The notes beneath the pieces are model-generated. The model was not told the origin of the DNA. It searched no databases and saw only the letters and a program-made list of their open reading frames with translations. This document shows positions 1-64,000 of a stretch of 64,000 nucleotides of DNA, in pieces. Where the stretch lies: the NCBI RefSeq assembly GCF_009914755.1, contig NC_060933.1. One strand, given 5' to 3'. The stretch is from the human T2T-CHM13v2.0 reference genome, Homo sapiens. Both the position numbers and the translations under genes were made by a program. Every line of letters begins with the position of its first letter. Position 1 is the stretch's first letter.

Positions 1-3000
1 ATTCCATTCCACTCGATTCCATTCCATTCCACTCTGGTTGATTCCATTCCTTTTCATTCCACTCGAAAACATTCCCTTCTATTCCACTCGGAATGATTCC
101 ATTCCATTCCATTCCATTCCATTCCATTTCGTTCCATTACATTCTATTCTGTACCATTCCACTCCATTCCATTCCATTCCATTCCATGCCATTCCTCTCG
201 GGTTGATTCCATTCCTTTCCATTCCATTCGGGTTGAGTCCATTCCATTCCATTCCTTTCCATTCCATTCCATTCCATTGCACTCGGGTTGATTCCATTCC
301 ATTCCATTCCGTTCCATTCCGGATGACTCCATTCCATTGCATTCCATTCCATTCCATTCCCCTGCACTCGGTTTCATTACATTCCATTCCATTCACTTCC
401 ATTCCATTCCATTCCATTCCATTCCATTCCATTCCATTCCATTCCATTCCAATCGAGTTGATTCCATTCCATTCCATTCCATTCCATTCAATTCCGAATG
501 ATGTCATTCCATTGCCTTCCATTCCATTCCATTCCCCTGCACTCGGGTTGATTCCATTCCATTCCATTCCATCCCATTCCATTCCATTCCATTCCATTTC
601 GTTCCATTCCATTCTATTCCGTACCATTCCATTCCATTCCATTCCATTCCATTCCAATCGAGTTGATTCCATTCCATTCCATTCCATTCCATTCAATTCC
701 GAATGATGTCATTCCATTGCCTTCCATTCCATTCCATTCCCCTGCACTCGTGTTGATTCCATTCCATTCCACTCCATACCATTCCATTCCATTCCATTCC
801 ATTCCATTCCATTCCATTCCATTCCATTCCGTTCCATTCCGTTCCATTCCATTCCATTCCATTCTATTCGGGTTAATTCCATTCCATTCCATTCCATTCC
901 ATTCTATTCCATTCCATTGCAATCGAGTTGAATCCATTGCATTTCATGCCATTCCATTCCATTCCATTCCATTCCGGAAGATTCCATTCCATTGCATTCC
1001 ATTCCATTCCATTCCCCTGCACTCGCGTTGATTCCATTCCATTCCATTCCATTCCATTCCATTCCATTCCATTCCATTCCGTTCCATTCCGTTCCGTTCC
1101 ATTCCATTCTATTCCATTCCATTCCATTCCATTCCTTTCCGTTCCATTCCATTCCATTCCATTCCATTCTATTTGGGTTAATTCCATTCCATTCCATTCG
1201 ACTGCAATCGAGTTGATTCCATTCCATTCCATTCCATTCCATTCCATTCCATTCCATTCCTTTCCATTACATTACGGATGATTCCATTCCATTGCATTCC
1301 ATTCCATTCCATTCCCCTGTACTCGGGTTGATTCCATTCCATTCCATTCCAATCCATGCCATTCCACTCGTATTGATTCCATTCTTTCCATTCCATTCAA
1401 GTTGAATCCATTCCATTGCATTCCATTACATTCGATTCCATTCGATTGCACTCGGGTTGATTCCATTCCATTGTATTCCATTCCATTCCATTCCATTCCA
1501 TTCCATTCCATTCCATTCCGTTCCATTCCATTCCATTACATTCGGATTGATTCTATTCAATTCCCTTACACTCCATTACATTCCATTCCATTCGGGTAGT
1601 TTCCATTCCATTCCTCTCCATTCCATTGCACTCGGGTTGATTCCATTCCATTGCATTCCATTCCATACCATTCAATTCCATTCCGTTCCATTCCATTCCA
1701 TTACATTCGGATTGATTCTATTCAACTCCCTTACTCTCCATTACATTCGATTGCATTCGGGTTGTTCAATTCCATTCCATTCCATTCCACTCCATTCCAT
1801 TGCACTCGGGTTGATTCCATTCCATTCCATTCCATTCCGGAAGATTCCATTCCATTGCATTCCCTTACATTCCATTCCCCTGCACTCGCGTTGATTCCAT
1901 TCCATTCCATTCCATTCCATTGCATTCCATTGCATTCCATTCCCCTGCACTCAGGTTGATTCCATTCCATTCCATTCCATTCCATTCCATTCCATTCCAT
2001 TCCATTCTATTCGCGTTAATTCCATTCCACTCCATTCCATTACATTCCATTGCAATCGACTTGATTCCATTCCATTCCATTCCATTCCATTCAAGTCCTT
2101 TCCATTCCATTCCACTCGTGTTGATTCCATTTTATTAGTTTCCATTCCATTCCATTCCCTTCCATTCCACTCTGGTTGATTCCATTCCTTTCCATTCCAC
2201 TCGAATTCATTCCCTTCTATTCCACTCGGAATGATTCCATTCTATTCCGTTCCATTCCATTCCATTTCGTTCCATTCCATTTTATTCCGTACCATTCCAT
2301 TCCATTCCATTCCATTACATTACATTCCATTCCATTCCATTCCATGCCATTGCACTCGGGTTGATTCCATTGCTTTCCATTCCATTTGGGTTGAATCCAT
2401 TCCATTCCATTCCATTCCATTCCATTCCATTCCATTCCATTCAATTGCACTAGGTTTGATTCCATTCCACTGCATTCCATTCCATTCCATTCAATTCCAT
2501 TCCATTCCATTCCATTCCATTCCATTCCATTCCCCTGCACTCGGGTTCATTCCATTCCATTCCATTTACTTCCATTCCATTCCATTCCATTCCATTCCAT
2601 GCCATTCCACTCGCGTTGATTCCATTCCCTTCCATTCCATTAGAGTTGAATCCATTCCATTCCATTCCATTCCATTCCATTCCATTCCATTCCATTGCAC
2701 ACGGGTTCATTCCATTCCATTCCATTCCATTCCCTTACATTCCATTTCGTTACATTCCATTCTATTCCGTACCATTCCATTCCATTCCATTCCATTCCAT
2801 TCCATTCCATTCCATGCCATTCCACTCGGGTATATTCCATTCCTTTTAATTCCATTCGGGTTGAATCCATTCCATTCCATTCCATTCGATTCCATTACAT
2901 TGCACTCGGGTTGATTCCATTCCATTCCATTCCATTACATTTCATTCCATTCCATTCCATTACATTTCATTCCATTCCATTCCATTCCATTTCATTCAAT

Positions 3001-6000
3001 TCCATTCCATTCCATGCCATTCCACTCGTGTTGATTCCATTCCTTTCCATTCCATTACATTTCATTCCATTCCATTCCATTCCATTTCATTCAATTCCAT
3101 TCCATTCCATGCCATTCCACTCGTGTTGATTCCATTCCTTTCCATTCCATTCGAGTTGAACCCATTCCATTCCATTCCATTCCATTCCATTCCATTCCGT
3201 TCCATTCCATTGCACGCGGGTTCATTCCATTCCATTCCGTTCCATTCCATTCCATTCCATTCCAGTCCATTCCATTGCATTCCATTTCGTTCCATTCCAT
3301 TCTATTCCGTACGATTCCATTGCATTCCATTCCATTCCATTCCTTTCCATTCCATTGAATTCGAGTTGATTCCATTCCATTCCGTTCCATTCCATTCCAT
3401 TCCATTCCATTCCGGATGATTCCATTCCACTGCATTCCATTCCATTAAATTCCCCTGCACTTGGAGTGATTCCTTTCCATTCTATTCCATTCCATTCCAT
3501 TCCATTCCATTCCATTCCATTCCATTCCATTCCATTTCATTGCAATCGAGTTGATTCCATTGCATTCCATTCCATTCCATTCCAGTCCTTTCCATTCCAT
3601 TCCACTCGGGTTGATTCCATTCTATTCCTTTCCATTCCATTCGATTCCATTCCATTCCACTCTGGTTGATACCATTCCTTTTCATTCCACTCGAAAACAT
3701 TCCCTTCTATTCCACTCGGAATGATTCCATTCCATTCCATTCCATTCCATTCCATTCCATTCCGTTTCGTTCCATTACATTCTATTCCGTACCATTCCAC
3801 TCCATTCCATTCCATTCCATTCCATGCCATTCCTCTCGGGTTGATTCCATTCCTTTCCATTCCATTCGGGTTGAATCCATTCCATTCCATTCCTTTCCAT
3901 TCCATTCCATTCCATTGCACTCGGGTTGATTCCATTCCATTCCATTCCGTTCCATTCCGGATGACTCCATTCCATTGCATTCCATTCCATTCCATTCCCC
4001 TGCACTCGGTTTCATTACATTCCATTCCATTCACTTCCATTCCATTCCATTCCATTCCATTCCATTCCATTCCATTCCATTTCGTTCCATTCCATTCTAT
4101 TCCGTACCATTCCATTCCATTCCATTCCATTCCATTCCATTCCATTCCATTCCATTTCCTTCCATTCCATTCCATTCCATTCCATTCCATTCCATTCCAT
4201 TCCATTTCCTTCCATTCCATTCCATTCCATTCCATTCCATTCCATTCCATTCATTTCCTTCCATTCCATTCCATTCCATTCCATTCCATTCCATTCCATT
4301 TCCTTCCATTCCATTCCATTCCATTCCATTCCATTCCATTCCATTCTATTAGGGTTAATTCCATTCCATTCCATTCCATTCCACTCCATTCCATGCCATT
4401 CAACGCGGGTTTATTCCATTCCTTTCCATTCCATTCGTGTTGAATCCATTCCATTCCATTCCATTCCATTCGATTCCATTACACTGCACTCGTGTTGATT
4501 CCATTCCATTCCACTCCATACCATTCCATTCCATTCCATTCCATTCCATTCCGTTCCATTCCGTTCCATTCCATTCCATTCCATTCTATTCGGGTTAATT
4601 CCATTCCATTCCATTCCATTCCATTCTATTACATTCCATTGCAATCGAGTTGAATCCATTGCATTTCATGCCATTCCATTCCATTCCATTCCATTCCGGA
4701 AGATTCCATTCCATTGCATTCCATTCCATTCCATTCCCCTGCACTCGCGTTGATTCCATTCCATTCCATTCCATTCCATTCCATTCCATTCCATTCCGTT
4801 CCATTCCGTTCCGTTCCATTCCATTCTATTCCATTCCATTCCATTCCATTCCTTTCCGTTCCATTCCATTCCATTCCATTCCATTCTATTTGGGTTAATT
4901 CCATTCCATTCCATTCGACTGCAATCGAGTTGATTCCATTCCATTCCATTCCATTCCATTCCATTCCATTCCTTTCCATTACATTACGGATGATTCCATT
5001 CCATTGCATTCCATTCCATTCCATTCCCCTGTACTCGGGTTGATTCCATTCCATTCCATTCCAATCCATGCCATTCCACTCGTATTGATTCCATTCTTTC
5101 CTTTCCATTCAAGTTGAATCCATTCCATTGCATTCCATTACATTCGATTCCATTCGATTGCACTCGGGTTGATTCCATTCCATTGTATTCCATTCCATTC
5201 CATTCCATTCCATTCCATTCCATTCCATTCCGTTCCATTCCATTCCATTACATTCGGATTGATTCTATTCAATTCCCTTACACTCCATTACATTCCATTC
5301 CATTCGGGTAGTTTCCATTCCATTCCTCTCCATTCCATTGCACTCGGGTTGATTCCATTCCATTGCATTCCATTCCATACCATTCAATTCCATTCCGTTC
5401 CATTCCATTCCATTACATTCGGATTGATTCTATTCAACTCCCTTACTCTCCATTACATTCGATTGCATTCGGGTTGTTCAATTCCATTCCATTCCATTCC
5501 ACTCCATTCCATTGCACTCGGGTTGATTCCATTCCATTCCATTCCATTCCGGAAGATTCCATTCCATTGCATTCCATTACATTCCATTCCCCTGCACTCG
5601 CGTTGATTCCATTCCATTCCATTCCATTCCATTGCATTCCATTGCATTCCATTCCCCTGCACTCAGGTTGATTCCATTCCATTCCATTCCATTCCATTCC
5701 ATTCCATTCCATTCCATTCCATTCTATTCGCGTTAATTCCATTCCACTCCATTCCATTACATTCCATTGCAATCGACTTGATTCCATTCCATTCCATTCC
5801 ATTCCATTCAAGTCCTTTCCATTCCATTCCACTCGTGTTGATTCCATTTTATTAGTTTCCATTCCATTCCATTCCCTTCCATTCCACTCTGGTTGATTCC
5901 ATTCCTTTCCATTCCACTCGAATTCATTCCCTTCTATTCCACTCGGAATGATTCCATTCTATTCCGTTCCATTCCATTCCATTTCGTTCCATTCCATTTT

Positions 6001-7850
6001 ATTCCGTACCATTCCATTCCATTCCATTCCATTCCATTCCATTCCATTACATTCCATTCCATTCCATTCCATGCCATTCCACTCGGGTTGATTCCATTGC
6101 TTTCCATTCCATTTGGGTTGAATCCATTCCATTCCATTCCATTCCATTCCATTCCATTCCATTCAATTGCACTAGGTTTGATTCCATTCCACTGCATTCC
6201 ATTCCATTCCATTCAATTCCATTCCATTCCATTCCATTCCATTCCATTCCATTCCATTCCATTCCATTCCCCTGCACTCGGGTTCATTCCATTCCATTCC
6301 ATTTACTTCCATTCCATTCCATTCCATTCCATTCCATTCCATGCCATTCCACTCGCGTTGATTCCATTCCCTTCCATTCCATTAGAGTTGAATCCATTCC
6401 ATTCCATTCCATTCCATTCCATTCCATTCCATTGCACACGGGTTCATTCCATTCCATTCCATTCCATTCCCTTACATTCCATTTCGTTACATTCCATTCT
6501 ATTCCGTACCATTCCATTCCATTCCATTCCATTCCATTCCACTCCATTCCATGCCATTCCACTCGGGTATATTCCATTCCTTTTAATTCCATTCGGGTTG
6601 AATCCATTCCATTCCATTCCATTCGATTCCATTACATTGCACTCGGGTTGATTCAATTCCATTCCATTCCATTACATTTCATTCCATTCCATTCCATTCC
6701 ATTTCATTCAATTCCATTCCATTCCATGCCATTCCACTCGTGTTGATTCCATTCCTTTCCATTCCATTACATTTCATTCCGTTCCATTCCATTCCATTTC
6801 ATTCAATTCCATTCCATTCCATGCCATTCCACTCGTGTTGATTCCATTCCTTTCCATTCCATTCGAGTTGAACCCATTGCATTCCATTCCATTCCATTCC
6901 ATTCCATTCCGTTCCATTCCATTGCACGCGGGTTCATTCCATTTCATTCCGTTCCATTCCATTCCATTCCATTCCATTCCATTCCATTCCATTACATTCC
7001 ATTTCGTTCCATTCCATTCTATTCCGTACGATTCCATTGCATTCCATTCCATTCCATTCCTTTCCATTCCATTGAATTCGAGTTGATTCCATTCCATTCC
7101 GTTCCATTCCATTCCATTCCGGATGATTCCATTCCACTGCATTCCATTCCATTAAATTCCCCTGCACTTGGAGTGATTCCTTTCCATTCTATTCCATTCC
7201 ATTCCATTCCATTCCATTCCATTCCATTCCATTCCATTTCATTGCAATCGAGTTGATTCCATTGCATTCCATTCCATTCCATTCCAGTCCTTTCCATTCC
7301 ATTCCACTCGGGTTGATTCCATTCTATTCCTTTCCATTCCATTCGATTCCATTCCATTCCACTCTGGTTGATACCATTCCTTTTCATTCCACTCGAAAAC
7401 ATTCCCTTCTATTCCACTCGGAATGATTCCATTCCATTCCATTCCATTCCATTCCATTCCATTCCATTCCATTCCGTTTCGTTCCATTACATTCTATTCC
7501 GTACCATTCCACTCCATTCCATTCCATTCCATTCCATGCCATTCCTCTCGGGTTGATTCCATTCCTTTCCATTCCATTCGGGTTGAATCCATTCCATTCC
7601 ATTCCTTTCCATTCCATTCCATTCCATTGCACTCGGGTTGATTCCATTCCATTCCATTCCGTTCCATTCCGGATGACTCCATTCCATTGCATTCCATTCC
7701 ATTCCATTCCCCTGCACTCGGTTTCATTACATTCCATTCCATTCACTTCCATTCCATTCCATTCCATTCCATTCCATTCCATTCCATTCCATTTCGTTCC
7801 ATTCCATTCTATTCCGTACCATTCCATTCCATTCCATTCCATTCCATTCC
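1..7850 (+). repeat. Truncated collinear copies of the A unit forming a ~3.6-3.7 kb tandem pair (about 740-4380 and 4380-7850)
   Basis: Landmark TCGAAAACATT at 63, 3691, 7393 (also 13886, 14881); TTGGAGTGATT at 3461, 7148, 13661; GCACTAGGTTTG at 2447, 6169, 12762. Positions 1-650 match ~14820-15450, sharing CTATTCTGTACC and GGGTTGAGTCC. Confidence 0.8.
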
Positions 7851-9199
7851 ATTCCATTCCATGCCATTACACTCGGGTTGATTCCATTGCTTTCCATTCC
7901 ATTTGGGTTGAATCCATTCCCCTGCAGTCGGGTTGTTTCCATTCCATTCCATTCCATTCCATTCCATTCCATTCCGTTCCGTTCCATTCCATTCCATTCC
8001 ATTCTATTCGGGTTAATTCCATTCCATTCCATTCCATTCCATTCCATTCCATTCCATTCCATTCCAATCGAGTTGATTCCATTCCATTCCATTCCATTCC
8101 ATTCCACTCCATTCCAGTCCTTTCCATTCCATTCCACTCGGGTTGATTCCAATGTATTCCTTTCCATTCCATTCCATTCCATTGCAATCGAGTTGATTCC
8201 ATTGCTTTGCATTCCATTCCATTCCATTCCATTCCGGATGATTCCATTCCATTGCATTCCATTCCATTCCATTCCCCTGCACTCGGGTTGATTCCATTCC
8301 ATTCCACTCCATTCCGTTCCATTCCATTCCATTCCGTTGTATTCGGGTTAATTCCATTCCATTCCATTCCATTCCATTCCATTCCATTCCATCACAATCG
8401 AGTTGGCTCCATTCCATTCCATTCCATTCCATTCCATTCCATTCCATTCCATTCCGGATGATTCCATTCCATTACATTGCGTTCCATTACATTCCCCTGC
8501 ACTCGGGTTGATTCCATTCCATTCTATTCCATTCCATTCGATTCCATTCCATTCCAATTCTTTCCATTCCATTCTATTCCGTACCATTCCATTCCATTCC
8601 ATACCATTCCATTCCATTCCATTCCATTCCATTCCGTTCCGTTCCGTTCCGTTCCGTTCCATTCCATTCCATTCCATTTTATTCGGGTTAATTCCATTCC
8701 ATTCCATTCCATTCCATTCTATTCCATTCCATTGCAATCGAGTTGAATCCATTGCATTCCATTCCATTCCATTCCGGAAGATTCCATTCCACTGCATTCC
8801 ATTCCATTCCATTCCCCTGCACTCGCGTTGATTCCATTCCATTCCATTCCATTCCATTCCATTCCATTCTATTCCGTTCCGTTCCATTCCATTCCATTCC
8901 ATTCCTTTCCGTTCCGTTCCATTCCATTCCATTCTATTCGGGTTAATTCCATTCCATTCCATTCGATTGCAATCCAGTTGATTCCATTCCACTCCATTCC
9001 ATTCCATTCCATTCCATTCCATTCCATTGCTTTCCATTCCATTACGGATGATTCCATTCCATTACATTACATTCCATTCCATTCCCCTGTACTCGGGTTG
9101 ATTCCATTCCATTCCATTCCATTCCATTCTATTCCATTCCATTCCATTCCATTCCGGAAGATTCCATTCCATTGCATTCCATTCCATTTCATTCCCCTG

Positions 9200-12100
9200 C
9201 ACTCACGTTGATTCCATTCCATTCCATTCCATTCCATTCAATTCCGAATGATGTCATTCCATTGCCTTCCATTGCATTCCATTCCCCTGCACTCGGGTTG
9301 ATTCCATTCCATTCCATTCCATCCCATTCCATTCCATTCCATTCCATTTCGTTCCATTCCATTCTATTCCGTACCATTCCATTCCATTCCATTCCATTCC
9401 ATTCCATTCCATTCCATTTCCTTCCATTCCATTCCATTCCATTCCATTCCATTCCATTCCATTCCATTCCATTCTATTAGGGTTAATTCCATTCCATTCC
9501 ATTCCATTCCATGCCATTCCACTCGGGTTGATTCCATTCCTTTCCATTCCATTCGAGTTGAATCCATTCCATTCCATTCCATTCCATTCCATTCCATTGC
9601 ACACGGGTTCATTTCATTCCATTCCATTCCATTCCATTTCGTTCCATTCCATTCTATTCCATACCATTCCATTCCATTCCATTCCATTAGACTCCATTCC
9701 ATGCCATTCCACTCGGTTTTATTCCATTCGTTTCCATTCCATTCGGGTTGAATCCATTGCATTCCATTCCATTCGATTCCATTACATTGCACTCGTGTTG
9801 TTTCCATTCCATTCCATTCCATTCCATTCCATTCCATGCCATTCCACTCGGGTTGATTTCATTACATTCCGTTCCATTCGAGTCGAACCCATTCCATTCC
9901 ATTCCATTCCATTCCATTCCATTCCAATCCATTGCACACGTGTTCACTCCATTCCATTCCATTCCATTCCATTCCGTTCCATTTCGTTCCATTCCATTCT
10001 ATTCGGTACCATTACATTCCATTCCATTCGGTACCATTCCATTCCATTCCAATCCATTCCATTCCATGCCATTCCACTTGGGTTGATTCCCTTCCTTTCC
10101 ATTCCATTCGGGTTGAATCCATTCCATTCCATTCCATTCCATTCCATTCCATTCCATTCCATTCCTTTCAATTCCATTGCACACGGGTTGGTTCCATTCC
10201 ATTCCTTTCCGTTCCATTCCGGATGACTCCATTTCATTGCATTCCATTCCATTCCATTCCCCTGCACTCGGGTTCATTACCTTCCATTCCATTTACTTCC
10301 ATTCCATTCCATTCCATTCTATTCTGGTTAATTCCATTCCATTCCATTCCATTCCATTCCATTCCATTCCATTCCATTCCATTCCATTCCATTGCAATCG
10401 AGTTGATTCCATTCCATTCCATTCAATTCCGGATGATTCCATTCCATTGCCTTCAATTCCATTCCATTCCCCTGCACTCGGGTTGATTCCATTCCATTCC
10501 ATTCCATTCCATTCCATTCCATTCCATTCCATTTCATTCCATTCCATTTCGTTCCTTTCCATTCTATTCCGTACCATTCCATTCCATTCCATTCCATTCC
10601 ATTCCATTCCATTCCATGCCATTCCACTCGGGTTGATTCCATTCCTTTCCATTCCATTCGAGTTGAATCCATTCCAATCCATTCCATTCCATTCGATTCC
10701 ATTCCATTGCACACGGGTTCATTCCATTCCATTCCATTCCATTCCATTCCATTCCATTCCATTCCATTCCATTTCGTTCCATTCCATTCTATTCCGTACC
10801 ATTCCATTCCATTCCATTCCATTCCATTCCACTCCACTTCATGCCATTCCACTCGGGATTATTCCATTCCTTTCCATTCCATTCGGGTTGAATCGATTCC
10901 ATTCCATTCCATTCCATTCCATTCCATTACATTGCACTCGGGTTGATTCCATTCCATTCCATTCCATTCCATTCCACTCCATTCCATGCCATTCCACGCG
11001 GGTTTATTCCATTCCTTTCCATTCCATTCGTGTTGAATCCATTCCATTCCATTCCATTCCATTCGATTCCATTACACTGCACTCGTGTTGATTCCATTCC
11101 ATTCCACTCCATACCATTCCATTCCATTCCATTCCATTCCATTCCATTCCATTCCGTTCCATTCCGTTCCATTCCATTCCATTCCATTCTATTCGGGTTA
11201 ATTCCATTCCATTCCATTCCATTCCATTCTATTCCATTCCATTGCAATCGAGTTGAATCCATTGCATTTCATGCCATTCCATTCCATTCCATTCCATTCC
11301 GGAAGATTCCATTCCATTGCATTCCATTCCATTCCATTCCCCTGCACTCGCGTTGATTCCATTCCATTCCATTCCATTCCATTCCATTCCATTCCATTCC
11401 GTTCCATTCCGTTCCGTTCCATTCCATTCTATTCCATTCCATTCCATTCCATTCCTTTCCGTTCCATTCCATTCCATTCCATTCCATTCTATTTGGGTTA
11501 ATTCCATTCCATTCCATTCGACTGCAATCGAGTTGATTCCATTCCATTCCATTCCATTCCATTCCATTCCATTCCTTTCCATTACATTACGGATGATTCC
11601 ATTCCATTGCATTCCATTCCATTCCATTCCCCTGTACTCGGGTTGATTCCATTCCATTCCATTCCAATCCATGCCATTCCACTCGTATTGATTCCATTCT
11701 TTCCATTCCATTCAAGTTGAATCCATTCCATTGCATTCCATTACATTCGATTCCATTCGATTGCACTCGGGTTGATTCCATTCCATTGCATTCCATTCCA
11801 TTCCATTCCATTCCATTCCTTTCCGTTCCATTCCATTTCATTACATTCAGATTGATTCTATTCAATTCCCTTACACTCCATTACATTCCATTCCATTCGG
11901 GTAGTTTCCATTCCATTCCTCTCCATTCCATTGCACTCGGGTTGATTCCATTCCATTGCATTCCATTCCATACCATTCAATTCCATTCCGTTCCATTCCA
12001 TTCCATTACATTCGGATTGATTCTATTCAACTCCCTTACTCTCCATTACATTCGATTGCATTCGGGTTGTTCAATTCCATTCCATTCCATTCCACTCCAT

Positions 12101-15100
12101 TCCATTGCACTCGGGTTGATTCCATTCCATTCCATTCCATTCCGGAAGATTCCATTCCATTGCATTCCATTACATTCCATTCCCCTGCACTCGCGTTGAT
12201 TCCATTCCATTCCATTCCATTCCATTGCATTCCATTGCATTCTATTCCCCTGCACTCAGGTTGATTCCATTCCATTCCATTCCATTCCATTCCATTCCAT
12301 TCCATTCCATTCCATTCCATTCCATTCTATTCGCGTTAATTCCATTCCACTCCATTCCATTACATTCCATTGCAATCGACTTGATTCCATTCCATTCCAT
12401 TCCATTCCATTCAAGTCCTTTCCATTCCATTCCACTCGTGTTGATTCCATTTTATTAGTTTCCATTCCATTCCATTCCCTTCCATTCCACTCTGGTTGAT
12501 TCCATTCCTTTCCATTCCACTCGAATTCATTCCCTTCTATTCCACTCGGAATGATTCCATTCTATTCCGTTCCATTCCATTCCATTTCGTTCCATTCCAT
12601 TTTATTCCGTACCATTCCATTCCATTCCATTCCATTCCATTCCATTACATTCCATTCCATTCCATTCCATGCCATTCCACTCGGGTTGATTCCATTGCTT
12701 TCCATTCCATTTGGGTTGAATCCATTCCATTCCATTCCATTCCATTCCATTCCATTCAATTGCACTAGGTTTGATTCCATTCCACTGCATTCCATACCAT
12801 TCCATTCAATTCCATTCCATTCCATTCCATTCCATTCCATTCCATTCCATTCCCCTGCACTCGGGTTCATTCCATTCCATTCCATTTACTTCCATTCCAT
12901 TCCATTCCATTCCATTCCATGCCATTCCACTCGCGTTGATTCCATTCCCTTCCATTCCATTAGAGTTGAATCCATTCCATTCCATTCCATTCCATTCCAT
13001 TCCATTCCATTGCACACGGGTTCATTCCATTCCACTCCATTCCATTCCCTTACATTCCATTTCGTTACATTCCATTCTATTCCGTACCATTCCATTCCAT
13101 TCCATTCCATTCCATTCCACTCCATTCCATGCCATTCCACTCGGGTATATTCCATTCCTTTTAATTCCATTCTGGTTGAATCCATTCCATTCCATTCCAT
13201 TCGATTCCATTACATTGCACTCGGGTTGATTCCAATCCATTCCATTCCATTACATTTCATTCCATTCCATTCCATTCCATTTCATTCAATTCCATTCCAT
13301 TCCATGCCATTCCACTCGTGTTGATTCCATTCCTTTCCATTCCATTCGAGTTGAACCCATTCCATTCCATTCCATTCCATTCCATTCCATTCCGTTCCAT
13401 TCCATTGCACGCGGGTTCATTCCATTCCATTCCGTTCCATTCCATTCCATTCCATTCCAGTCCATTCCATTACATTCCATTTCGTTCCATTCCATTCTAT
13501 TCCGTACGATTCCATTGCATTCCATTCCATTCCATTCCTTTCCATTCCATTGAATTCGAGTTGATTCCATTCCATTCCGTTCCATTCCATTCCATTCCAT
13601 TCCATTCCATTCCGGATGATTCCATTCCACTGCATTCCATTCCATTAAATTCCCCTGCACTTGGAGTGATTCCTTTCCATTCTATTCCATTCCATTCCAT
13701 TCCATTCCATTCCATTCCATTCCATTCCATTTCATTGCAATCGAGTTGATTCCATTGCATTCCATTCCATTCCATTCCAGTCCTTTCCATTCCATTCCAC
13801 TCGGGTTGATTCCATTCTATTCCTTTCCATTCCATTCGATTCCATTCCATTCCACTCTGGTTGATACCATTCCTTTTCATTCCACTCGAAAACATTCCCT
13901 TCTATTCCACTCGGAATGATTCCATTCCATTCCATTCCATTCCATTCCATTCCATTCCGTTTCGTTCCATTACATTCTATTCCGTACCATTCCACTCCAT
14001 TCCATTCCATTCCATTCCATGCCATTCCTCTCGGGTTGATTCCATTCCTTTCCATTCCATTCGGGTTGAATCCATTCCATTCCATTCCTTTCCATTCCAT
14101 TCCATTCCATTGCACTCGGGTTGATTCCATTCCATTCCATTCCGTTCCATTCCGGATGACTCCATTCCATTGCATTCCATTCCATTCCATTCCCCTGCAC
14201 TCGGTTTCATTACATTCCATTCCATTCACTTCCATTCCATTCCATTCCATTCCATTCCATTCCATTCCATTCCATTTCGTTCCATTCCATTCTATTCCGT
14301 ACCATTCCATTCCATTCCATTCCATTCCATTCCATTCCATTCCATTCCATTTCCTTCCATTCCATTCCATTCCATTCCATTCCATTCCATTCCATTCCAT
14401 TCCATTCCATTCCATTTCCTTCCATTCCATTCCATTCCATTCCATTCCATTCCATTCCATTCCATTTCCTTCCATTCCATTCCATTCCATTCCATTCCAT
14501 TCCATTCTATTAGGGTTAATTCCATTCCATTCCATTCCATTCCATTCCGTTCCATGCCATTCCACTCGGGTTGATTCCATTCCTTTCCATTCCATTCGAG
14601 TTGAATCCATTCCATTCCATTCTATTCCATTCCATTCCTTTCCATTCCATTCAATTCCATTCTATTCCGGTTAATTCCATTCCATTCCATTCCATTCCAT
14701 TCCATTTCATTGCAATCGAGTTGATTCCATTGCATTCCATTCCATTCCATTCCAGTCCTTTCCATTCCATTCCACTCGGGTTGATTCCATTCTATTCCTT
14801 TCCATTCCATTCGATTGCATTCCATTCCACTCGATTCCATTCCATTCCACTCTGGTTGATTCCATTCCTTTTCATTCCACTCGAAAACATTCCCTTCTAT
14901 TCCACTCGGAATGATTCCATTCCATTCCATTCCATTCCATTCCATTTCGTTCCATTACATTCTATTCTGTACCATTCCACTCCATTCCATTCCATTCCAT
15001 TCCATGCCATTCCTCTCGGGTTGATTCCATTCCTTTCCATTCCATTCGGGTTGAGTCCATTCCATTCCATTCCTTTCCATTCCATTCCATTCCATTGCAC

Positions 15101-16640
15101 TCGGGTTGATTCCATTCCATTCCATTCCGTTCCATTCCGGATGACTCCATTCCATTGCATTCCATTCCATTCCATTCCCCTGCACTCGGTTTCATTACAT
15201 TCCATTCCATTCACTTCCATTCCATTCCATTCTATTCCATTCCATTCCATTCCATTCCATTCCAATCGAGTTGATTCCATTCCATTCCATTCCATTCCAT
15301 TCAATTCCGAATGATGTCATTCCATTGCCTTCCATTCCATTCCATTCCCCTGCACTCGGGTTGATTCCATTCCATTCCATTCCATCCCATTCCATTCCAT
15401 TCCATTCCATTTCGTTCCATTCCATTCTATTCCGTACCATTCCTTTCCATTCCATTCCATTCCATTCCATTCCATTTCCTTCCATTCCATTCCATTCCAT
15501 TCCATTCCATTCCATTCCATTCCATTCTATTAGGGTTAATTCCATTCCATTCCATTCCATGCCATGCCATTCCACTCGGGTTGATTCCATTCCTTTCCAT
15601 TCCATTCGAGTTGAATCCATTCCATTCCATTCCATTCCATTCCATTCCATTGCACACGGGTTCATTTCATTCCATTCCATTCCATTCCATTTCGTTCCAT
15701 TCCATTCTATTCCATACCATTCCATTCCATTCCATTCCATTAGACTCCATTCCATGCCATTCCACTCGGTTTTATTCCATTCGTTTCCATTCCATTCGGG
15801 TTGAATCCATTGCATTCCATTCCATTCGATTCCATTACATTGCACTCGTGTTGTTTCCATTCCATTCCATTCCCTTCCATTCCATTCCATGCCATTCCAC
15901 TCGGGTTGATTTCATTACATTCCGTTCCATTCGAGTCGAACCCATTCCATTCCATTCCATTCCATTCCATTCCATTCCAATCCATTGCACACGTGTTCAC
16001 TCCATTCCATTCCATTCCATTCCATTCCATTCCATTTCGTTCCATTCCATTCTATTCGGTACCATTCCATTCCATTCCATTCGGTACCATTCCATTCCAT
16101 TCCAATCCATTCCATTCCATGCCATTCCACTTGGGTTGATTCCCTTCCTTTCCATTCCATTCGGGTTGAATCCATTCCATTCCATTCCATTCCATTCCAT
16201 TCCATTCCATTCCTTTCAATTCCATTGCACACGGGTTGGTTCCATTCCATTCCTTTCCGTTCCATTCCGGATGACTCCATTTCATTGCATTCCATTCCAT
16301 TCCATTCCCCTGCACTCGGGTTCATTACCTTCCATTCCATTTACTTCCATTCCATTCCATTCCATTCTATTCGGGTTAATTCCATTCCATTCCATTCCAT
16401 TCCATTCCATTCCATTCCATTCCATTCCATTCCATTCCATTGCAATCGAGTTGATTCCATTCCATTCCATTCAATTCCGGATGATTCCATTCCATTGCCT
16501 TCAATTCCATTCCATTCCCCTGCACTCGGGTTGATTCCATTCCATTCCATTCCATTCCATTCCATTCCATTCCATTTCATTCCATTCCATTTCGTTCCTT
16601 TCCATTCTATTCCGTACCATTCCATTCCATTCCATTCCAT
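9200..16640 (+). repeat. Domain A higher-order repeat, ~6.05 kb unit (9200-15260) followed by a partial next copy (15260-16640)
   Basis: Rare landmarks recur at a constant 6053 bp offset: TAGACT 9688/15741, CGAGTCGAACCC 9879/15932, and paired KpnI GGTACC sites 10005+10030/16058+16083. Confidence 0.8.
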
Positions 16641-16649
16641 TCCAGTCCA

Positions 16650-19600
16650 TTCCATGCCATTCCACTCGTGTTGATTCCATTCTTTCCATTCCATTCAAGT
16701 TGAATCCATTCCATTGCATTCCATTCCATTCCATTCCCCTGCAGTCGGGTTGATTCCATTCCATTCCATTCCATTCCATTCCATTCCATTCCGTTCCGTT
16801 CCGTTCCATTCCATTCCATTCCATTCTATTCGGGTTAATTCCATTCCATTCCATTGCATTCCATTCCAGTCGAGTTGATTCCATTCCATTCCATTCCATT
16901 CCATTCCACTCCATTCCAGTCCTTTCCATTCCATTCCACTAGGGTTGATTCCAATGTATTCCTTTCCATTCCATTCCATTCCATTGCAATCGAGTTGATT
17001 CCATTGCTTTGCATTCCATTCCATTCCATTCCATTCCGGATGATTCCATTCCATTGCATTCCATTCCATTCCATTCCATTCCATTCCATTCCATTCCATT
17101 CCCTTCCATTCCATTCCATTACATTCGGATTGATTCTTTTCAATTCCCTTACACTCCATTACATTCCATTCCATTAGGGTAGTTTCCATTCCATTCCATT
17201 CCATTCCTCTCCATTCCATTGCACTCGGGTTGATTCCATTCCATTGCATTCCATTCCATTCCATTCAATTCCATTCCGTTCCATTCCATTCCATTACATT
17301 TGGATTGATTCTATTCAACTCCCTTACTCTCCGTTACATTCCATTCCATTCGGGTTTTTCCATTCCATTCCATTCCATTCCACTCCATTCCATTGCACTC
17401 GGGTTTATTCCATTCCGTTCCATTCAATTCCATTCCATTCCGGAGGATTCCATTCCATTGCATTCCATTCCATTCCATTCCCCTGCACTCGCGTTGATTC
17501 CATTCCATTCCATTCCATTCCATTCCATTCCTTTCCGTTCAATTCCATTCCATTCCATTGCATTCCAATCCATTCCATTCCGTTCCGTTCCGTTCCATTC
17601 CATTCCATTCCATTCTATTCGGGTTAATTCCATTCCATTCCATTCGATTGCAATCGAGTTGATTCCATTCCATTCTATTCCATTCCATTCCATTCCATTC
17701 CATTCCTTTCCATTCCATTCCATTACGGATGATTCCATTCCATTGCATTCCATTCAATTCCATTCCCCTGTACTCGGGTTGATTCCATTGCATTCCATTC
17801 CAATCCATGCCATTCCACTCGTGTTGATTCCATTCTTTCCATTCCATTCAAGTTGAATCCATTCCATTGCATTCCATTCCATTCCATTCCATTCCATTCC
17901 ATTCCATTCCATTCCATTCCATTCCGTTCCGTTCCATTCCATTCCATTCCATTCTATTCGGGTTAATTCCATTCCATTCCATTCCATTCCATTCCAATCG
18001 AGTTGATTCCATTCCATTCCATTCCATTCCATTCCATTCCACTCCATTCCAGTCCTTTCCATTCCATTCCACTCGGGTTGATTCCAATGTATTCCTTTCC
18101 ATTCCATTCCATTCCATTGCAATCGAGTTGATTCCATTGCTTTGCATTCCATTCCATTCCATTCCATTACGGATGATTCCATTCCATTGCATTCCATTCC
18201 ATTCCATTCCCCTGCACTCGGGTTGATTCCATTCCATTTCACTCCATTCCGTTCCATTCCATTCCATTCCATTTTATTCGGGTTAATTCCATTCCATTCC
18301 ATTCCATTCCATTCCATTACAATCGAGTTGATTCCATTCCATTCCATTCCATTCCAGTCCTTTCCATTCCATTCTACTCGGGTTGATTCCATTCTATTAG
18401 TTTCCATTCCATTCCATTCCCTTCCATTCCACTCTGGTTGATACCATTCCTTTCCATTCCACTCGAATACATTCCCTCCTATTCCACTCGGAACGATTCC
18501 ATTCCATTCCATTCCATTCCATTCCATTCCATTCCATTCCATTTCGTTCCATTCCATTCTATTCCGTATCATTCCATTCCATTCCATTCCATTCCATTCC
18601 ATTCCATTCCATTGTACTCAGGTTGATTCAATTCCATTGCATTCCATTCCATTCCATTCCATTCCATTCCATTCCGTTCTATTCCATTCCATTACATTCG
18701 GATTGATTCTATTCAACTCCCTTACTGTCCATTACATTCCATTCCATTCGGGTTGTTCCATTCCATTCCATTCCATTCCACTCCATTCCATTGCACTCGG
18801 GTTGATTCCATTCCATTCCATTACATTCCATTCCATTCCATTCCATTCCGGATGATTCCATTCCATTGCATTCCGTTCCATTACATTCCCCTGCACTCGC
18901 GTTGATTCCATTCCATTCCATTCAATTCCATTCCATTACAATTCGTTCCATTCCATTCTATTCCGTACCATTCCATTCCATTCCATACCATTCCATTCCA
19001 TTCCATTCCATTCCGTTCCGTTCCATTCCGTTCCATTCCATTCCATTCCATTCTATTCGGATTAATTCCATTCCATGCCATTCCATTCCATTCTATTCCA
19101 TTCCATTGCAATCGAGTTGAATCCATTGCATTTCATTCCATTCCATTCCATTCCATTCCATTCCGGAAGATTCCATTCCATTGCATTCCATTGCATTCCA
19201 TTCCCCTGCACTCGCGTTGATTGCATTCCATTCCATTCCATTCCATTCCGTTCCGTTCCGTTCCATTCCATTCCATTCCATTCCATTCCGTTCCGTTCCA
19301 TTCCATTCCATTCCATTCTATTCGGGTTAATTCCATTCCATTCCATTCCATTGCAATCGAGTTGATTCCATTCCATTCTATTCCTTTCCATTCCATTCCA
19401 TTCCATTCCTTTCCATTCCATTACGGATGATTCCATTCCATTGCATTCCATTCCATTCCATTCCCCTGTACTCGGGTTGATTCCATTCCATTCCATTCCA
19501 ATCCATGCCATTCCACTCGTGTTGATTCCATTCTTTCCATTCCATTCAAGTTGAATCCATTCCATTGCATTCCATTCCATTCCATTCCCCTGCATTCGGG

Positions 19601-22600
19601 TTGATTCCATTCCATTCCATTCCATTCCATTCCATTCCATTCCATTCCGTTCCGTTCCATTCCATTCCATTCCATTCTATTCGGGTTAATTCCATTCCAT
19701 TCCATTCCATTCCATTCCATTCCAATCGAGTTGATTCCATTCCATTCCATTCCATTCCATTCCACTCCATTCCAGTCCTTTCAATTCCATTCCACTCGGG
19801 TTGATTCCAATGTATTCCCTTCCATTCCATTCCATTCCATTGTAATCGAGTTGATTCCATTGCTTTGCATTCCATTCCATTCCATTCCATTCCGGATGAT
19901 TCCATTCCATTGCATTCCATTCCATTCCATTCCCCTGCACTCGGGTTGACTCCATTCCATTCCACTCCATTCCGTTCCGTTCCATTCCATTCCATTGTAC
20001 TCGGGTTAATTCCATTCCATTCCATTCCATTCCATTCCATTCCATTACAATCGAGTTGATTCCATTCCATTCCATTCCATTCCAGTCCTTTCCATTCCAT
20101 TCCACTCGGGTTGATTCCATTCTATTAGTTTCCATTCCATTCCATTCCCTTCCATTCCACTCTGGTTGATACCATTCCTTTCCATTCCACTCGAATACAT
20201 TCCCTCCTATTCCACTCGGAACGATTCCATTCCATTCCATTCCATTCCATTCCATTCCATTCCATTCCATTCCATTTCGTTCCATTCCATTCTATTCCGT
20301 ATCATTCCATTCCATTCCATTCCATTCCATTCCATTCCATTTTACTCGGGTTGATTCAATTCCATTGCATTCCATTCCATTCCATTCCATTCCATTCCAT
20401 TCCGTTGCATTCCATTCCATTACATTCGGATTGATTCTATTCAACTCCCTTACTCTCCATTACATTCCATTCCATTCGGGTTGTTCCATTCCATTCCATT
20501 CCATTCCACTCCATTCCATTGCACTCGGGTTGATTCCATTCCATTCCATTCCATTCCATTCCATTCCATTCCATTCCATTCCGGATGATTCCATTCCATT
20601 GCATTCCGTTCCATTACATTTCCCTGCACTCGCGTTTATTCCATTCCATTCAATTCCATTCCATTCCATTCCATTCCATTACAATTCGTTCCATTCCATT
20701 CTATTCCGTACCATTCCACTCCATTCCATACCATTCCATTCCATTCCATTCCATTCCATTCCATTCCGTTCCATTCCGTTCCATTCCATTCCATTCCATT
20801 CTATTCGGATTAATTCCATTCCATTCCATTCTATTCCATTCCATTGCAATCGAGTTGATTCCATTCCATTCCATTCCATTCCATTCCATTCCATACCATT
20901 CCGGAAGATTCCATTCCATTGCATTCCATTCCATTCCATTCCCCTGCACTCGCGTTGATTCCATTCCATTCCATTCTACTCCATTCCATTCCCTTCCTTT
21001 CCGTTCCATTCCATTCCATTCCATTCCATTTCATTCCATTCCGTTCCATTCCATTCCATTCCATTCCATTCCATTCCATTCCATTCCGTTCCGTTCCATT
21101 CCATTCCATTCCATTCTATTCGGGTTAATTCCATTCCATTTCATTCGATTGCAATCGAGTTGATTCCATTCCATTCCATTCCATTCCATTCCATTCCTTT
21201 CCATTCCATTACGGATGATTCCATTCCATTGCATTCCATTCCATTCCATTCCCCTGTACTCGGGTTGATTCCATTACATTCCATTCCAATCCATGCCATT
21301 CCACTCGTGTTGATTCCATTCTTTCCATTCCATTCAAGTTGAATCCATTCCATTACATTCCATTCCATTCGATTCCATTAGATTGCACTCGGGTTGATTC
21401 CATTCCATTGCATTCCATTCCATTCCGTTCCATTCCATTCCATTCCATTCCATTCCGTTCCATTCCATTCCATTACATTCGGATTGATTCTATTCAATTC
21501 CCTTACACTCCATTCCATTCCATTCCATTCGGGTAGTTTCCATTCCATTCCATTCCATTCCTCTCCATTCCATTGAACTCGGGTTGATTCCATTCCATTG
21601 CATTCCATTCCATTCCATTCAATTCCATTCCGTTCCATTCCATTCCATTACATTCGGATTTATTCTATTCAACTCCCTTACTCTCCATTACATTCCATTC
21701 CATTCGGGTTGTTCCATTCCATTCCATTCCATTCCACTCCATTCCATTTCACTCGGGTTTATTCCATTCCATTCCATTCCATTCCATTCCGGAAGATTCC
21801 ATTCCATTCCATTCCATTCCATTCCATTCCCCTGCACTCGTGTTGATTCCATTCCATTCCATTCCATTCCATTCCATTCCATTCCATTCCATTCCATTCC
21901 GTTCCGTTCCATTCCATTCCATTCCATTCCATTCCAATCCATTCCGTTCCGTTCCGTTCCGTTCCATTCCATTCCATTCCATTCTATTCGGGTTAATTCC
22001 ATTCCATTCCATTCGATTGCAATCGAGTTGATTCCATTCCATTCCATTCCATTCCATTCCATTCCATTCCTTTCCATTCCATTACGGATGATTAAATTCC
22101 GTTGCATTCCATTCCATTCCATTCCCCTGTACTCGGGTTGATTCCATTCCATTCCATTCCAATCCATGCCATTCCACTCGTGTTGATTCCATTCTTTCCA
22201 TTCCATTCAAGTTGAATCCATTCCATTGCATTCCATTCCATTCCATTCCCCTGCAGTCGGGTTGTTTCCATTCCATTCCATTCCATTCCATTCCATTCCA
22301 TTCCATTCCGTTCCGTTCCATTCCATTCCATTCCATTCTATTCGGATTAATTCCATTCCATTCCATTCCATTCCATTCCATTCCATTCCATTCCAATCGA
22401 GTTGATTCCATTCCATTCCATTCCATTCCATTCCACTCCATTCCAGTCCTTTCCATTCCATTCCACTCGGGTTGATTCCAATGTATTCCTTTCCATTCCA
22501 TTCCATTCCATTGCAATCGAGTTGATTCCATTGCTTTGCATTCCATTCCATTCCATTCCATTCCGGATGATTCCATTTCATTGCATTCCATTCCATTCCA

Positions 22601-25600
22601 TTCCCCTGCACTCGGGTTGATTCCATTCGATTCCACTCCATTCCGTTCCATTCCATTCCATTGCATTGTATTCGGGTTAATTCCATTCCATTCCATTCCA
22701 TTCCATTCCATTCCATTCCATTCCATTACAGTCGAGTTGATTCCATTCCATTCCATTCCATTCCAGTCCTTTCCATTTCATTCCTCTCGGGTTGATTCCA
22801 TTCTATTAGTTTCCATTCCATTCCATTCCCTTCCATTCCTCTCAGGTTTTTTCCATTCCTTTCCATTCCACTCGAATACATTCCCTCCTATTCCACTCAG
22901 AACGATTCCATTCCATTCCATTCCATTCCATTCCATTTCGTTCCATTCCATTCTATTCCGCATCATTCCATTCCATTCCATTCCATTCCATTCCATTCCA
23001 TTCCATTGTACTCGGGTTGATTCAATTCCATTGCACTCCATTCCATTCCATTCCATTCCACTCCGTTGCATTCCATTCCATTACATTCGGATTGATTCTA
23101 TTCAACTCCCTTACTCTCCATTCCATTCCATTCCATTCGGGTTGTTCCATTCCATTCCATTCCATTCCACTCCATTCCATTGCACTCGGGTTGATTCCAT
23201 TCCATTCCATTATATTCCATTCCATTCCATTCCATTCCGGATGATTCCATTCCATTGCATTCCGTTCCATTACATTCCCCTGCACTCGCGTTGATTCCAT
23301 TCCATTCCATTCCATTCCATTCAACTCCATTCCATTACAATTCGTTCCATTCCATTCTATTCTGTACCATTGCATTCCATTCCATACCATTCCATTGCAT
23401 TCCATTCCATTCCATTCCGTTCCATTCCGTTCCATTCCATTCCATTCCATTCTATTCGAATTAATTCCATTCAATTCCATTCCATTCCATTCTATTCCAT
23501 TCCATTGCAATCGAGTTGAATCCATTGCATTTCATTCCATTCCAGTCCATTCCATTCCATTCCGGAAGATTCCATTCCATTGCATTCCATTCCATTCCAT
23601 TCCCCTGCACTCGCGTTGATTCCATTCCATTCCATTCCATTCCATTCCATTCCGTTCCGTTCCATTCCATTCCATTCCATTCCATTCCATTCTATTTGGG
23701 TTAATTCTATTCCATTCCATTCCATTCCATTCCATTCCATTCCAATCGAGTTGATTCCATTCCATTCCTTTCCATTCCATTCCACTCCATTCCAGTCCTT
23801 TCCATTCCATTCCACTCGGGTTGATTCCATTCTATTCCTTTCCATTCCATTCCATTCCATTGCAATCGAGTTGATTCCATTGCTTTGCATTCCATTCCAT
23901 TCCATTCCATTCCGGATGATTCCATTCCATTGCATTCCATTCCATTCCATTCCCCTGCACTCGGGTTGATTCCATTCCATTCCACTCCATTCTGTTCCAT
24001 TCCATTCCGTTCCATTGTATTCGGGTTAATTCCATTCCATTCCATTCCATTCCATTCCATTACTCGAGTTGATTCCATTCCATTCCATTCCATTCCATTC
24101 CATTCCATTCCAGTCCTTTCCATTCCATTCCACTCGGGTTGATTCCATTCTATTAGTTTCCATTCCATTCCATTCCCTTCCATTCCACTCTGGTTGATTC
24201 CATTCTTTTCCATTCCACTCGAATACATTCCCTCCTATTCCACTCGGAACGATTCCATTCCATTCCATTCCATTCCATTCCATTCGATTCCAGTTCGTTC
24301 CATTCCATTCTATTCTGTACCATTCCATTCCATTCCATTCCTTTCCATTCCATTCCTTTCCACTCGTGTTGATTCCATTCCTTTCCATTCCATTCGGTTT
24401 GAAGGCATTCCATTCCATTCAATTCCACTCCATTCCATTCAATTCCATTCCATTCTATTCCATTCCATTGCAATCGAGTTGAATCCATTGCCTTTCATTC
24501 CATTCCATTCCATTCCATTCCATTCCGGAAGATTCCATTCCATTACATTCCATTCCATTCCATTCCCCTGCACTCGCGTTGATTAAATTCTATTCCATTC
24601 CATTCCATTCCGTTCCGTTCAATTCCATTCCATTCCATTCCATTCCGTTCCGTTCCATTCCATTGCATTCCATTCTATTCGGGTTAATTCCATTCCATTC
24701 CATTCGATTGCCATCGAGTTGATTCCATTCCATTCCATTCCATTCCATTCCATTCCTTTCCATTCCATTACGGATGACTCCATTCCATTGCTTTCCATTC
24801 CTTTCCATTCCCCTTTACTCGGGTTGATTCCATTCCATTCCATTCCACTCCATTCGGTTCCGTTGCATTCCATTCTATTGCATTCCATTCTATTCGGGTT
24901 AATTCCTTTCCATTTTATTCCATTCCATTCCATTCCATTCCATTGCAATGGAGTTTATTCCATTCCATTCCATTCCATTCCGGATGATTCCATTCCATTG
25001 CATTCCATTCCATTCCATTCCCCTGCTCTCGTGTTGATTCCATTCCCTTCCATTCCATTCCATTCCGTTCCATTCCATTCCATTCCATTCTATTCCGGTT
25101 AATTCCATTCCATTCCATTCCATTCCATTCCATTCCATTCCATTCCATTCCATTCCATTCCATTGCAATCGAGTTGATTCCATTCCATTCCTTTCCATTC
25201 CATTCCATTGCCTTGCATTCCACTCGGGTTGATTCCATTCCCTTCTTTCCACTCCATTACATTCCCTTCCATTCCACTCGGAATGATTGATTCCATTCCA
25301 TTCCATTCCATTCCACTCCATTCCATTGCACTCGGGTTGATTCCATTCCATTCCATTCAATTCCATTCCATTCCGGATGATTCCATTGCATTGCATTCCG
25401 TTCCATTACATTCCCCTGCACTCGGGTTGATACCATTCCATTCCATTCCATTCAATTCCATTCCATTCGATTCCATTCCGGATGATTCCATTCCATTGCA
25501 TTCCATTCCATTCCATTCCCCTGCACTCGGGTTGATTACATTCCATTTCCTTCCCTTCCATTCCTTTCCATTCCATTCCATTCCATTCTATTCGGGTGAA

Positions 25601-28600
25601 TTCCATTCCATTCCATTCCATTCCATTCCATTCCATTCTATTCCATTCCATTCCATTCCATTGCAATCGAGTTGATTCCATTTGATTCCATTCCATTCCG
25701 TTCCGGATGATTCCATTCCATTCCATTCTATTCCATTCCATTCCCGTGCAGTCGGGTTGATTCCATTCCATTCCATTCTATTCCATTCTATTCCATTCCA
25801 TTCCGTTCCATTCCATTCCATTCCATTCTATTCGGGTTAATTGCATTCCATTCCATTCCATTCCATTCCATTCCATTCCAATCGAGTTGATTCCATTCCA
25901 TTCCATTCCATTCCATTCCACTCCATTCCAGTCCTTTCCATTCCATTACACTCGGGTTGATTCCATTCTATTCCTTTCTATTCCATTCCATTCCATTGCA
26001 ATCGAGTTGATTCCATTGCTTTGCATTCCATTCCATTCCATTCCATTCCGGATGATTCCATTCCACTGCATTCCATTCCATTCCATTCCCCTGCACTCGG
26101 GTTGATTCCATTCCATTCCACTCCATTCCATTCCATTCCATTCCATTCCATTTTATTCGGGTTAATTCCATTCCATTCCATTCCATTCCATTCCATTCCA
26201 TTCCATTCCATTACAATCGAGTTGTTTCCATTCCATTCCATTCCATTCCATTCCATTCCATTCCATTCCATTCCATTGCAATCGAGTTGATTCCATTCCA
26301 TTTCATTCCATTCCATTCTATTACATTCCATTCCAATCGAGTTGATTCCATTCGATTTCATTGCATTCCATTCCATTCCATTCCATTCCAGTCCTTTCCA
26401 TTCCATTCCACTCGGGTTGATTCCATTCTATTAGTTTCCATTCCATTCCATTCTCTTCCATTCCACTCTGGGTGATTCCATTCCTTTCCATTCCACTCGA
26501 ATACATTCCCTCCTATTCTACTCGGAACGATTCCATTCCATTCCATTCCATTCCATTCCATTCCATTCCATTCCATTCCATTCCATTCCATTTCGTTCCA
26601 TTCCATTCTGTTCCGTATCATTCCATTCCATTCCATTCCATTCCCTTCCATTCCATTCCATTACATTCCACTCGTGTTGATTCCATTCCTTTCCATTCCA
26701 TTCGGTTTGAAGGCATTCCATTCCATTCCATTCCATTCGATTCCATTCCATTGTACTCGGGTTGATTCTATTCCATTGCATTCCATTCCATTCCAATCCG
26801 TTGCATTCCATTCCATTACATTCGGATTGATTCTATTCAACTCCCTTACTCTCCATTACATTCCATTCCATTCGGGTTGTTCCATTCCATTCCATTCCAT
26901 TCCACTCCATTCCATTGCACTCGGGTTGATTCCATTCCATTCCATTCCATTCCATTCCATTCCGGATGATTCCGTTCCATTGCATTCCGTTCCATTACAT
27001 TCCCCTGCACTCGCGTTGATTCCACTCCATTCCATTCCATTCCATTCCATTCAATTCCATTCCATTACAATTCGTTCCATTCCATTCTATTCCGTACCAT
27101 TCCATTCCATTCCATACCATTCCATTCCATTCCATTCCATTCCATTCCGTTCCGTTCCATTCCGTTCCATTCCATTCCATTCCATTCCATTCCATTGCAA
27201 TCGAGTTGAATCCATTGCATTTCATTCCATTCCATTCCATTCCATTCCATTCCGGAAGATTCCATTCCATTGCATTCCATTCCATTCCATTCCCCTGCAC
27301 TCGCGTTGATTCCATTCCATTCCATTCCATTCCATTGCATTCCGTTCCGTTCCGTTCCATTTCATTCCATTCCATTGCATTCCATTCCGTTCCCTTCCAT
27401 TCCATTCCATTCCATTCTATTCGGGTTAATTCCATTCCATTCCATTCGATTGCAATCGAGTTGATTCCATTCCATTCCATTCTATTCCGTTCCGGATGAT
27501 TCCATTCTATTGCATTCCATTCCATTCCATTCCCCTGCAGTCGGGTTGATTCCATTCCATTCCATTCCATTCCATTCCGTTCCATTCCATTCCATTCCAT
27601 TCTATTCGTGTTAATTCCATTCCATTCCTTTCCATTCCATTCCATTCCATTCCAATCGAGTTGATTCCATTCCATTCCATTCCATTCCATTCCACTCCAT
27701 TCCAGTCCTTTCCATTCCATTACACTCGGGTTGATTCCGTTCTATTCCTTTCCATTCCATTCCATTCCATTGCAATCGAGTTGATTCCATTGCTTTGCAT
27801 TCCATTCCATTCCATTCCATTCCGGATGATTCCATTCCATTGCATTCCATTCCATTCCATTCCCCTGCACTCGGGTTGATTGCATTCCATTCCACTCCAT
27901 TCCGTTCCATTCTAGTCCATTCCATTGTATTCGGGTTAATTCCATTCCATTCCATTCCATTCCATTCCCTTACAATGTAGTTGATTCCATTCAATTCCAT
28001 TCCATTCCATTCCATTCCAGTCCTTTCCATTCCATTCCACTCGTGTTGATTCCATTCTATTAGTTTCCATTCCATTCCATTCCCTTCCATTCCAATCTGG
28101 TTGATTCCATTCCTTTCCATTCCACTCGAATACATTCCCTCCTATTCCACTCAGAACTATTCCATTCCATTCCATTCCATTCCATTCCATTCCATTCCAT
28201 TCCAGTTCGTTCCATTCCATTCTATTCCGTACCATTCTATTCCATTCCATTCCTTTCCATTCCATTCCATTCCACTCGTGGTGATTCCATTCCTTTCCAT
28301 TCCATTCGGTTTGAAGGCATTCCATTCCATTCAATTCCATTCCATTCCATTCCATTCCATTCCATTCCATTCCATTGTACTCGAGTTGATTCCATTCCAT
28401 TGCATTCAATTCCATTCCATTCCATTCCATTGTACTCGAGTTGATTCCATTCCATTGCATTCCATTCCATTCCATTCCATTTCATTCCGTTGCATTCCAT
28501 TCCTTTACATTCGGATTGATTCTATTCAACTCCCTTACTCTCCATTACATTACATTCCATTCGGGTTGTTCCATTCCATTCCATTCCATTCCACTCCATT

Positions 28601-31600
28601 CCATTGCACTCGGGTTGATTCCATTCCATTCCATTCCATTCCATTCCATTGCGGATGATTCTATTCCATTGCATTCCGTTCCATTACATTCCCCTGCACT
28701 CGCGTTGATTCCATTCCATTGCATTCCATTCCATTCCATTCAATTCCATTCCATTGCAATTCGTTCCACTGCATTCTATTCCGTACCATTCCATTCCATT
28801 CCATACCATTCCATTCCATTCCATTCCATTCCGTTCCGTTCTGTTCCTTTCCATTCCATTCCATTCTATTCGGATTAATTCCATTCCATTCCATTCCATT
28901 CCATTCTATTCCATTCCATTGCAATCGAGTTGAATCCATTGCATTTCATTCCATTCCATTCCATTCCATTCCATTCCATTCCGGAAGATTCCATTCCATT
29001 GCATTCCATTCCATTCCATTCCCCTGTACTCGCGTTGATTCCATTCCATTCCATTCCATTCCATTCCATTCCGTTCCGTTCAATTCCATTCCATTCCATT
29101 CCATTCCATTCCATTCCATTCCATTCCATTCCGTTCCGTTCCATTCCATTCCATTCCATTCTATTCGGGTTAATTCCATTCCATTCCATTCGATTGCAAT
29201 CGAGTTGATTCCATTCCATTCCATTCCATTCCAGTCCTTTCCATTCCATTCCACTCGGGTTGATTCCATTCTATTAGTTTCCATTCCGTTCCATTCCCTT
29301 CCATTCCACTCTGGTTGATTCCATTCCTTTCCATTACACTCGAATACTTTCCCTCCTATTCCACTCGGAACCATTCCATTCCATTCCATTCCATTCCATT
29401 CCATTCCATTCCATTCCATTTCGTTCCATTCCATTCTATTCCGTATCATTCCATTCCTTTCCATTCCATTCCATTCCATTCCATTCCATTGTACTCCGGT
29501 TGATTCCATTCCATTGCATTCCATTCCATTCCATTCCATTCCATTCCGTTGCATTCCATTCCATTACATTCGGATTGATTCTATTCAACTCCCTTACTCT
29601 CCATTACATTCCATTCCATTCGGGTTGTTCCCTTCCATTGCATTCCATTACACTCCATTCCATTGCACTCGGGTTGATTCCATTCCATTCCATTCCATTC
29701 CATTCCATTCCGGATGATTCCATTCCATTGCATTCCGTTCCATTACATTCCCCTGCACTCGCGTTGATTCCATTCCTTTCCATTCCATTCCATTCAATTT
29801 CATTCCATTACAATTCGTTCCATTCCATTCTATGCCGTACCATTCCATTCCATTCCATTCCAATCGAGTTGATTCCATTCCATTCCATTCCATTCCATTC
29901 CACTCCATTCCAGTCCTTTCCATTCCATTCCACTCGGGTTGATTCCAATGTATTCCTTTCCATTCCATTCCATTCCATTGCATTCCGTTCCATTACATTC
30001 CCCTTCACTCACGTTGATTCCATTCCATTCCATTCCATTCCATTCAATTCCATTCCATTACAATTCGTTCCATTCCATTCTATTCCGTACCATTCCTTTC
30101 CATTCCATTCCAATCGAGTTGATTCCATTCCATTCCATTCCATTCCATTCCACTCCATTCCAGTCCTTTCCATTCCATTCCACTCAGGGTGATTCCAATG
30201 TATTCCTTTCCATTCCATTCCATTCCATTGCAATCGAGTTGATTCCATTGCTTTGCATTCCATTCCATTCCATTCCATTCCGGATGATTCCATTCCATTG
30301 CATTCCATTCCATTCCATTCCCCTGCACTCGGGTTGATTCCATTCCATTCCACTCCATTCCGTACCATTCCATTCCATTCCATTCCATTGTATTCGGGTT
30401 AATTCCATTCCATTCCATTCCATTCCATTCCATTGCAATCGTGTTGATTCCATTCCATTTCATTCCATTCCATTCCATTCCATTCCATTCCAATCGAGTT
30501 GATTCCATTCCATTTCATTCCATTTCATTCCATTCCATTCCATTCCAGTCCTTTCCATTCCATTCCACTGGGGTTGATTCCATTCTATTAGTTTCCATTC
30601 CATTCCATTCTCTTCCATTCCACTCTGGGTGATTCCATTCCTTTCCATTCCACTCGAATACATTCCCTCCTATTCTACTCGGAAAGATTCCATTCCATTC
30701 CATTCCATTCCATTCCATTCCATTCCATTCCATTCCATTACATTCCACTCGTGTTGATTCCATTCCTTTCCATTCCATTCGGTTTGAAGGCATTCCATTC
30801 CATTCCATTCCATTCCATTCCATTCCATTCCATTCCATTGTACTCGGGTTGATTCTATTCCATTGCATTCCATTCCATTCCAATCCGTTGCATTCCATTC
30901 CATTACATTCGGATTGATTCTATTCAACTCCCTTACTCTCCATTACATTCCATTCCATTCGTGTTGTTCCATTCCATTCCATTCCATTCCACTCCATTCC
31001 ATTGCACTCGGGTTGATTCCATTCTATTCCATTCCATTCCATTCCATTCCGGATGATTCCGTTCCATTGCATTCCGTTCCATTACATTCCCCTCCACTCG
31101 CGTTGATTCCATTTCATTCCATTCCATTCCATTCCATTCAATTCCATTCCATTACAATTCGTTCCATTCCATTCTATTCCGTACCATTCCATTCCATTCC
31201 ATACCATTCCATTCCATTCCATTCCATTCCATTCCGTTCCGTTCCATTCCGTTCCATTCCATTCCATTCCATTCCATTCCATTGCAATCGAGTTGAATCC
31301 ATTGTATTTCATTCCATTCCATTCCATTCCACTCCATTCAGGAAGATTCCATTCCATTGCATTCCATTCCATTCCATTCCCCTGCACTCGCGTTGATTCC
31401 ATTCCATTCCATTGCATTCCGTTCCGTTCCGTTCCATTTCATTCCATTCCATTCCATTCCATTCCGTTCCGTTCCATTCCATTCCATTCCATTCTATTCG
31501 GGTTAATTCCATTCCATTCCATTCGATTGCAATCGAGTTGATTCCATTCCATTCCATTCCATTCCGTTCCGGATGATTCCATTCTATTGCATTCCATTCC

Positions 31601-33780
31601 ATTCCATTCCCCTGCAGTCGGGTTGATTCCATTCCATTCCATTGCATTCCATTCCGTTCCATTCCATTCCATTCCATTCTATTCGGGTAAATTCCATTCC
31701 ATTCCTTTCCATTCCATTCCATTCCATTCCAATCGAGTTGATTCCATTCCATTCCATTCCATTCCATTCCACTCCATTCCAGTCCTTTCCATTCCATTAC
31801 ACTCGGGTTGATTCCGTTCTATTCCTTTCCATTCCATTCCATTCCATTGCAATCGAGTTGATTCCATTGCTTTGCATTCCATTCCATTCCATTCCATTAC
31901 GGATGATTCCATTCCATTGCATTCCATTCCATTCCATTCCCCTGCACTCGGGTTGATTCCATTCCATTCCACTCCATTCCGTTCCATTCTAGTCCATTCC
32001 ATTGTATTCGGGTTAATTCCATTCCATTCCATTCCATTCCATTCCATTCCATTACAATGTAGTTGATTCCATTCAATTCCATTCCATTCCATTCCATTCC
32101 ATTCCTTTCCATTCCATTCCACTCGGGTTGATTCCATTCTATTAGTTTCCATTCCATTCCATTCCCTTCCATTCCAATCTGGTTGATTCCATTCCTTTCC
32201 ATTCCACTCGAATACATTCCCTCCTATTCCACTCAGAACGATTCCATTCCATTCCATTCTATTCCATTCCATTCCATTCCATTCCATTCCAGTTCGTTCC
32301 ATTCCATTCTATTCCGTACCATTCTATTCCATTCCATTCCTTTCCATTCCATTCCATTCCACTCGTGGTGATTCCATTCCTTTCCATTCCATTCGGTTTG
32401 AAGGCATTCCATTCCATTCAATTCCATTCCATTTCATTCCATTCCATTCCATTCCATTCCATTCCATTCCATTGTACTCGAGTTGATTCCATTCCATTGC
32501 ATTCGATTCCATTCCATTCCATTCCATTCCGTTGCATTCCATTCCATTACATTCGGATTGATTCTATTCAACTCCCTTACTCTCCATTACATTCCATTCC
32601 ATTCAGGTTGTTCCATTCCATTCCATTCCATTCCACTCCATTCCATTGCACTCGGGTTGATTCCATTCCATTCCATTCCATTCCATTCCATTCCGGATGA
32701 TTCCATTCCATTGCATTCCGTTCCATTACATTCCCCTGCACTCGCGTTGATTCCATTCCATTCCATTCCATTCCATTCCATTCCATTCAATTCCATTCCA
32801 TTGCAATTCGTTCCATTCCATTCTATTCCGTACCATTCCATTCCATTCCATACCATTCCATTCCATTCCATTCCATTCCGTTCCGTTCTGTTCCTTTCCA
32901 TTCCATTCCATTCTATTCGGATTAATTCCATTCCATTCCATTCCATTCCATTCCATTCTATTCCATTCCATTGCAATCGAGTTGTATCCATGGCATTTCA
33001 TTCCATTCCATTCCATTCCATTCCATTCCATTCCATTCCATTCCATTCCGGAAGATTCCATTCCATTCCATTCCATTCCACTCGTGTTGATTCCATTCCT
33101 TTCCATTCCATTCGGTTTGAAGGCATTCCATTCCATTCCATTCCATTCCATTCCATTCCATTCCATTCCATTGTACTCGGGTTGATTCCATTCCATTGCA
33201 TTCCATCCCATTCCATTCCATTCCAATCCGTTGCATTCCATTCCATTACATTCGGATTGATTCTATTCAACTCCCTTACTCTCCATTACATTCCATTCCA
33301 TTCGGGTTGTTCCATACCATTCCATTCCACTCCATTCCATTGCACTCGGGTTGATTCCATTCCTTTCCATTCCATTCCATTCCATTCCGGATGTTTCCAT
33401 TCCATTGCATTCCGTTCCATTACATTCCCCTGCACTCGCGTTGATTCCATTCCATTCCATTCCATTCCATTCCATTCCATTCCATTGCATTACAATTCGT
33501 TCCATTCCATTCTATTCCGTACCATTCCATTCCATTCCATACCATTCCATTCCATTCCATTCCATTCTATTCCATTTCGTTCCATTCCGTTCCATTCCAT
33601 TCCATTCCATTCTATTCGGGTTAATTCCATTCCATTCCATTCCATTCCATTGCATTCCATTCCATTCCAATCTATTCCATTCCATTGCAATCGAGTTGAA
33701 TCCATTGCATTTCATTCCATTCCATTCCATTCAATTCCATTGCAATCGAGTTGAATCTATTGCATTTCATTCCATTCCAT
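16650..33780 (+). repeat. Domain B HSat3 sub-array with irregular 1.2-2.7 kb modules
   Basis: Landmark TCGAATACATTCCCTCCTATT at 18463, 20191, 22872, 24219, 26497, 28126, 29340 (variant), 30654, 32208. Also CGGTTTGAAGGCA and CCAATGTATTCC motifs that are not part of the A unit. Confidence 0.75.
26290..33000 (+). repeat. ~4.1 kb-period segmental duplication inside domain B (about 26.3-28.9 kb vs 30.45-33.0 kb)
   Basis: Private variants recur in order: CTCTGGGTG 26466/30623, TCTAGTCC 27911/31988, TACAATGTAGTTG 27971/32053, TCCAATCTGG 28091/32173 (offsets about 4.08-4.16 kb). Confidence 0.8.
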
Positions 33781-33789
33781 TCCATTCCA

Positions 33790-36700
33790 TTCCATTCCGG
33801 AAGATTCCATTCCATTGCATTCCATTACATTCCATTCCCCTGCACTCGCGTTGATTCCATTCCATTCCATTCCATTCCATTGCATTCCATTGCATTCCAT
33901 TCCCCTGCACTCAGGTTGATTCCATTCCATTCCATTCCATTCCATTCCATTCCATTCCATTCTATTCGCGTTAATTCCATTCCACTCCATTCCATTACAT
34001 TCCATTGCAATCGACTTGATTCCATTCCATTCCATTCCATTCCATTCAAGTCCTTTCCATTCCATTCCACTCGTGTTGATTCCATTTTATTAGTTTCCAT
34101 TCCATTCCATTCCCTTCCATTCCACTCTGGTTGATTCCATTCCTTTCCATTCCACTCGAATTCATTCCCTTCTATTCCACTCGGAATGATTCCATTCTAT
34201 TCCGTTCCATTCCATTCCATTTCGTTCCATTCCATTTTATTCCGTACCATTCCATTCCATTCCATTCCATTCCATTGCATTCCATTCCATTCCATTCCAT
34301 GCCATTCCACTCGGGTTGATTCCATTGCTTTCCATTCCATTTGGGTTGAATCCATTCCATTCCATTCCATTCCATTCCATTCCATTCCATTCCATTCAAT
34401 TGCACTAGGTTTGATTCCATTCCACTGCATTCCATTCCATTCCATTCCATTCCATTCCATTCCATTCCATTCCCCTGCACTCGGGTTCATTCCATTCCAT
34501 TCCATTTACTTCCATTCCATTCCATTCCATTCCATTCCATTCCATGCCATTCCACTCGCGTTGATTCCATTCCCTTCCATTCCATTAGAGTTGAATCCAT
34601 TCCATTCCATTCCATTCCATTATATTCCATTGCACACGGGTTCATTCCATTCCATTCTATTCCATTCCCTTACATTCCATTTCGTTACATTCCATTCTAT
34701 TCCGTACCATTCCATTCCATTCCATTCCATTCCATTCCACTCCATTCCATGCCATTCCACTCGGGTATATTCCATTCCTTTTAATTCCATTCGGGTTGAA
34801 TCCATTCCATTCCATTCCATTCGGTTCCATTACATTGCACTCGGGTTGATTCCATTCCATTCCATTCCATTACATTTCATTCCATTCCATTCCATTCCAT
34901 TTCATTCAATTCCATTCCATTCCATGCCATTCCACTCGTGTTGATTCCATTCCTTTCCATTCCATTCGAGTTGAACCCATTCCATTCCATTCCATTCCAT
35001 TCCATTCCATTCCATTCCGTTCCATTCCATTGCACGCGGGTTCATTCCATTCCATTCCGTTCCATTACATTCCATTCCATTCCATTCCATTCCATTACAT
35101 TCCATTTCGTTCCATTCCATTCTATTCCGTACGATTCCATTGCATTCCATTCCATTCCATTCCTTTCCATTCCATTGAATTCGAGTTGATTCCATTCCAT
35201 TCCGTTCCATTCCATTCCATTCCATTCCGGATGATTCCATTCCACTGCATTCCATTCCATTAAATTCCCCTGCACTTGGAGTGATTCCTTTCCATTCTAT
35301 TCCATTCCATTCCATTCCATTCCATTCCATTCCATTCCATTCCATTTCATTGCAATCGAGTTGATTCCATTGCATTCCATTCCATTCCATTCCAGTCCTT
35401 TCCATTCCATTCCACTCGGGTTGATTCCATTCTATTCCTTTCCATTCCATTCAATTCCATTCCATTCCACTCTGGTTGATACCATTCCTCTTCATTCCAC
35501 TCGAAAACATTCCCTTCTATTCCACTCGGAATGATTCCATTCCATTCCATTCCATTCCATTCCATTCCATTCCATTCCGTTTCGTTCCATTACATTCTAT
35601 TCCGTACCATTCAACTCCATTCCATTCCATTCCATTCCATGCCATTCCTCTCGGGTTGATTCCATTCCTTTCCATTCCATTCGGGTTGAATCCATTCCAT
35701 TCCATTCCTTTCCATTCCATTCCATTCCATTGCACTCGGGTTGATTCCATTCCATTCCATTCCATTCCATTCCATTCCATTTCCTTCCATTCCATTCCAT
35801 TCCATTCCGTTCCATGCCATTCCACTCGGGTTGATTCCATTCCTTTCCATTCCATTCGAGTTGAATCCATTCCATTCCATTATATTCCATTCCATTCTAT
35901 TCCATTCCATTCCTTTCCATTCCATTCAATTCCATTCTATTCCGGTTAATTCCATTCCATTCCATTCCATTCCATTCCATTCCATTTCATTGCAATCGAG
36001 TTGATTCCATTGCATTCCATTCCATTCCATTCCAGTCCTTTCCATTCCATTCCACTCGGGTTGATTCCATTCTATTCCTTTCCATTACATTCGATTGCAT
36101 TCCATTCCACTCGATTCCATTCCATTCCACTCTGGTTGATTCCATTCCTTTTCATTCCACTCGAAAACATTCCCTTCTATTCCACTCGGAATGATTCCAT
36201 TCCATTCCATTCCATTCCATTCCATTCCATTCCGTTTCGTTCCATTACATTCTATTCCGTACCATTCCACTCCATTCCATTCCATTCCATTCCATGCCAT
36301 TCCTCTCGGGTTGATTCCATTCCTTTCCATTCCATTCGGGTTGAGTCCATTCCATTCCATTCCTTTCCATTCCATTCCATTCCATTGCACTCGGGTTGAT
36401 TCCATTCCATTCCATTCCGTTCCATTCCGGATGACTCCATTCCATTGCATTCCATTCCATTCCATTACCCTGCACTCGGTTTCATTACATTCCATTCCAT
36501 TCACTTCCATTCCATTCCATTCCATTCCATTCCATTCCATTCCATTCCATTCCATTCCATTCCATTTCAATCGAGTTGATTCCATTCCATTCCATTCCAT
36601 TCCATTCAATTCCGAATGATGTCATTCCATTGCCTTCCATTCCATTCCATTCCCCTGCACTCGGGTTGATTCCATTCCATTCCATTCCATCCCATTCCAT

Positions 36701-37690
36701 TCCATTCCATTCCATTCCATTTCGTTCCATTCCATTCTATTCCGTACCATTCCATTCCATTCCATTCCATTCCCTTCCATTCCATTCCATTTCCTTCCAT
36801 TCCATTCCATTCCATTCCATTCCATTCCATTCCATTCCATTCTATTAGGGTTAATTCCATTCCATTCCATTCCATTCCATGCCATTCCACTCGGGTTGAT
36901 TCCATTCCTTTCCATTCCATTCGAGTTGAATCCATTCCATTCCATTCCATTCCATTCCATTCCATTGCACACGGGTTCATTTCATTCCATTCCATTCCAT
37001 TCCATTTCGTTCCATTCCATTCTATTCCATACCATTCCATTCCATTCCATTCCATTAGACTCCATTCCATGCCATTCCACTCGGTTTTATTCCATTCGTT
37101 TCCATTCCATTCGGGTTGAATCCATTGCATTCCATTCCATTCGATTCCATTACATTGCACTCGTGTTGTTTCCATTCCATTCCATTCCATTCCATTCCAT
37201 TCCATTCCATTCCATTCCATGCCAATCCACTCGGGTTGATTCCATTCCTTTCCATTCCATTCGAGTTGAATCCATTCCAATCCATTCCATTCCATTCGAT
37301 TCCATTCCATTGCACACGGGTTCATTCCATTCTATTCCATTCCATTCCATTCCATTCCATTCCATTTCGTTCCATTCCATTCTATTCCGTACCATTCCAT
37401 TCCATTCCATTCCATTCCATTCCACTCCACTTCATGCCATTCCACTCGGGTTTATTCCATTCCTTTCCATTCCATTCGGGTTGAATCCATTCCATTCCAT
37501 TCCATTCCATTCGATTCCATTACTTTGCACTCGGGTTGATTCCATTCCATTCCATTCCATTCCATTCCACTCCATTCCATGCCATTCCACGCGGGTTTAT
37601 TCCATTCCTTTCCATTCCATTCGTGTTGAATCCATTCCATTCCATTCCATTCCATTCGATTCCATTACACTGCACTCGTGTTGATTCCAT
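33790..37690 (+). repeat. Return of domain A: a further partial A-unit copy about 21.3-21.65 kb downstream of 12.1-15.9 kb
   Basis: TCAAGTCCTT 12411/34046, TTGGAGTG 13661/35276, TCGAAAAC 14881/36161, TAGACT 15741/37056. The final ~480 bp matches 10.6-11.1 kb (ACTCCACTTC 10831/37424). Confidence 0.8.
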
Positions 37691-39058
37691 TCCATTCCGT
37701 TCCATTCCATTCCATTCCATTCCATTTCATTCCATTCCATTCTATTCTGTACCATTCCATTCCATTCCATTCCATTCCATTCCATGCCATTCCACTCGGG
37801 TTGATTCCATTGCTTTCCATTCCATTTGAGTTGAATCCAATCCATTCCATTCCATTCCATTCCATTCCATTCCATTCCATTCCATTGCACTAGGTTTGAT
37901 TCCATTCCACTGCATTCCATTCCATTCCCTTCCGTTCCATTCCATTCCATTACATTCGGATTGATTGTATTCAATTCCCTTACACTCCATTACATTCCAT
38001 TCCATTCGGGTTGTTTCCATTCCATTACATTCCATTCCACTCCATTCCATTGCACTCAGGTTGATTCCATTCCATTCCATTCCATTCCATTCCATTTCGT
38101 TCCTTTGCACTCGGGTTGATTCCATTCCATTCCCTGCCATTCCATTTCATTCCATTCCATTCCATTCCATTCCATTCCATTCCATTCCATTCCATTCCTC
38201 TGCATTCTATTGCACTCGGGTTGATTGATTCCATTCCATTGCATTCCATTCCATTCCATTCGATTCCATTCCATTCTGTTCAGGTTAATTCCATTCCATT
38301 CCATTCCCTTCCATTCCATTCCATTCCATTCCATCCCATTGCAATCGAGGTGATTCCATTGCATTCCATTCCATTCCATTCCATTGCATTCCATTCCATT
38401 GCATTCCCCTGCACTCAGATTGATTCCATTCCATTCCTTTCCATTCCATTCCGTTCCATTCCTTTCCATTCCATTCTATTTGCGTTAATTCCGTTCCATT
38501 CCATTCCATTACATTCCTTTGCAATCGAGTTGATTCCATTCCATTCCGTTCCATTCCATTCCATTCCATTCCATTCCATTCCATTCCATGCCATTCCACT
38601 CGGGTTGATTCCATTCCTTTCCATTCCATTCGAGTTGAATCCATTCCATTCCATTCTATTCCATTCGATTCCATTCCATTGCTCACGTGTTCATTCCATT
38701 CCATTCCATTCCATTCCATTCCATTCCATTCCATTTCGTTCCATTCCATTCTCTTCCGTAGTATTCCATTCCATTCCATTCCACTCCATTCCATGCCATT
38801 TCACTCGGGTTTATTCCATTCCTTTCCATTCCATTCGGGTTGAATTCATTCCATTCCATTCCATTCCATTCCATTCAATTCCATTACATTGCACTCGGGT
38901 TGATTCCATTCCATTCCATTCCATTTCAATCCATTCCCTTCCATTCCATTTCTTTCCATTCCATTCCATTCCATTCCATTCCATTCCATTCCATGCCATT
39001 CCACTCGGGTTGATTCCATTCCTTTCCATTCCATTCTAGTTGAACCCATTCCATTCCA

Positions 39059-39100
39059 TTCCATTCCATTCCATTGCACACGGAATGGAATGGAATGGAA
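39059..39100. other. Inversion breakpoint within the satellite array (CATTC to GGAAT switch)
   Basis: The sequence reads ...ccattccattccattGCACACGGaatggaatggaatggaa... The left motif TGCACACGG(GTTCATT) is truncated after ACGG (39080-39083). An intact paralogue of the left flank lies in reverse complement at ~46775-47130. Confidence 0.97.
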
Positions 39101-42100
39101 ACAACCCGAATGGAATGGAATGTAATGGAGTGTAAGGGAATTGAATACAATCAATCCGAATGTAATGGAATGGAATGGAACGGAATGGAATGGAATGGAA
39201 TGCAGTGGAATGGAATCAAACCTAGTGCAATGGAATGGAATGGAATGGAATGGAATGGAAGGGATTGGATTCAACCCAAATGAAATGGAAAGCAATGGAA
39301 TCAACCCGAGTGGAATGGCACGGAATGGAATGGAATGGAATGGAATGGAATGGAATGGTACAGAATAGAATGGAATGGAACGAAATGGAATGGAATGGAA
39401 TGGAATGGAACGGAATGGAATGGAATCAACTCGATTGCAATGGAATGTAATGTAATGGAATGGAATGGAATTAACGCGAATAGAATGGAATGGAATGTAA
39501 TGGAACGGAATGGAATGGAATGGGATGGAATGGAATCAATCTGAGTGCAGGGGAATGGAATGGAATGGAATGCAATGGAATGGAATGCAATGGAATGGAA
39601 TGCAATGGAATCAACTAGATAGCAATGGGATGGAATGGAATGGAATGGAATGGAAGGCAATGGAATGGAATGGAATTAACCTGAACAGAATGGAATGGAA
39701 TGGAATGGAACGGAATGGAATGGAATGGAATGGAATGGAATGGAATGGATTCAAACCGAATGGAATGGAAAGGAATGGAATAAACCCGAGTGAAATGGCT
39801 TGGAAGGGAATGGAATGGAATGGAATGGTACGGAGTAGAATGGAATGGAACGAAATGGAATGGAATGGAATGGAATGGAATGGAATGGAATGGAATGGAA
39901 TGAACCCGTGAGCAATGGAATGGAATGGAATGGAATGGAATGGAATGGAAGGGAATGGAATGGGTTCAATTCGAATGGAATGGAAAGGAATGGAATCAAC
40001 CCGAGTGCAATGGCATGGAATGGAATGGAATGGAATGGAATGGAATGGATTCAACCCGAATGGAATGGAAAGGAATGGAATAAACCCGAGTGGAATGGCA
40101 TGGAATGGAGTGGAATGGAATGGAATGGAATGGAATGGAATGGAATGGAATGGAATTAACCCTAATAGAATGGAATGGAATGGAATGGAATGGAATGGAA
40201 TGGAATGGAATGGAATGGAATGGAATGGAATGGAATGGAATTAACACGAATAGAATGGAATGGAATGGAATGGAATGGAATGGAATGGAATCAACTCGAT
40301 TTCCTTGGAATGGAATGGAATGGAATGGAATGGAATGGAAGGGAATGGAATGAAATTAACCCGAATAGAATGCAATGGAATGGAATGGAATGGAATGGAA
40401 TGGAATGGAATGGAATAGAATGGAATCCAACCGAGTGCAGTGGAATGGAATGGAATGGAATGCAATGGAATGGAATCATACGGAATGGAATGGAATGGAA
40501 TGGAATGAAATGGAATGGAATGCAATGGAATGGAATGGAATCAACCCGATTGCAATGGAATGGAGTGGAATGGAATGGAATGGAATGGAAACAACCCGAA
40601 TGGAATGGAATGTAATGGAGAGTAAGGGAATTGAATAGAATCAATACGAATGTAATGGAATGGAATGGAACGGAATGGAATGCAATGGAATGGAATGGAA
40701 TGCAATGGAATGGGATCAACCCGAGTGAAATGGAATGGAATCGAAAGGAATGGAATGGAATGGAATGGTTTCAACCAGAATGGAATGGAAAGGAATGGAA
40801 TCAACCCGAGTGGAACGGAATGGAGTGGAATGGAATGGAATGGAATGGAATGGAATGGGTTCAACTCGAATGGAATGGAAAAGAATGGAATCAACCCGAG
40901 TGGAATGGCATGGAATGGAATGGAATGGAATGGAATGGAATGGAATGGAATGGATTCAACCCGAATGGAATGGAAGGGAATGGAATAAACCCGAGTGGAA
41001 TGGCATGGAATGGAGTGGAATGGAATTGAATGGAAGGGAATGGTACGGAATAGAATGGAATGGAACGGAATGGAATGGAATGGAATGGAATGGAATGAAC
41101 CCGTGTGCAATTGAATGGAATCGAATGGAATGGAATGCAATGGAATGGATTCAACTAGAATGGAATGGAAAGGAATGGAATCAACCCGAGTGGAATGGCA
41201 TGGCATGGAATGGAATGGAATGGAATGGAAAGGAATGGTACGGAATAGAATGGAATGGAACGAAATGGAATGGAATGGAATGGAATGGAATGGAATGGAA
41301 TAGAATGGAATGGAATAGAATGGAATCCACCCGATTGCAGGGGAATGGAATGGAATGGAATGGAATGGAATGGAATGGAATGGAATGGATTCAACCCGAA
41401 TGGAATGGAAAGGAATGGAATCAACCCGAGTGGATTGGCATGGAATGGAATGGAATGGAATGGAATGGTAGGGAATAGAATGGAATGGAACGAAATGGAA
41501 TGGAATGGAATGGAATGGAATGGAATGGAATGTAATGGAATGGAATCAACCTGAGTGCAATGGAATGGAGTGGAAGGGAATGTAATGGAACGGAAACAAC
41601 ACGAATGTAATGGAATGTAATGGAGTGTAAGGGAATTGAATACAATCAATCCGAATGTAATGGAATGGAATGGAATGGAATGGAATGGAATGCAATGGAA
41701 TGGAATGGAATGGAATGGAATGGAATGGAATAAAATGGAATGGCAGGGAATGGAATGGAATCAACCCGAGTGCAATGGAATGGAATGGAATGGAATGGAA
41801 TGGAATGGAATGGAATGGATTCAACCCGAATGGAATGGAAAGGAATGGAATAAACCCGAGTGGAATGGCATGGAATGGAATGGAATGGAATAGAATGGTA
41901 CGGAATAGAATGGAATGGAACGAAATGGAATGGAATGGAATGGAATGGAATGGAATGGAATGGAATGGAATCAACCTGAGTGCAATGGAATGGAATGGAA
42001 TGGAATGGAATGGAATGGAATGGAATGGAAACAACCCGAATGGAATGGAATGTAATGGAGTGTAATGAATTGAATACAATCAATCCGAATGGAATGGAAT

Positions 42101-45100
42101 GTAATGGAGTGTAAGGAATTGAATACAATCAATCCGAATGTAATGGAATGGAATGGAACGGAATGGAATGGAATGGAATGCAGTGGAATGGAATCAAACC
42201 TAGTGCAATGGAATGGAATGGAATGGAATGCAATGGAATGGATTGGATTCAACCCAAATGGAATGGAAAGCAATAGAATCAACCCGAGTGGAATGGCATG
42301 GAATGGAATGGAATGGAATGGAATGGAATGGAATGGAATGGTACGGAATAGAATGGAATGGAACGAAATGGAATGGAATGGAATGGAATGGAACGGAATG
42401 GAATGGAATCAACTCGATTGCAATGGAATGTAATGGAATGGAATGGAATTAACGCGAATAGAATGGAATGGAATGGAATGGAACGGAATTGAATGGAATG
42501 GGATGGAATGGAATCAATCTGAGTGCAGGGGAATGGAATGGAATGGAATGCAATGGAATGGAATGGAATGGAATGGAATGCAATGGAATCAACTCGATTG
42601 CAATTGGATGGGATGTAATGGAATGGAATGGAATGGAAGGGAATGGAATGGAATGGAATTAACCTGAACAGAATGGAATGGAATGGAATGGAACGGAATG
42701 GAATGGAAACAACCCGAATGGAATGGAATGTAATGGAGTGTAAGGGAATTGAATAGAATCAATACGAATGTAATGGAATGGAATGGAACGGAATGGAATG
42801 GAATGGAATGGAATGCAATGCAATGGAATGGGATCAACCCGAGTGTAATGGAATGGAATCGAAAGGAATGGAATGGAATGGAATGGTTTCAACCCGAATG
42901 GAATGGAAAGGAATGGAATCATCCAGAGTGGAATGGAATGGAATGGAATGGAATGGAATGGAATGGAATGGAATGGAATGGAATGAACCCGTGTGCAATG
43001 GAATGGAATCGAATGGAATGGAATGGAATGGAATGGATTCAAGTCGAATGGAATGGAAAGGAATGGAATCAACCCGAGTGGAATGGCATGGAATGGAATG
43101 GAATGAAATGGAATGGAATGGAATGGAATGGTACGGAATAGAACGGAATGAAACGAAATGGAATGGAATGGAATGGAATGGAAAGGAATGGAATGGAATC
43201 AACCCGAGTGCAGGGGAATGGAATGGAATGGAAGGCAATGGAATGCAATCATCCGGAATTGAATGGAATGGAATGGAATGGAATGGAATCAACTCGATTG
43301 CAATGGAATGTAATGGAATGCAATGGAATGGAATTAACCCTAATAGAATGGAATGGAATGGAATGGAAGGGAATGGAATGGAATGGAATGGAATGGAATG
43401 GAATTAACCGGAATAGGATGCAATGGAATGGAATGGAATGGAATGGAATGGAATGGAATGAAATGGAATCAAGTCGATTTCAATGGAATGGAATGGAATG
43501 CAATGGAATGGAATGGAATGGAATGGAATGAAATTAACCCGAATAGAATGGAATGGAATGGAATGGAATGGAATAGAATGGAATGGAATAGAGTGGAATG
43601 GAATGGAATGGAATAGAATGGAATCCACCCGAGTGCAGGGGAATGGAATGGAATGGAATGCAATGGAATGGAATCATACGGAATGGAATGGAATGGAATG
43701 GAATGGAATCAACCCGATTGCAATGGAATGGAGTGGAATGGAATGGAATGGAATGGAAACAACCCGAATGGAATGGAATGGAATGGAGTGTAAGGGAATT
43801 GAATAGAATCAATACGAATGTAATGGAATGGAATGGAGTGTAAGGGAAGTGAATAGAATCAATACGAATGTAATGGAATGGAATGGAACGGAATGGAATG
43901 CAATGGAATGGAATGGAATCCAATGGAATGGGTTCAACCCGAGTGCAATGGAATGGAATCGAAAGTAATGGAATGGAATGGAATGGATTCAACACGAATG
44001 GAATGGAAAGGAATGGAATCAACCCGAGTGGAATGGAATTTAATGGAATGGAATGGAATGGAATGCAGTGAAATGGAATCAAACCTAGTGCAATGGAATG
44101 GAATGGAATTGAATGGAATGGAATGGATTAGATTCAACCCAAATGGAATGGAAAGCAATGGAATCAACCCGAGTGGAATGGCATGGCATGGAATGGAATG
44201 GAATGGAATGGAATGGAAAGGTACGGAATAGAATGGAATGGAACGAAATGGAATGGAATGGGATGGAATGGAATGGAATGGAATGGAATGGAATAGAATG
44301 GAATCCACCCGATTACAGGGGAATGGAATGGAATGGAATGCAATGGAATGGAATGGAATGGATTCAACCCGAATGGAATGGAAAGGAAAGGAATAAACCC
44401 GAGTGAAATGGCATGGAAGGGAATGGAATGGAATGCAATGGTACGGAGTAGAATGGAATGGAACGAAATGGAATGGAATGCAATGGAATGGCATGGAATT
44501 GGATGGAATGAACCCGTGAGCAATGGAATGGAATGGAATGGAATGCAATGGAATGGAATGGAATGGGTTCAACTCGAATGGAATGGAAAGGAATGGAATC
44601 AACCCGAGTGGAATGGCATGGAATGGAATGGAATGGAATGGAATTGAATGGAATGGAATGGATTCAACCCGAATGGAATGGATTCAACCCGAATGGAATG
44701 GAAAGGAACGGAATAAACCCGAGTGGAATGGCATGGAATGGAGTGGAATGGAATGGAATGGAAGGGAATGGTATGGAATAGAATGGAATGGAACGAAATG
44801 GAATGGAATGGAATGGAATGGAATGGAATGGAATGGAATGGAATGAACCCGTGTGCAATTGAATGGAATCGAATGGAATGGAATGCAATGGAATGGATTC
44901 AACTAGAATGGAATGGAAAGGAATGGAATCAACCCGAGTGGAATGGCATGGCATGGAATGGAATGGAATGGAATGGAATGGAAAGGTATGGAATAGAATG
45001 GAATGGAACGAAATGGAATGGAATGGAATGGAATGAATGGAATGGAATGGAATAGAATGGAATCCACCCGATTGCAGGGGAATGGAATGGAACGGAATGC

Positions 45101-47279
45101 AATGGAATGGAATGGAATGGATTCAACCCGAATGGAATGGAAAGGAATGGAATCAACCCGAGTGGAATGGCATGGAATGGAATGGAATGGAATGGAATGG
45201 TACGGAATAGAATGGAATGGAACGAAATGGAATGGAATGGAATGGAATGGAATGGAATGGAATGGAATGGAATCAACCTGAGTGCAATGGAATGGAGTGG
45301 AATGGAATGTAATGGAACGGAAACAACCCGAATGGAATGGAATGGAATGGAGTGTAAGGGAATTGAATACAATCAATCCGAATGTAATGGAATGGAATGG
45401 AATGGAATGGAATGGAATGGAATGGAATGAAATGGAATGGCAGGGAATGGAATGGAATCAACCCGAGTGCAAAGGAATGCAATGGAATGGAATGGAATGG
45501 AATGGAATGGAATGGATTCAACCCGAATGGAATGGAAAGGAATGTAATAAACCTGAGTGGAATGGCATGTAATGGAATGGAATGGAATGGAATGGTACGG
45601 AATAGAATGGAATGGAACGAAATGGAATGGAAAGGAATGGAATCAACCTGAGTGCAATGGAATGGAGTGGAATGGAATGTAATGGAATGGAAACAACCCG
45701 AATGGAATGGAATGTAATGGAGTGTAAGGGAATTGAATACAATCAATCCGAATGTAATGGAATGGAATGGAACGGAATGGAATGGAATGGAATGCAGTGG
45801 AATGGAATCAAACCTAGTGCAATGGAATGGAATGGAATGGAATGGAATGGAATGGAATGGATTGGATTCAACCCAAATGGAATGGAAAGCAATGGAATCA
45901 ACCCGAGTGGAATGGCATGGAATGGAATGGAATGGAATGGAATGGAATGGTACAGAATAAAATGGAATGGAACGAAATGGAATGGAATCAACTCGATTGC
46001 AGTGGAATGTAATGGAATGGAATGGAATGGAATTAACGCGAATAGAATGGAATGGAATGTAATGGAACGGAATGGAATGGAATGGGATGGAATGGAATCA
46101 ATCTGAGTGCAGGAGAATGGAATGGAATGGAATGCAATGGAATGGAATGGAATGGAATGGAATGGAATGCAATGGAATCAACTAGATTGCAATGGGTTGG
46201 AATGGAATGGAATGGAATGGAAGGGAATGGAATGGAATGGAATTAACCTGAACAGAATGGAATGGAATGGAATGGAACGGAATGGAATGGAATGGAATGG
46301 AATGGAATGGAATGCAATGCAATGGGATCAACCCGAGAGCAGGGGAATGGAATGGAATGGAATGCAATGGAATGGAATCAATCAACCCGAGTGCAATAGA
46401 ATGCAGTGGAATGGAATGGAATGGAATGGAAATTACCCGAATGGAAAGGAATGTAATGGAGTGTAAGGGAATTAAAAAGAATCAATCCGAATGTAATGGA
46501 ATGGAATGGAACGGAATGGAATGGAATGGAATGGAATGGAATGGAATGAAATTGAATGGCATGGAATGGAATGGAATCAACCCGAGTTCAATGGATTGGA
46601 ATCAAATGGAATGGAATGGAATGGAATGGATTCAACCCGAATGGAATGGAAAGGAATGGAATAAACCCGAGTGAAATGGCATGGAAGGGAAAGGAATGGA
46701 ATGGAATGGTAAGGAATAGAATGGAATGGAACGAAATGGAATGGAATGGAATGGAATGGAATGGAATGGAATGGAATGAACCCGTGTGCAATGGAATGGA
46801 ATGGAATGGAATGGAATGGAATGGAAGGGGTTCAACCAGAATGGAATGGAAAGGAATGGAATCAACCCGAGTGGAATGGCATGGAATGGAATGGAATGGA
46901 ATGGAATGAAACGGAATGGAAGGGAATGGATTGAAATGGAATGGAATGGAATGGAATCAACCCGAGTGCAATGTAATGGAATTGAATGGAATGGAATGGA
47001 ATGGAATGGAATGAATTCAACCCGAATGGAATGGAAAGGAATGGAATAAACCCGAGTGGAATGGCATGGAATGGAGTGGAATGGAATGGAATGGAATACT
47101 ACGGAAGAGAATGGAATGGAACGAAATGGAATGGAATGGAATGGAATGGAATGGAATGGAATGGAATGGGTTCAACTCGAATGGAATGGAAAGGAATGGA
47201 ATCAACCCGAGTGGAATGGCATGGAATGGAATGGAATGGAATGGAATGGAATTGAATGGAATGGAATGGAATGGTACGG

Positions 47280-50100
47280 AATAGAATGGAATGGAACGAA
47301 ATGGAATGGAATGGAATGGAATGGAATGGAATGGAATGGAATGGAATGGAATGGAATGGAACGGAATCAACCCGAGTGCAGGGGAATGGAATGGAATGAA
47401 AGGAAATGGAAGGGAATCATCAGGAATTGAATGGAATGGAATGGAATGGAATGGAATGGAATGGAATGAACTCGATTGAAATGGAATGGAATGGAATGGA
47501 ATGGAATGGAATGGAATGGAATTAACCCTAATAGAATGGAATGGAATGGAATGGAATGGAATGGAATGGAATGGAATGGAATGGAATTAACCTGAATAGA
47601 ATGGAATGCATTGGAACGGAATGGAATGGAATGGAATGGAATGGAATGGAATGGAATGGAATGGAATGGAATGGAATGGAATCAACTCGATTTCAATGGA
47701 ATGGAATGGAAAGGAATGGAATGGAATGAAAGGGAATGGAATGGAATGAAATGGAATGGAATGGAATGGAATGAAATTAACCCGAATAGAATGGAATGGA
47801 ATGGCATGGAATGGAATGGAATGGAATGGAATGGAATGGAATGGAATGGAATGGAATGGAATGGAATAGAATGGAATCCACCCGAGTGCAGGGGAATGGA
47901 ATGGAATGGAATGCAATGGAATGGAATCATACGGAAAGGAATGGAATGGAATGGAATGGAATGGATTCAACCCGAATGGAATGGAAAGGAATGGAATCAA
48001 CCCGAGTGGAATGGCATGGAATGGAATGGAATGGAACGGAATGGAATGTTAAGGAATAGAAAGCATGGAACGAAATGGAATGGAATGGAATGAAATGGAA
48101 TGGAATGGAATGGAATCAACCTGACTGCAATGGAATGGAGTGGAATGGAATGTAATGGAATGGAAACAGCCCGAATGGAATGGAATGTAATGGAGTGTAA
48201 GGGAATTGAGTACAATCAGTACGAATGTAATGGAATGGAATGGAACGGAATGGAATGGAATGGAAAGGAATGGAATCAACACGAGTGCAGGGGAATGGAA
48301 TGGAAGGGAATACAATGGAATGGAATCATCCTGAATGGAATGGAATGCAATGGAATGGAATCAATCAACCCGAGTGCAATAGAATGCAGAGGAATGGAAT
48401 GGAATGGAATGGAAAGTACCCGAATGGAATGGAATGTAATTGAGTGTAAGGGAATTAAAAAGAATCAATCCGAATGTAATGGAATTGAACGGAAAGGAAT
48501 GGAATGGAATGGAACGGAATGGAATGGAATGGAATGAAATGGAATGGCATGGAATGGAATGGAATCAACCCGAGTTCAATGGAATGGAATGGAATGGAAT
48601 GGAATGAATTCAACCGGAATGGAATGGAAAGGAATGGAATAAACCCGAGTGAAATGACATGGAAGGGAATGCAATGGAATGGAATGGTAAGGAATAGAAT
48701 GGAATGGAACGAAATGGAATGGAATGGAATGGAATGGAATGGAATGGAATGGAATGGAATGGAATGGAATGGAACGGAATCAACCCGAGTGCAGGGGAAT
48801 GGAATGGAATGAAAGGAAATGGAAGGGAATCATCAGGAATTGAATGGAATGGAATGGAATGGAATGGAATGGAATGGAATGAACTCGATTGAAATGGAAT
48901 GGAATGGAATGGAATGGAATGGAATGGAATGGAATTAACCCTAATAGAATGGAATGGAATGGAATGGAATGGAATGGAATGGAATTGAATGGAATTAACC
49001 TGAATAGAATGGAATGCATTGGAACGGAATGGAATGGAATGGAATGGAATGGAATGGAATGGAATGGAATGGAATCAACTCGATTTCAATGGAATGGAAT
49101 GGAAAGGAATGGAATGGAATGAAAGGGAATGGAATGGAATGAAATGGAATGGAATGGAATGGAATGAAATTAACCCGAATAGAATGGAATGGAATGGCAT
49201 GGAATGGAATGGAATGGAATGGAATGGAATGGAATGGAATGGAATGGAATAGAATGGAATCCACCCGAGTGCAGGGGAATGGAATGGAATGGAATGCAAT
49301 GGAATGGAATCATACGGAAAGGAATGGAATGGAATGGAATGGAATGGATTCAACCCGAATGGAATGGAAAGGAATGGAATCAACCCGAGTGGAATGGCAT
49401 GGAATGGAATGGAATGGAACGGAATGGAATGTTAAGGAATAGAAAGAATGGAACGAAATGGAATGGAATGGAATGAAATGGAATGGAATGGAATGGAATC
49501 AACCTGACTGCAATGGAATGGAGTGGAATGGAATGTAATGGAATGGAAACAGCCCGAATGGAATGGAATGTAATGGAGTGTAAGGGAATTGAGTACAATC
49601 AGTACGAATGTAATGGAATGGAATGGAACGGAATGGAATGGAATGGAAAGGAATGGAATCAACACGAGTGCAGGGGAATGGAATGGAAGGGAATACAATG
49701 GAATGGAATCATCCTGAATGGAATGGAATGCAATGGAATGGAATCAATCAACCCGAGTGCAATAGAATGCAGAGGAATGGAATGGAATGGAATGGAAAGT
49801 ACCCGAATGGAATGGAATGTAATTGAGTGTAAGGGAATTAAAAAGAATCAATCCGAATGTAATGGAATTGAACGGAAAGGAATGGAATGGAATGGAACGG
49901 AATGGAATGGAATGGAATGAAATGGAATGGCATGGAATGGAATGGAATCAACCCGAGTTCAATGGAATGGAATGGAATGGAATGGAATGGATTCAACCGG
50001 AATGGAATGGAAAGGAATGGAATAAACCCGAGTGAAATGACATGGAAGGGAATGCAATGGAATGGAATGGTAAGGAATAGAATGGAATGGAACGAAATGG
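47280..50100 (-). repeat. Recent ~1.4 kb direct tandem duplication
   Basis: ORFs 48100..48537 and 49483..49920 translate identically (offset 1383). Private motifs recur: AGGAAATGGAAGGGAATCATCAGG 47401/48814 and ATTGAGTACAATCAGTACG 48205/49588. Confidence 0.9.
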
Positions 50101-53100
50101 AATGGAATGGAATGGAATGGAATGGAATGGATTGGAATGGAATGAACCCGTGTGCAATGGAATGGAATGGAATGGAATGGAATGGAATAGAATGGAATGG
50201 GTTCAACTGGAATGGAATGGAAAGTAATGGAATCAACCCGAGTGGAATGGCATGGAATGGAATGGAATGGAAGGGAATGGAATGGAAGGGAATGGAATGA
50301 AATGGAATGGAATGGAATGGAATCAACCCGAGTGCAATGGAATGGAATGGAATGGAATGGAATGGAATGAATTCAACCCGAATGGAATGGAAAGGAATGG
50401 AATAAACCCGAGTGGAATGGCATGGAATGAAGTGGAATGGAATGGAATGGAATGGTACGGAAGAGAATGGAATGGAAAGAAATGGAATGAAATGGAATAG
50501 AATGGAATGGAATGCAATGAATCCGTGAGCAATGGAATGGAATGGAATGGAATGGAATCGAATGGAATGGATTCTACTCGAATGGAATGGAAAGTAATGG
50601 AATCAACCCGTGTGGAATGGCATGGAATGGAATGGAATGGAATGGAAAGGAATGGAATCAACCCGAGTGCAGAGGAATGGAATGGAATGGAAGGCAATGG
50701 ATTGGAATGAAATGGAATGGCATGGAATGGAATGGAATCAACCCGAGTTCAATGGAATTGAATGGAATGGAATGGAATAGAATGGAATGGAATCAACTCG
50801 ATTGCAATGGAATGGAATGGAATGGAATGGAATGGAATGGAATGGAATTAACCCTAATAGAATGGAATGGAATGGAATAGAATGGAATGGAATGGAAGGG
50901 AATGGAATGGAATGGAATGGAATTAACCAGAATAGAATGGAATGGAATGGAATTGAATGGAATGGAATGGAATGGAATCAACTCGATTTCAATGGAATGG
51001 AATGGAATGGAATGGAATGGAATGGAATAGAATGGAATCCACCTGAGTGCAGGGGAATGGAATGGAATAGAATGCAATGGAATGGAATCATACGGAATGG
51101 AATGGAATGGAATGGAATTTAATGGAATGGAATGGAATGGAAACAAACCGAATGGAATGGAATGTGATGGATTGTAAGGGAATTGAATAGAATCAATCCG
51201 AATGTAATGGAATTGAATGGAACGGAATGGAATGTAATGGAATGGAATGGAATGGAATGGAATGGAATGCAAAGGAATGGGATCAACCCGAGTGCAATGG
51301 AATGGAATCGAAAGGAATGGAATGGAATGGAAAGGCTTCACCCCGAATGGAATGGAAAGGAATGGAATCAACCCGAGTGGAATGGAATGGAATGGAATGG
51401 AATGGAATGGAATGCAATGGAATGGAACGGAATGGAATCAACCCGATTGCAATGAAATTGAATGGAATGGAATGGAATGGAATGGAATGGAATTAACCCG
51501 AATAGAATGGAATGGAATGGAATGGAATGGTATGGAATGGAAGGGAACGGAATGGAATGGAATGGAATGGAATGGAATCAACCCGGGTGCAGGGGAATGC
51601 AATTGAATGGAAGGCAATGGAATGCAATCATCCGGAATGGAATGGAATAGAATGGAATGGAATGGTTTCAACCCGAACGGAATGGAATGGAAAGGAATCA
51701 ACCCGAGTGGAATGGCATGGAATGGAATGGAATGGAATGGAATGGAATGGAATGGAATGGAATGGTATGGAATAGAATGGAATGGAACGAAATGGAATGG
51801 AAAGGAATGGAATGGAATGGAATGGAATCAACCCGACTGCAATGGAATGGAATGGAAAGGAATTGAATGGAATGGAAACAACCCGAATGGAATGGAATGT
51901 AATGGAGTGTAAGGGAATTGAATACAATCAATACGAATGTAATGGAATGGAATGGAACGGAATGGAATGGAATGGAATGGAATGGAATGGAATGGAATGG
52001 ATTCAACCCAAATGGAATGGAAAGCAATGGAATCAACCCGAGTGGAATGGCATGGAACGGAATGGAATGGAATGGTATGGAATAGAATGGAATGGAAAGA
52101 AATGGAATGGAATGGAATGGAATGGAACGGAATGGAATGGAATCAATCCAAGTGGATTAGAAGGGAATGCAATCGAGTAGAATGGAAAGGAATGGAATCA
52201 ACCAGAGTGGAATGGAAGGGTATGCAATGGAATGGAAACTAATAAAATGGAATCAACACGAGTGGAATGGAATGGAAAGGACTTGAATGGAATGGAATGG
52301 AATGGAATGGAATCAACTCGATTGCAATGGAATGTAATGGAATGGAATTGAATGGAATTAATGCGAATAAAGTGGATTGGAATGGAATGGAACGGAATGG
52401 AATGGAATGGAATGGAATGGAATCAAACTGAGTGCAGGGGAATGGAATGGAATGGAATGGAATAGAATGGAATGGAATGGAAGGGAATGGAATGGAATGG
52501 AATTAACCTGAACAGAATGGAATGGAATGGAATGGAACGGAATGGAATGGAATGGAATGGAATGGAATCCACCCGAGTTCAAGGGAATGGAATGGAATGG
52601 AATGCAATGGAAGGGAATCAATCAACCCGAGTGCAATAGAATGCAGTGGAATGGAATGGAATGGAATGGAAAGTACCCGAATGGAATGGAATGTAATGGA
52701 GTGTAAGGGAATTAAAAAGAATCAATACGAATGTAATTGAATGGAATGGAACGGAATAGAATGGAATGGAATGGAATGGAATGGAATGAAATGGAATGGC
52801 ATGGAATGGAATGGAATCAACCCGAGTGCAATGGAATGGAATTGAATGGAATGGAAGGGAATGGAATGGATTGAACCCGAATGCAATGGAAAGGAATGGA
52901 ATAAACCCGAGTGGAATGGCATGGAATGGAATGGAATGGAATGGAATGGAATGGTACGGAATAGAATGGAAAAGAACGAAATGGAATGGAATGGAATGGA
53001 ATGGAATGAACCCGTGTGCAATGGAATGGAATGGAATGGAATGCAATGGAATGGAATGGAATGGAATGCAATGGAATGGAATGGGTTCAACTCGAAAGGA

Positions 53101-56100
53101 ATGGAAAGGAATGGAATCAACCCGAGTGGAATGGCATGGAATGGAATGGAATGGAATGGTATGGAATGGAATGGAATGGAATGGAATGGAATGGAATGGA
53201 ATGGAATGGATTGGAATCAACCCGAGTGTAATGTAATGGAATCGAATGGAATGGAATGGAATGGAATGGATTCAACCCAAATGGAATTGAAAGGAATGGA
53301 ATCAACCTGAGTGGAATGGCATGGAATGGACTGGAATGGAATGGAATGGTACGGAATAGAATGGAATGGAACGAAATGGAATGGAATGGAATGGAATGGA
53401 ATGGAATGGAATGGAATGGAATGGAATGAACCCGTGTGCAATGGAATGGAATCGAATGGAATGGAATGGAATGGAAAGGATACAACTCGAATGGAATGGA
53501 AAGGAATGAAATCAACCCGAGTGGAATGGCATGGACTGGAATGGAATGGAATGGAATGGAATGGAATGGAATTGAATGGTGCGGATTAGAATCGAATGGA
53601 ATGAAATGGAATGGAATGGAATGGAATGGAATGGAAACAACCCGAGTGCATGGTAATGGAATGGAATGAAAGGCAATGGAATGGAATCATCCGGAATGGA
53701 ATGGAATGGAATGGAATGGAATGGAATGGAATGGAATGGAATCAACTCGATTGCAATGGAATGGAATGGAATGGAATGGAATGGAATGGAATGGAATGGA
53801 ATTAACCCGAATAGAATCGAAGGGAATGGAATGTAATGGAATGGAATGGAATGGAAGGGAATGGAATGTAATGGAATGGAATGGAATTAACCCGAATAGA
53901 ATGGAATGGAACGGAAAGGAAGGGAATGGAATGGAATGTAATCAACTCGAGTGCAGGGGAAAGCAATGCAATGGAATGAAATGGAATGGAGTCATACGAA
54001 ATGGAAGGGAATGGAATGGAATCAACCAGAGTGCAATGGAATGGAGTGGCATGGAATGGAATAGAATGGAAACAACACGAATGGAATAGAATGTATTGGA
54101 GTGTAAGGGAATTGAATAGAATCAATCCGAATGTAATTGAATGGAACGGAAAGGAATGGAATGGAATGGAATGGAATGGAATGGAATGGAATGGAATGGA
54201 ATTAAATGGAATGGCATGGAATGGAATGGAATCAACCCGAGTTCAATGGAATGGAATGGAATGGAATGGAATGGAATGGAATGGAATCAACTCGATTGCA
54301 ATGGAATGGAATGGAATGGAATGGAATGGAATGGAATGGAATTAACCCTACTAGAATGGAATGGAATGGAATGGAATGGAATGGAATGGAATGGAATGGA
54401 ATGGAATTAACCCTATTAGAATGGAATGGAATGGAATGGAATGGAATAGAATGGAATGGAAGGGAATGGAATGGAATGGAATGGAATGGAATTAACCCGA
54501 ATAGAATGGAATGGAATGGAATGGAATGGAATGGAATGGAATGGAATGGGATCAACCCGAGTGAAATGGAATGGAATCGAAAGGAATGGAATGGAATGGA
54601 ATGGTTTCAACCCGAATGGAATGGAAAGGAATGGAATCAACCCGAGTGGAATGGAATGGAATGGAATGGAATGGAATGGGTTCAACTCGAATGGAATGGA
54701 AAGGAATGGAATTAACCCGAGTGGAATGGCATGGAATGGAATGGAATGGAATGGAATGGAAGGTTATGGAATGGAATGGAATTAACCTGAACAGAATGGA
54801 AGGGAATGGAATGGAACGGAACGGAATGGAATGGAATGGAATGGAATGGAATGGAATGGAATGCAATGGAATGGGATCAACCCGAGTACAGGGGAATGGA
54901 ATGCAATGGAATGCATTGGAATGGAATCATCCGGAATGGAATGGAATGGAATGGAATGCAATGGAATGGAATCAATCAACCCGAGTGCAATAGAATGCAG
55001 TGGAATGGAATGGAATGGTATGGAAACTACCCGAATGGAATAGAATGTAATGGAGTGTAAGGGAATTAAAAAGAATCAATCCGAATGTAATGGAATTGAA
55101 TGGAACGGAATGGAATGGAATGGAATGGAATGGAATGGAATTAACCCGAATAGAATGGAATGGAATGGAATGGAATGGAATGGAAGTAAATGGAATGGAA
55201 TGGAATGAACCCGAGTGCAGGGGAATGGAATGGAATGGAATGCAATGGAATGGAGTCATCCGGAATGGAACAGAAAGGAATGGAATGGAATCAACCCGTG
55301 TGCAATGGAATGGAAAGGAATGGAATGGAATGGAATGGAATGGATTCAACCCGAATGGAATGGAAAGGAAGGGAATTATCCCAAGTGGAATGGCATGGAA
55401 TGGAATGGAATGGAATGGAAGGGAATGGAATGGAATGGAATGGTACCGAATAGAATGGAATGGAACGAAATGGAATAGAATGGAATGGAATGGAATGGAA
55501 TCAACCCGAGTGCAATGGAATGGAGTGGAATGGAATGGAATGACATGGAAACAACCCGAATGGAATGGAATGAAATGGAGTGTAAGGGAATTGAATACAA
55601 TCAATCCGAATGTAATGGAATGGAATGGAACGGAATGGAATGGAATGGAATGGAATGCAGTGGAATGGAATCAAACCTAGTGCAATGGAATGGAATGGAA
55701 TGGAATGGAATGGAATGGAATGGATTCAACCCAAATGGAATGGAAAGCAATGGAATCAACCCGAGTGGAATGGCATGGAATGGAATGGAATGGAATGGAA
55801 TGGAATGGAATGGAATGGTACGGAATAGAATGGAATGGAACGAAATGGAATGGAATGGAATGGAATGGAACGGAATGGAATGGAATCAACTCGATTGCAA
55901 TGGAATGTAATGGAATGGAATGGAATGCAATTAACGCGAATAGAATGGAATGGAATGGAATGGAACGGAATGGAATGGAATGGAATGGAATGGAATCGAA
56001 TGGAATCAACCTGAGTGCAGGGGAATGGAATGGAATGGAATGCAATGGAATGTAATGGAATGGAATGCAATGGAATCAACTCGATTGCAATGGGATGGAA

Positions 56101-56299
56101 TGGAATGGAATGGAAGGGAAAGGAATAGAATGGAATTAACCTGAACAGAATGGAATGGAATGGAATGGAACGGAATGGATTGGAACGGAATGGAATGGAA
56201 TGGAATGGAATGAACCCGTGTGCAATGGATTGGAATGGAATGGAATGGAATGGAATGGAATGGGTTCAACTCGAATGGAATGGAAAGGAATGGAATCAA

Positions 56300-59200
56300 C
56301 ACGAGTGGAATGGCATGGAATGGAATGGAATGGAATGGAATGGAATGGAATCAACCCGACTGCAGGGGAATGGAATGGAATGGAATGCAATGGAATGGAT
56401 TCAACTTGAATGGAATGGAAAGAATGGAATCAACACGAGTGGAATGGCATGGATTGGAATGGAATGGAATGGAATCAACCCGAGTACAGGGGAATGGAAT
56501 GGAATGGAATGCAATGGAATGGAATCATCCGTAATGGAATGGAAAGGAATGGAATGGAATGGAATGGAATGGAATGGAATGGAATGGAATCAACTCGATT
56601 GCAATCGAATGGAATGGAATGGAATTAACCCGAATAGAATGGAATGGAATGGAATGGAACGGAACGGAACGGAATGGAATGGATTGGAATGGAATGGAAT
56701 GGAATGGAATGGAACGGAAAGGAATGCAATGGAATGGAATGGAATGGAATGGAATGGAATGGAATGGAATAAACCCGAGTGCAATGGAATGGAGTGGAAT
56801 GGAATGGAATGGAATGGAACAACCCGAATGGAATGGAATGTAATGGAGAGTAAGGGAGTTGAATAGAATCAATCCGAATGTAACGGAATGGAATGGAACG
56901 GAATGGAATTGAATGGAATGGAATGGAATGCAATGGAATGGAATCAACCCGAGTGCAATGGAATGGAGAGGAATGGAATGGAATGGAATGGAAACTACCC
57001 GAATGGAATGGAATGTAATGGATTGTAAGGGAATTAAATAGAATCAATCCGAATGTAATGCAATGGAATGGAACGGAATGGAATGGAATGGAATGGAATG
57101 GAATGGAATGGAATGGAATGCAATGGAATGGAATCAACCCGAGTGCAATCGAATGGAATCGAATGGAATGGAATGCAATGGAATGGATTCAACTTGAATG
57201 GAATGGAAAGAATGGAATCAACACGAGTGGAATGGCATGGATTGGAATGGAATGCAATGGAATCAACCCGAGTACAGGGGAATGGAATGGAATGGAATGC
57301 AATGGAATGGGAACATCCGGAAGGGAATGGAAAGGAATGGAATGGAATGGAATGGAATGGAATGGAATGGAATGGAATGGAATCAACTTGATTGCAATCG
57401 AATGGAATGGAATGGAATTAACCCGAATAGAATGGAATGGAATGGAATGGAACGGAACGGAATGGAATGGAATGGAATGGAATGGAATGGAACGGAACGG
57501 AACGGAATGGATGGAATGGAATGGAATGGAATGGAATGGAATCAACGCGAGTGCAGGGGAATGGAATGGAATGGAATGCAATGGAATGGAATCTTCCGGA
57601 ATGGAATGGAATGGAATGAAATGCAATGGATTCAACTCGAATGCAATGGAATGGAACAGAATGGAATGGAATGGAATGGAATGGAATGGAATTAACCCGA
57701 ATAGAATGGAATGGAATGGAATGGAACAGAATGGAACGGAATGGAACGGAATGGAATGGAATGGAATGGTATGGAATGGAATCGAATGGTACGGAATAGA
57801 ATGGAATGGAACGAATTGTAATGGAATGGAATTGAATGGAATGGAATGGAATGGAATGGAATCAACGCGAGTGCAGGGGAATGTAATGGAACGGAATGCA
57901 ATGGAATGGAATCATCCGGAATGGAATGGAATGGAATGGAATGGAATGGAATGGAATGGAATCAACCCGATGCAATGGAATGGAGAGGAATGGAATGGAA
58001 TGGAATGGAAACTACCCGAATGGAATGGAATGTAATGGAGAGTAAGGGAGTTGAAAAGAATCAATCCGAATGTAATGGAATGGAATGGAACGGAATGGAA
58101 TGGAATGGAATGGAATGGAATGCAATGCAATGGAATGGAATCAACCCGAGTACAATGGAATGGAATGGAATGGAATGGAATGGAATGGAATGGAATGGAA
58201 TGGAATGGAATGCAATGGAATGGAATCTTCCGGAATGCAATGGAATGGAATGGAATGGAATGGAATGGAATGCAATGGATTCAACTCGATTGCAATGGAA
58301 TGGAATAGAATGGAATGGAATGGAATGGAATGGAATGGAATTAAACCGAATAGAATGGAGTGGAATGGAATGGAACGGAACAGAACGGAACGGAACGGAA
58401 CGGAGTGGAATGGAATGGAATGGAATTGTATGGAATGGAATGGAATGGTACGGAATAGAACGGAATGGAAAGAATTGGAATGGAATGGAATCGAATGGAA
58501 TGGAATGGAATGGAATGGAATCAACCCGAGTGCAGGGGAATGTAATGGAACGGAATGCAATGGAATGGAATCATCCGGAATGGAATGGAATGGAATGGAA
58601 TGGAATGCAATGGAATGGAATCAACCCGAGTGCAATGGAATGGAGAGGAATGGAATGGAATGGAATGGAAACTACCCGAATGGAATGGAATGTAATGGAG
58701 TGTAAGGGAATTGAATAGAATCAATCCGAATGTAATGGAATGGAATGGAACGGAATGGAATGAAATGGAATGGAATGGAATGGAATGGAATGGAATGCAA
58801 TGGAATGGAATCAACCCGAGTGCAATCGAATGGAATCGAATGGAATAGAATGCAATGGAATGGATTCAACTTGAATGGAATGGAAAGAATGGAATCAACA
58901 CGAGTGGAATAGCATGGATTGGAATGGAATGGAATGGAATCAACCCGAGTACAGGGGAATGGAATGGAATGGAATGCAATGGAATGGAATCATCCGTAAA
59001 GGAATGGAAAGGAATGGAATGGAATGGAATGGAATGGAATGGAATGGAATGGAATGGAATCAACTCGATTGCAATCGAATGGAATGGAATGGAATTAACC
59101 CGAATAGAATGGAATGGAATGGAATGGAACGGAACGGAATGGAATGGAATGGAATGGAATGGAATGGAACGGAACGGAACGGAATGGAATGGAATGGAAT

Positions 59201-62200
59201 GGAATGGAATGGAATGGTATCAACGCGAGTGCAGGGGAATGGAATGGAATGGAATGCAATGGAATGGAATCTTCCGCAATGGAATGGAATAGAATGGAAT
59301 GGAATGAAATGCAATGGATTCAACTCGATTGCAATGGAATGGAATAGAATGGAATGGAATGGAATGGAATGGAATTAATCCGAATAGAATGGAATGGAAT
59401 GGAATGGAACGGAATGGAACGGAATGGAATGGAATGGAATGGAATGCAATGGTATGGAATGGAATGGAATGGTACGGAATAGAATGGAATGGAACGAATT
59501 GTAATGGAATGGAATTGAATGGAATGGAATGGAATGGAATGGAATGAACGTGAGTGCAGGGGAATGTAATGGAACGGAATGCAATGGAATGGAATCATCC
59601 GGAATGGAATGGAATGGAATGGAATGGAATGGAATGGAATCACCCCGAGTGCAATGGAATGGAGTGGAATGGAATGGAATGGAATGGAACAACACGAATG
59701 GAGTGGAATGTAATGGAGAGTAAGGGAGTTGAATAGAATCAATCCGAATGTAATGGAATGGAATGCAACGGAATGGAATGGAATGGAATGGAATGGAATG
59801 CAATGGAATTGAATCAACCCGAGTACAATGGAATGGAATGGAATGGAATGGAATGGAATGGAATGGAATGGAATGGAATGGAATGGAATGATACGGAATA
59901 GAATGGAATGGAACGAAATGGAATGGAATGGAATGGAATGGAATGGAATGGAATGGAATGAAATCATTCCGAGTGGAATAGGAGGGAATGTATTCGAGTG
60001 GAATGGAAAGGAATGGTATCAACCAGAGTGGAATGGAGGGGAATGGAATGGAATGGAAACTAATAGAATGGAATCAACCCGAGTGGAATGGAATGGAAAG
60101 GACTGGAATGGAATGGAATGGAATGGAATCAACTCGATTGTAATGGAATGGAATGGAATGGAATGGAACGGAATGGAATGGAATGGAATGGAATTAACCC
60201 GAATACAATGGAATGGAATGGAATGGAACAGAATGGAGTGGAATGGAATGGAATCAACCGGAGTGCAGGGGAATGGAATGGAATGGAATGCAATGGAATG
60301 GAATCACCCGGAATGGAATGGAATGGAATGGAATGCAAAGCAATGGAATCAACTCGATTGCAATGGAATGGAATGGAATGGAAAGGAATACATTGGAATC
60401 AACGCGAGTGGAATGGAATGGAAAGGACTGGAATGGAGTGGAATGGAATGGAATGGAATGGAATGGAATCAACTCGATTGGAATGGAATGGAATGGAATG
60501 GAATGGAATTAACCCGAATAGAATGGAATGGAATGGAATGGAACGGAACGGAATGGAATGGAATGGAATGGAATGGAATGGAATGGAATGGAAACAACCC
60601 GACTGCAGGGGAATGGAATGGAATGGAATGCAATGGAATGGATTCAACTTGAATGGAATGGAAAGAATGGAATCAACACGAGTGGAATGGCATGGATTGG
60701 AATGGAATGGAATGGAATCAACCCGAGTACAGGGGAATAGAATGGAATGGAATTCAATGGAATGGAATCATCCGTAATGGAATGGAAAGGAATGGAATGG
60801 AATGGAATAGAATGAAATGGAATCAACTCGATTGCAATCGAAAGGAATGGAATGGAATTAACCCGAATAGAATGGAATGGAATGGAATGGAACGGAACGG
60901 AACGGAATGGAATGGATTGGAATGGAATGGAATGGAATGGAATGGAATGGAACGGAATGGAATGCAATGGAATGGAATGGAATCAACGCGAGTGCAGGGG
61001 AATGGAATGGAATGGAATGCAATGGAATGGAATCTTCCGGAATGGAATGGAATGGAATGGAATGGAATGGAATGGAATAAACCCGAGTGCAATGGAATGG
61101 AGTGGAATGGAATGGAATGGAATGGAACAACCCGAATGGAATGGAATGTAATGGAGAGTAAGGGAGTTGAATAGAGTCAATCCGAATGTAATGGAATGGA
61201 ATGGAACGGAATGGAATTGAATGGAATGGAATGGAATGCAATGGAATGGAATCAACCCGAGTGCAATGGAATGGAGAGGAATGGAATGGAATGGAATGGA
61301 AACTACCCGAATGGAATGGAATGTAATGGAGTGTAAGGGAATTGAATAGAATCAATCCGAATGTAATGGAATGGAATGGAACGGAATGGAATGGAATGGA
61401 ATGGAATGGAATGCAATGGCATGGAATCAACCCGAGTGCAATCGAATGGAATCGAATGGAATGGAATGCAATGGAACGGATTCAACTTGAATGGAATGGA
61501 AAGAATGGAATCAACACGAGTGGAAGGGCATGGATTGGAATGCAATGGAATGGAATCAACTCGAGTACAGGGGAATGGAATGGAATGGAATGCAATGGAA
61601 TGGAATCATCCGTAATGGAATGGAAAGGAATGGAATGGAATGGAATGGAATGGAAGGGAATGGAATCAACACGGTTGCAATCGAATGGAATGGAATGGAA
61701 TTAACCCGAATAGAATGGAATGGAATGGAATGGAACGGAACGGAATGGAATGGAATGGAATGGAATGGAATGGAACGGAACGGAATGGAATGGAATGGAA
61801 TGGAATGGAATGGAATCAACGCGAGTGCAGGGGAATGGAATGGAATGGAATGCAATGGAATGGAATGGAATGCAATGGAATGGAATCTTCCGTAATGGAA
61901 TGGAATGGAATGGAATGAAATGCAATGGATTCAACTCGACTGCAATGGAATGGAATAGAATGGAATGGAATGGAATGGAATGGAATTACCCCAAATAGAA
62001 TGGAATGGAATGGAACGGAATGGAATGGAACGGAATGGAACGGAATGGAATGGAGTGGAATGGTATGGAATGGAATGGAATGGTACGGAATAGAATGGAA
62101 TGGAACGAATTGTAATGGAATGGAATTGAATAGAATGGAATGGAATGGAATGGAATCAACGCGAGTGCAGGGGAATGTAATGGAACGGAATGCAATGGAA

Positions 62201-64000
62201 TGGAATCATCCGGAATAGAATGGAATGAAATGGAATGGAATGGAATGGAATCAACCCGAGTGCAATGGAATGGAGTGGAATGGAATGGAATGGAATGGAA
62301 CAATCCGAATGGAATGGAATGTAATGGAGAGTAAGGGAGTTGAATAGAATCAATCAGAATGTAATGGAATGGAATGCAACGGAATGGAATGGAATGGAAT
62401 GGAATGCAATGGAATGGAATCAACCCGAGTACAATGGAATGGAATGGAATGGAATGGAATGGAATGGAATGGAATGCCTTCAAACCGAATGGAATGGAAA
62501 GGAATGGAATCAACACGAGTGGAATGGAATGGAATGGAATGGAATGGAATGGAATGGAATGGAATGATACGGAATAGGATGGAATGGAACGAAATGGAAT
62601 GGAATGGAATGGAATGGAATGGAATGGAATGGAATGGAATGGAATGGAATCGTTCCGAGTGGAATAGGAGGGAATGTATTCGGGTGGAATGGAAAGGAAT
62701 GGAATCAACCAGAGTGGAATGGAAGGGAATGGAATGGAATGGAAACTAATAGAATGGAATCAACCCTAGTGGAATGGAATGGAAAGGACTGGAATGGAAA
62801 GGAATGGAATGGAATGGAATGGAATGGAATGGAATGGAATGGAATCAACGCGAGTGCAGGAGAATGGAATGGTATGGAATGGAATGGAATGGAATGGAAT
62901 GTAATGGAATCAAACCGAGTGCAGGGGAATGTAATGGAACGGAATGCAATGGAAAGGAATCATCCGGAATGGAATGGAATGGAATGGAATGGAATCAACC
63001 CGAGTGCAATGGAATGGAGTGGAATGGAATGGAATGGAATGGAACAACCCGAATGGAATGGAATGTAATGGAGAGTAAGGGAGTTGAAAAGCATCAATCC
63101 GAATGTAATGGAATGGAATGGAACGGAATGGAATTGAATGGAATGGAATGGAATGCAATGGAATGGGATCAACCCGGGTACAATGTAATGGAATGGAATG
63201 GAATGGAATGGAACGGAATGGAATGGAATGGAATGCAATGGAATGGAATCTTCCGGAATGGAAAGGAATGGAATGGAATGGAATGGAATGGAATGCAATG
63301 GATTCAACTCGATTGCAATGGAATAGAATAGAATGGAATGGAATGGAATCGAATGGAATGGAATGGAATGGAATCAACCTGAGTGCAAAGGAATGGAGAG
63401 GAACGGAATGGAATGGAATGGAAACTACCCGAATGGAATGGAATGTAATGGAGTGTAAGGGAATTGAATAGAATCAATCCGAATGTAATGGAATGGAATG
63501 GAACGGAATGGAATGGAATGGAATCAACCCGAGTGCAATTGAATGGAGTGGAATGGAATAGAATGGAATGGAACAACCCGAATGGAATGGAGTGGAATGG
63601 AGACTAAGGGAGTTGAATAGAATCAATCCGAATGTAATGGAATGGAATGCAACGGAATGGAATGAAATGGAATGGAATGGAATGCAATGGAATGGAATGG
63701 AATCAACACGAGTGCAGGGGAATGGAATGGAATGGAATGCAATGGAATGGAATCTTCCGGAATGGAATGGAATGGAATGGAATGGAATGAAATGCAATGG
63801 ATTCAACTCGATTGCAATGGAATGGAATAGAATGGAATGGAATGGAATGGAATGGAATGGAATTAACCCGAATAGAATGGAATGGAATGGAATGGAACGG
63901 AATGGAACTGAATGGAATGGAATGGAATGGAATGGAATGGAATGGTATGAAATGGAATAGAATGGTACGGAATAGAATGGAATGGAACGAATTGTAATGG
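56300..64000 (-). repeat. Domain B sequence in inverted orientation (B')
   Basis: Reverse complements of B landmarks are present (GGAATAGGAGGGAATGTATTCG at ~59975 and ~62661; TGCCTTCAAACCG at ~62475). About 59.2-62.8 kb is collinear with the reverse complement of ~20.1-23.65 kb. Confidence 0.8.
57589..63762. promoter_or_regulatory. Dispersed perfect heat shock elements GAAtcTTCcgGAA, right arm
   Basis: Starts at 57589, 58223, 61030, 63246, 63750. Broken copies lie at ~59267 (cgCAA) and ~61883 (cgTAA). Confidence 0.6.

What the first reader, a model, noticed from the sequence alone, without database searches (positions are those of the whole stretch)
972..63762. A satellite variant forms perfect canonical heat shock elements, giving a dispersed HSF1 platform
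Seen: the variant ATTCCGGAAGATTCC places TTC-cg-GAA-ga-TTC in exact alternating 5-bp register, with 23 perfect copies counted by eye (18 left, 5 right). Pure (GGAAT)n gives only direct nGAAn repeats, so these are the only canonical inverted triplets I found. The frequent sibling TTCcgGATgaTTC is one mismatch away. Established: HSF1 binds Sat III (mainly 9q12), nucleates nuclear stress bodies and drives G-rich-strand Sat III transcription. Inference: this variant may explain which HSat3 sub-arrays recruit HSF1, and its spacer CpG could make occupancy sensitive to methylation.
Basis: partly seen in the sequence, partly recalled or inferred. Interest (0 to 1): 0.8.

Follow-up and report, generated by a model that had tools for sequence, protein, structure and literature searches.

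The report
Perfect heat-shock elements in chromosome 9 satellite
One single-base variant of a chromosome-9 satellite repeat spells a textbook binding site for the heat-shock factor HSF1 and has been copied thousands of times, which plausibly explains why this region seeds stress bodies, but the idea is largely in print already.

Summary
The window has 22 exact ATTCCGGAAGATTCC and 23 TTCnnGAAnnTTC sites (18 on +, 5 on -), and these are its only perfect three-unit HSEs.

They are not 23 independent events. Every copy sits in the same ~130-bp module and was amplified with the satellite; 440 other 15-mers are at least as frequent.

Genome-wide the 15-mer occurs 12,700 times, with none on chr1-8. 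Sampling puts it across almost the whole 9q12 array: 18 of 19 10-kb samples, 0.53/kb.

The Y HSat3 array has a similar density of perfect HSEs built from three different k-mers (14,589 copies). In 33 kb of HSat3 on chr14, 15, 21 and 22 I found none. Chr9 plus Y therefore hold about 36% of all perfect trimeric HSEs in this genome, and they are the two reported primary stress-body loci.

The GGATG sibling also occurs on chrY and chr7 in CpG-decayed form, so GGAAG is probably a chr9-derived T-to-A change.

I found no sign of selection: CpG retention is equal in HSE and sibling.

HSF1 occupancy could not be tested here. Franklin et al. (2024/25) already report HSF1 motifs in HSat3 sub-regions that match ChIP-seq signal. 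Methylation sensitivity remains open.

Verdict: a real feature, largely known, with a useful k-mer-level refinement.

The parts
972..984 (+). perfect HSE TTCCGGAAGATTC
1835..1847 (+). perfect HSE TTCCGGAAGATTC
4694..4706 (+). perfect HSE TTCCGGAAGATTC
5547..5559 (+). perfect HSE TTCCGGAAGATTC
8772..8784 (+). perfect HSE TTCCGGAAGATTC
9152..9164 (+). perfect HSE TTCCGGAAGATTC
11297..11309 (+). perfect HSE TTCCGGAAGATTC
12140..12152 (+). perfect HSE TTCCGGAAGATTC
19161..19173 (+). perfect HSE TTCCGGAAGATTC
20899..20911 (+). perfect HSE TTCCGGAAGATTC
21787..21799 (+). perfect HSE TTCCGGAAGATTC
23560..23572 (+). perfect HSE TTCCGGAAGATTC
24523..24535 (+). perfect HSE TTCCGGAAGATTC
27250..27262 (+). 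perfect HSE TTCCGGAAGATTC
28979..28991 (+). perfect HSE TTCCGGAAGATTC
31337..31349 (+). perfect HSE with changed spacer, TTCAGGAAGATTC (no CpG); not the named 15-mer
33046..33058 (+). perfect HSE TTCCGGAAGATTC
33795..33807 (+). perfect HSE TTCCGGAAGATTC
57589..57601 (-). perfect HSE TTCCGGAAGATTC (array inverted here)
58223..58235 (-). perfect HSE TTCCGGAAGATTC
61030..61042 (-). perfect HSE TTCCGGAAGATTC
63246..63258 (-). perfect HSE TTCCGGAAGATTC
63750..63762 (-). perfect HSE TTCCGGAAGATTC
3410..62969 (.). 35 copies of the one-mismatch sibling TTCCGGATGATTC (28 on +, 7 on -), in homologous modules with more varied flanks
1..35237 (+). block A: ATTCC-strand HSat3 carrying the CCGGA(A/T)G module; 18 HSEs; CpG 24.8/kb; local duplication periods of about 3.71 and 6.6 kb
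35238..53683 (.). block B: module-poor HSat3 with no perfect HSE and only 3 degenerate CCGGATG copies; CpG 20.0/kb; contains the strand flip
39078..39085 (.). strand-flip junction of the array (ATTCC on + changes to GGAAT on +)
53684..64000 (-). block C: inverted counterpart of block A (shares 60-mers with 16-32 kb in reverse complement); 5 HSEs; CpG 25.3/kb

Best explanation
The 13-mer TTCCGGAAGATTC is a genuine, geometrically perfect three-unit heat-shock element. It lies at one fixed position of a ~130-bp diverged module of the chromosome-9 HSat3 array.

It differs by one base (GGATG to GGAAG) from an older module form that chr9, chrY and a chr7 array share, so it most likely arose once by a T-to-A change in the chr9 lineage (inferred). 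Tandem and segmental amplification then carried it to about 12,700 copies, roughly one per 2 kb, over nearly the whole ~28-Mb 9q12 array (shown).

Upon heat shock, HSF1 trimers would bind these sites with much higher affinity than the surrounding head-to-tail GGAAT repeats. About 15,000 such sites per chromosome 9 would concentrate HSF1, seed the nuclear stress body and drive Pol II transcription of the flanking repeats (inferred from established HSE biology and published ChIP-seq; not tested here).

The Y array reaches the same site density with three unrelated HSE k-mers. The other HSat3 arrays I sampled have none, which fits the primary versus secondary hierarchy of stress-body loci.
For: Anatomy: searches show 23 sites, all in one module context.

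Genome copy number: 12,700, with a reversed-pattern control of 3, and the first hit at chr9:49,162,019. The listing is contig-sorted, as searches show, so there are no hits on chr1-8.

Chr9 sampling: 101 copies in 190 kb (0.53/kb), present in 18 of 19 samples. Multiplied by ~28 Mb, this gives about 15,000, enough to account for the whole genome count.

Cross-array contrast in perfect HSEs: chr9 0.62/kb, chrY 0.67/kb, and 0 in 33 kb of chr14/15/21/22 HSat3.

Genome accounting: there are 76,189 perfect HSEs in total. Subtracting 12,700 for chr9 and 14,589 for the three Y k-mers leaves 48,900, close to the reversed-pattern control of 43,994. The reverse-strand excess of 14,055 matches the Y k-mers (14,064 reverse against 525 forward).

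Ancestry: the GATG form is more numerous (20,563). It fills the proximal array edge where GAAG is absent. It also occurs as ATTCCAGATGATTCC in a chr7 array and once per unit on chrY.

Site quality: the pyrimidine-purine spacer and the A before TTC match preferences described in PMC8379338.

Occupancy (literature only): HSF1 ChIP-seq is enriched where HSF1 motif density in HSat3 is high (10.1101/2024.10.22.616524). Perfect HSEs in the Y unit coincide with HSF1 ChIP there (PMC7889540).
Against: No binding data could be examined here, so occupancy of this k-mer rather than its neighbours is not shown.

HSF1 binds a chr9 SatIII clone (pHuR98) whose nGAAn organisation the authors called non-canonical (PMC2173303). 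HSF1 DBD has been crystallised on head-to-tail SatIII repeats (cited in PMC8379338). Secondary stress bodies form on other chromosomes (PMC9032817), including arrays where I found no HSE. Perfect HSEs are therefore not strictly required.

The contrast between arrays rests on very few independent mutational events: one on chr9, three on Y, none elsewhere. It also rests on only 33 kb of non-9, non-Y HSat3. HSat3 on chr10-13 and 16-20 was not sampled, and on chr1-8 only absence of this 15-mer is shown.

There is no evidence of selection. The copy number is ordinary. GAA ranks only 12th among the middle triplets of TTCnnXYZnnTTC. CpG retention is equal to that of the sibling. With an anchor independent of the HSE, 4 of 41 modules have a broken core.
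Confidence: 0.6

Rival explanations
1. Neutral hitch-hiker. The variant is just one of many subfamily-diagnostic substitutions amplified by unequal exchange. HSF1 is drawn to 9q12 by the sheer mass of head-to-tail nGAAn units, by unusual DNA structure or by chromatin state, and the match to the HSE consensus adds little.
For: A 22-copy variant is ordinary in this window: 440 15-mers are at least as frequent. No conservation signal separates it from the sibling. pHuR98, described as lacking canonical organisation, still binds HSF1 in vitro, and secondary structure was proposed as the cause (PMC2173303). HSF1 DBD crystallises on head-to-tail SatIII DNA (cited in PMC8379338). Chr9 is also by far the largest array (28 Mb).
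Against: The 8-Mb chr15 array has a comparable CpG density and abundant pentamers (69.9 per kb against 112.4 on chr9) but no inverted pair at all in 16 kb, and the literature seen does not list it among the primary targets. The Y array is a primary target and carries perfect HSEs. Published ChIP-seq follows HSF1 motif density, whereas pentamer-based TEAD motifs are spread evenly.
Confidence: 0.25
2. The site serves, or also serves, another factor. CCGGAAG is the core of class-I ETS sites (recalled, not from a call), which are known to be CpG-methylation sensitive. The sibling CCGGATG keeps a GGA(A/T) ETS core. On this reading the module is an ETS-type platform and not, or not only, an HSF1 one.
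For: CCGGAAG occurs 23 times in the window and CCGGATG 48 times. The CpG lies inside the would-be ETS core.
Against: None of the 23 copies has the preferred CCGGAAGT; the next base is A. Franklin et al. state that ETS-family motifs, apart from ETV5-FOXO1, are not heavily enriched in HSat3. No ETS factor appeared in the passages I read.
Confidence: 0.07
3. Methylation-gated HSE. The sites bind HSF1 only when the spacer CpG is unmethylated, so occupancy tracks satellite hypomethylation.
For: The CpG sits at the TTC/GAA junction, where the major groove is widened and Asn74 contacts the base before GAA (PMC8379338). Targeted methylation of the SatIII locus lowers SatIII RNA (PMC8144429).
Against: Heat-shock activation of pericentric repeats occurred without any change in their methylation, and the hypomethylation route was HSF1-independent (PMC2770647). 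About 95% of copies still carry CG, the same as the sibling, so there is no differential germline footprint. I found no paper on methylated-HSE binding.
Confidence: 0.2

Closest known systems
HSF1 motif-rich sub-regions of HSat3 arrays mapped on T2T-CHM13 (Franklin et al., bioRxiv 10.1101/2024.10.22.616524)
   Same: Same genome, same satellite, same factor. HSF1 motifs are unevenly placed within HSat3, and ChIP-seq from heat-shocked cells is enriched where they are dense (passages read).
   Different: In the passages I read, no k-mer, module, copy number or per-array contrast is given. Figures and supplements were not visible to me and may contain some of this.
Perfect HSEs in the Yq12 SatIII (DYZ1) 3.56-kb unit (Penin et al. 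2021, PMC7889540)
   Same: Canonical HSEs interspersed in SatIII at a primary stress-body locus. I recovered them in the Y of this assembly: three k-mers with 4,415-5,279 copies each at a ~3.55-kb period.
   Different: The sequences differ (AGAAC/AGAAA middle units, not GGAAG) and the origins are independent. The paper reports four per unit, whereas I saw 2-3 per 4-kb sample. The chr9 sites derive from one base change in a module that the Y still carries in its GATG form.
pHuR98 / 9q12 SatIII binding by HSF1 (Jolly et al. 2002, PMC2173303)
   Same: Same locus; direct, DBD-dependent HSF1 binding that is competed by an HSE.
   Different: The authors judged the nGAAn organisation of that 158-bp clone non-canonical, and binding was weaker than to an HSE. 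The variant here is fully canonical. I could not compare it with the clone sequence, which was not available to me.
Promoter HSEs of HSP genes (e.g. HSPA1A)
   Same: At least three alternating inverted nGAAn units in 5-bp register, with a pyrimidine-purine step between TTC and GAA.
   Different: There are exactly three units and never four or more. The sites are embedded in head-to-tail pentamers and repeated about 12,700 times in heterochromatin, rather than lying upstream of a defined TSS.
TEAD/NFAT platforms on HSat3 (same preprint)
   Same: Satellite DNA acting as a megabase-scale transcription-factor platform.
   Different: TEAD sites are the pentamer itself and are uniform in all arrays. 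The HSE is a rare variant (0.5-0.6 per kb) found, among the arrays I sampled, only in two.

Membership tests
Canonical trimeric heat-shock element (HSF1 site) | Three contiguous nGAAn units in alternating orientation at an exact 5-bp register | tested here: met
   23 of 23 sites match TTCNNGAANNTTC exactly.
Canonical trimeric heat-shock element (HSF1 site) | Pyrimidine-purine dinucleotide between TTC and the following GAA; favourable base before TTC | tested here: met
   The spacer is CG in 22 of 23 sites and AG in 1. A precedes both TTC triplets. The criterion is taken from PMC8379338.
Canonical trimeric heat-shock element (HSF1 site) | Occupied by HSF1 trimers on heat shock | not testable with these tools
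   There is only indirect published support: ChIP-seq follows motif density in HSat3.
Canonical trimeric heat-shock element (HSF1 site) | Confers heat-inducible transcription on flanking DNA | not testable with these tools
   9q12 SatIII is heat-induced and HSF1-dependent (PMC2171959), but this has not been assigned to this site.
Chromosome-9-specific HSat3 subfamily (called HSat3B5 in the literature; label recalled, from no call) | Pentamer-based array with diagnostic variants confined to the 9q12 block | tested here: met
   The 15-mer has 0 hits on chr1-8, and the first hit is at chr9:49.16 Mb. It is present in 18 of 19 samples between 49.5 and 76.5 Mb and absent from 45 kb of sampled HSat3 on Y, 14, 15, 21 and 22. 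HSat3 on chr10-13 and 16-20 was not sampled.
Functional element under purifying selection | Core positions more conserved than spacers, flanks and paralogous non-HSE copies | tested here: inconclusive
   Deviation is 0.4% in the core against 3.1% in the spacer and 1.6-3.8% in the flanks among 121 modules. The copies are not independent, however. With an upstream anchor, 4 of 41 modules have a broken core. CpG retention is 101 of 105 for the HSE against 143 of 150 for the sibling.
Class-I ETS site (consensus recalled) | CCGGAAGT octamer | tested here: not met
   CCGGAAG occurs 23 times and CCGGAAGT 0 times in the window.

The most novel reading that the evidence does not exclude
The two arrays that act as primary stress-body seeds each acquired perfect HSEs independently. 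Chr9 did so by one T-to-A change in an ancient module that chrY and chr7 keep in non-HSE form; Y did so by three unrelated sites. Together they now hold about 27,000 of the 76,189 perfect trimeric HSEs in the genome, while the other HSat3 arrays sampled have none. On this reading, HSE content, not pentamer mass, sets the hierarchy of HSF1 targets. The amplification of HSE-bearing units was favoured because a large, titratable HSF1 and Pol II sink is useful in the stress response.
Probability: 0.2. Interest if true: 0.65.

Novelty: already known. Interest (0 to 1): 0.4.

Why it matters
Jolly et al. (2002) raised the puzzle of how HSF1 can choose 9q12 when the SatIII pentamers are head-to-tail rather than inverted. 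A defined 13-mer present about 12,700 times, with a natural one-base control (the GGATG sibling, 20,563 copies) interleaved in the same array, turns that question into a simple read-level test on existing ChIP-seq or long-read footprinting data.

The counts also supply a number that a 2022 review called unknown: the number of candidate HSF1 sites at these loci. I estimate about 15,000 per chr9 array and about 14,500 on the Y of this assembly. They suggest why chr15's 8-Mb array is only a secondary target.

The gain is incremental. HSF1 binding to HSat3 through motif-rich sub-regions is already published.

Tried and rejected
1. The dinucleotide-shuffle significance was rejected as the relevant null for a satellite and replaced by k-mer rank and middle-triplet rank.

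2. I tried to read the per-chromosome distribution of the 15-mer from the genome search. The listing stops after 100 places, so only 'none on chr1-8' can be read. Chr10-X could be addressed only by small samples.

Smaller samples were used instead. Of the 20 blind 1-kb probes on chr13/14/21/22, 15 missed HSat3. One of 5 chr15 probes, 2 of 5 chrY probes and the chr9 48.0-Mb sample also missed. All were left out of the densities.

4. The conservation test of HSE core against flanks was judged inconclusive, because the copies share amplification history.

5. The CpG-retention contrast between HSE and sibling showed no difference. The genome-wide sibling total is confounded by ATTCCAGATGATTCC copies on chrY and chr7.

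6. One-mismatch HSEs do not discriminate between arrays: 1.36/kb on chr9, but also 1.8/kb at chr21:2.0 Mb and 0.62/kb on chr15.

7. A text search for the k-mer found only an unrelated paper; the reverse-complement spelling was not searched. A search for 'HSF1' plus 'methyl-HT-SELEX' found nothing. A search for 'HSF1' plus 'heat shock element' plus 'CpG methylation' returned nothing relevant, judged from the listing alone.

Full report
**Observation.** The window is HSat3 throughout. ATTCC pentamers lie on the + strand up to about 39,080 and GGAAT after that. The named 15-mer ATTCCGGAAGATTCC occurs 22 times: 17 on + between 971 and 33,808, and 5 on - between 57,588 and 63,763. The generic perfect three-unit HSE, TTCNNGAANNTTC, occurs 23 times. 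The extra site is TTCAGGAAGATTC at 31,337. So is the 18/5 split. The sibling TTCCGGATGATTC occurs 35 times.

**Is it more than chance?** Against dinucleotide shuffles, yes: 2.89 +/- 1.55 expected, maximum 9. That is the wrong null for a satellite. All 23 copies sit in the same extended context: a pentamer run, the 13-mer, then CATTCCATTGCATTCC...CCCCTGCACTCGCGTTG. They are therefore copies of one variant, spread by local duplications with periods of about 3.71, 6.6, 1.38 and 21.6 kb. In the window, 440 of 8,112 distinct 15-mers are at least as frequent, and 150 of those are at least 4 mismatches from the pure repeat. Among TTCnnXYZnnTTC frames in 254 kb of chr9 sequence, GAA ranks 12th as middle triplet, with 141 cases against 211 for GAT. 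Copy number alone says nothing about function.

**Anatomy inside the window.** There are three blocks.
- Block A (1-35,237) carries the CCGGA(A/T)G module and 18 HSEs.
- Block B (35,238-53,683) has only three degenerate CCGGATG copies, no HSE and a lower CpG density (20.0/kb against 24.8 and 25.3). It contains the strand flip near 39,078-39,085.
- Block C (53,684-64,000) is an inverted relative of block A with 5 HSEs.

The HSE-free gap is 23.8 kb long. Inside blocks A and C the spacing is 0.4-7 kb.

**The module family.** I anchored on the 15 bases downstream of the site, which does not depend on the site's content. In 254 kb, the homologous position then reads ATTCCGGATGATTCC 129 times, ATTCCGGAAGATTCC 102 times and ATTACGGATGATTCC 80 times, plus minor forms. 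The HSE is thus one of three major paralogous states.

**Genome-wide.** The assembly's 24 contigs could be searched.
- The 15-mer has 12,700 copies (6,240 forward, 6,460 reverse; reversed-pattern control 3). The first is at chr9:49,162,019. Listings are sorted by contig, so chr1-8 have none.
- I took nineteen 10-kb samples every 1.5 Mb from 49.5 to 76.5 Mb. They hold 101 copies (0.53/kb), and 18 of the 19 have at least two; the 52.5-Mb sample has none. Multiplied by the ~28-Mb array length, this gives about 15,000. Chr9 alone can therefore account for the whole genome count.
- All perfect HSEs in those samples number 118 (0.62/kb). The minor forms are spacer variants such as GGAAGTTTC.
- The sibling has 20,563 copies, is also chr9-specific among chr1-9, and is very dense at 49.07-49.18 Mb, where the HSE form is almost absent.

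**Other arrays.**
- Three of five 4-kb samples in Yq12 hit HSat3. They carry 8 perfect HSEs (0.67/kb) built from different k-mers. Genome counts for those k-mers are 4,895, 5,279 and 4,415, nearly all on the Y at a ~3.55-kb period and on the reverse strand.
- On chr15, four of five 2-kb probes plus two 4-kb pieces (16 kb in all) are HSat3 with no perfect HSE and not even a two-unit inverted pair.
- HSat3 hit by blind probes on chr14 (5 kb), chr21 (6 kb) and chr22 (6 kb) also has none. That makes 0 in 33 kb, where chr9's density would predict about 20.
- One-mismatch sites do not separate the arrays.

**Genome accounting.** There are 76,189 perfect HSEs in total: 31,067 forward and 45,122 reverse. 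The reversed-pattern control gives 43,994. Removing the chr9 15-mer (12,700) and the Y k-mers (14,589) leaves 48,900, close to the control. The reverse-strand excess of 14,055 matches the Y k-mers. About 36% of all perfect trimeric HSEs in this genome therefore lie in two satellite arrays, and little room is left for others.

**Direction of change.** ATTCYRGATGATTCC totals 26,672. The 6,109 non-CG copies are mostly on the reverse strand. ATTCCAGATGATTCC occurs in a chr7 array (58.39-59.0 Mb) and once in each of the three Y HSat3 samples. The GATG module is therefore older than the chr9 array, and GAAG is most simply a chr9-derived T-to-A change. This is an inference; no outgroup genome was available.

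**Selection.** I found no convincing signal.
- Core positions deviate less (0.4%) than spacers (3.1%) and flanks (1.6-3.8%) in 121 modules. The copies share history, however, and an upstream-anchored set shows 4 of 41 broken cores.
- The spacer CpG is intact in 101 of 105 HSE copies and 143 of 150 sibling copies. Genome-wide, 12,700 of 13,444 ATTCYRGAAGATTCC are CG.

**What is known.**
- Jolly et al. 2002 (passages) showed direct HSF1 binding to 9q12 and to the pHuR98 clone. They noted that its nGAAn organisation differs from a canonical HSE.
- Penin et al. 2021 (passages) found four perfect HSEs in the 3,564-bp Y unit, detected HSF1 there by ChIP, and wondered whether Yq12 has more HSEs than 9q12. 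My counts make the two roughly equal.
- Vourc'h et al. 2022 (passages) say that the number of sites is unknown, and mention putative HSEs at 9q12 as unpublished.
- Franklin et al. 2024/25 (passages) scanned T2T-CHM13 and found HSF1 motifs in sub-regions of HSat3 arrays. They showed heat-shock HSF1 ChIP-seq enriched where motif density is high. I could not see their figures or supplements.
- Feng et al. 2021 (passages) give the structural preferences that this site meets. They also cite HSF1 DBD structures on head-to-tail SatIII DNA, which keeps low-affinity pentamer binding alive as a rival.

**Methylation.** Heat-shock activation did not require demethylation, and the hypomethylation route was HSF1-independent (Eymery et al. 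2009). Targeted methylation of the locus lowered SatIII RNA (Kanne et al. 2021). I found nothing on HSF1 binding to methylated HSEs.

**Verdict.** The variant is a real perfect HSE, specific to chr9 among everything I could check, and its presence together with the Y's own HSEs tracks the known primary stress-body loci. It marks almost the whole 9q12 array rather than particular megabase sub-arrays. Its abundance is explained by amplification. The principle is already published. The new content is the exact k-mer, its one-base natural control, the copy numbers and the contrast with other arrays.

Noticed in passing
window 39,060-39,110: The array switches strand here (...CCATTCCATTGCACAC | GGAATGGAATGG...). 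The G-rich strands on the two sides point away from the junction, so heat-induced G-rich transcripts would diverge from it. The junction lies inside the HSE-free block.
   Followed up: partly
window 35,238-53,683: An 18-kb block with the same pentamer density as its neighbours but a lower CpG density (20.0/kb against 24.8 and 25.3). It almost entirely lacks the CCGGA(A/T)G module.
   Followed up: partly
G000:C9:49,070,000-49,180,000 (listing; L001): The proximal edge of the 9q12 array is packed with the GGATG sibling, one every 0.1-1 kb, and has many TG-decayed copies. The HSE form first appears at 49,162,019. This looks like an older, more decayed edge sub-array.
   Followed up: partly
G000:C7:58,386,000-58,999,000 (listing) and L029, L031, L032: ATTCCAGATGATTCC, the sibling with a deaminated CpG, recurs in a chr7 pericentromeric array and once per unit in chrY HSat3. 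The module is therefore shared across HSat3 subfamilies.
   Followed up: partly
G000:C9:49,290,000-49,318,000 (listing): A regular ~6.36-kb higher-order period with three HSEs per unit, unlike the 3.7/6.6-kb periods in the window. Local higher-order structure varies along the array.
   Followed up: no
G000:C24:28,797,000-28,829,000 (listings): A run of Y HSat3 units with a ~2,377-bp period instead of the usual ~3.55 kb. It keeps two of the three HSE k-mers and appears to lack the CTTCSAGAACATTCC one (one search lists none there).
   Followed up: no
window, all 23 HSE sites: The HSE contains CCGGAAG, an ETS-like core with the CpG inside it, and the 8-bp palindrome TTCCGGAA. The preferred CCGGAAGT is never present.
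   Followed up: partly
L038 (chr15:16.0 Mb), L053 (chr21:10.0 Mb), L058 (chr22:13.0 Mb): Non-HSat3 probes near acrocentric centromeres show several head-to-head GAAnnTTC pairs per kb (about 7 in 2 kb at L038, 5 per kb at L053 and L058) but no three-unit HSE. They are probably another satellite family, which I did not identify.
   Followed up: no

What the first reader, a model, noticed from the sequence alone, without database searches (positions are those of the whole stretch)
39059..39100. Base-resolution inversion breakpoint with possible ACGG microhomology and no inserted sequence
Seen: about 39 kb of CATTC-strand satellite abuts about 25 kb of GGAAT-strand satellite with no foreign DNA. 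The left flank 38731-39083 matches the reverse complement of ~46781-47130, which continues ...TGCACACGGGTTCATT, so the break falls inside this motif. A right-flank-like module at ~42691-42720 is preceded by GAACGGAATG, so ACGG (39080-39083) could come from either parent. Inference: microhomology-mediated joining or template switching. Established: T2T-CHM13 work reported inversions in HSat3 arrays, with very many breakpoints in the chr9 array, so this junction may be one amplified copy.
Basis: partly seen in the sequence, partly recalled or inferred. Interest (0 to 1): 0.8.

Follow-up and report, generated by a model that had tools for sequence, protein, structure and literature searches.

The report
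One amplified HSat3 inversion junction, chromosome 9
The strand flip in this chromosome 9 satellite is real and clean to the base, but it is one of about 85 near-identical copies of a single old junction that was spread as the array grew, and the proposed four-base overlap does not hold.

Summary
The window holds exactly one strand switch. CATTC-type HSat3 runs to 39081-39083 and GGAAT-type HSat3 starts at 39082-39084, with no inserted bases. The left parent is cut inside the motif CATTGCACACGG|GTT: 18 of 18 other copies in the window continue GTT. The right parent is a GGAAT run 13 nt before GGAAACAACCCG. ACGG microhomology is not supported. Of 52 intact right-flank paralogues, 0 have ACGG in register and 49 have ATGG. 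Only GG (2 bp) is shared, which random joins reach 13.7% of the time.

The junction is not unique. Its 37-mer has 71 exact copies and 85 copies at ≤3 mismatches, all on chr9 52.3-76.4 Mb, 49 forward and 36 reverse. The window's copy is the twin of chr9:58,968,977, with 6032 of 6037 bases identical, inside CHM13's known multi-megabase duplication. I located 191 switches in seven junction types, and neighbour order implies at least 217.

This is a known phenomenon (>200 breakpoints published). That a few founder junctions explain most switches did not turn up in print. The founding mechanism is unresolved.

The parts
1..39081 (+). HSat3 block with CATTC-type pentamers on the + strand (the 'a-arm' of junction J1). 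It continues leftwards outside the window for about 278.6 kb, to the next located switch at chr9:69,324,471-69,324,511.
   Evidence: skew and pentamer counts. L015 and the sampled points are all C-type. J2d lies at L100 about position 2390.
39082..39083 (.). GG, the only bases that both inferred parents share (2-bp overlap). The breakpoint lies within 39081/39082 to 39083/39084.
   Evidence: Left parent CACACGG|GTT in 18 of 18 other copies. Right parent ...ATGG|AATGG in 49 of 52 intact paralogues. Chance of an overlap of 2 bp or more is 0.137.
39084..64000 (+). HSat3 block with GGAAT-type pentamers on the + strand (the 'b-arm' of J1). L014 shows it continuing to at least chr9:69,638,000. The next located switch is a J2d copy at chr9:69,707,069, 104 kb from J1.
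39072..39108 (+). Junction 37-mer of J1. It occurs once in the window. Genome-wide it has 71 exact copies and 85 at ≤3 mismatches, all on chr9.
   Evidence: A 23-mer core finds the same 85 copies.
38964..39203 (+). Core of ±120 nt shared by the sampled J1 copies. The 30 other copies match the window's copy at 96.7-100% on each side (median 99.2%). The core includes the linked variant CATTCTAGTTGAACCC.
   Evidence: The variant is in 30 of 31 J1 copies against 9 of 62 intact left paralogues.
39035..39125 (+). Short-spacer inverted repeat made by the head-to-head pentamer runs. As single-stranded DNA it folds into a hairpin.
   Evidence: -30 kcal/mol, z = -8.4, 0 of 200 shuffles fold as well. Any head-to-head HSat3 join would be expected to do this.
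37001..38033 (-). Left-arm paralogue of the right flank, in reverse complement. It gives the layout X - Y(1,050 bp) - junction - rc(X).
   Evidence: 83.0% over 1053 columns. Bins of 100 nt match at 99, 97, 94, 93, 91% at first, but same-strand paralogues at 42014, 45676 and 55534 match equally well.
46781..47757 (-). Nearest intact paralogue in the window of the left flank, with the uncut motif CACACGGGTTCATT.
   Evidence: It falls in the same 99* clade as 26 of 30 J1 left flanks.
42014..43067 (+). Intact same-strand paralogue of the right flank, preceded by ...GGAATGG, not ACGG.

Best explanation
The junction at 39082-39084 is one copy of a single ancestral head-to-head (CATTC to GGAAT) inversion junction of the chr9 HSat3 array, called J1 here.

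Founding event (inferred): J1 formed once, by a non-homologous join. One end was a break inside the motif CATTGCACACGG|GTT. The other was a break in a GGAAT run 13 nt before GGAAACAACCCG on the opposite strand. The join had at most a 2-bp (GG) overlap and no inserted bases. I lean slightly to plain end joining of two breaks over a replicative template switch, but the junction cannot tell them apart.

Amplification (shown): the junction was then carried along as the array grew by duplication of blocks from about 10 kb to several Mb.

Reorientation (inferred): copies were turned around by recombination between oppositely oriented blocks. Such exchanges reshuffle arms without making new junction sequences.

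The window's copy arose in the most recent step, CHM13's multi-megabase 9q12 duplication.
For: Copy number: 71 exact and 85 copies at ≤3 mismatches, 49 forward and 36 reverse, all on chr9 52.34-76.36 Mb. The reversed-pattern control found none.

Shared flanks: 30 of 30 other sampled copies match the window's ±120 nt at 96.7-100%. The linked variant CATTCTAGTTGAACCC is in 30 of 31 J1 copies against 9 of 62 intact paralogues. In the tree, 26 of 30 J1 left flanks sit in one 99* clade.

Duplication: there are colinear series of junctions at offsets of about 10.6 Mb (18 J1 pairs) and about 8.74 Mb (11 J1 pairs). The twin at chr9:58,968,977 has 6032 of 6037 bases identical. Tandem units of 9,543 and 21,199 bp are identical at 4901 of 4901 bases and at 99.8%. 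Nurk et al. [quoted passage not shown]

Break positions.

Other junction types: the two other C-to-G types I found (J3, J4) have only 2 copies each, which are twins in the 10.6-Mb duplication.
Against: Intact paralogues mix into the J1 clade: 10 of its 36 rows are paralogues. Four of 30 J1 copies have a different left flank within 400 nt. Monophyly is therefore blurred by exchange within the array.

Likeness to the window's copy ends at very different distances, 400-3000 nt on the left and 100-3000 nt on the right. Arm lengths range from 1.1 to 733 kb and end at any junction type. No single amplification unit can be defined.

None of the four G-to-C families, nor the single-copy J2c, has flanks that fit the predicted reciprocal junction. 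Identities are 0.73-0.87, which is background. A balanced two-break inversion is therefore not shown.

Counts from the genome search are stated by the tool to be lower bounds.
Confidence: 0.8

Rival explanations
1. The founding event was replicative, a fold-back or template switch. A 3' end stopping at ...CACACGG paired its GG with CC about 1.05 kb upstream on the complementary template and copied back. This would make X - Y - rc(X) in one step without a reciprocal junction.
For: The right flank equals the reverse complement of left-arm 37001-38033, with the first 500 nt matching at 91-99%. The X anchor lies 0.65-1.4 kb left of the junction in 14 of 31 sampled copies, and at 2.0 kb in one more. 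No reciprocal partner was found among the G-to-C types tested.
Against: Same-strand paralogues at 42014, 45676 and 55534 match the right flank as well or better, so rc(X) is not specially close. The arms are not mirrored beyond about 1 kb. The mirror test gives 68-88% per 100 nt, which is background. The 2-bp overlap is within chance.
Confidence: 0.35
2. Recurrent formation: the same two sites break and join again and again, so the 85 copies are independent events at a hotspot.
For: Both parent modules are abundant in the array. The head-to-head join is hairpin-prone.
Against: A non-homologous join would not hit the same two bases 85 times. The flanks are 96.7-100% alike over ±120 nt and carry a linked variant that is rare in intact paralogues. 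The copies lie in colinear duplicated series, and 1-mismatch variants are shared by pairs at fixed offsets. The other C-to-G types found are single events.
Confidence: 0.03
3. Assembly artefact: the strand switch is a misjoin in a hard-to-assemble satellite.
For: The window lies in the duplicated 9q12 segment, which needed two traversals of a graph loop (PMC9186530, figure legend passage). Reads could not be checked here.
Against: The same junction is assembled in 85 places with differing contexts and both orientations. Orientation switches in this array are reported in other assemblies: about 129 per haplotype (10.64898/2026.09.03.749043, passage) and hundreds across 320 assemblies (10.64898/2026.07.22.740206, passage).
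Confidence: 0.02
4. Homologous recombination between inverted repeats (NAHR) created this junction.
For: Oppositely oriented HSat3 blocks are long inverted repeats, so NAHR is expected in this array.
Against: NAHR exchanges within homology and leaves no abrupt strand switch. Here the left parent stops mid-motif (18 of 18 others continue GTT) and joins sequence with no likeness beyond GG. NAHR fits the later flips, not the origin.
Confidence: 0.02

Closest known systems
Strand switches ('inversion breakpoints') of the HSat3B5 array on chr9 in T2T-CHM13 (Altemose et al., preprint 10.1101/2021.07.12.452052; section 7 read)
   Same: The window's junction is one of them. My count of at least 217 switches agrees with the published 'over 200'.
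   Different: The text I read counts breakpoints but does not give junction sequences or group them into families.
Population surveys of chr9 HSat3 orientation switches (10.64898/2026.09.03.749043; 10.64898/2026.07.22.740206; passages only)
   Same: They report about 129 switches per haplotype, and a switch number that correlates with array length (r = 0.90).
   Different: [quoted passage not shown] Here 186 of 191 located switches belong to four multi-copy junction families. The correlation with length then follows from copying, not from new events.
Mosaic inversion structure of beta-satellite arrays on acrocentric short arms (Nurk et al. 2022, PMC9186530, passage)
   Same: Many alternating strand blocks inside one satellite array.
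   Different: A different satellite family on different chromosomes. I did not test whether its junctions are also few families.
Fold-back inversions and DUP-TRP/INV-DUP rearrangements formed by template switching (recalled from the human structural-variation literature, not from a call)
   Same: A head-to-head join with 0-4 bp overlap and no insertion. Inverted repeats could drive later rearrangements.
   Different: Mirror-image arms with a short spacer were tested and not found beyond background.

Membership tests
HSat3 satellite, large chr9 (9q12) array | Sequence built of diverged CATTC/GGAAT pentamers with interspersed CAACCCGAGT-type motifs | tested here: met
HSat3 satellite, large chr9 (9q12) array | Location inside the chr9 array | tested here: met
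   Window is C9:69564001-69628000 (hub note). All junction copies lie on C9 51.07-76.39 Mb.
HSat3 satellite, large chr9 (9q12) array | Subfamily B5 marker k-mers | not tested
   No marker set was at hand. The subfamily name is taken from the preprint.
Satellite strand switch (inversion breakpoint) | Abrupt change of repeat strand with satellite on both sides and no other sequence between | tested here: met
Microhomology-mediated junction (MMEJ / MMBIR) | Overlap between the parents longer than random joins give | tested here: not met
   The overlap is GG, 2 bp, with P(2 bp or more) = 0.137. ACGG is in register in 0 of 52 paralogues.
Microhomology-mediated junction (MMEJ / MMBIR) | Templated insertions at the join | tested here: not met
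   No inserted bases. Their absence does not exclude the pathway.
Fold-back inverted duplication | The two arms are reverse complements of each other from the junction outwards, with a short spacer | tested here: not met
   68-88% per 100 nt, which is background, with no mirror diagonal. A 1.05-kb-spacer version is inconclusive.
Balanced two-break inversion | A reciprocal junction whose flanks continue the two cut parents | tested here: inconclusive
   J2a, J2b, J2c and J2d flanks match the predicted continuations only at 0.73-0.87. At least 7 G-to-C switches remain unlocated.
NAHR-derived inversion | Breakpoints lie inside inverted homologous repeats | tested here: not met
   The flanks share only GG at the join.

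The most novel reading that the evidence does not exclude
Most strand switches of the 9q12 HSat3 array descend from a handful of founder junctions. J1 alone supplies 85 of at least 108 CATTC-to-GGAAT switches, and three families (52, 29 and 20 copies) supply most of the opposite kind. On this reading the array records a number of founding events in the tens at most, not over 200, followed by copying and flipping. The junction k-mers would then be lineage markers that let the growth of the 9qh block, and its size polymorphism, be reconstructed across human and ape assemblies.
Probability: 0.55. Interest if true: 0.6.

Novelty: already known. Interest (0 to 1): 0.45.

Why it matters
The 9q12 HSat3 block is the largest satellite array in the human genome. 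Its size is polymorphic, and it is the seat of the nuclear stress response (review PMC12771815, passage).

Published work counts its strand switches and treats them as many events. If most are copies of a few junctions, three things follow:
- The rate of new inversions in this satellite is far lower than the counts suggest.
- The reported correlation of switch number with array length is explained by copying.
- Short junction k-mers become simple markers for tracing duplications in assemblies and in raw reads.

There is also a possible functional angle, which I infer and did not test. Because stress-induced transcripts are reported from one strand (recalled, not from a call), each J1 copy would be a point where the direction of that strand diverges.

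Tried and rejected
1. A self-BLAST of the whole window in 1-kb pieces timed out. It was replaced by k-mer diagonals.

2. Simple palindrome about the junction: rejected. No mirror diagonal appears at a coordinate sum of about 78,166, and matches between the arms lie on many diagonals.

3. J1 plus J2a as the two ends of a 1.1-kb inversion, and J1 plus J2b as the ends of a 3.4-kb inversion. Short motif resemblances at the joins looked promising. However, 350-nt flanks match the predicted continuations only at background level. The same holds for J2d.

4. J2c as the join of a simple 30.76-kb tandem duplication: half supported. Its G side matches the next J1's arm at the same distance (97.1% over 523 nt, ending at the join). 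The expected upstream copy, however, is on the wrong strand.

5. Mirror-arm test on all junction types: nothing above background. J2b shows patchy 94-98% bins at an offset of 129 nt.

6. The first neighbour-order estimate, that J1 is nearly all C-to-G switches, was too strong. Sampling every 34.7 kb found a hidden 38-kb block with other junction types. The estimate was revised.

The journal version of the centromere paper was not held.

8. Parent reconstruction for the J2d overlap (ACTCG, up to 5 bp) rests on one intact paralogue in the window and on the general motif. It was not pursued further.

Full report
THE OBSERVATION

The window is HSat3 throughout and changes strand exactly once. GC skew is negative in all 39 one-kb bins up to 39000 and positive in all 25 bins after it. 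No 200-bp bin elsewhere carries the opposite pentamer type. The sequence reads ...CCATTCCATTGCACACGG|AATGGAATGGAATGGAAACAACCCG..., with ACGG at 39080-39083. The stretch 38119-39078 aligns to the reverse complement of 46797-47757 at 85.4% over 985 columns, the best non-self hit. The last 400 nt match at 94.8%.

WHERE THE BREAK IS

The string CATTGCACACGG occurs 12 times on the + strand, all in the left arm and including the junction, and 7 times on the - strand, all in the right arm. All 18 copies other than the junction continue GTT. Only the junction copy continues AATGG. The left parent therefore reaches 39083 at most.

For the right parent I used the anchor GGAAACAACCCGAATGG. In the window and the fetched loci there are 52 intact copies of this module. 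The four bases in register with ACGG are ATGG in 49, ATCG in 2, AAGG in 1 and ACGG in 0. The right parent therefore starts at 39082, and the two parents share GG only. Nothing is inserted.

In 400,000 simulated random joins of the two arms, an overlap of 2 bp or more occurred in 13.7%, 3 bp or more in 2.4% and 4 bp or more in 0.66%. The observed overlap is within chance. One suggestive point remains: GG dinucleotides occupy only 681 of 39,083 positions on the left arm's + strand.

THE JUNCTION IS MULTI-COPY

The window's own assembly could be searched.
- The 37-mer across the join has 71 exact copies, 44 forward and 27 reverse.
- At up to 3 mismatches it has 85 copies, 49 forward and 36 reverse: 71 exact, 13 with one mismatch and 1 with two.
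- All lie on chr9 between 52.34 and 76.36 Mb. The reversed-pattern control found none.
- A 23-mer core with up to 1 mismatch finds the same 85 places, so no variants with a different pentamer number were missed.
- The tool states that its counts are lower bounds.

I fetched 30 of the other 84 copies, from across the array. All 30 have a strand switch at the join. Over ±120 nt they match the window's copy at 96.7-100% on each side, with a median of 99.2%. The 62 intact paralogues of each flank match at 85-99.2%, with a median of 96.7%. The variant CATTCTAGTTGAACCC just left of the join is in 30 of 31 J1 copies and in 9 of 62 intact paralogues.

In a FastTree tree of 91 left flanks, 26 of 30 J1 rows fall in one 99* clade. 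That clade also holds 10 intact paralogues, and 4 J1 copies have a different left flank within 400 nt. Likeness to the window's copy ends at very different distances, 400-3000 nt on the left and 100-3000 nt on the right (a few values of 0 are alignment artefacts, compare). I read this as one origin followed by much exchange within the arms. Recurrent formation of an identical non-homologous join is not credible.

HOW THE COPIES SPREAD

Junction positions form colinear series. One has an offset of about 10.58-10.66 Mb (54.09-60.69 against 64.70-71.35 Mb, 18 J1 pairs). Another has an offset of about 8.72-8.77 Mb (52.34-54.09 against 61.08-62.85 Mb, 11 J1 pairs). One-mismatch variants of the 37-mer are shared by exactly such pairs.

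The window's copy is the twin of chr9:58,968,977. Of 6037 bases, 6032 are identical, with no mismatches and one 5-bp length difference at window 41924. [quoted passage not shown]

There are also local tandem units. One has a period of 9,543 bp, with 4901 of 4901 bases identical left of the two joins. Another has a period of 21,199 bp at 99.8% identity.

Forward and reverse copies are intermixed: 47 neighbouring J1 pairs have the same orientation and 37 the opposite. Recombination between oppositely oriented blocks would flip segments without making a new junction sequence. I infer this step and did not show it.

THE OTHER SWITCHES

By reading between J1 copies and by sparse sampling I found six more junction types.

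GGAAT-to-CATTC types:
- J2a: 20 copies
- J2b: 29 copies
- J2c: 1 copy
- J2d: 52 copies

CATTC-to-GGAAT types other than J1:
- J3: 2 copies
- J4: 2 copies

Each J3 and J4 pair consists of twins in the 10.6-Mb duplication, so each is effectively a single event.

In all, 191 switches are located, 89 of one polarity and 102 of the other. Since polarities must alternate, neighbour order requires at least 7 plus 19 more, giving at least 217. This fits the published 'over 200 inversion breakpoints' (10.1101/2021.07.12.452052, section 7). J1 is thus 85 of at least 108 switches of its polarity.

Hidden pairs of switches are not counted by this method. Sampling every 34.7 kb over 690 kb found one such 38-kb block.

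Around the window the order is J2d (69,324,471), a 278.6-kb CATTC arm, J1 (69,603,072), a 104-kb GGAAT arm, then J2d in reverse (69,707,069). J1 arms range from 1.1 to 733 kb and end at any type in either orientation. The array is a mosaic with no fixed unit.

THE FOUNDING EVENT

I could not settle this.

A balanced inversion predicts a reciprocal join whose flanks continue the two cut parents. The flanks of J2a, J2b, J2c and J2d match those continuations only at 0.73-0.87, which is background.

A fold-back predicts mirror-image arms. The arms match at 68-88% per 100 nt, also background.

The layout X - 1,050 bp - join - rc(X) exists, and the exact X anchor lies 0.65-1.4 kb upstream in 14 of 31 sampled copies, and at 2.0 kb in one more. 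However, same-strand paralogues match the right flank equally well.

I lean slightly to simple end joining of two breaks with a 2-bp overlap, and give the replicative template switch 0.35.

As single-stranded DNA the join folds into a hairpin (-30 kcal/mol, z = -8.4). This would be expected of any head-to-head HSat3 join.

WHAT IS KNOWN

The phenomenon is published. Beyond the preprint above, one 2026 preprint reports about 129 orientation switches per haplotype on chr9 (passage). [quoted passage not shown]

Searches for HSat3 with inversion, chr9 and breakpoints, HSat3B5, HSat3 with inversion and microhomology, two broader HSat3 searches and 'strand switches' turned up no paper that gives junction sequences or groups them into families. 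They may contain such an analysis.

VERDICT

The 4-bp microhomology is not supported. The 'amplified copy' guess is right and is the main result. As a feature it is an already known kind and is already counted in print. The family structure of the junctions is the part that may be new.

Noticed in passing
chr9 (G000:C9) 52.34-54.09 against 61.08-62.85 Mb, and 54.09-60.69 against 64.70-71.35 Mb: Two colinear series of junction copies at offsets of about 8.74 Mb and about 10.6 Mb, meaning very large recent duplications inside the array. The second matches the published 9qh+ duplication of CHM13. The first was not traced in the papers I read.
   Followed up: partly
L009 about 6030 (C9:70,855,030); L011 about 7880 (C9:52,957,880); L100 about 2390 (C9:69,324,490): Three multi-copy GGAAT-to-CATTC junction families: J2a (20 copies), J2b (29 copies, join at a shared TGCA) and J2d (52 copies, join inside CAACTCG/CACTCGGG with up to 5 shared bases, read from one intact paralogue at window 25217-25250).
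   Followed up: partly
L099 about 1830 (C9:69,286,030); L121 60-80 (C9:57,614,470): Two CATTC-to-GGAAT junctions other than J1 (J3 and J4), each with 2 copies that are twins in the 10.6-Mb duplication. Both are short near-palindromes at the join. J4 has 16-nt perfectly complementary arms around a short centre.
   Followed up: partly
L009/L010 (C9:70,849,001-70,867,000) and L011-L013 (C9:52,950,001-52,980,000): Tandem units of 9,543 bp and 21,199 bp, each holding one J1 and one J2 join. The left arms are identical at 4901 of 4901 bases and at 99.8%, while the arms right of the two J1 copies are only 85-88% alike.
   Followed up: partly
window, whole: Shared 24-mers and 32-mers show preferred spacings of 3,712, 1,383, 6,603 and about 10,200-10,320 bp, meaning nested long repeat units in both arms.
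   Followed up: no
window 17000-23500 against 55000-63000: The longest inverted matches between the two arms lie far from the junction, on several diagonals (coordinate sums of about 76,700-82,800). The best paralogues of the J2a and J2b flanks also fall in these stretches.
   Followed up: no
window 41924: The only difference from the twin copy at chr9:58.97 Mb in 6 kb is one 5-bp (single pentamer) length change.
   Followed up: no
L056 about 1280 (C9:64,836,680): Single-copy GGAAT-to-CATTC junction J2c. Its G side is 97.1% like the arm of the next J1 copy at the same 7.0-kb distance, and the likeness stops at the join. The source of its C side was not found.
   Followed up: partly
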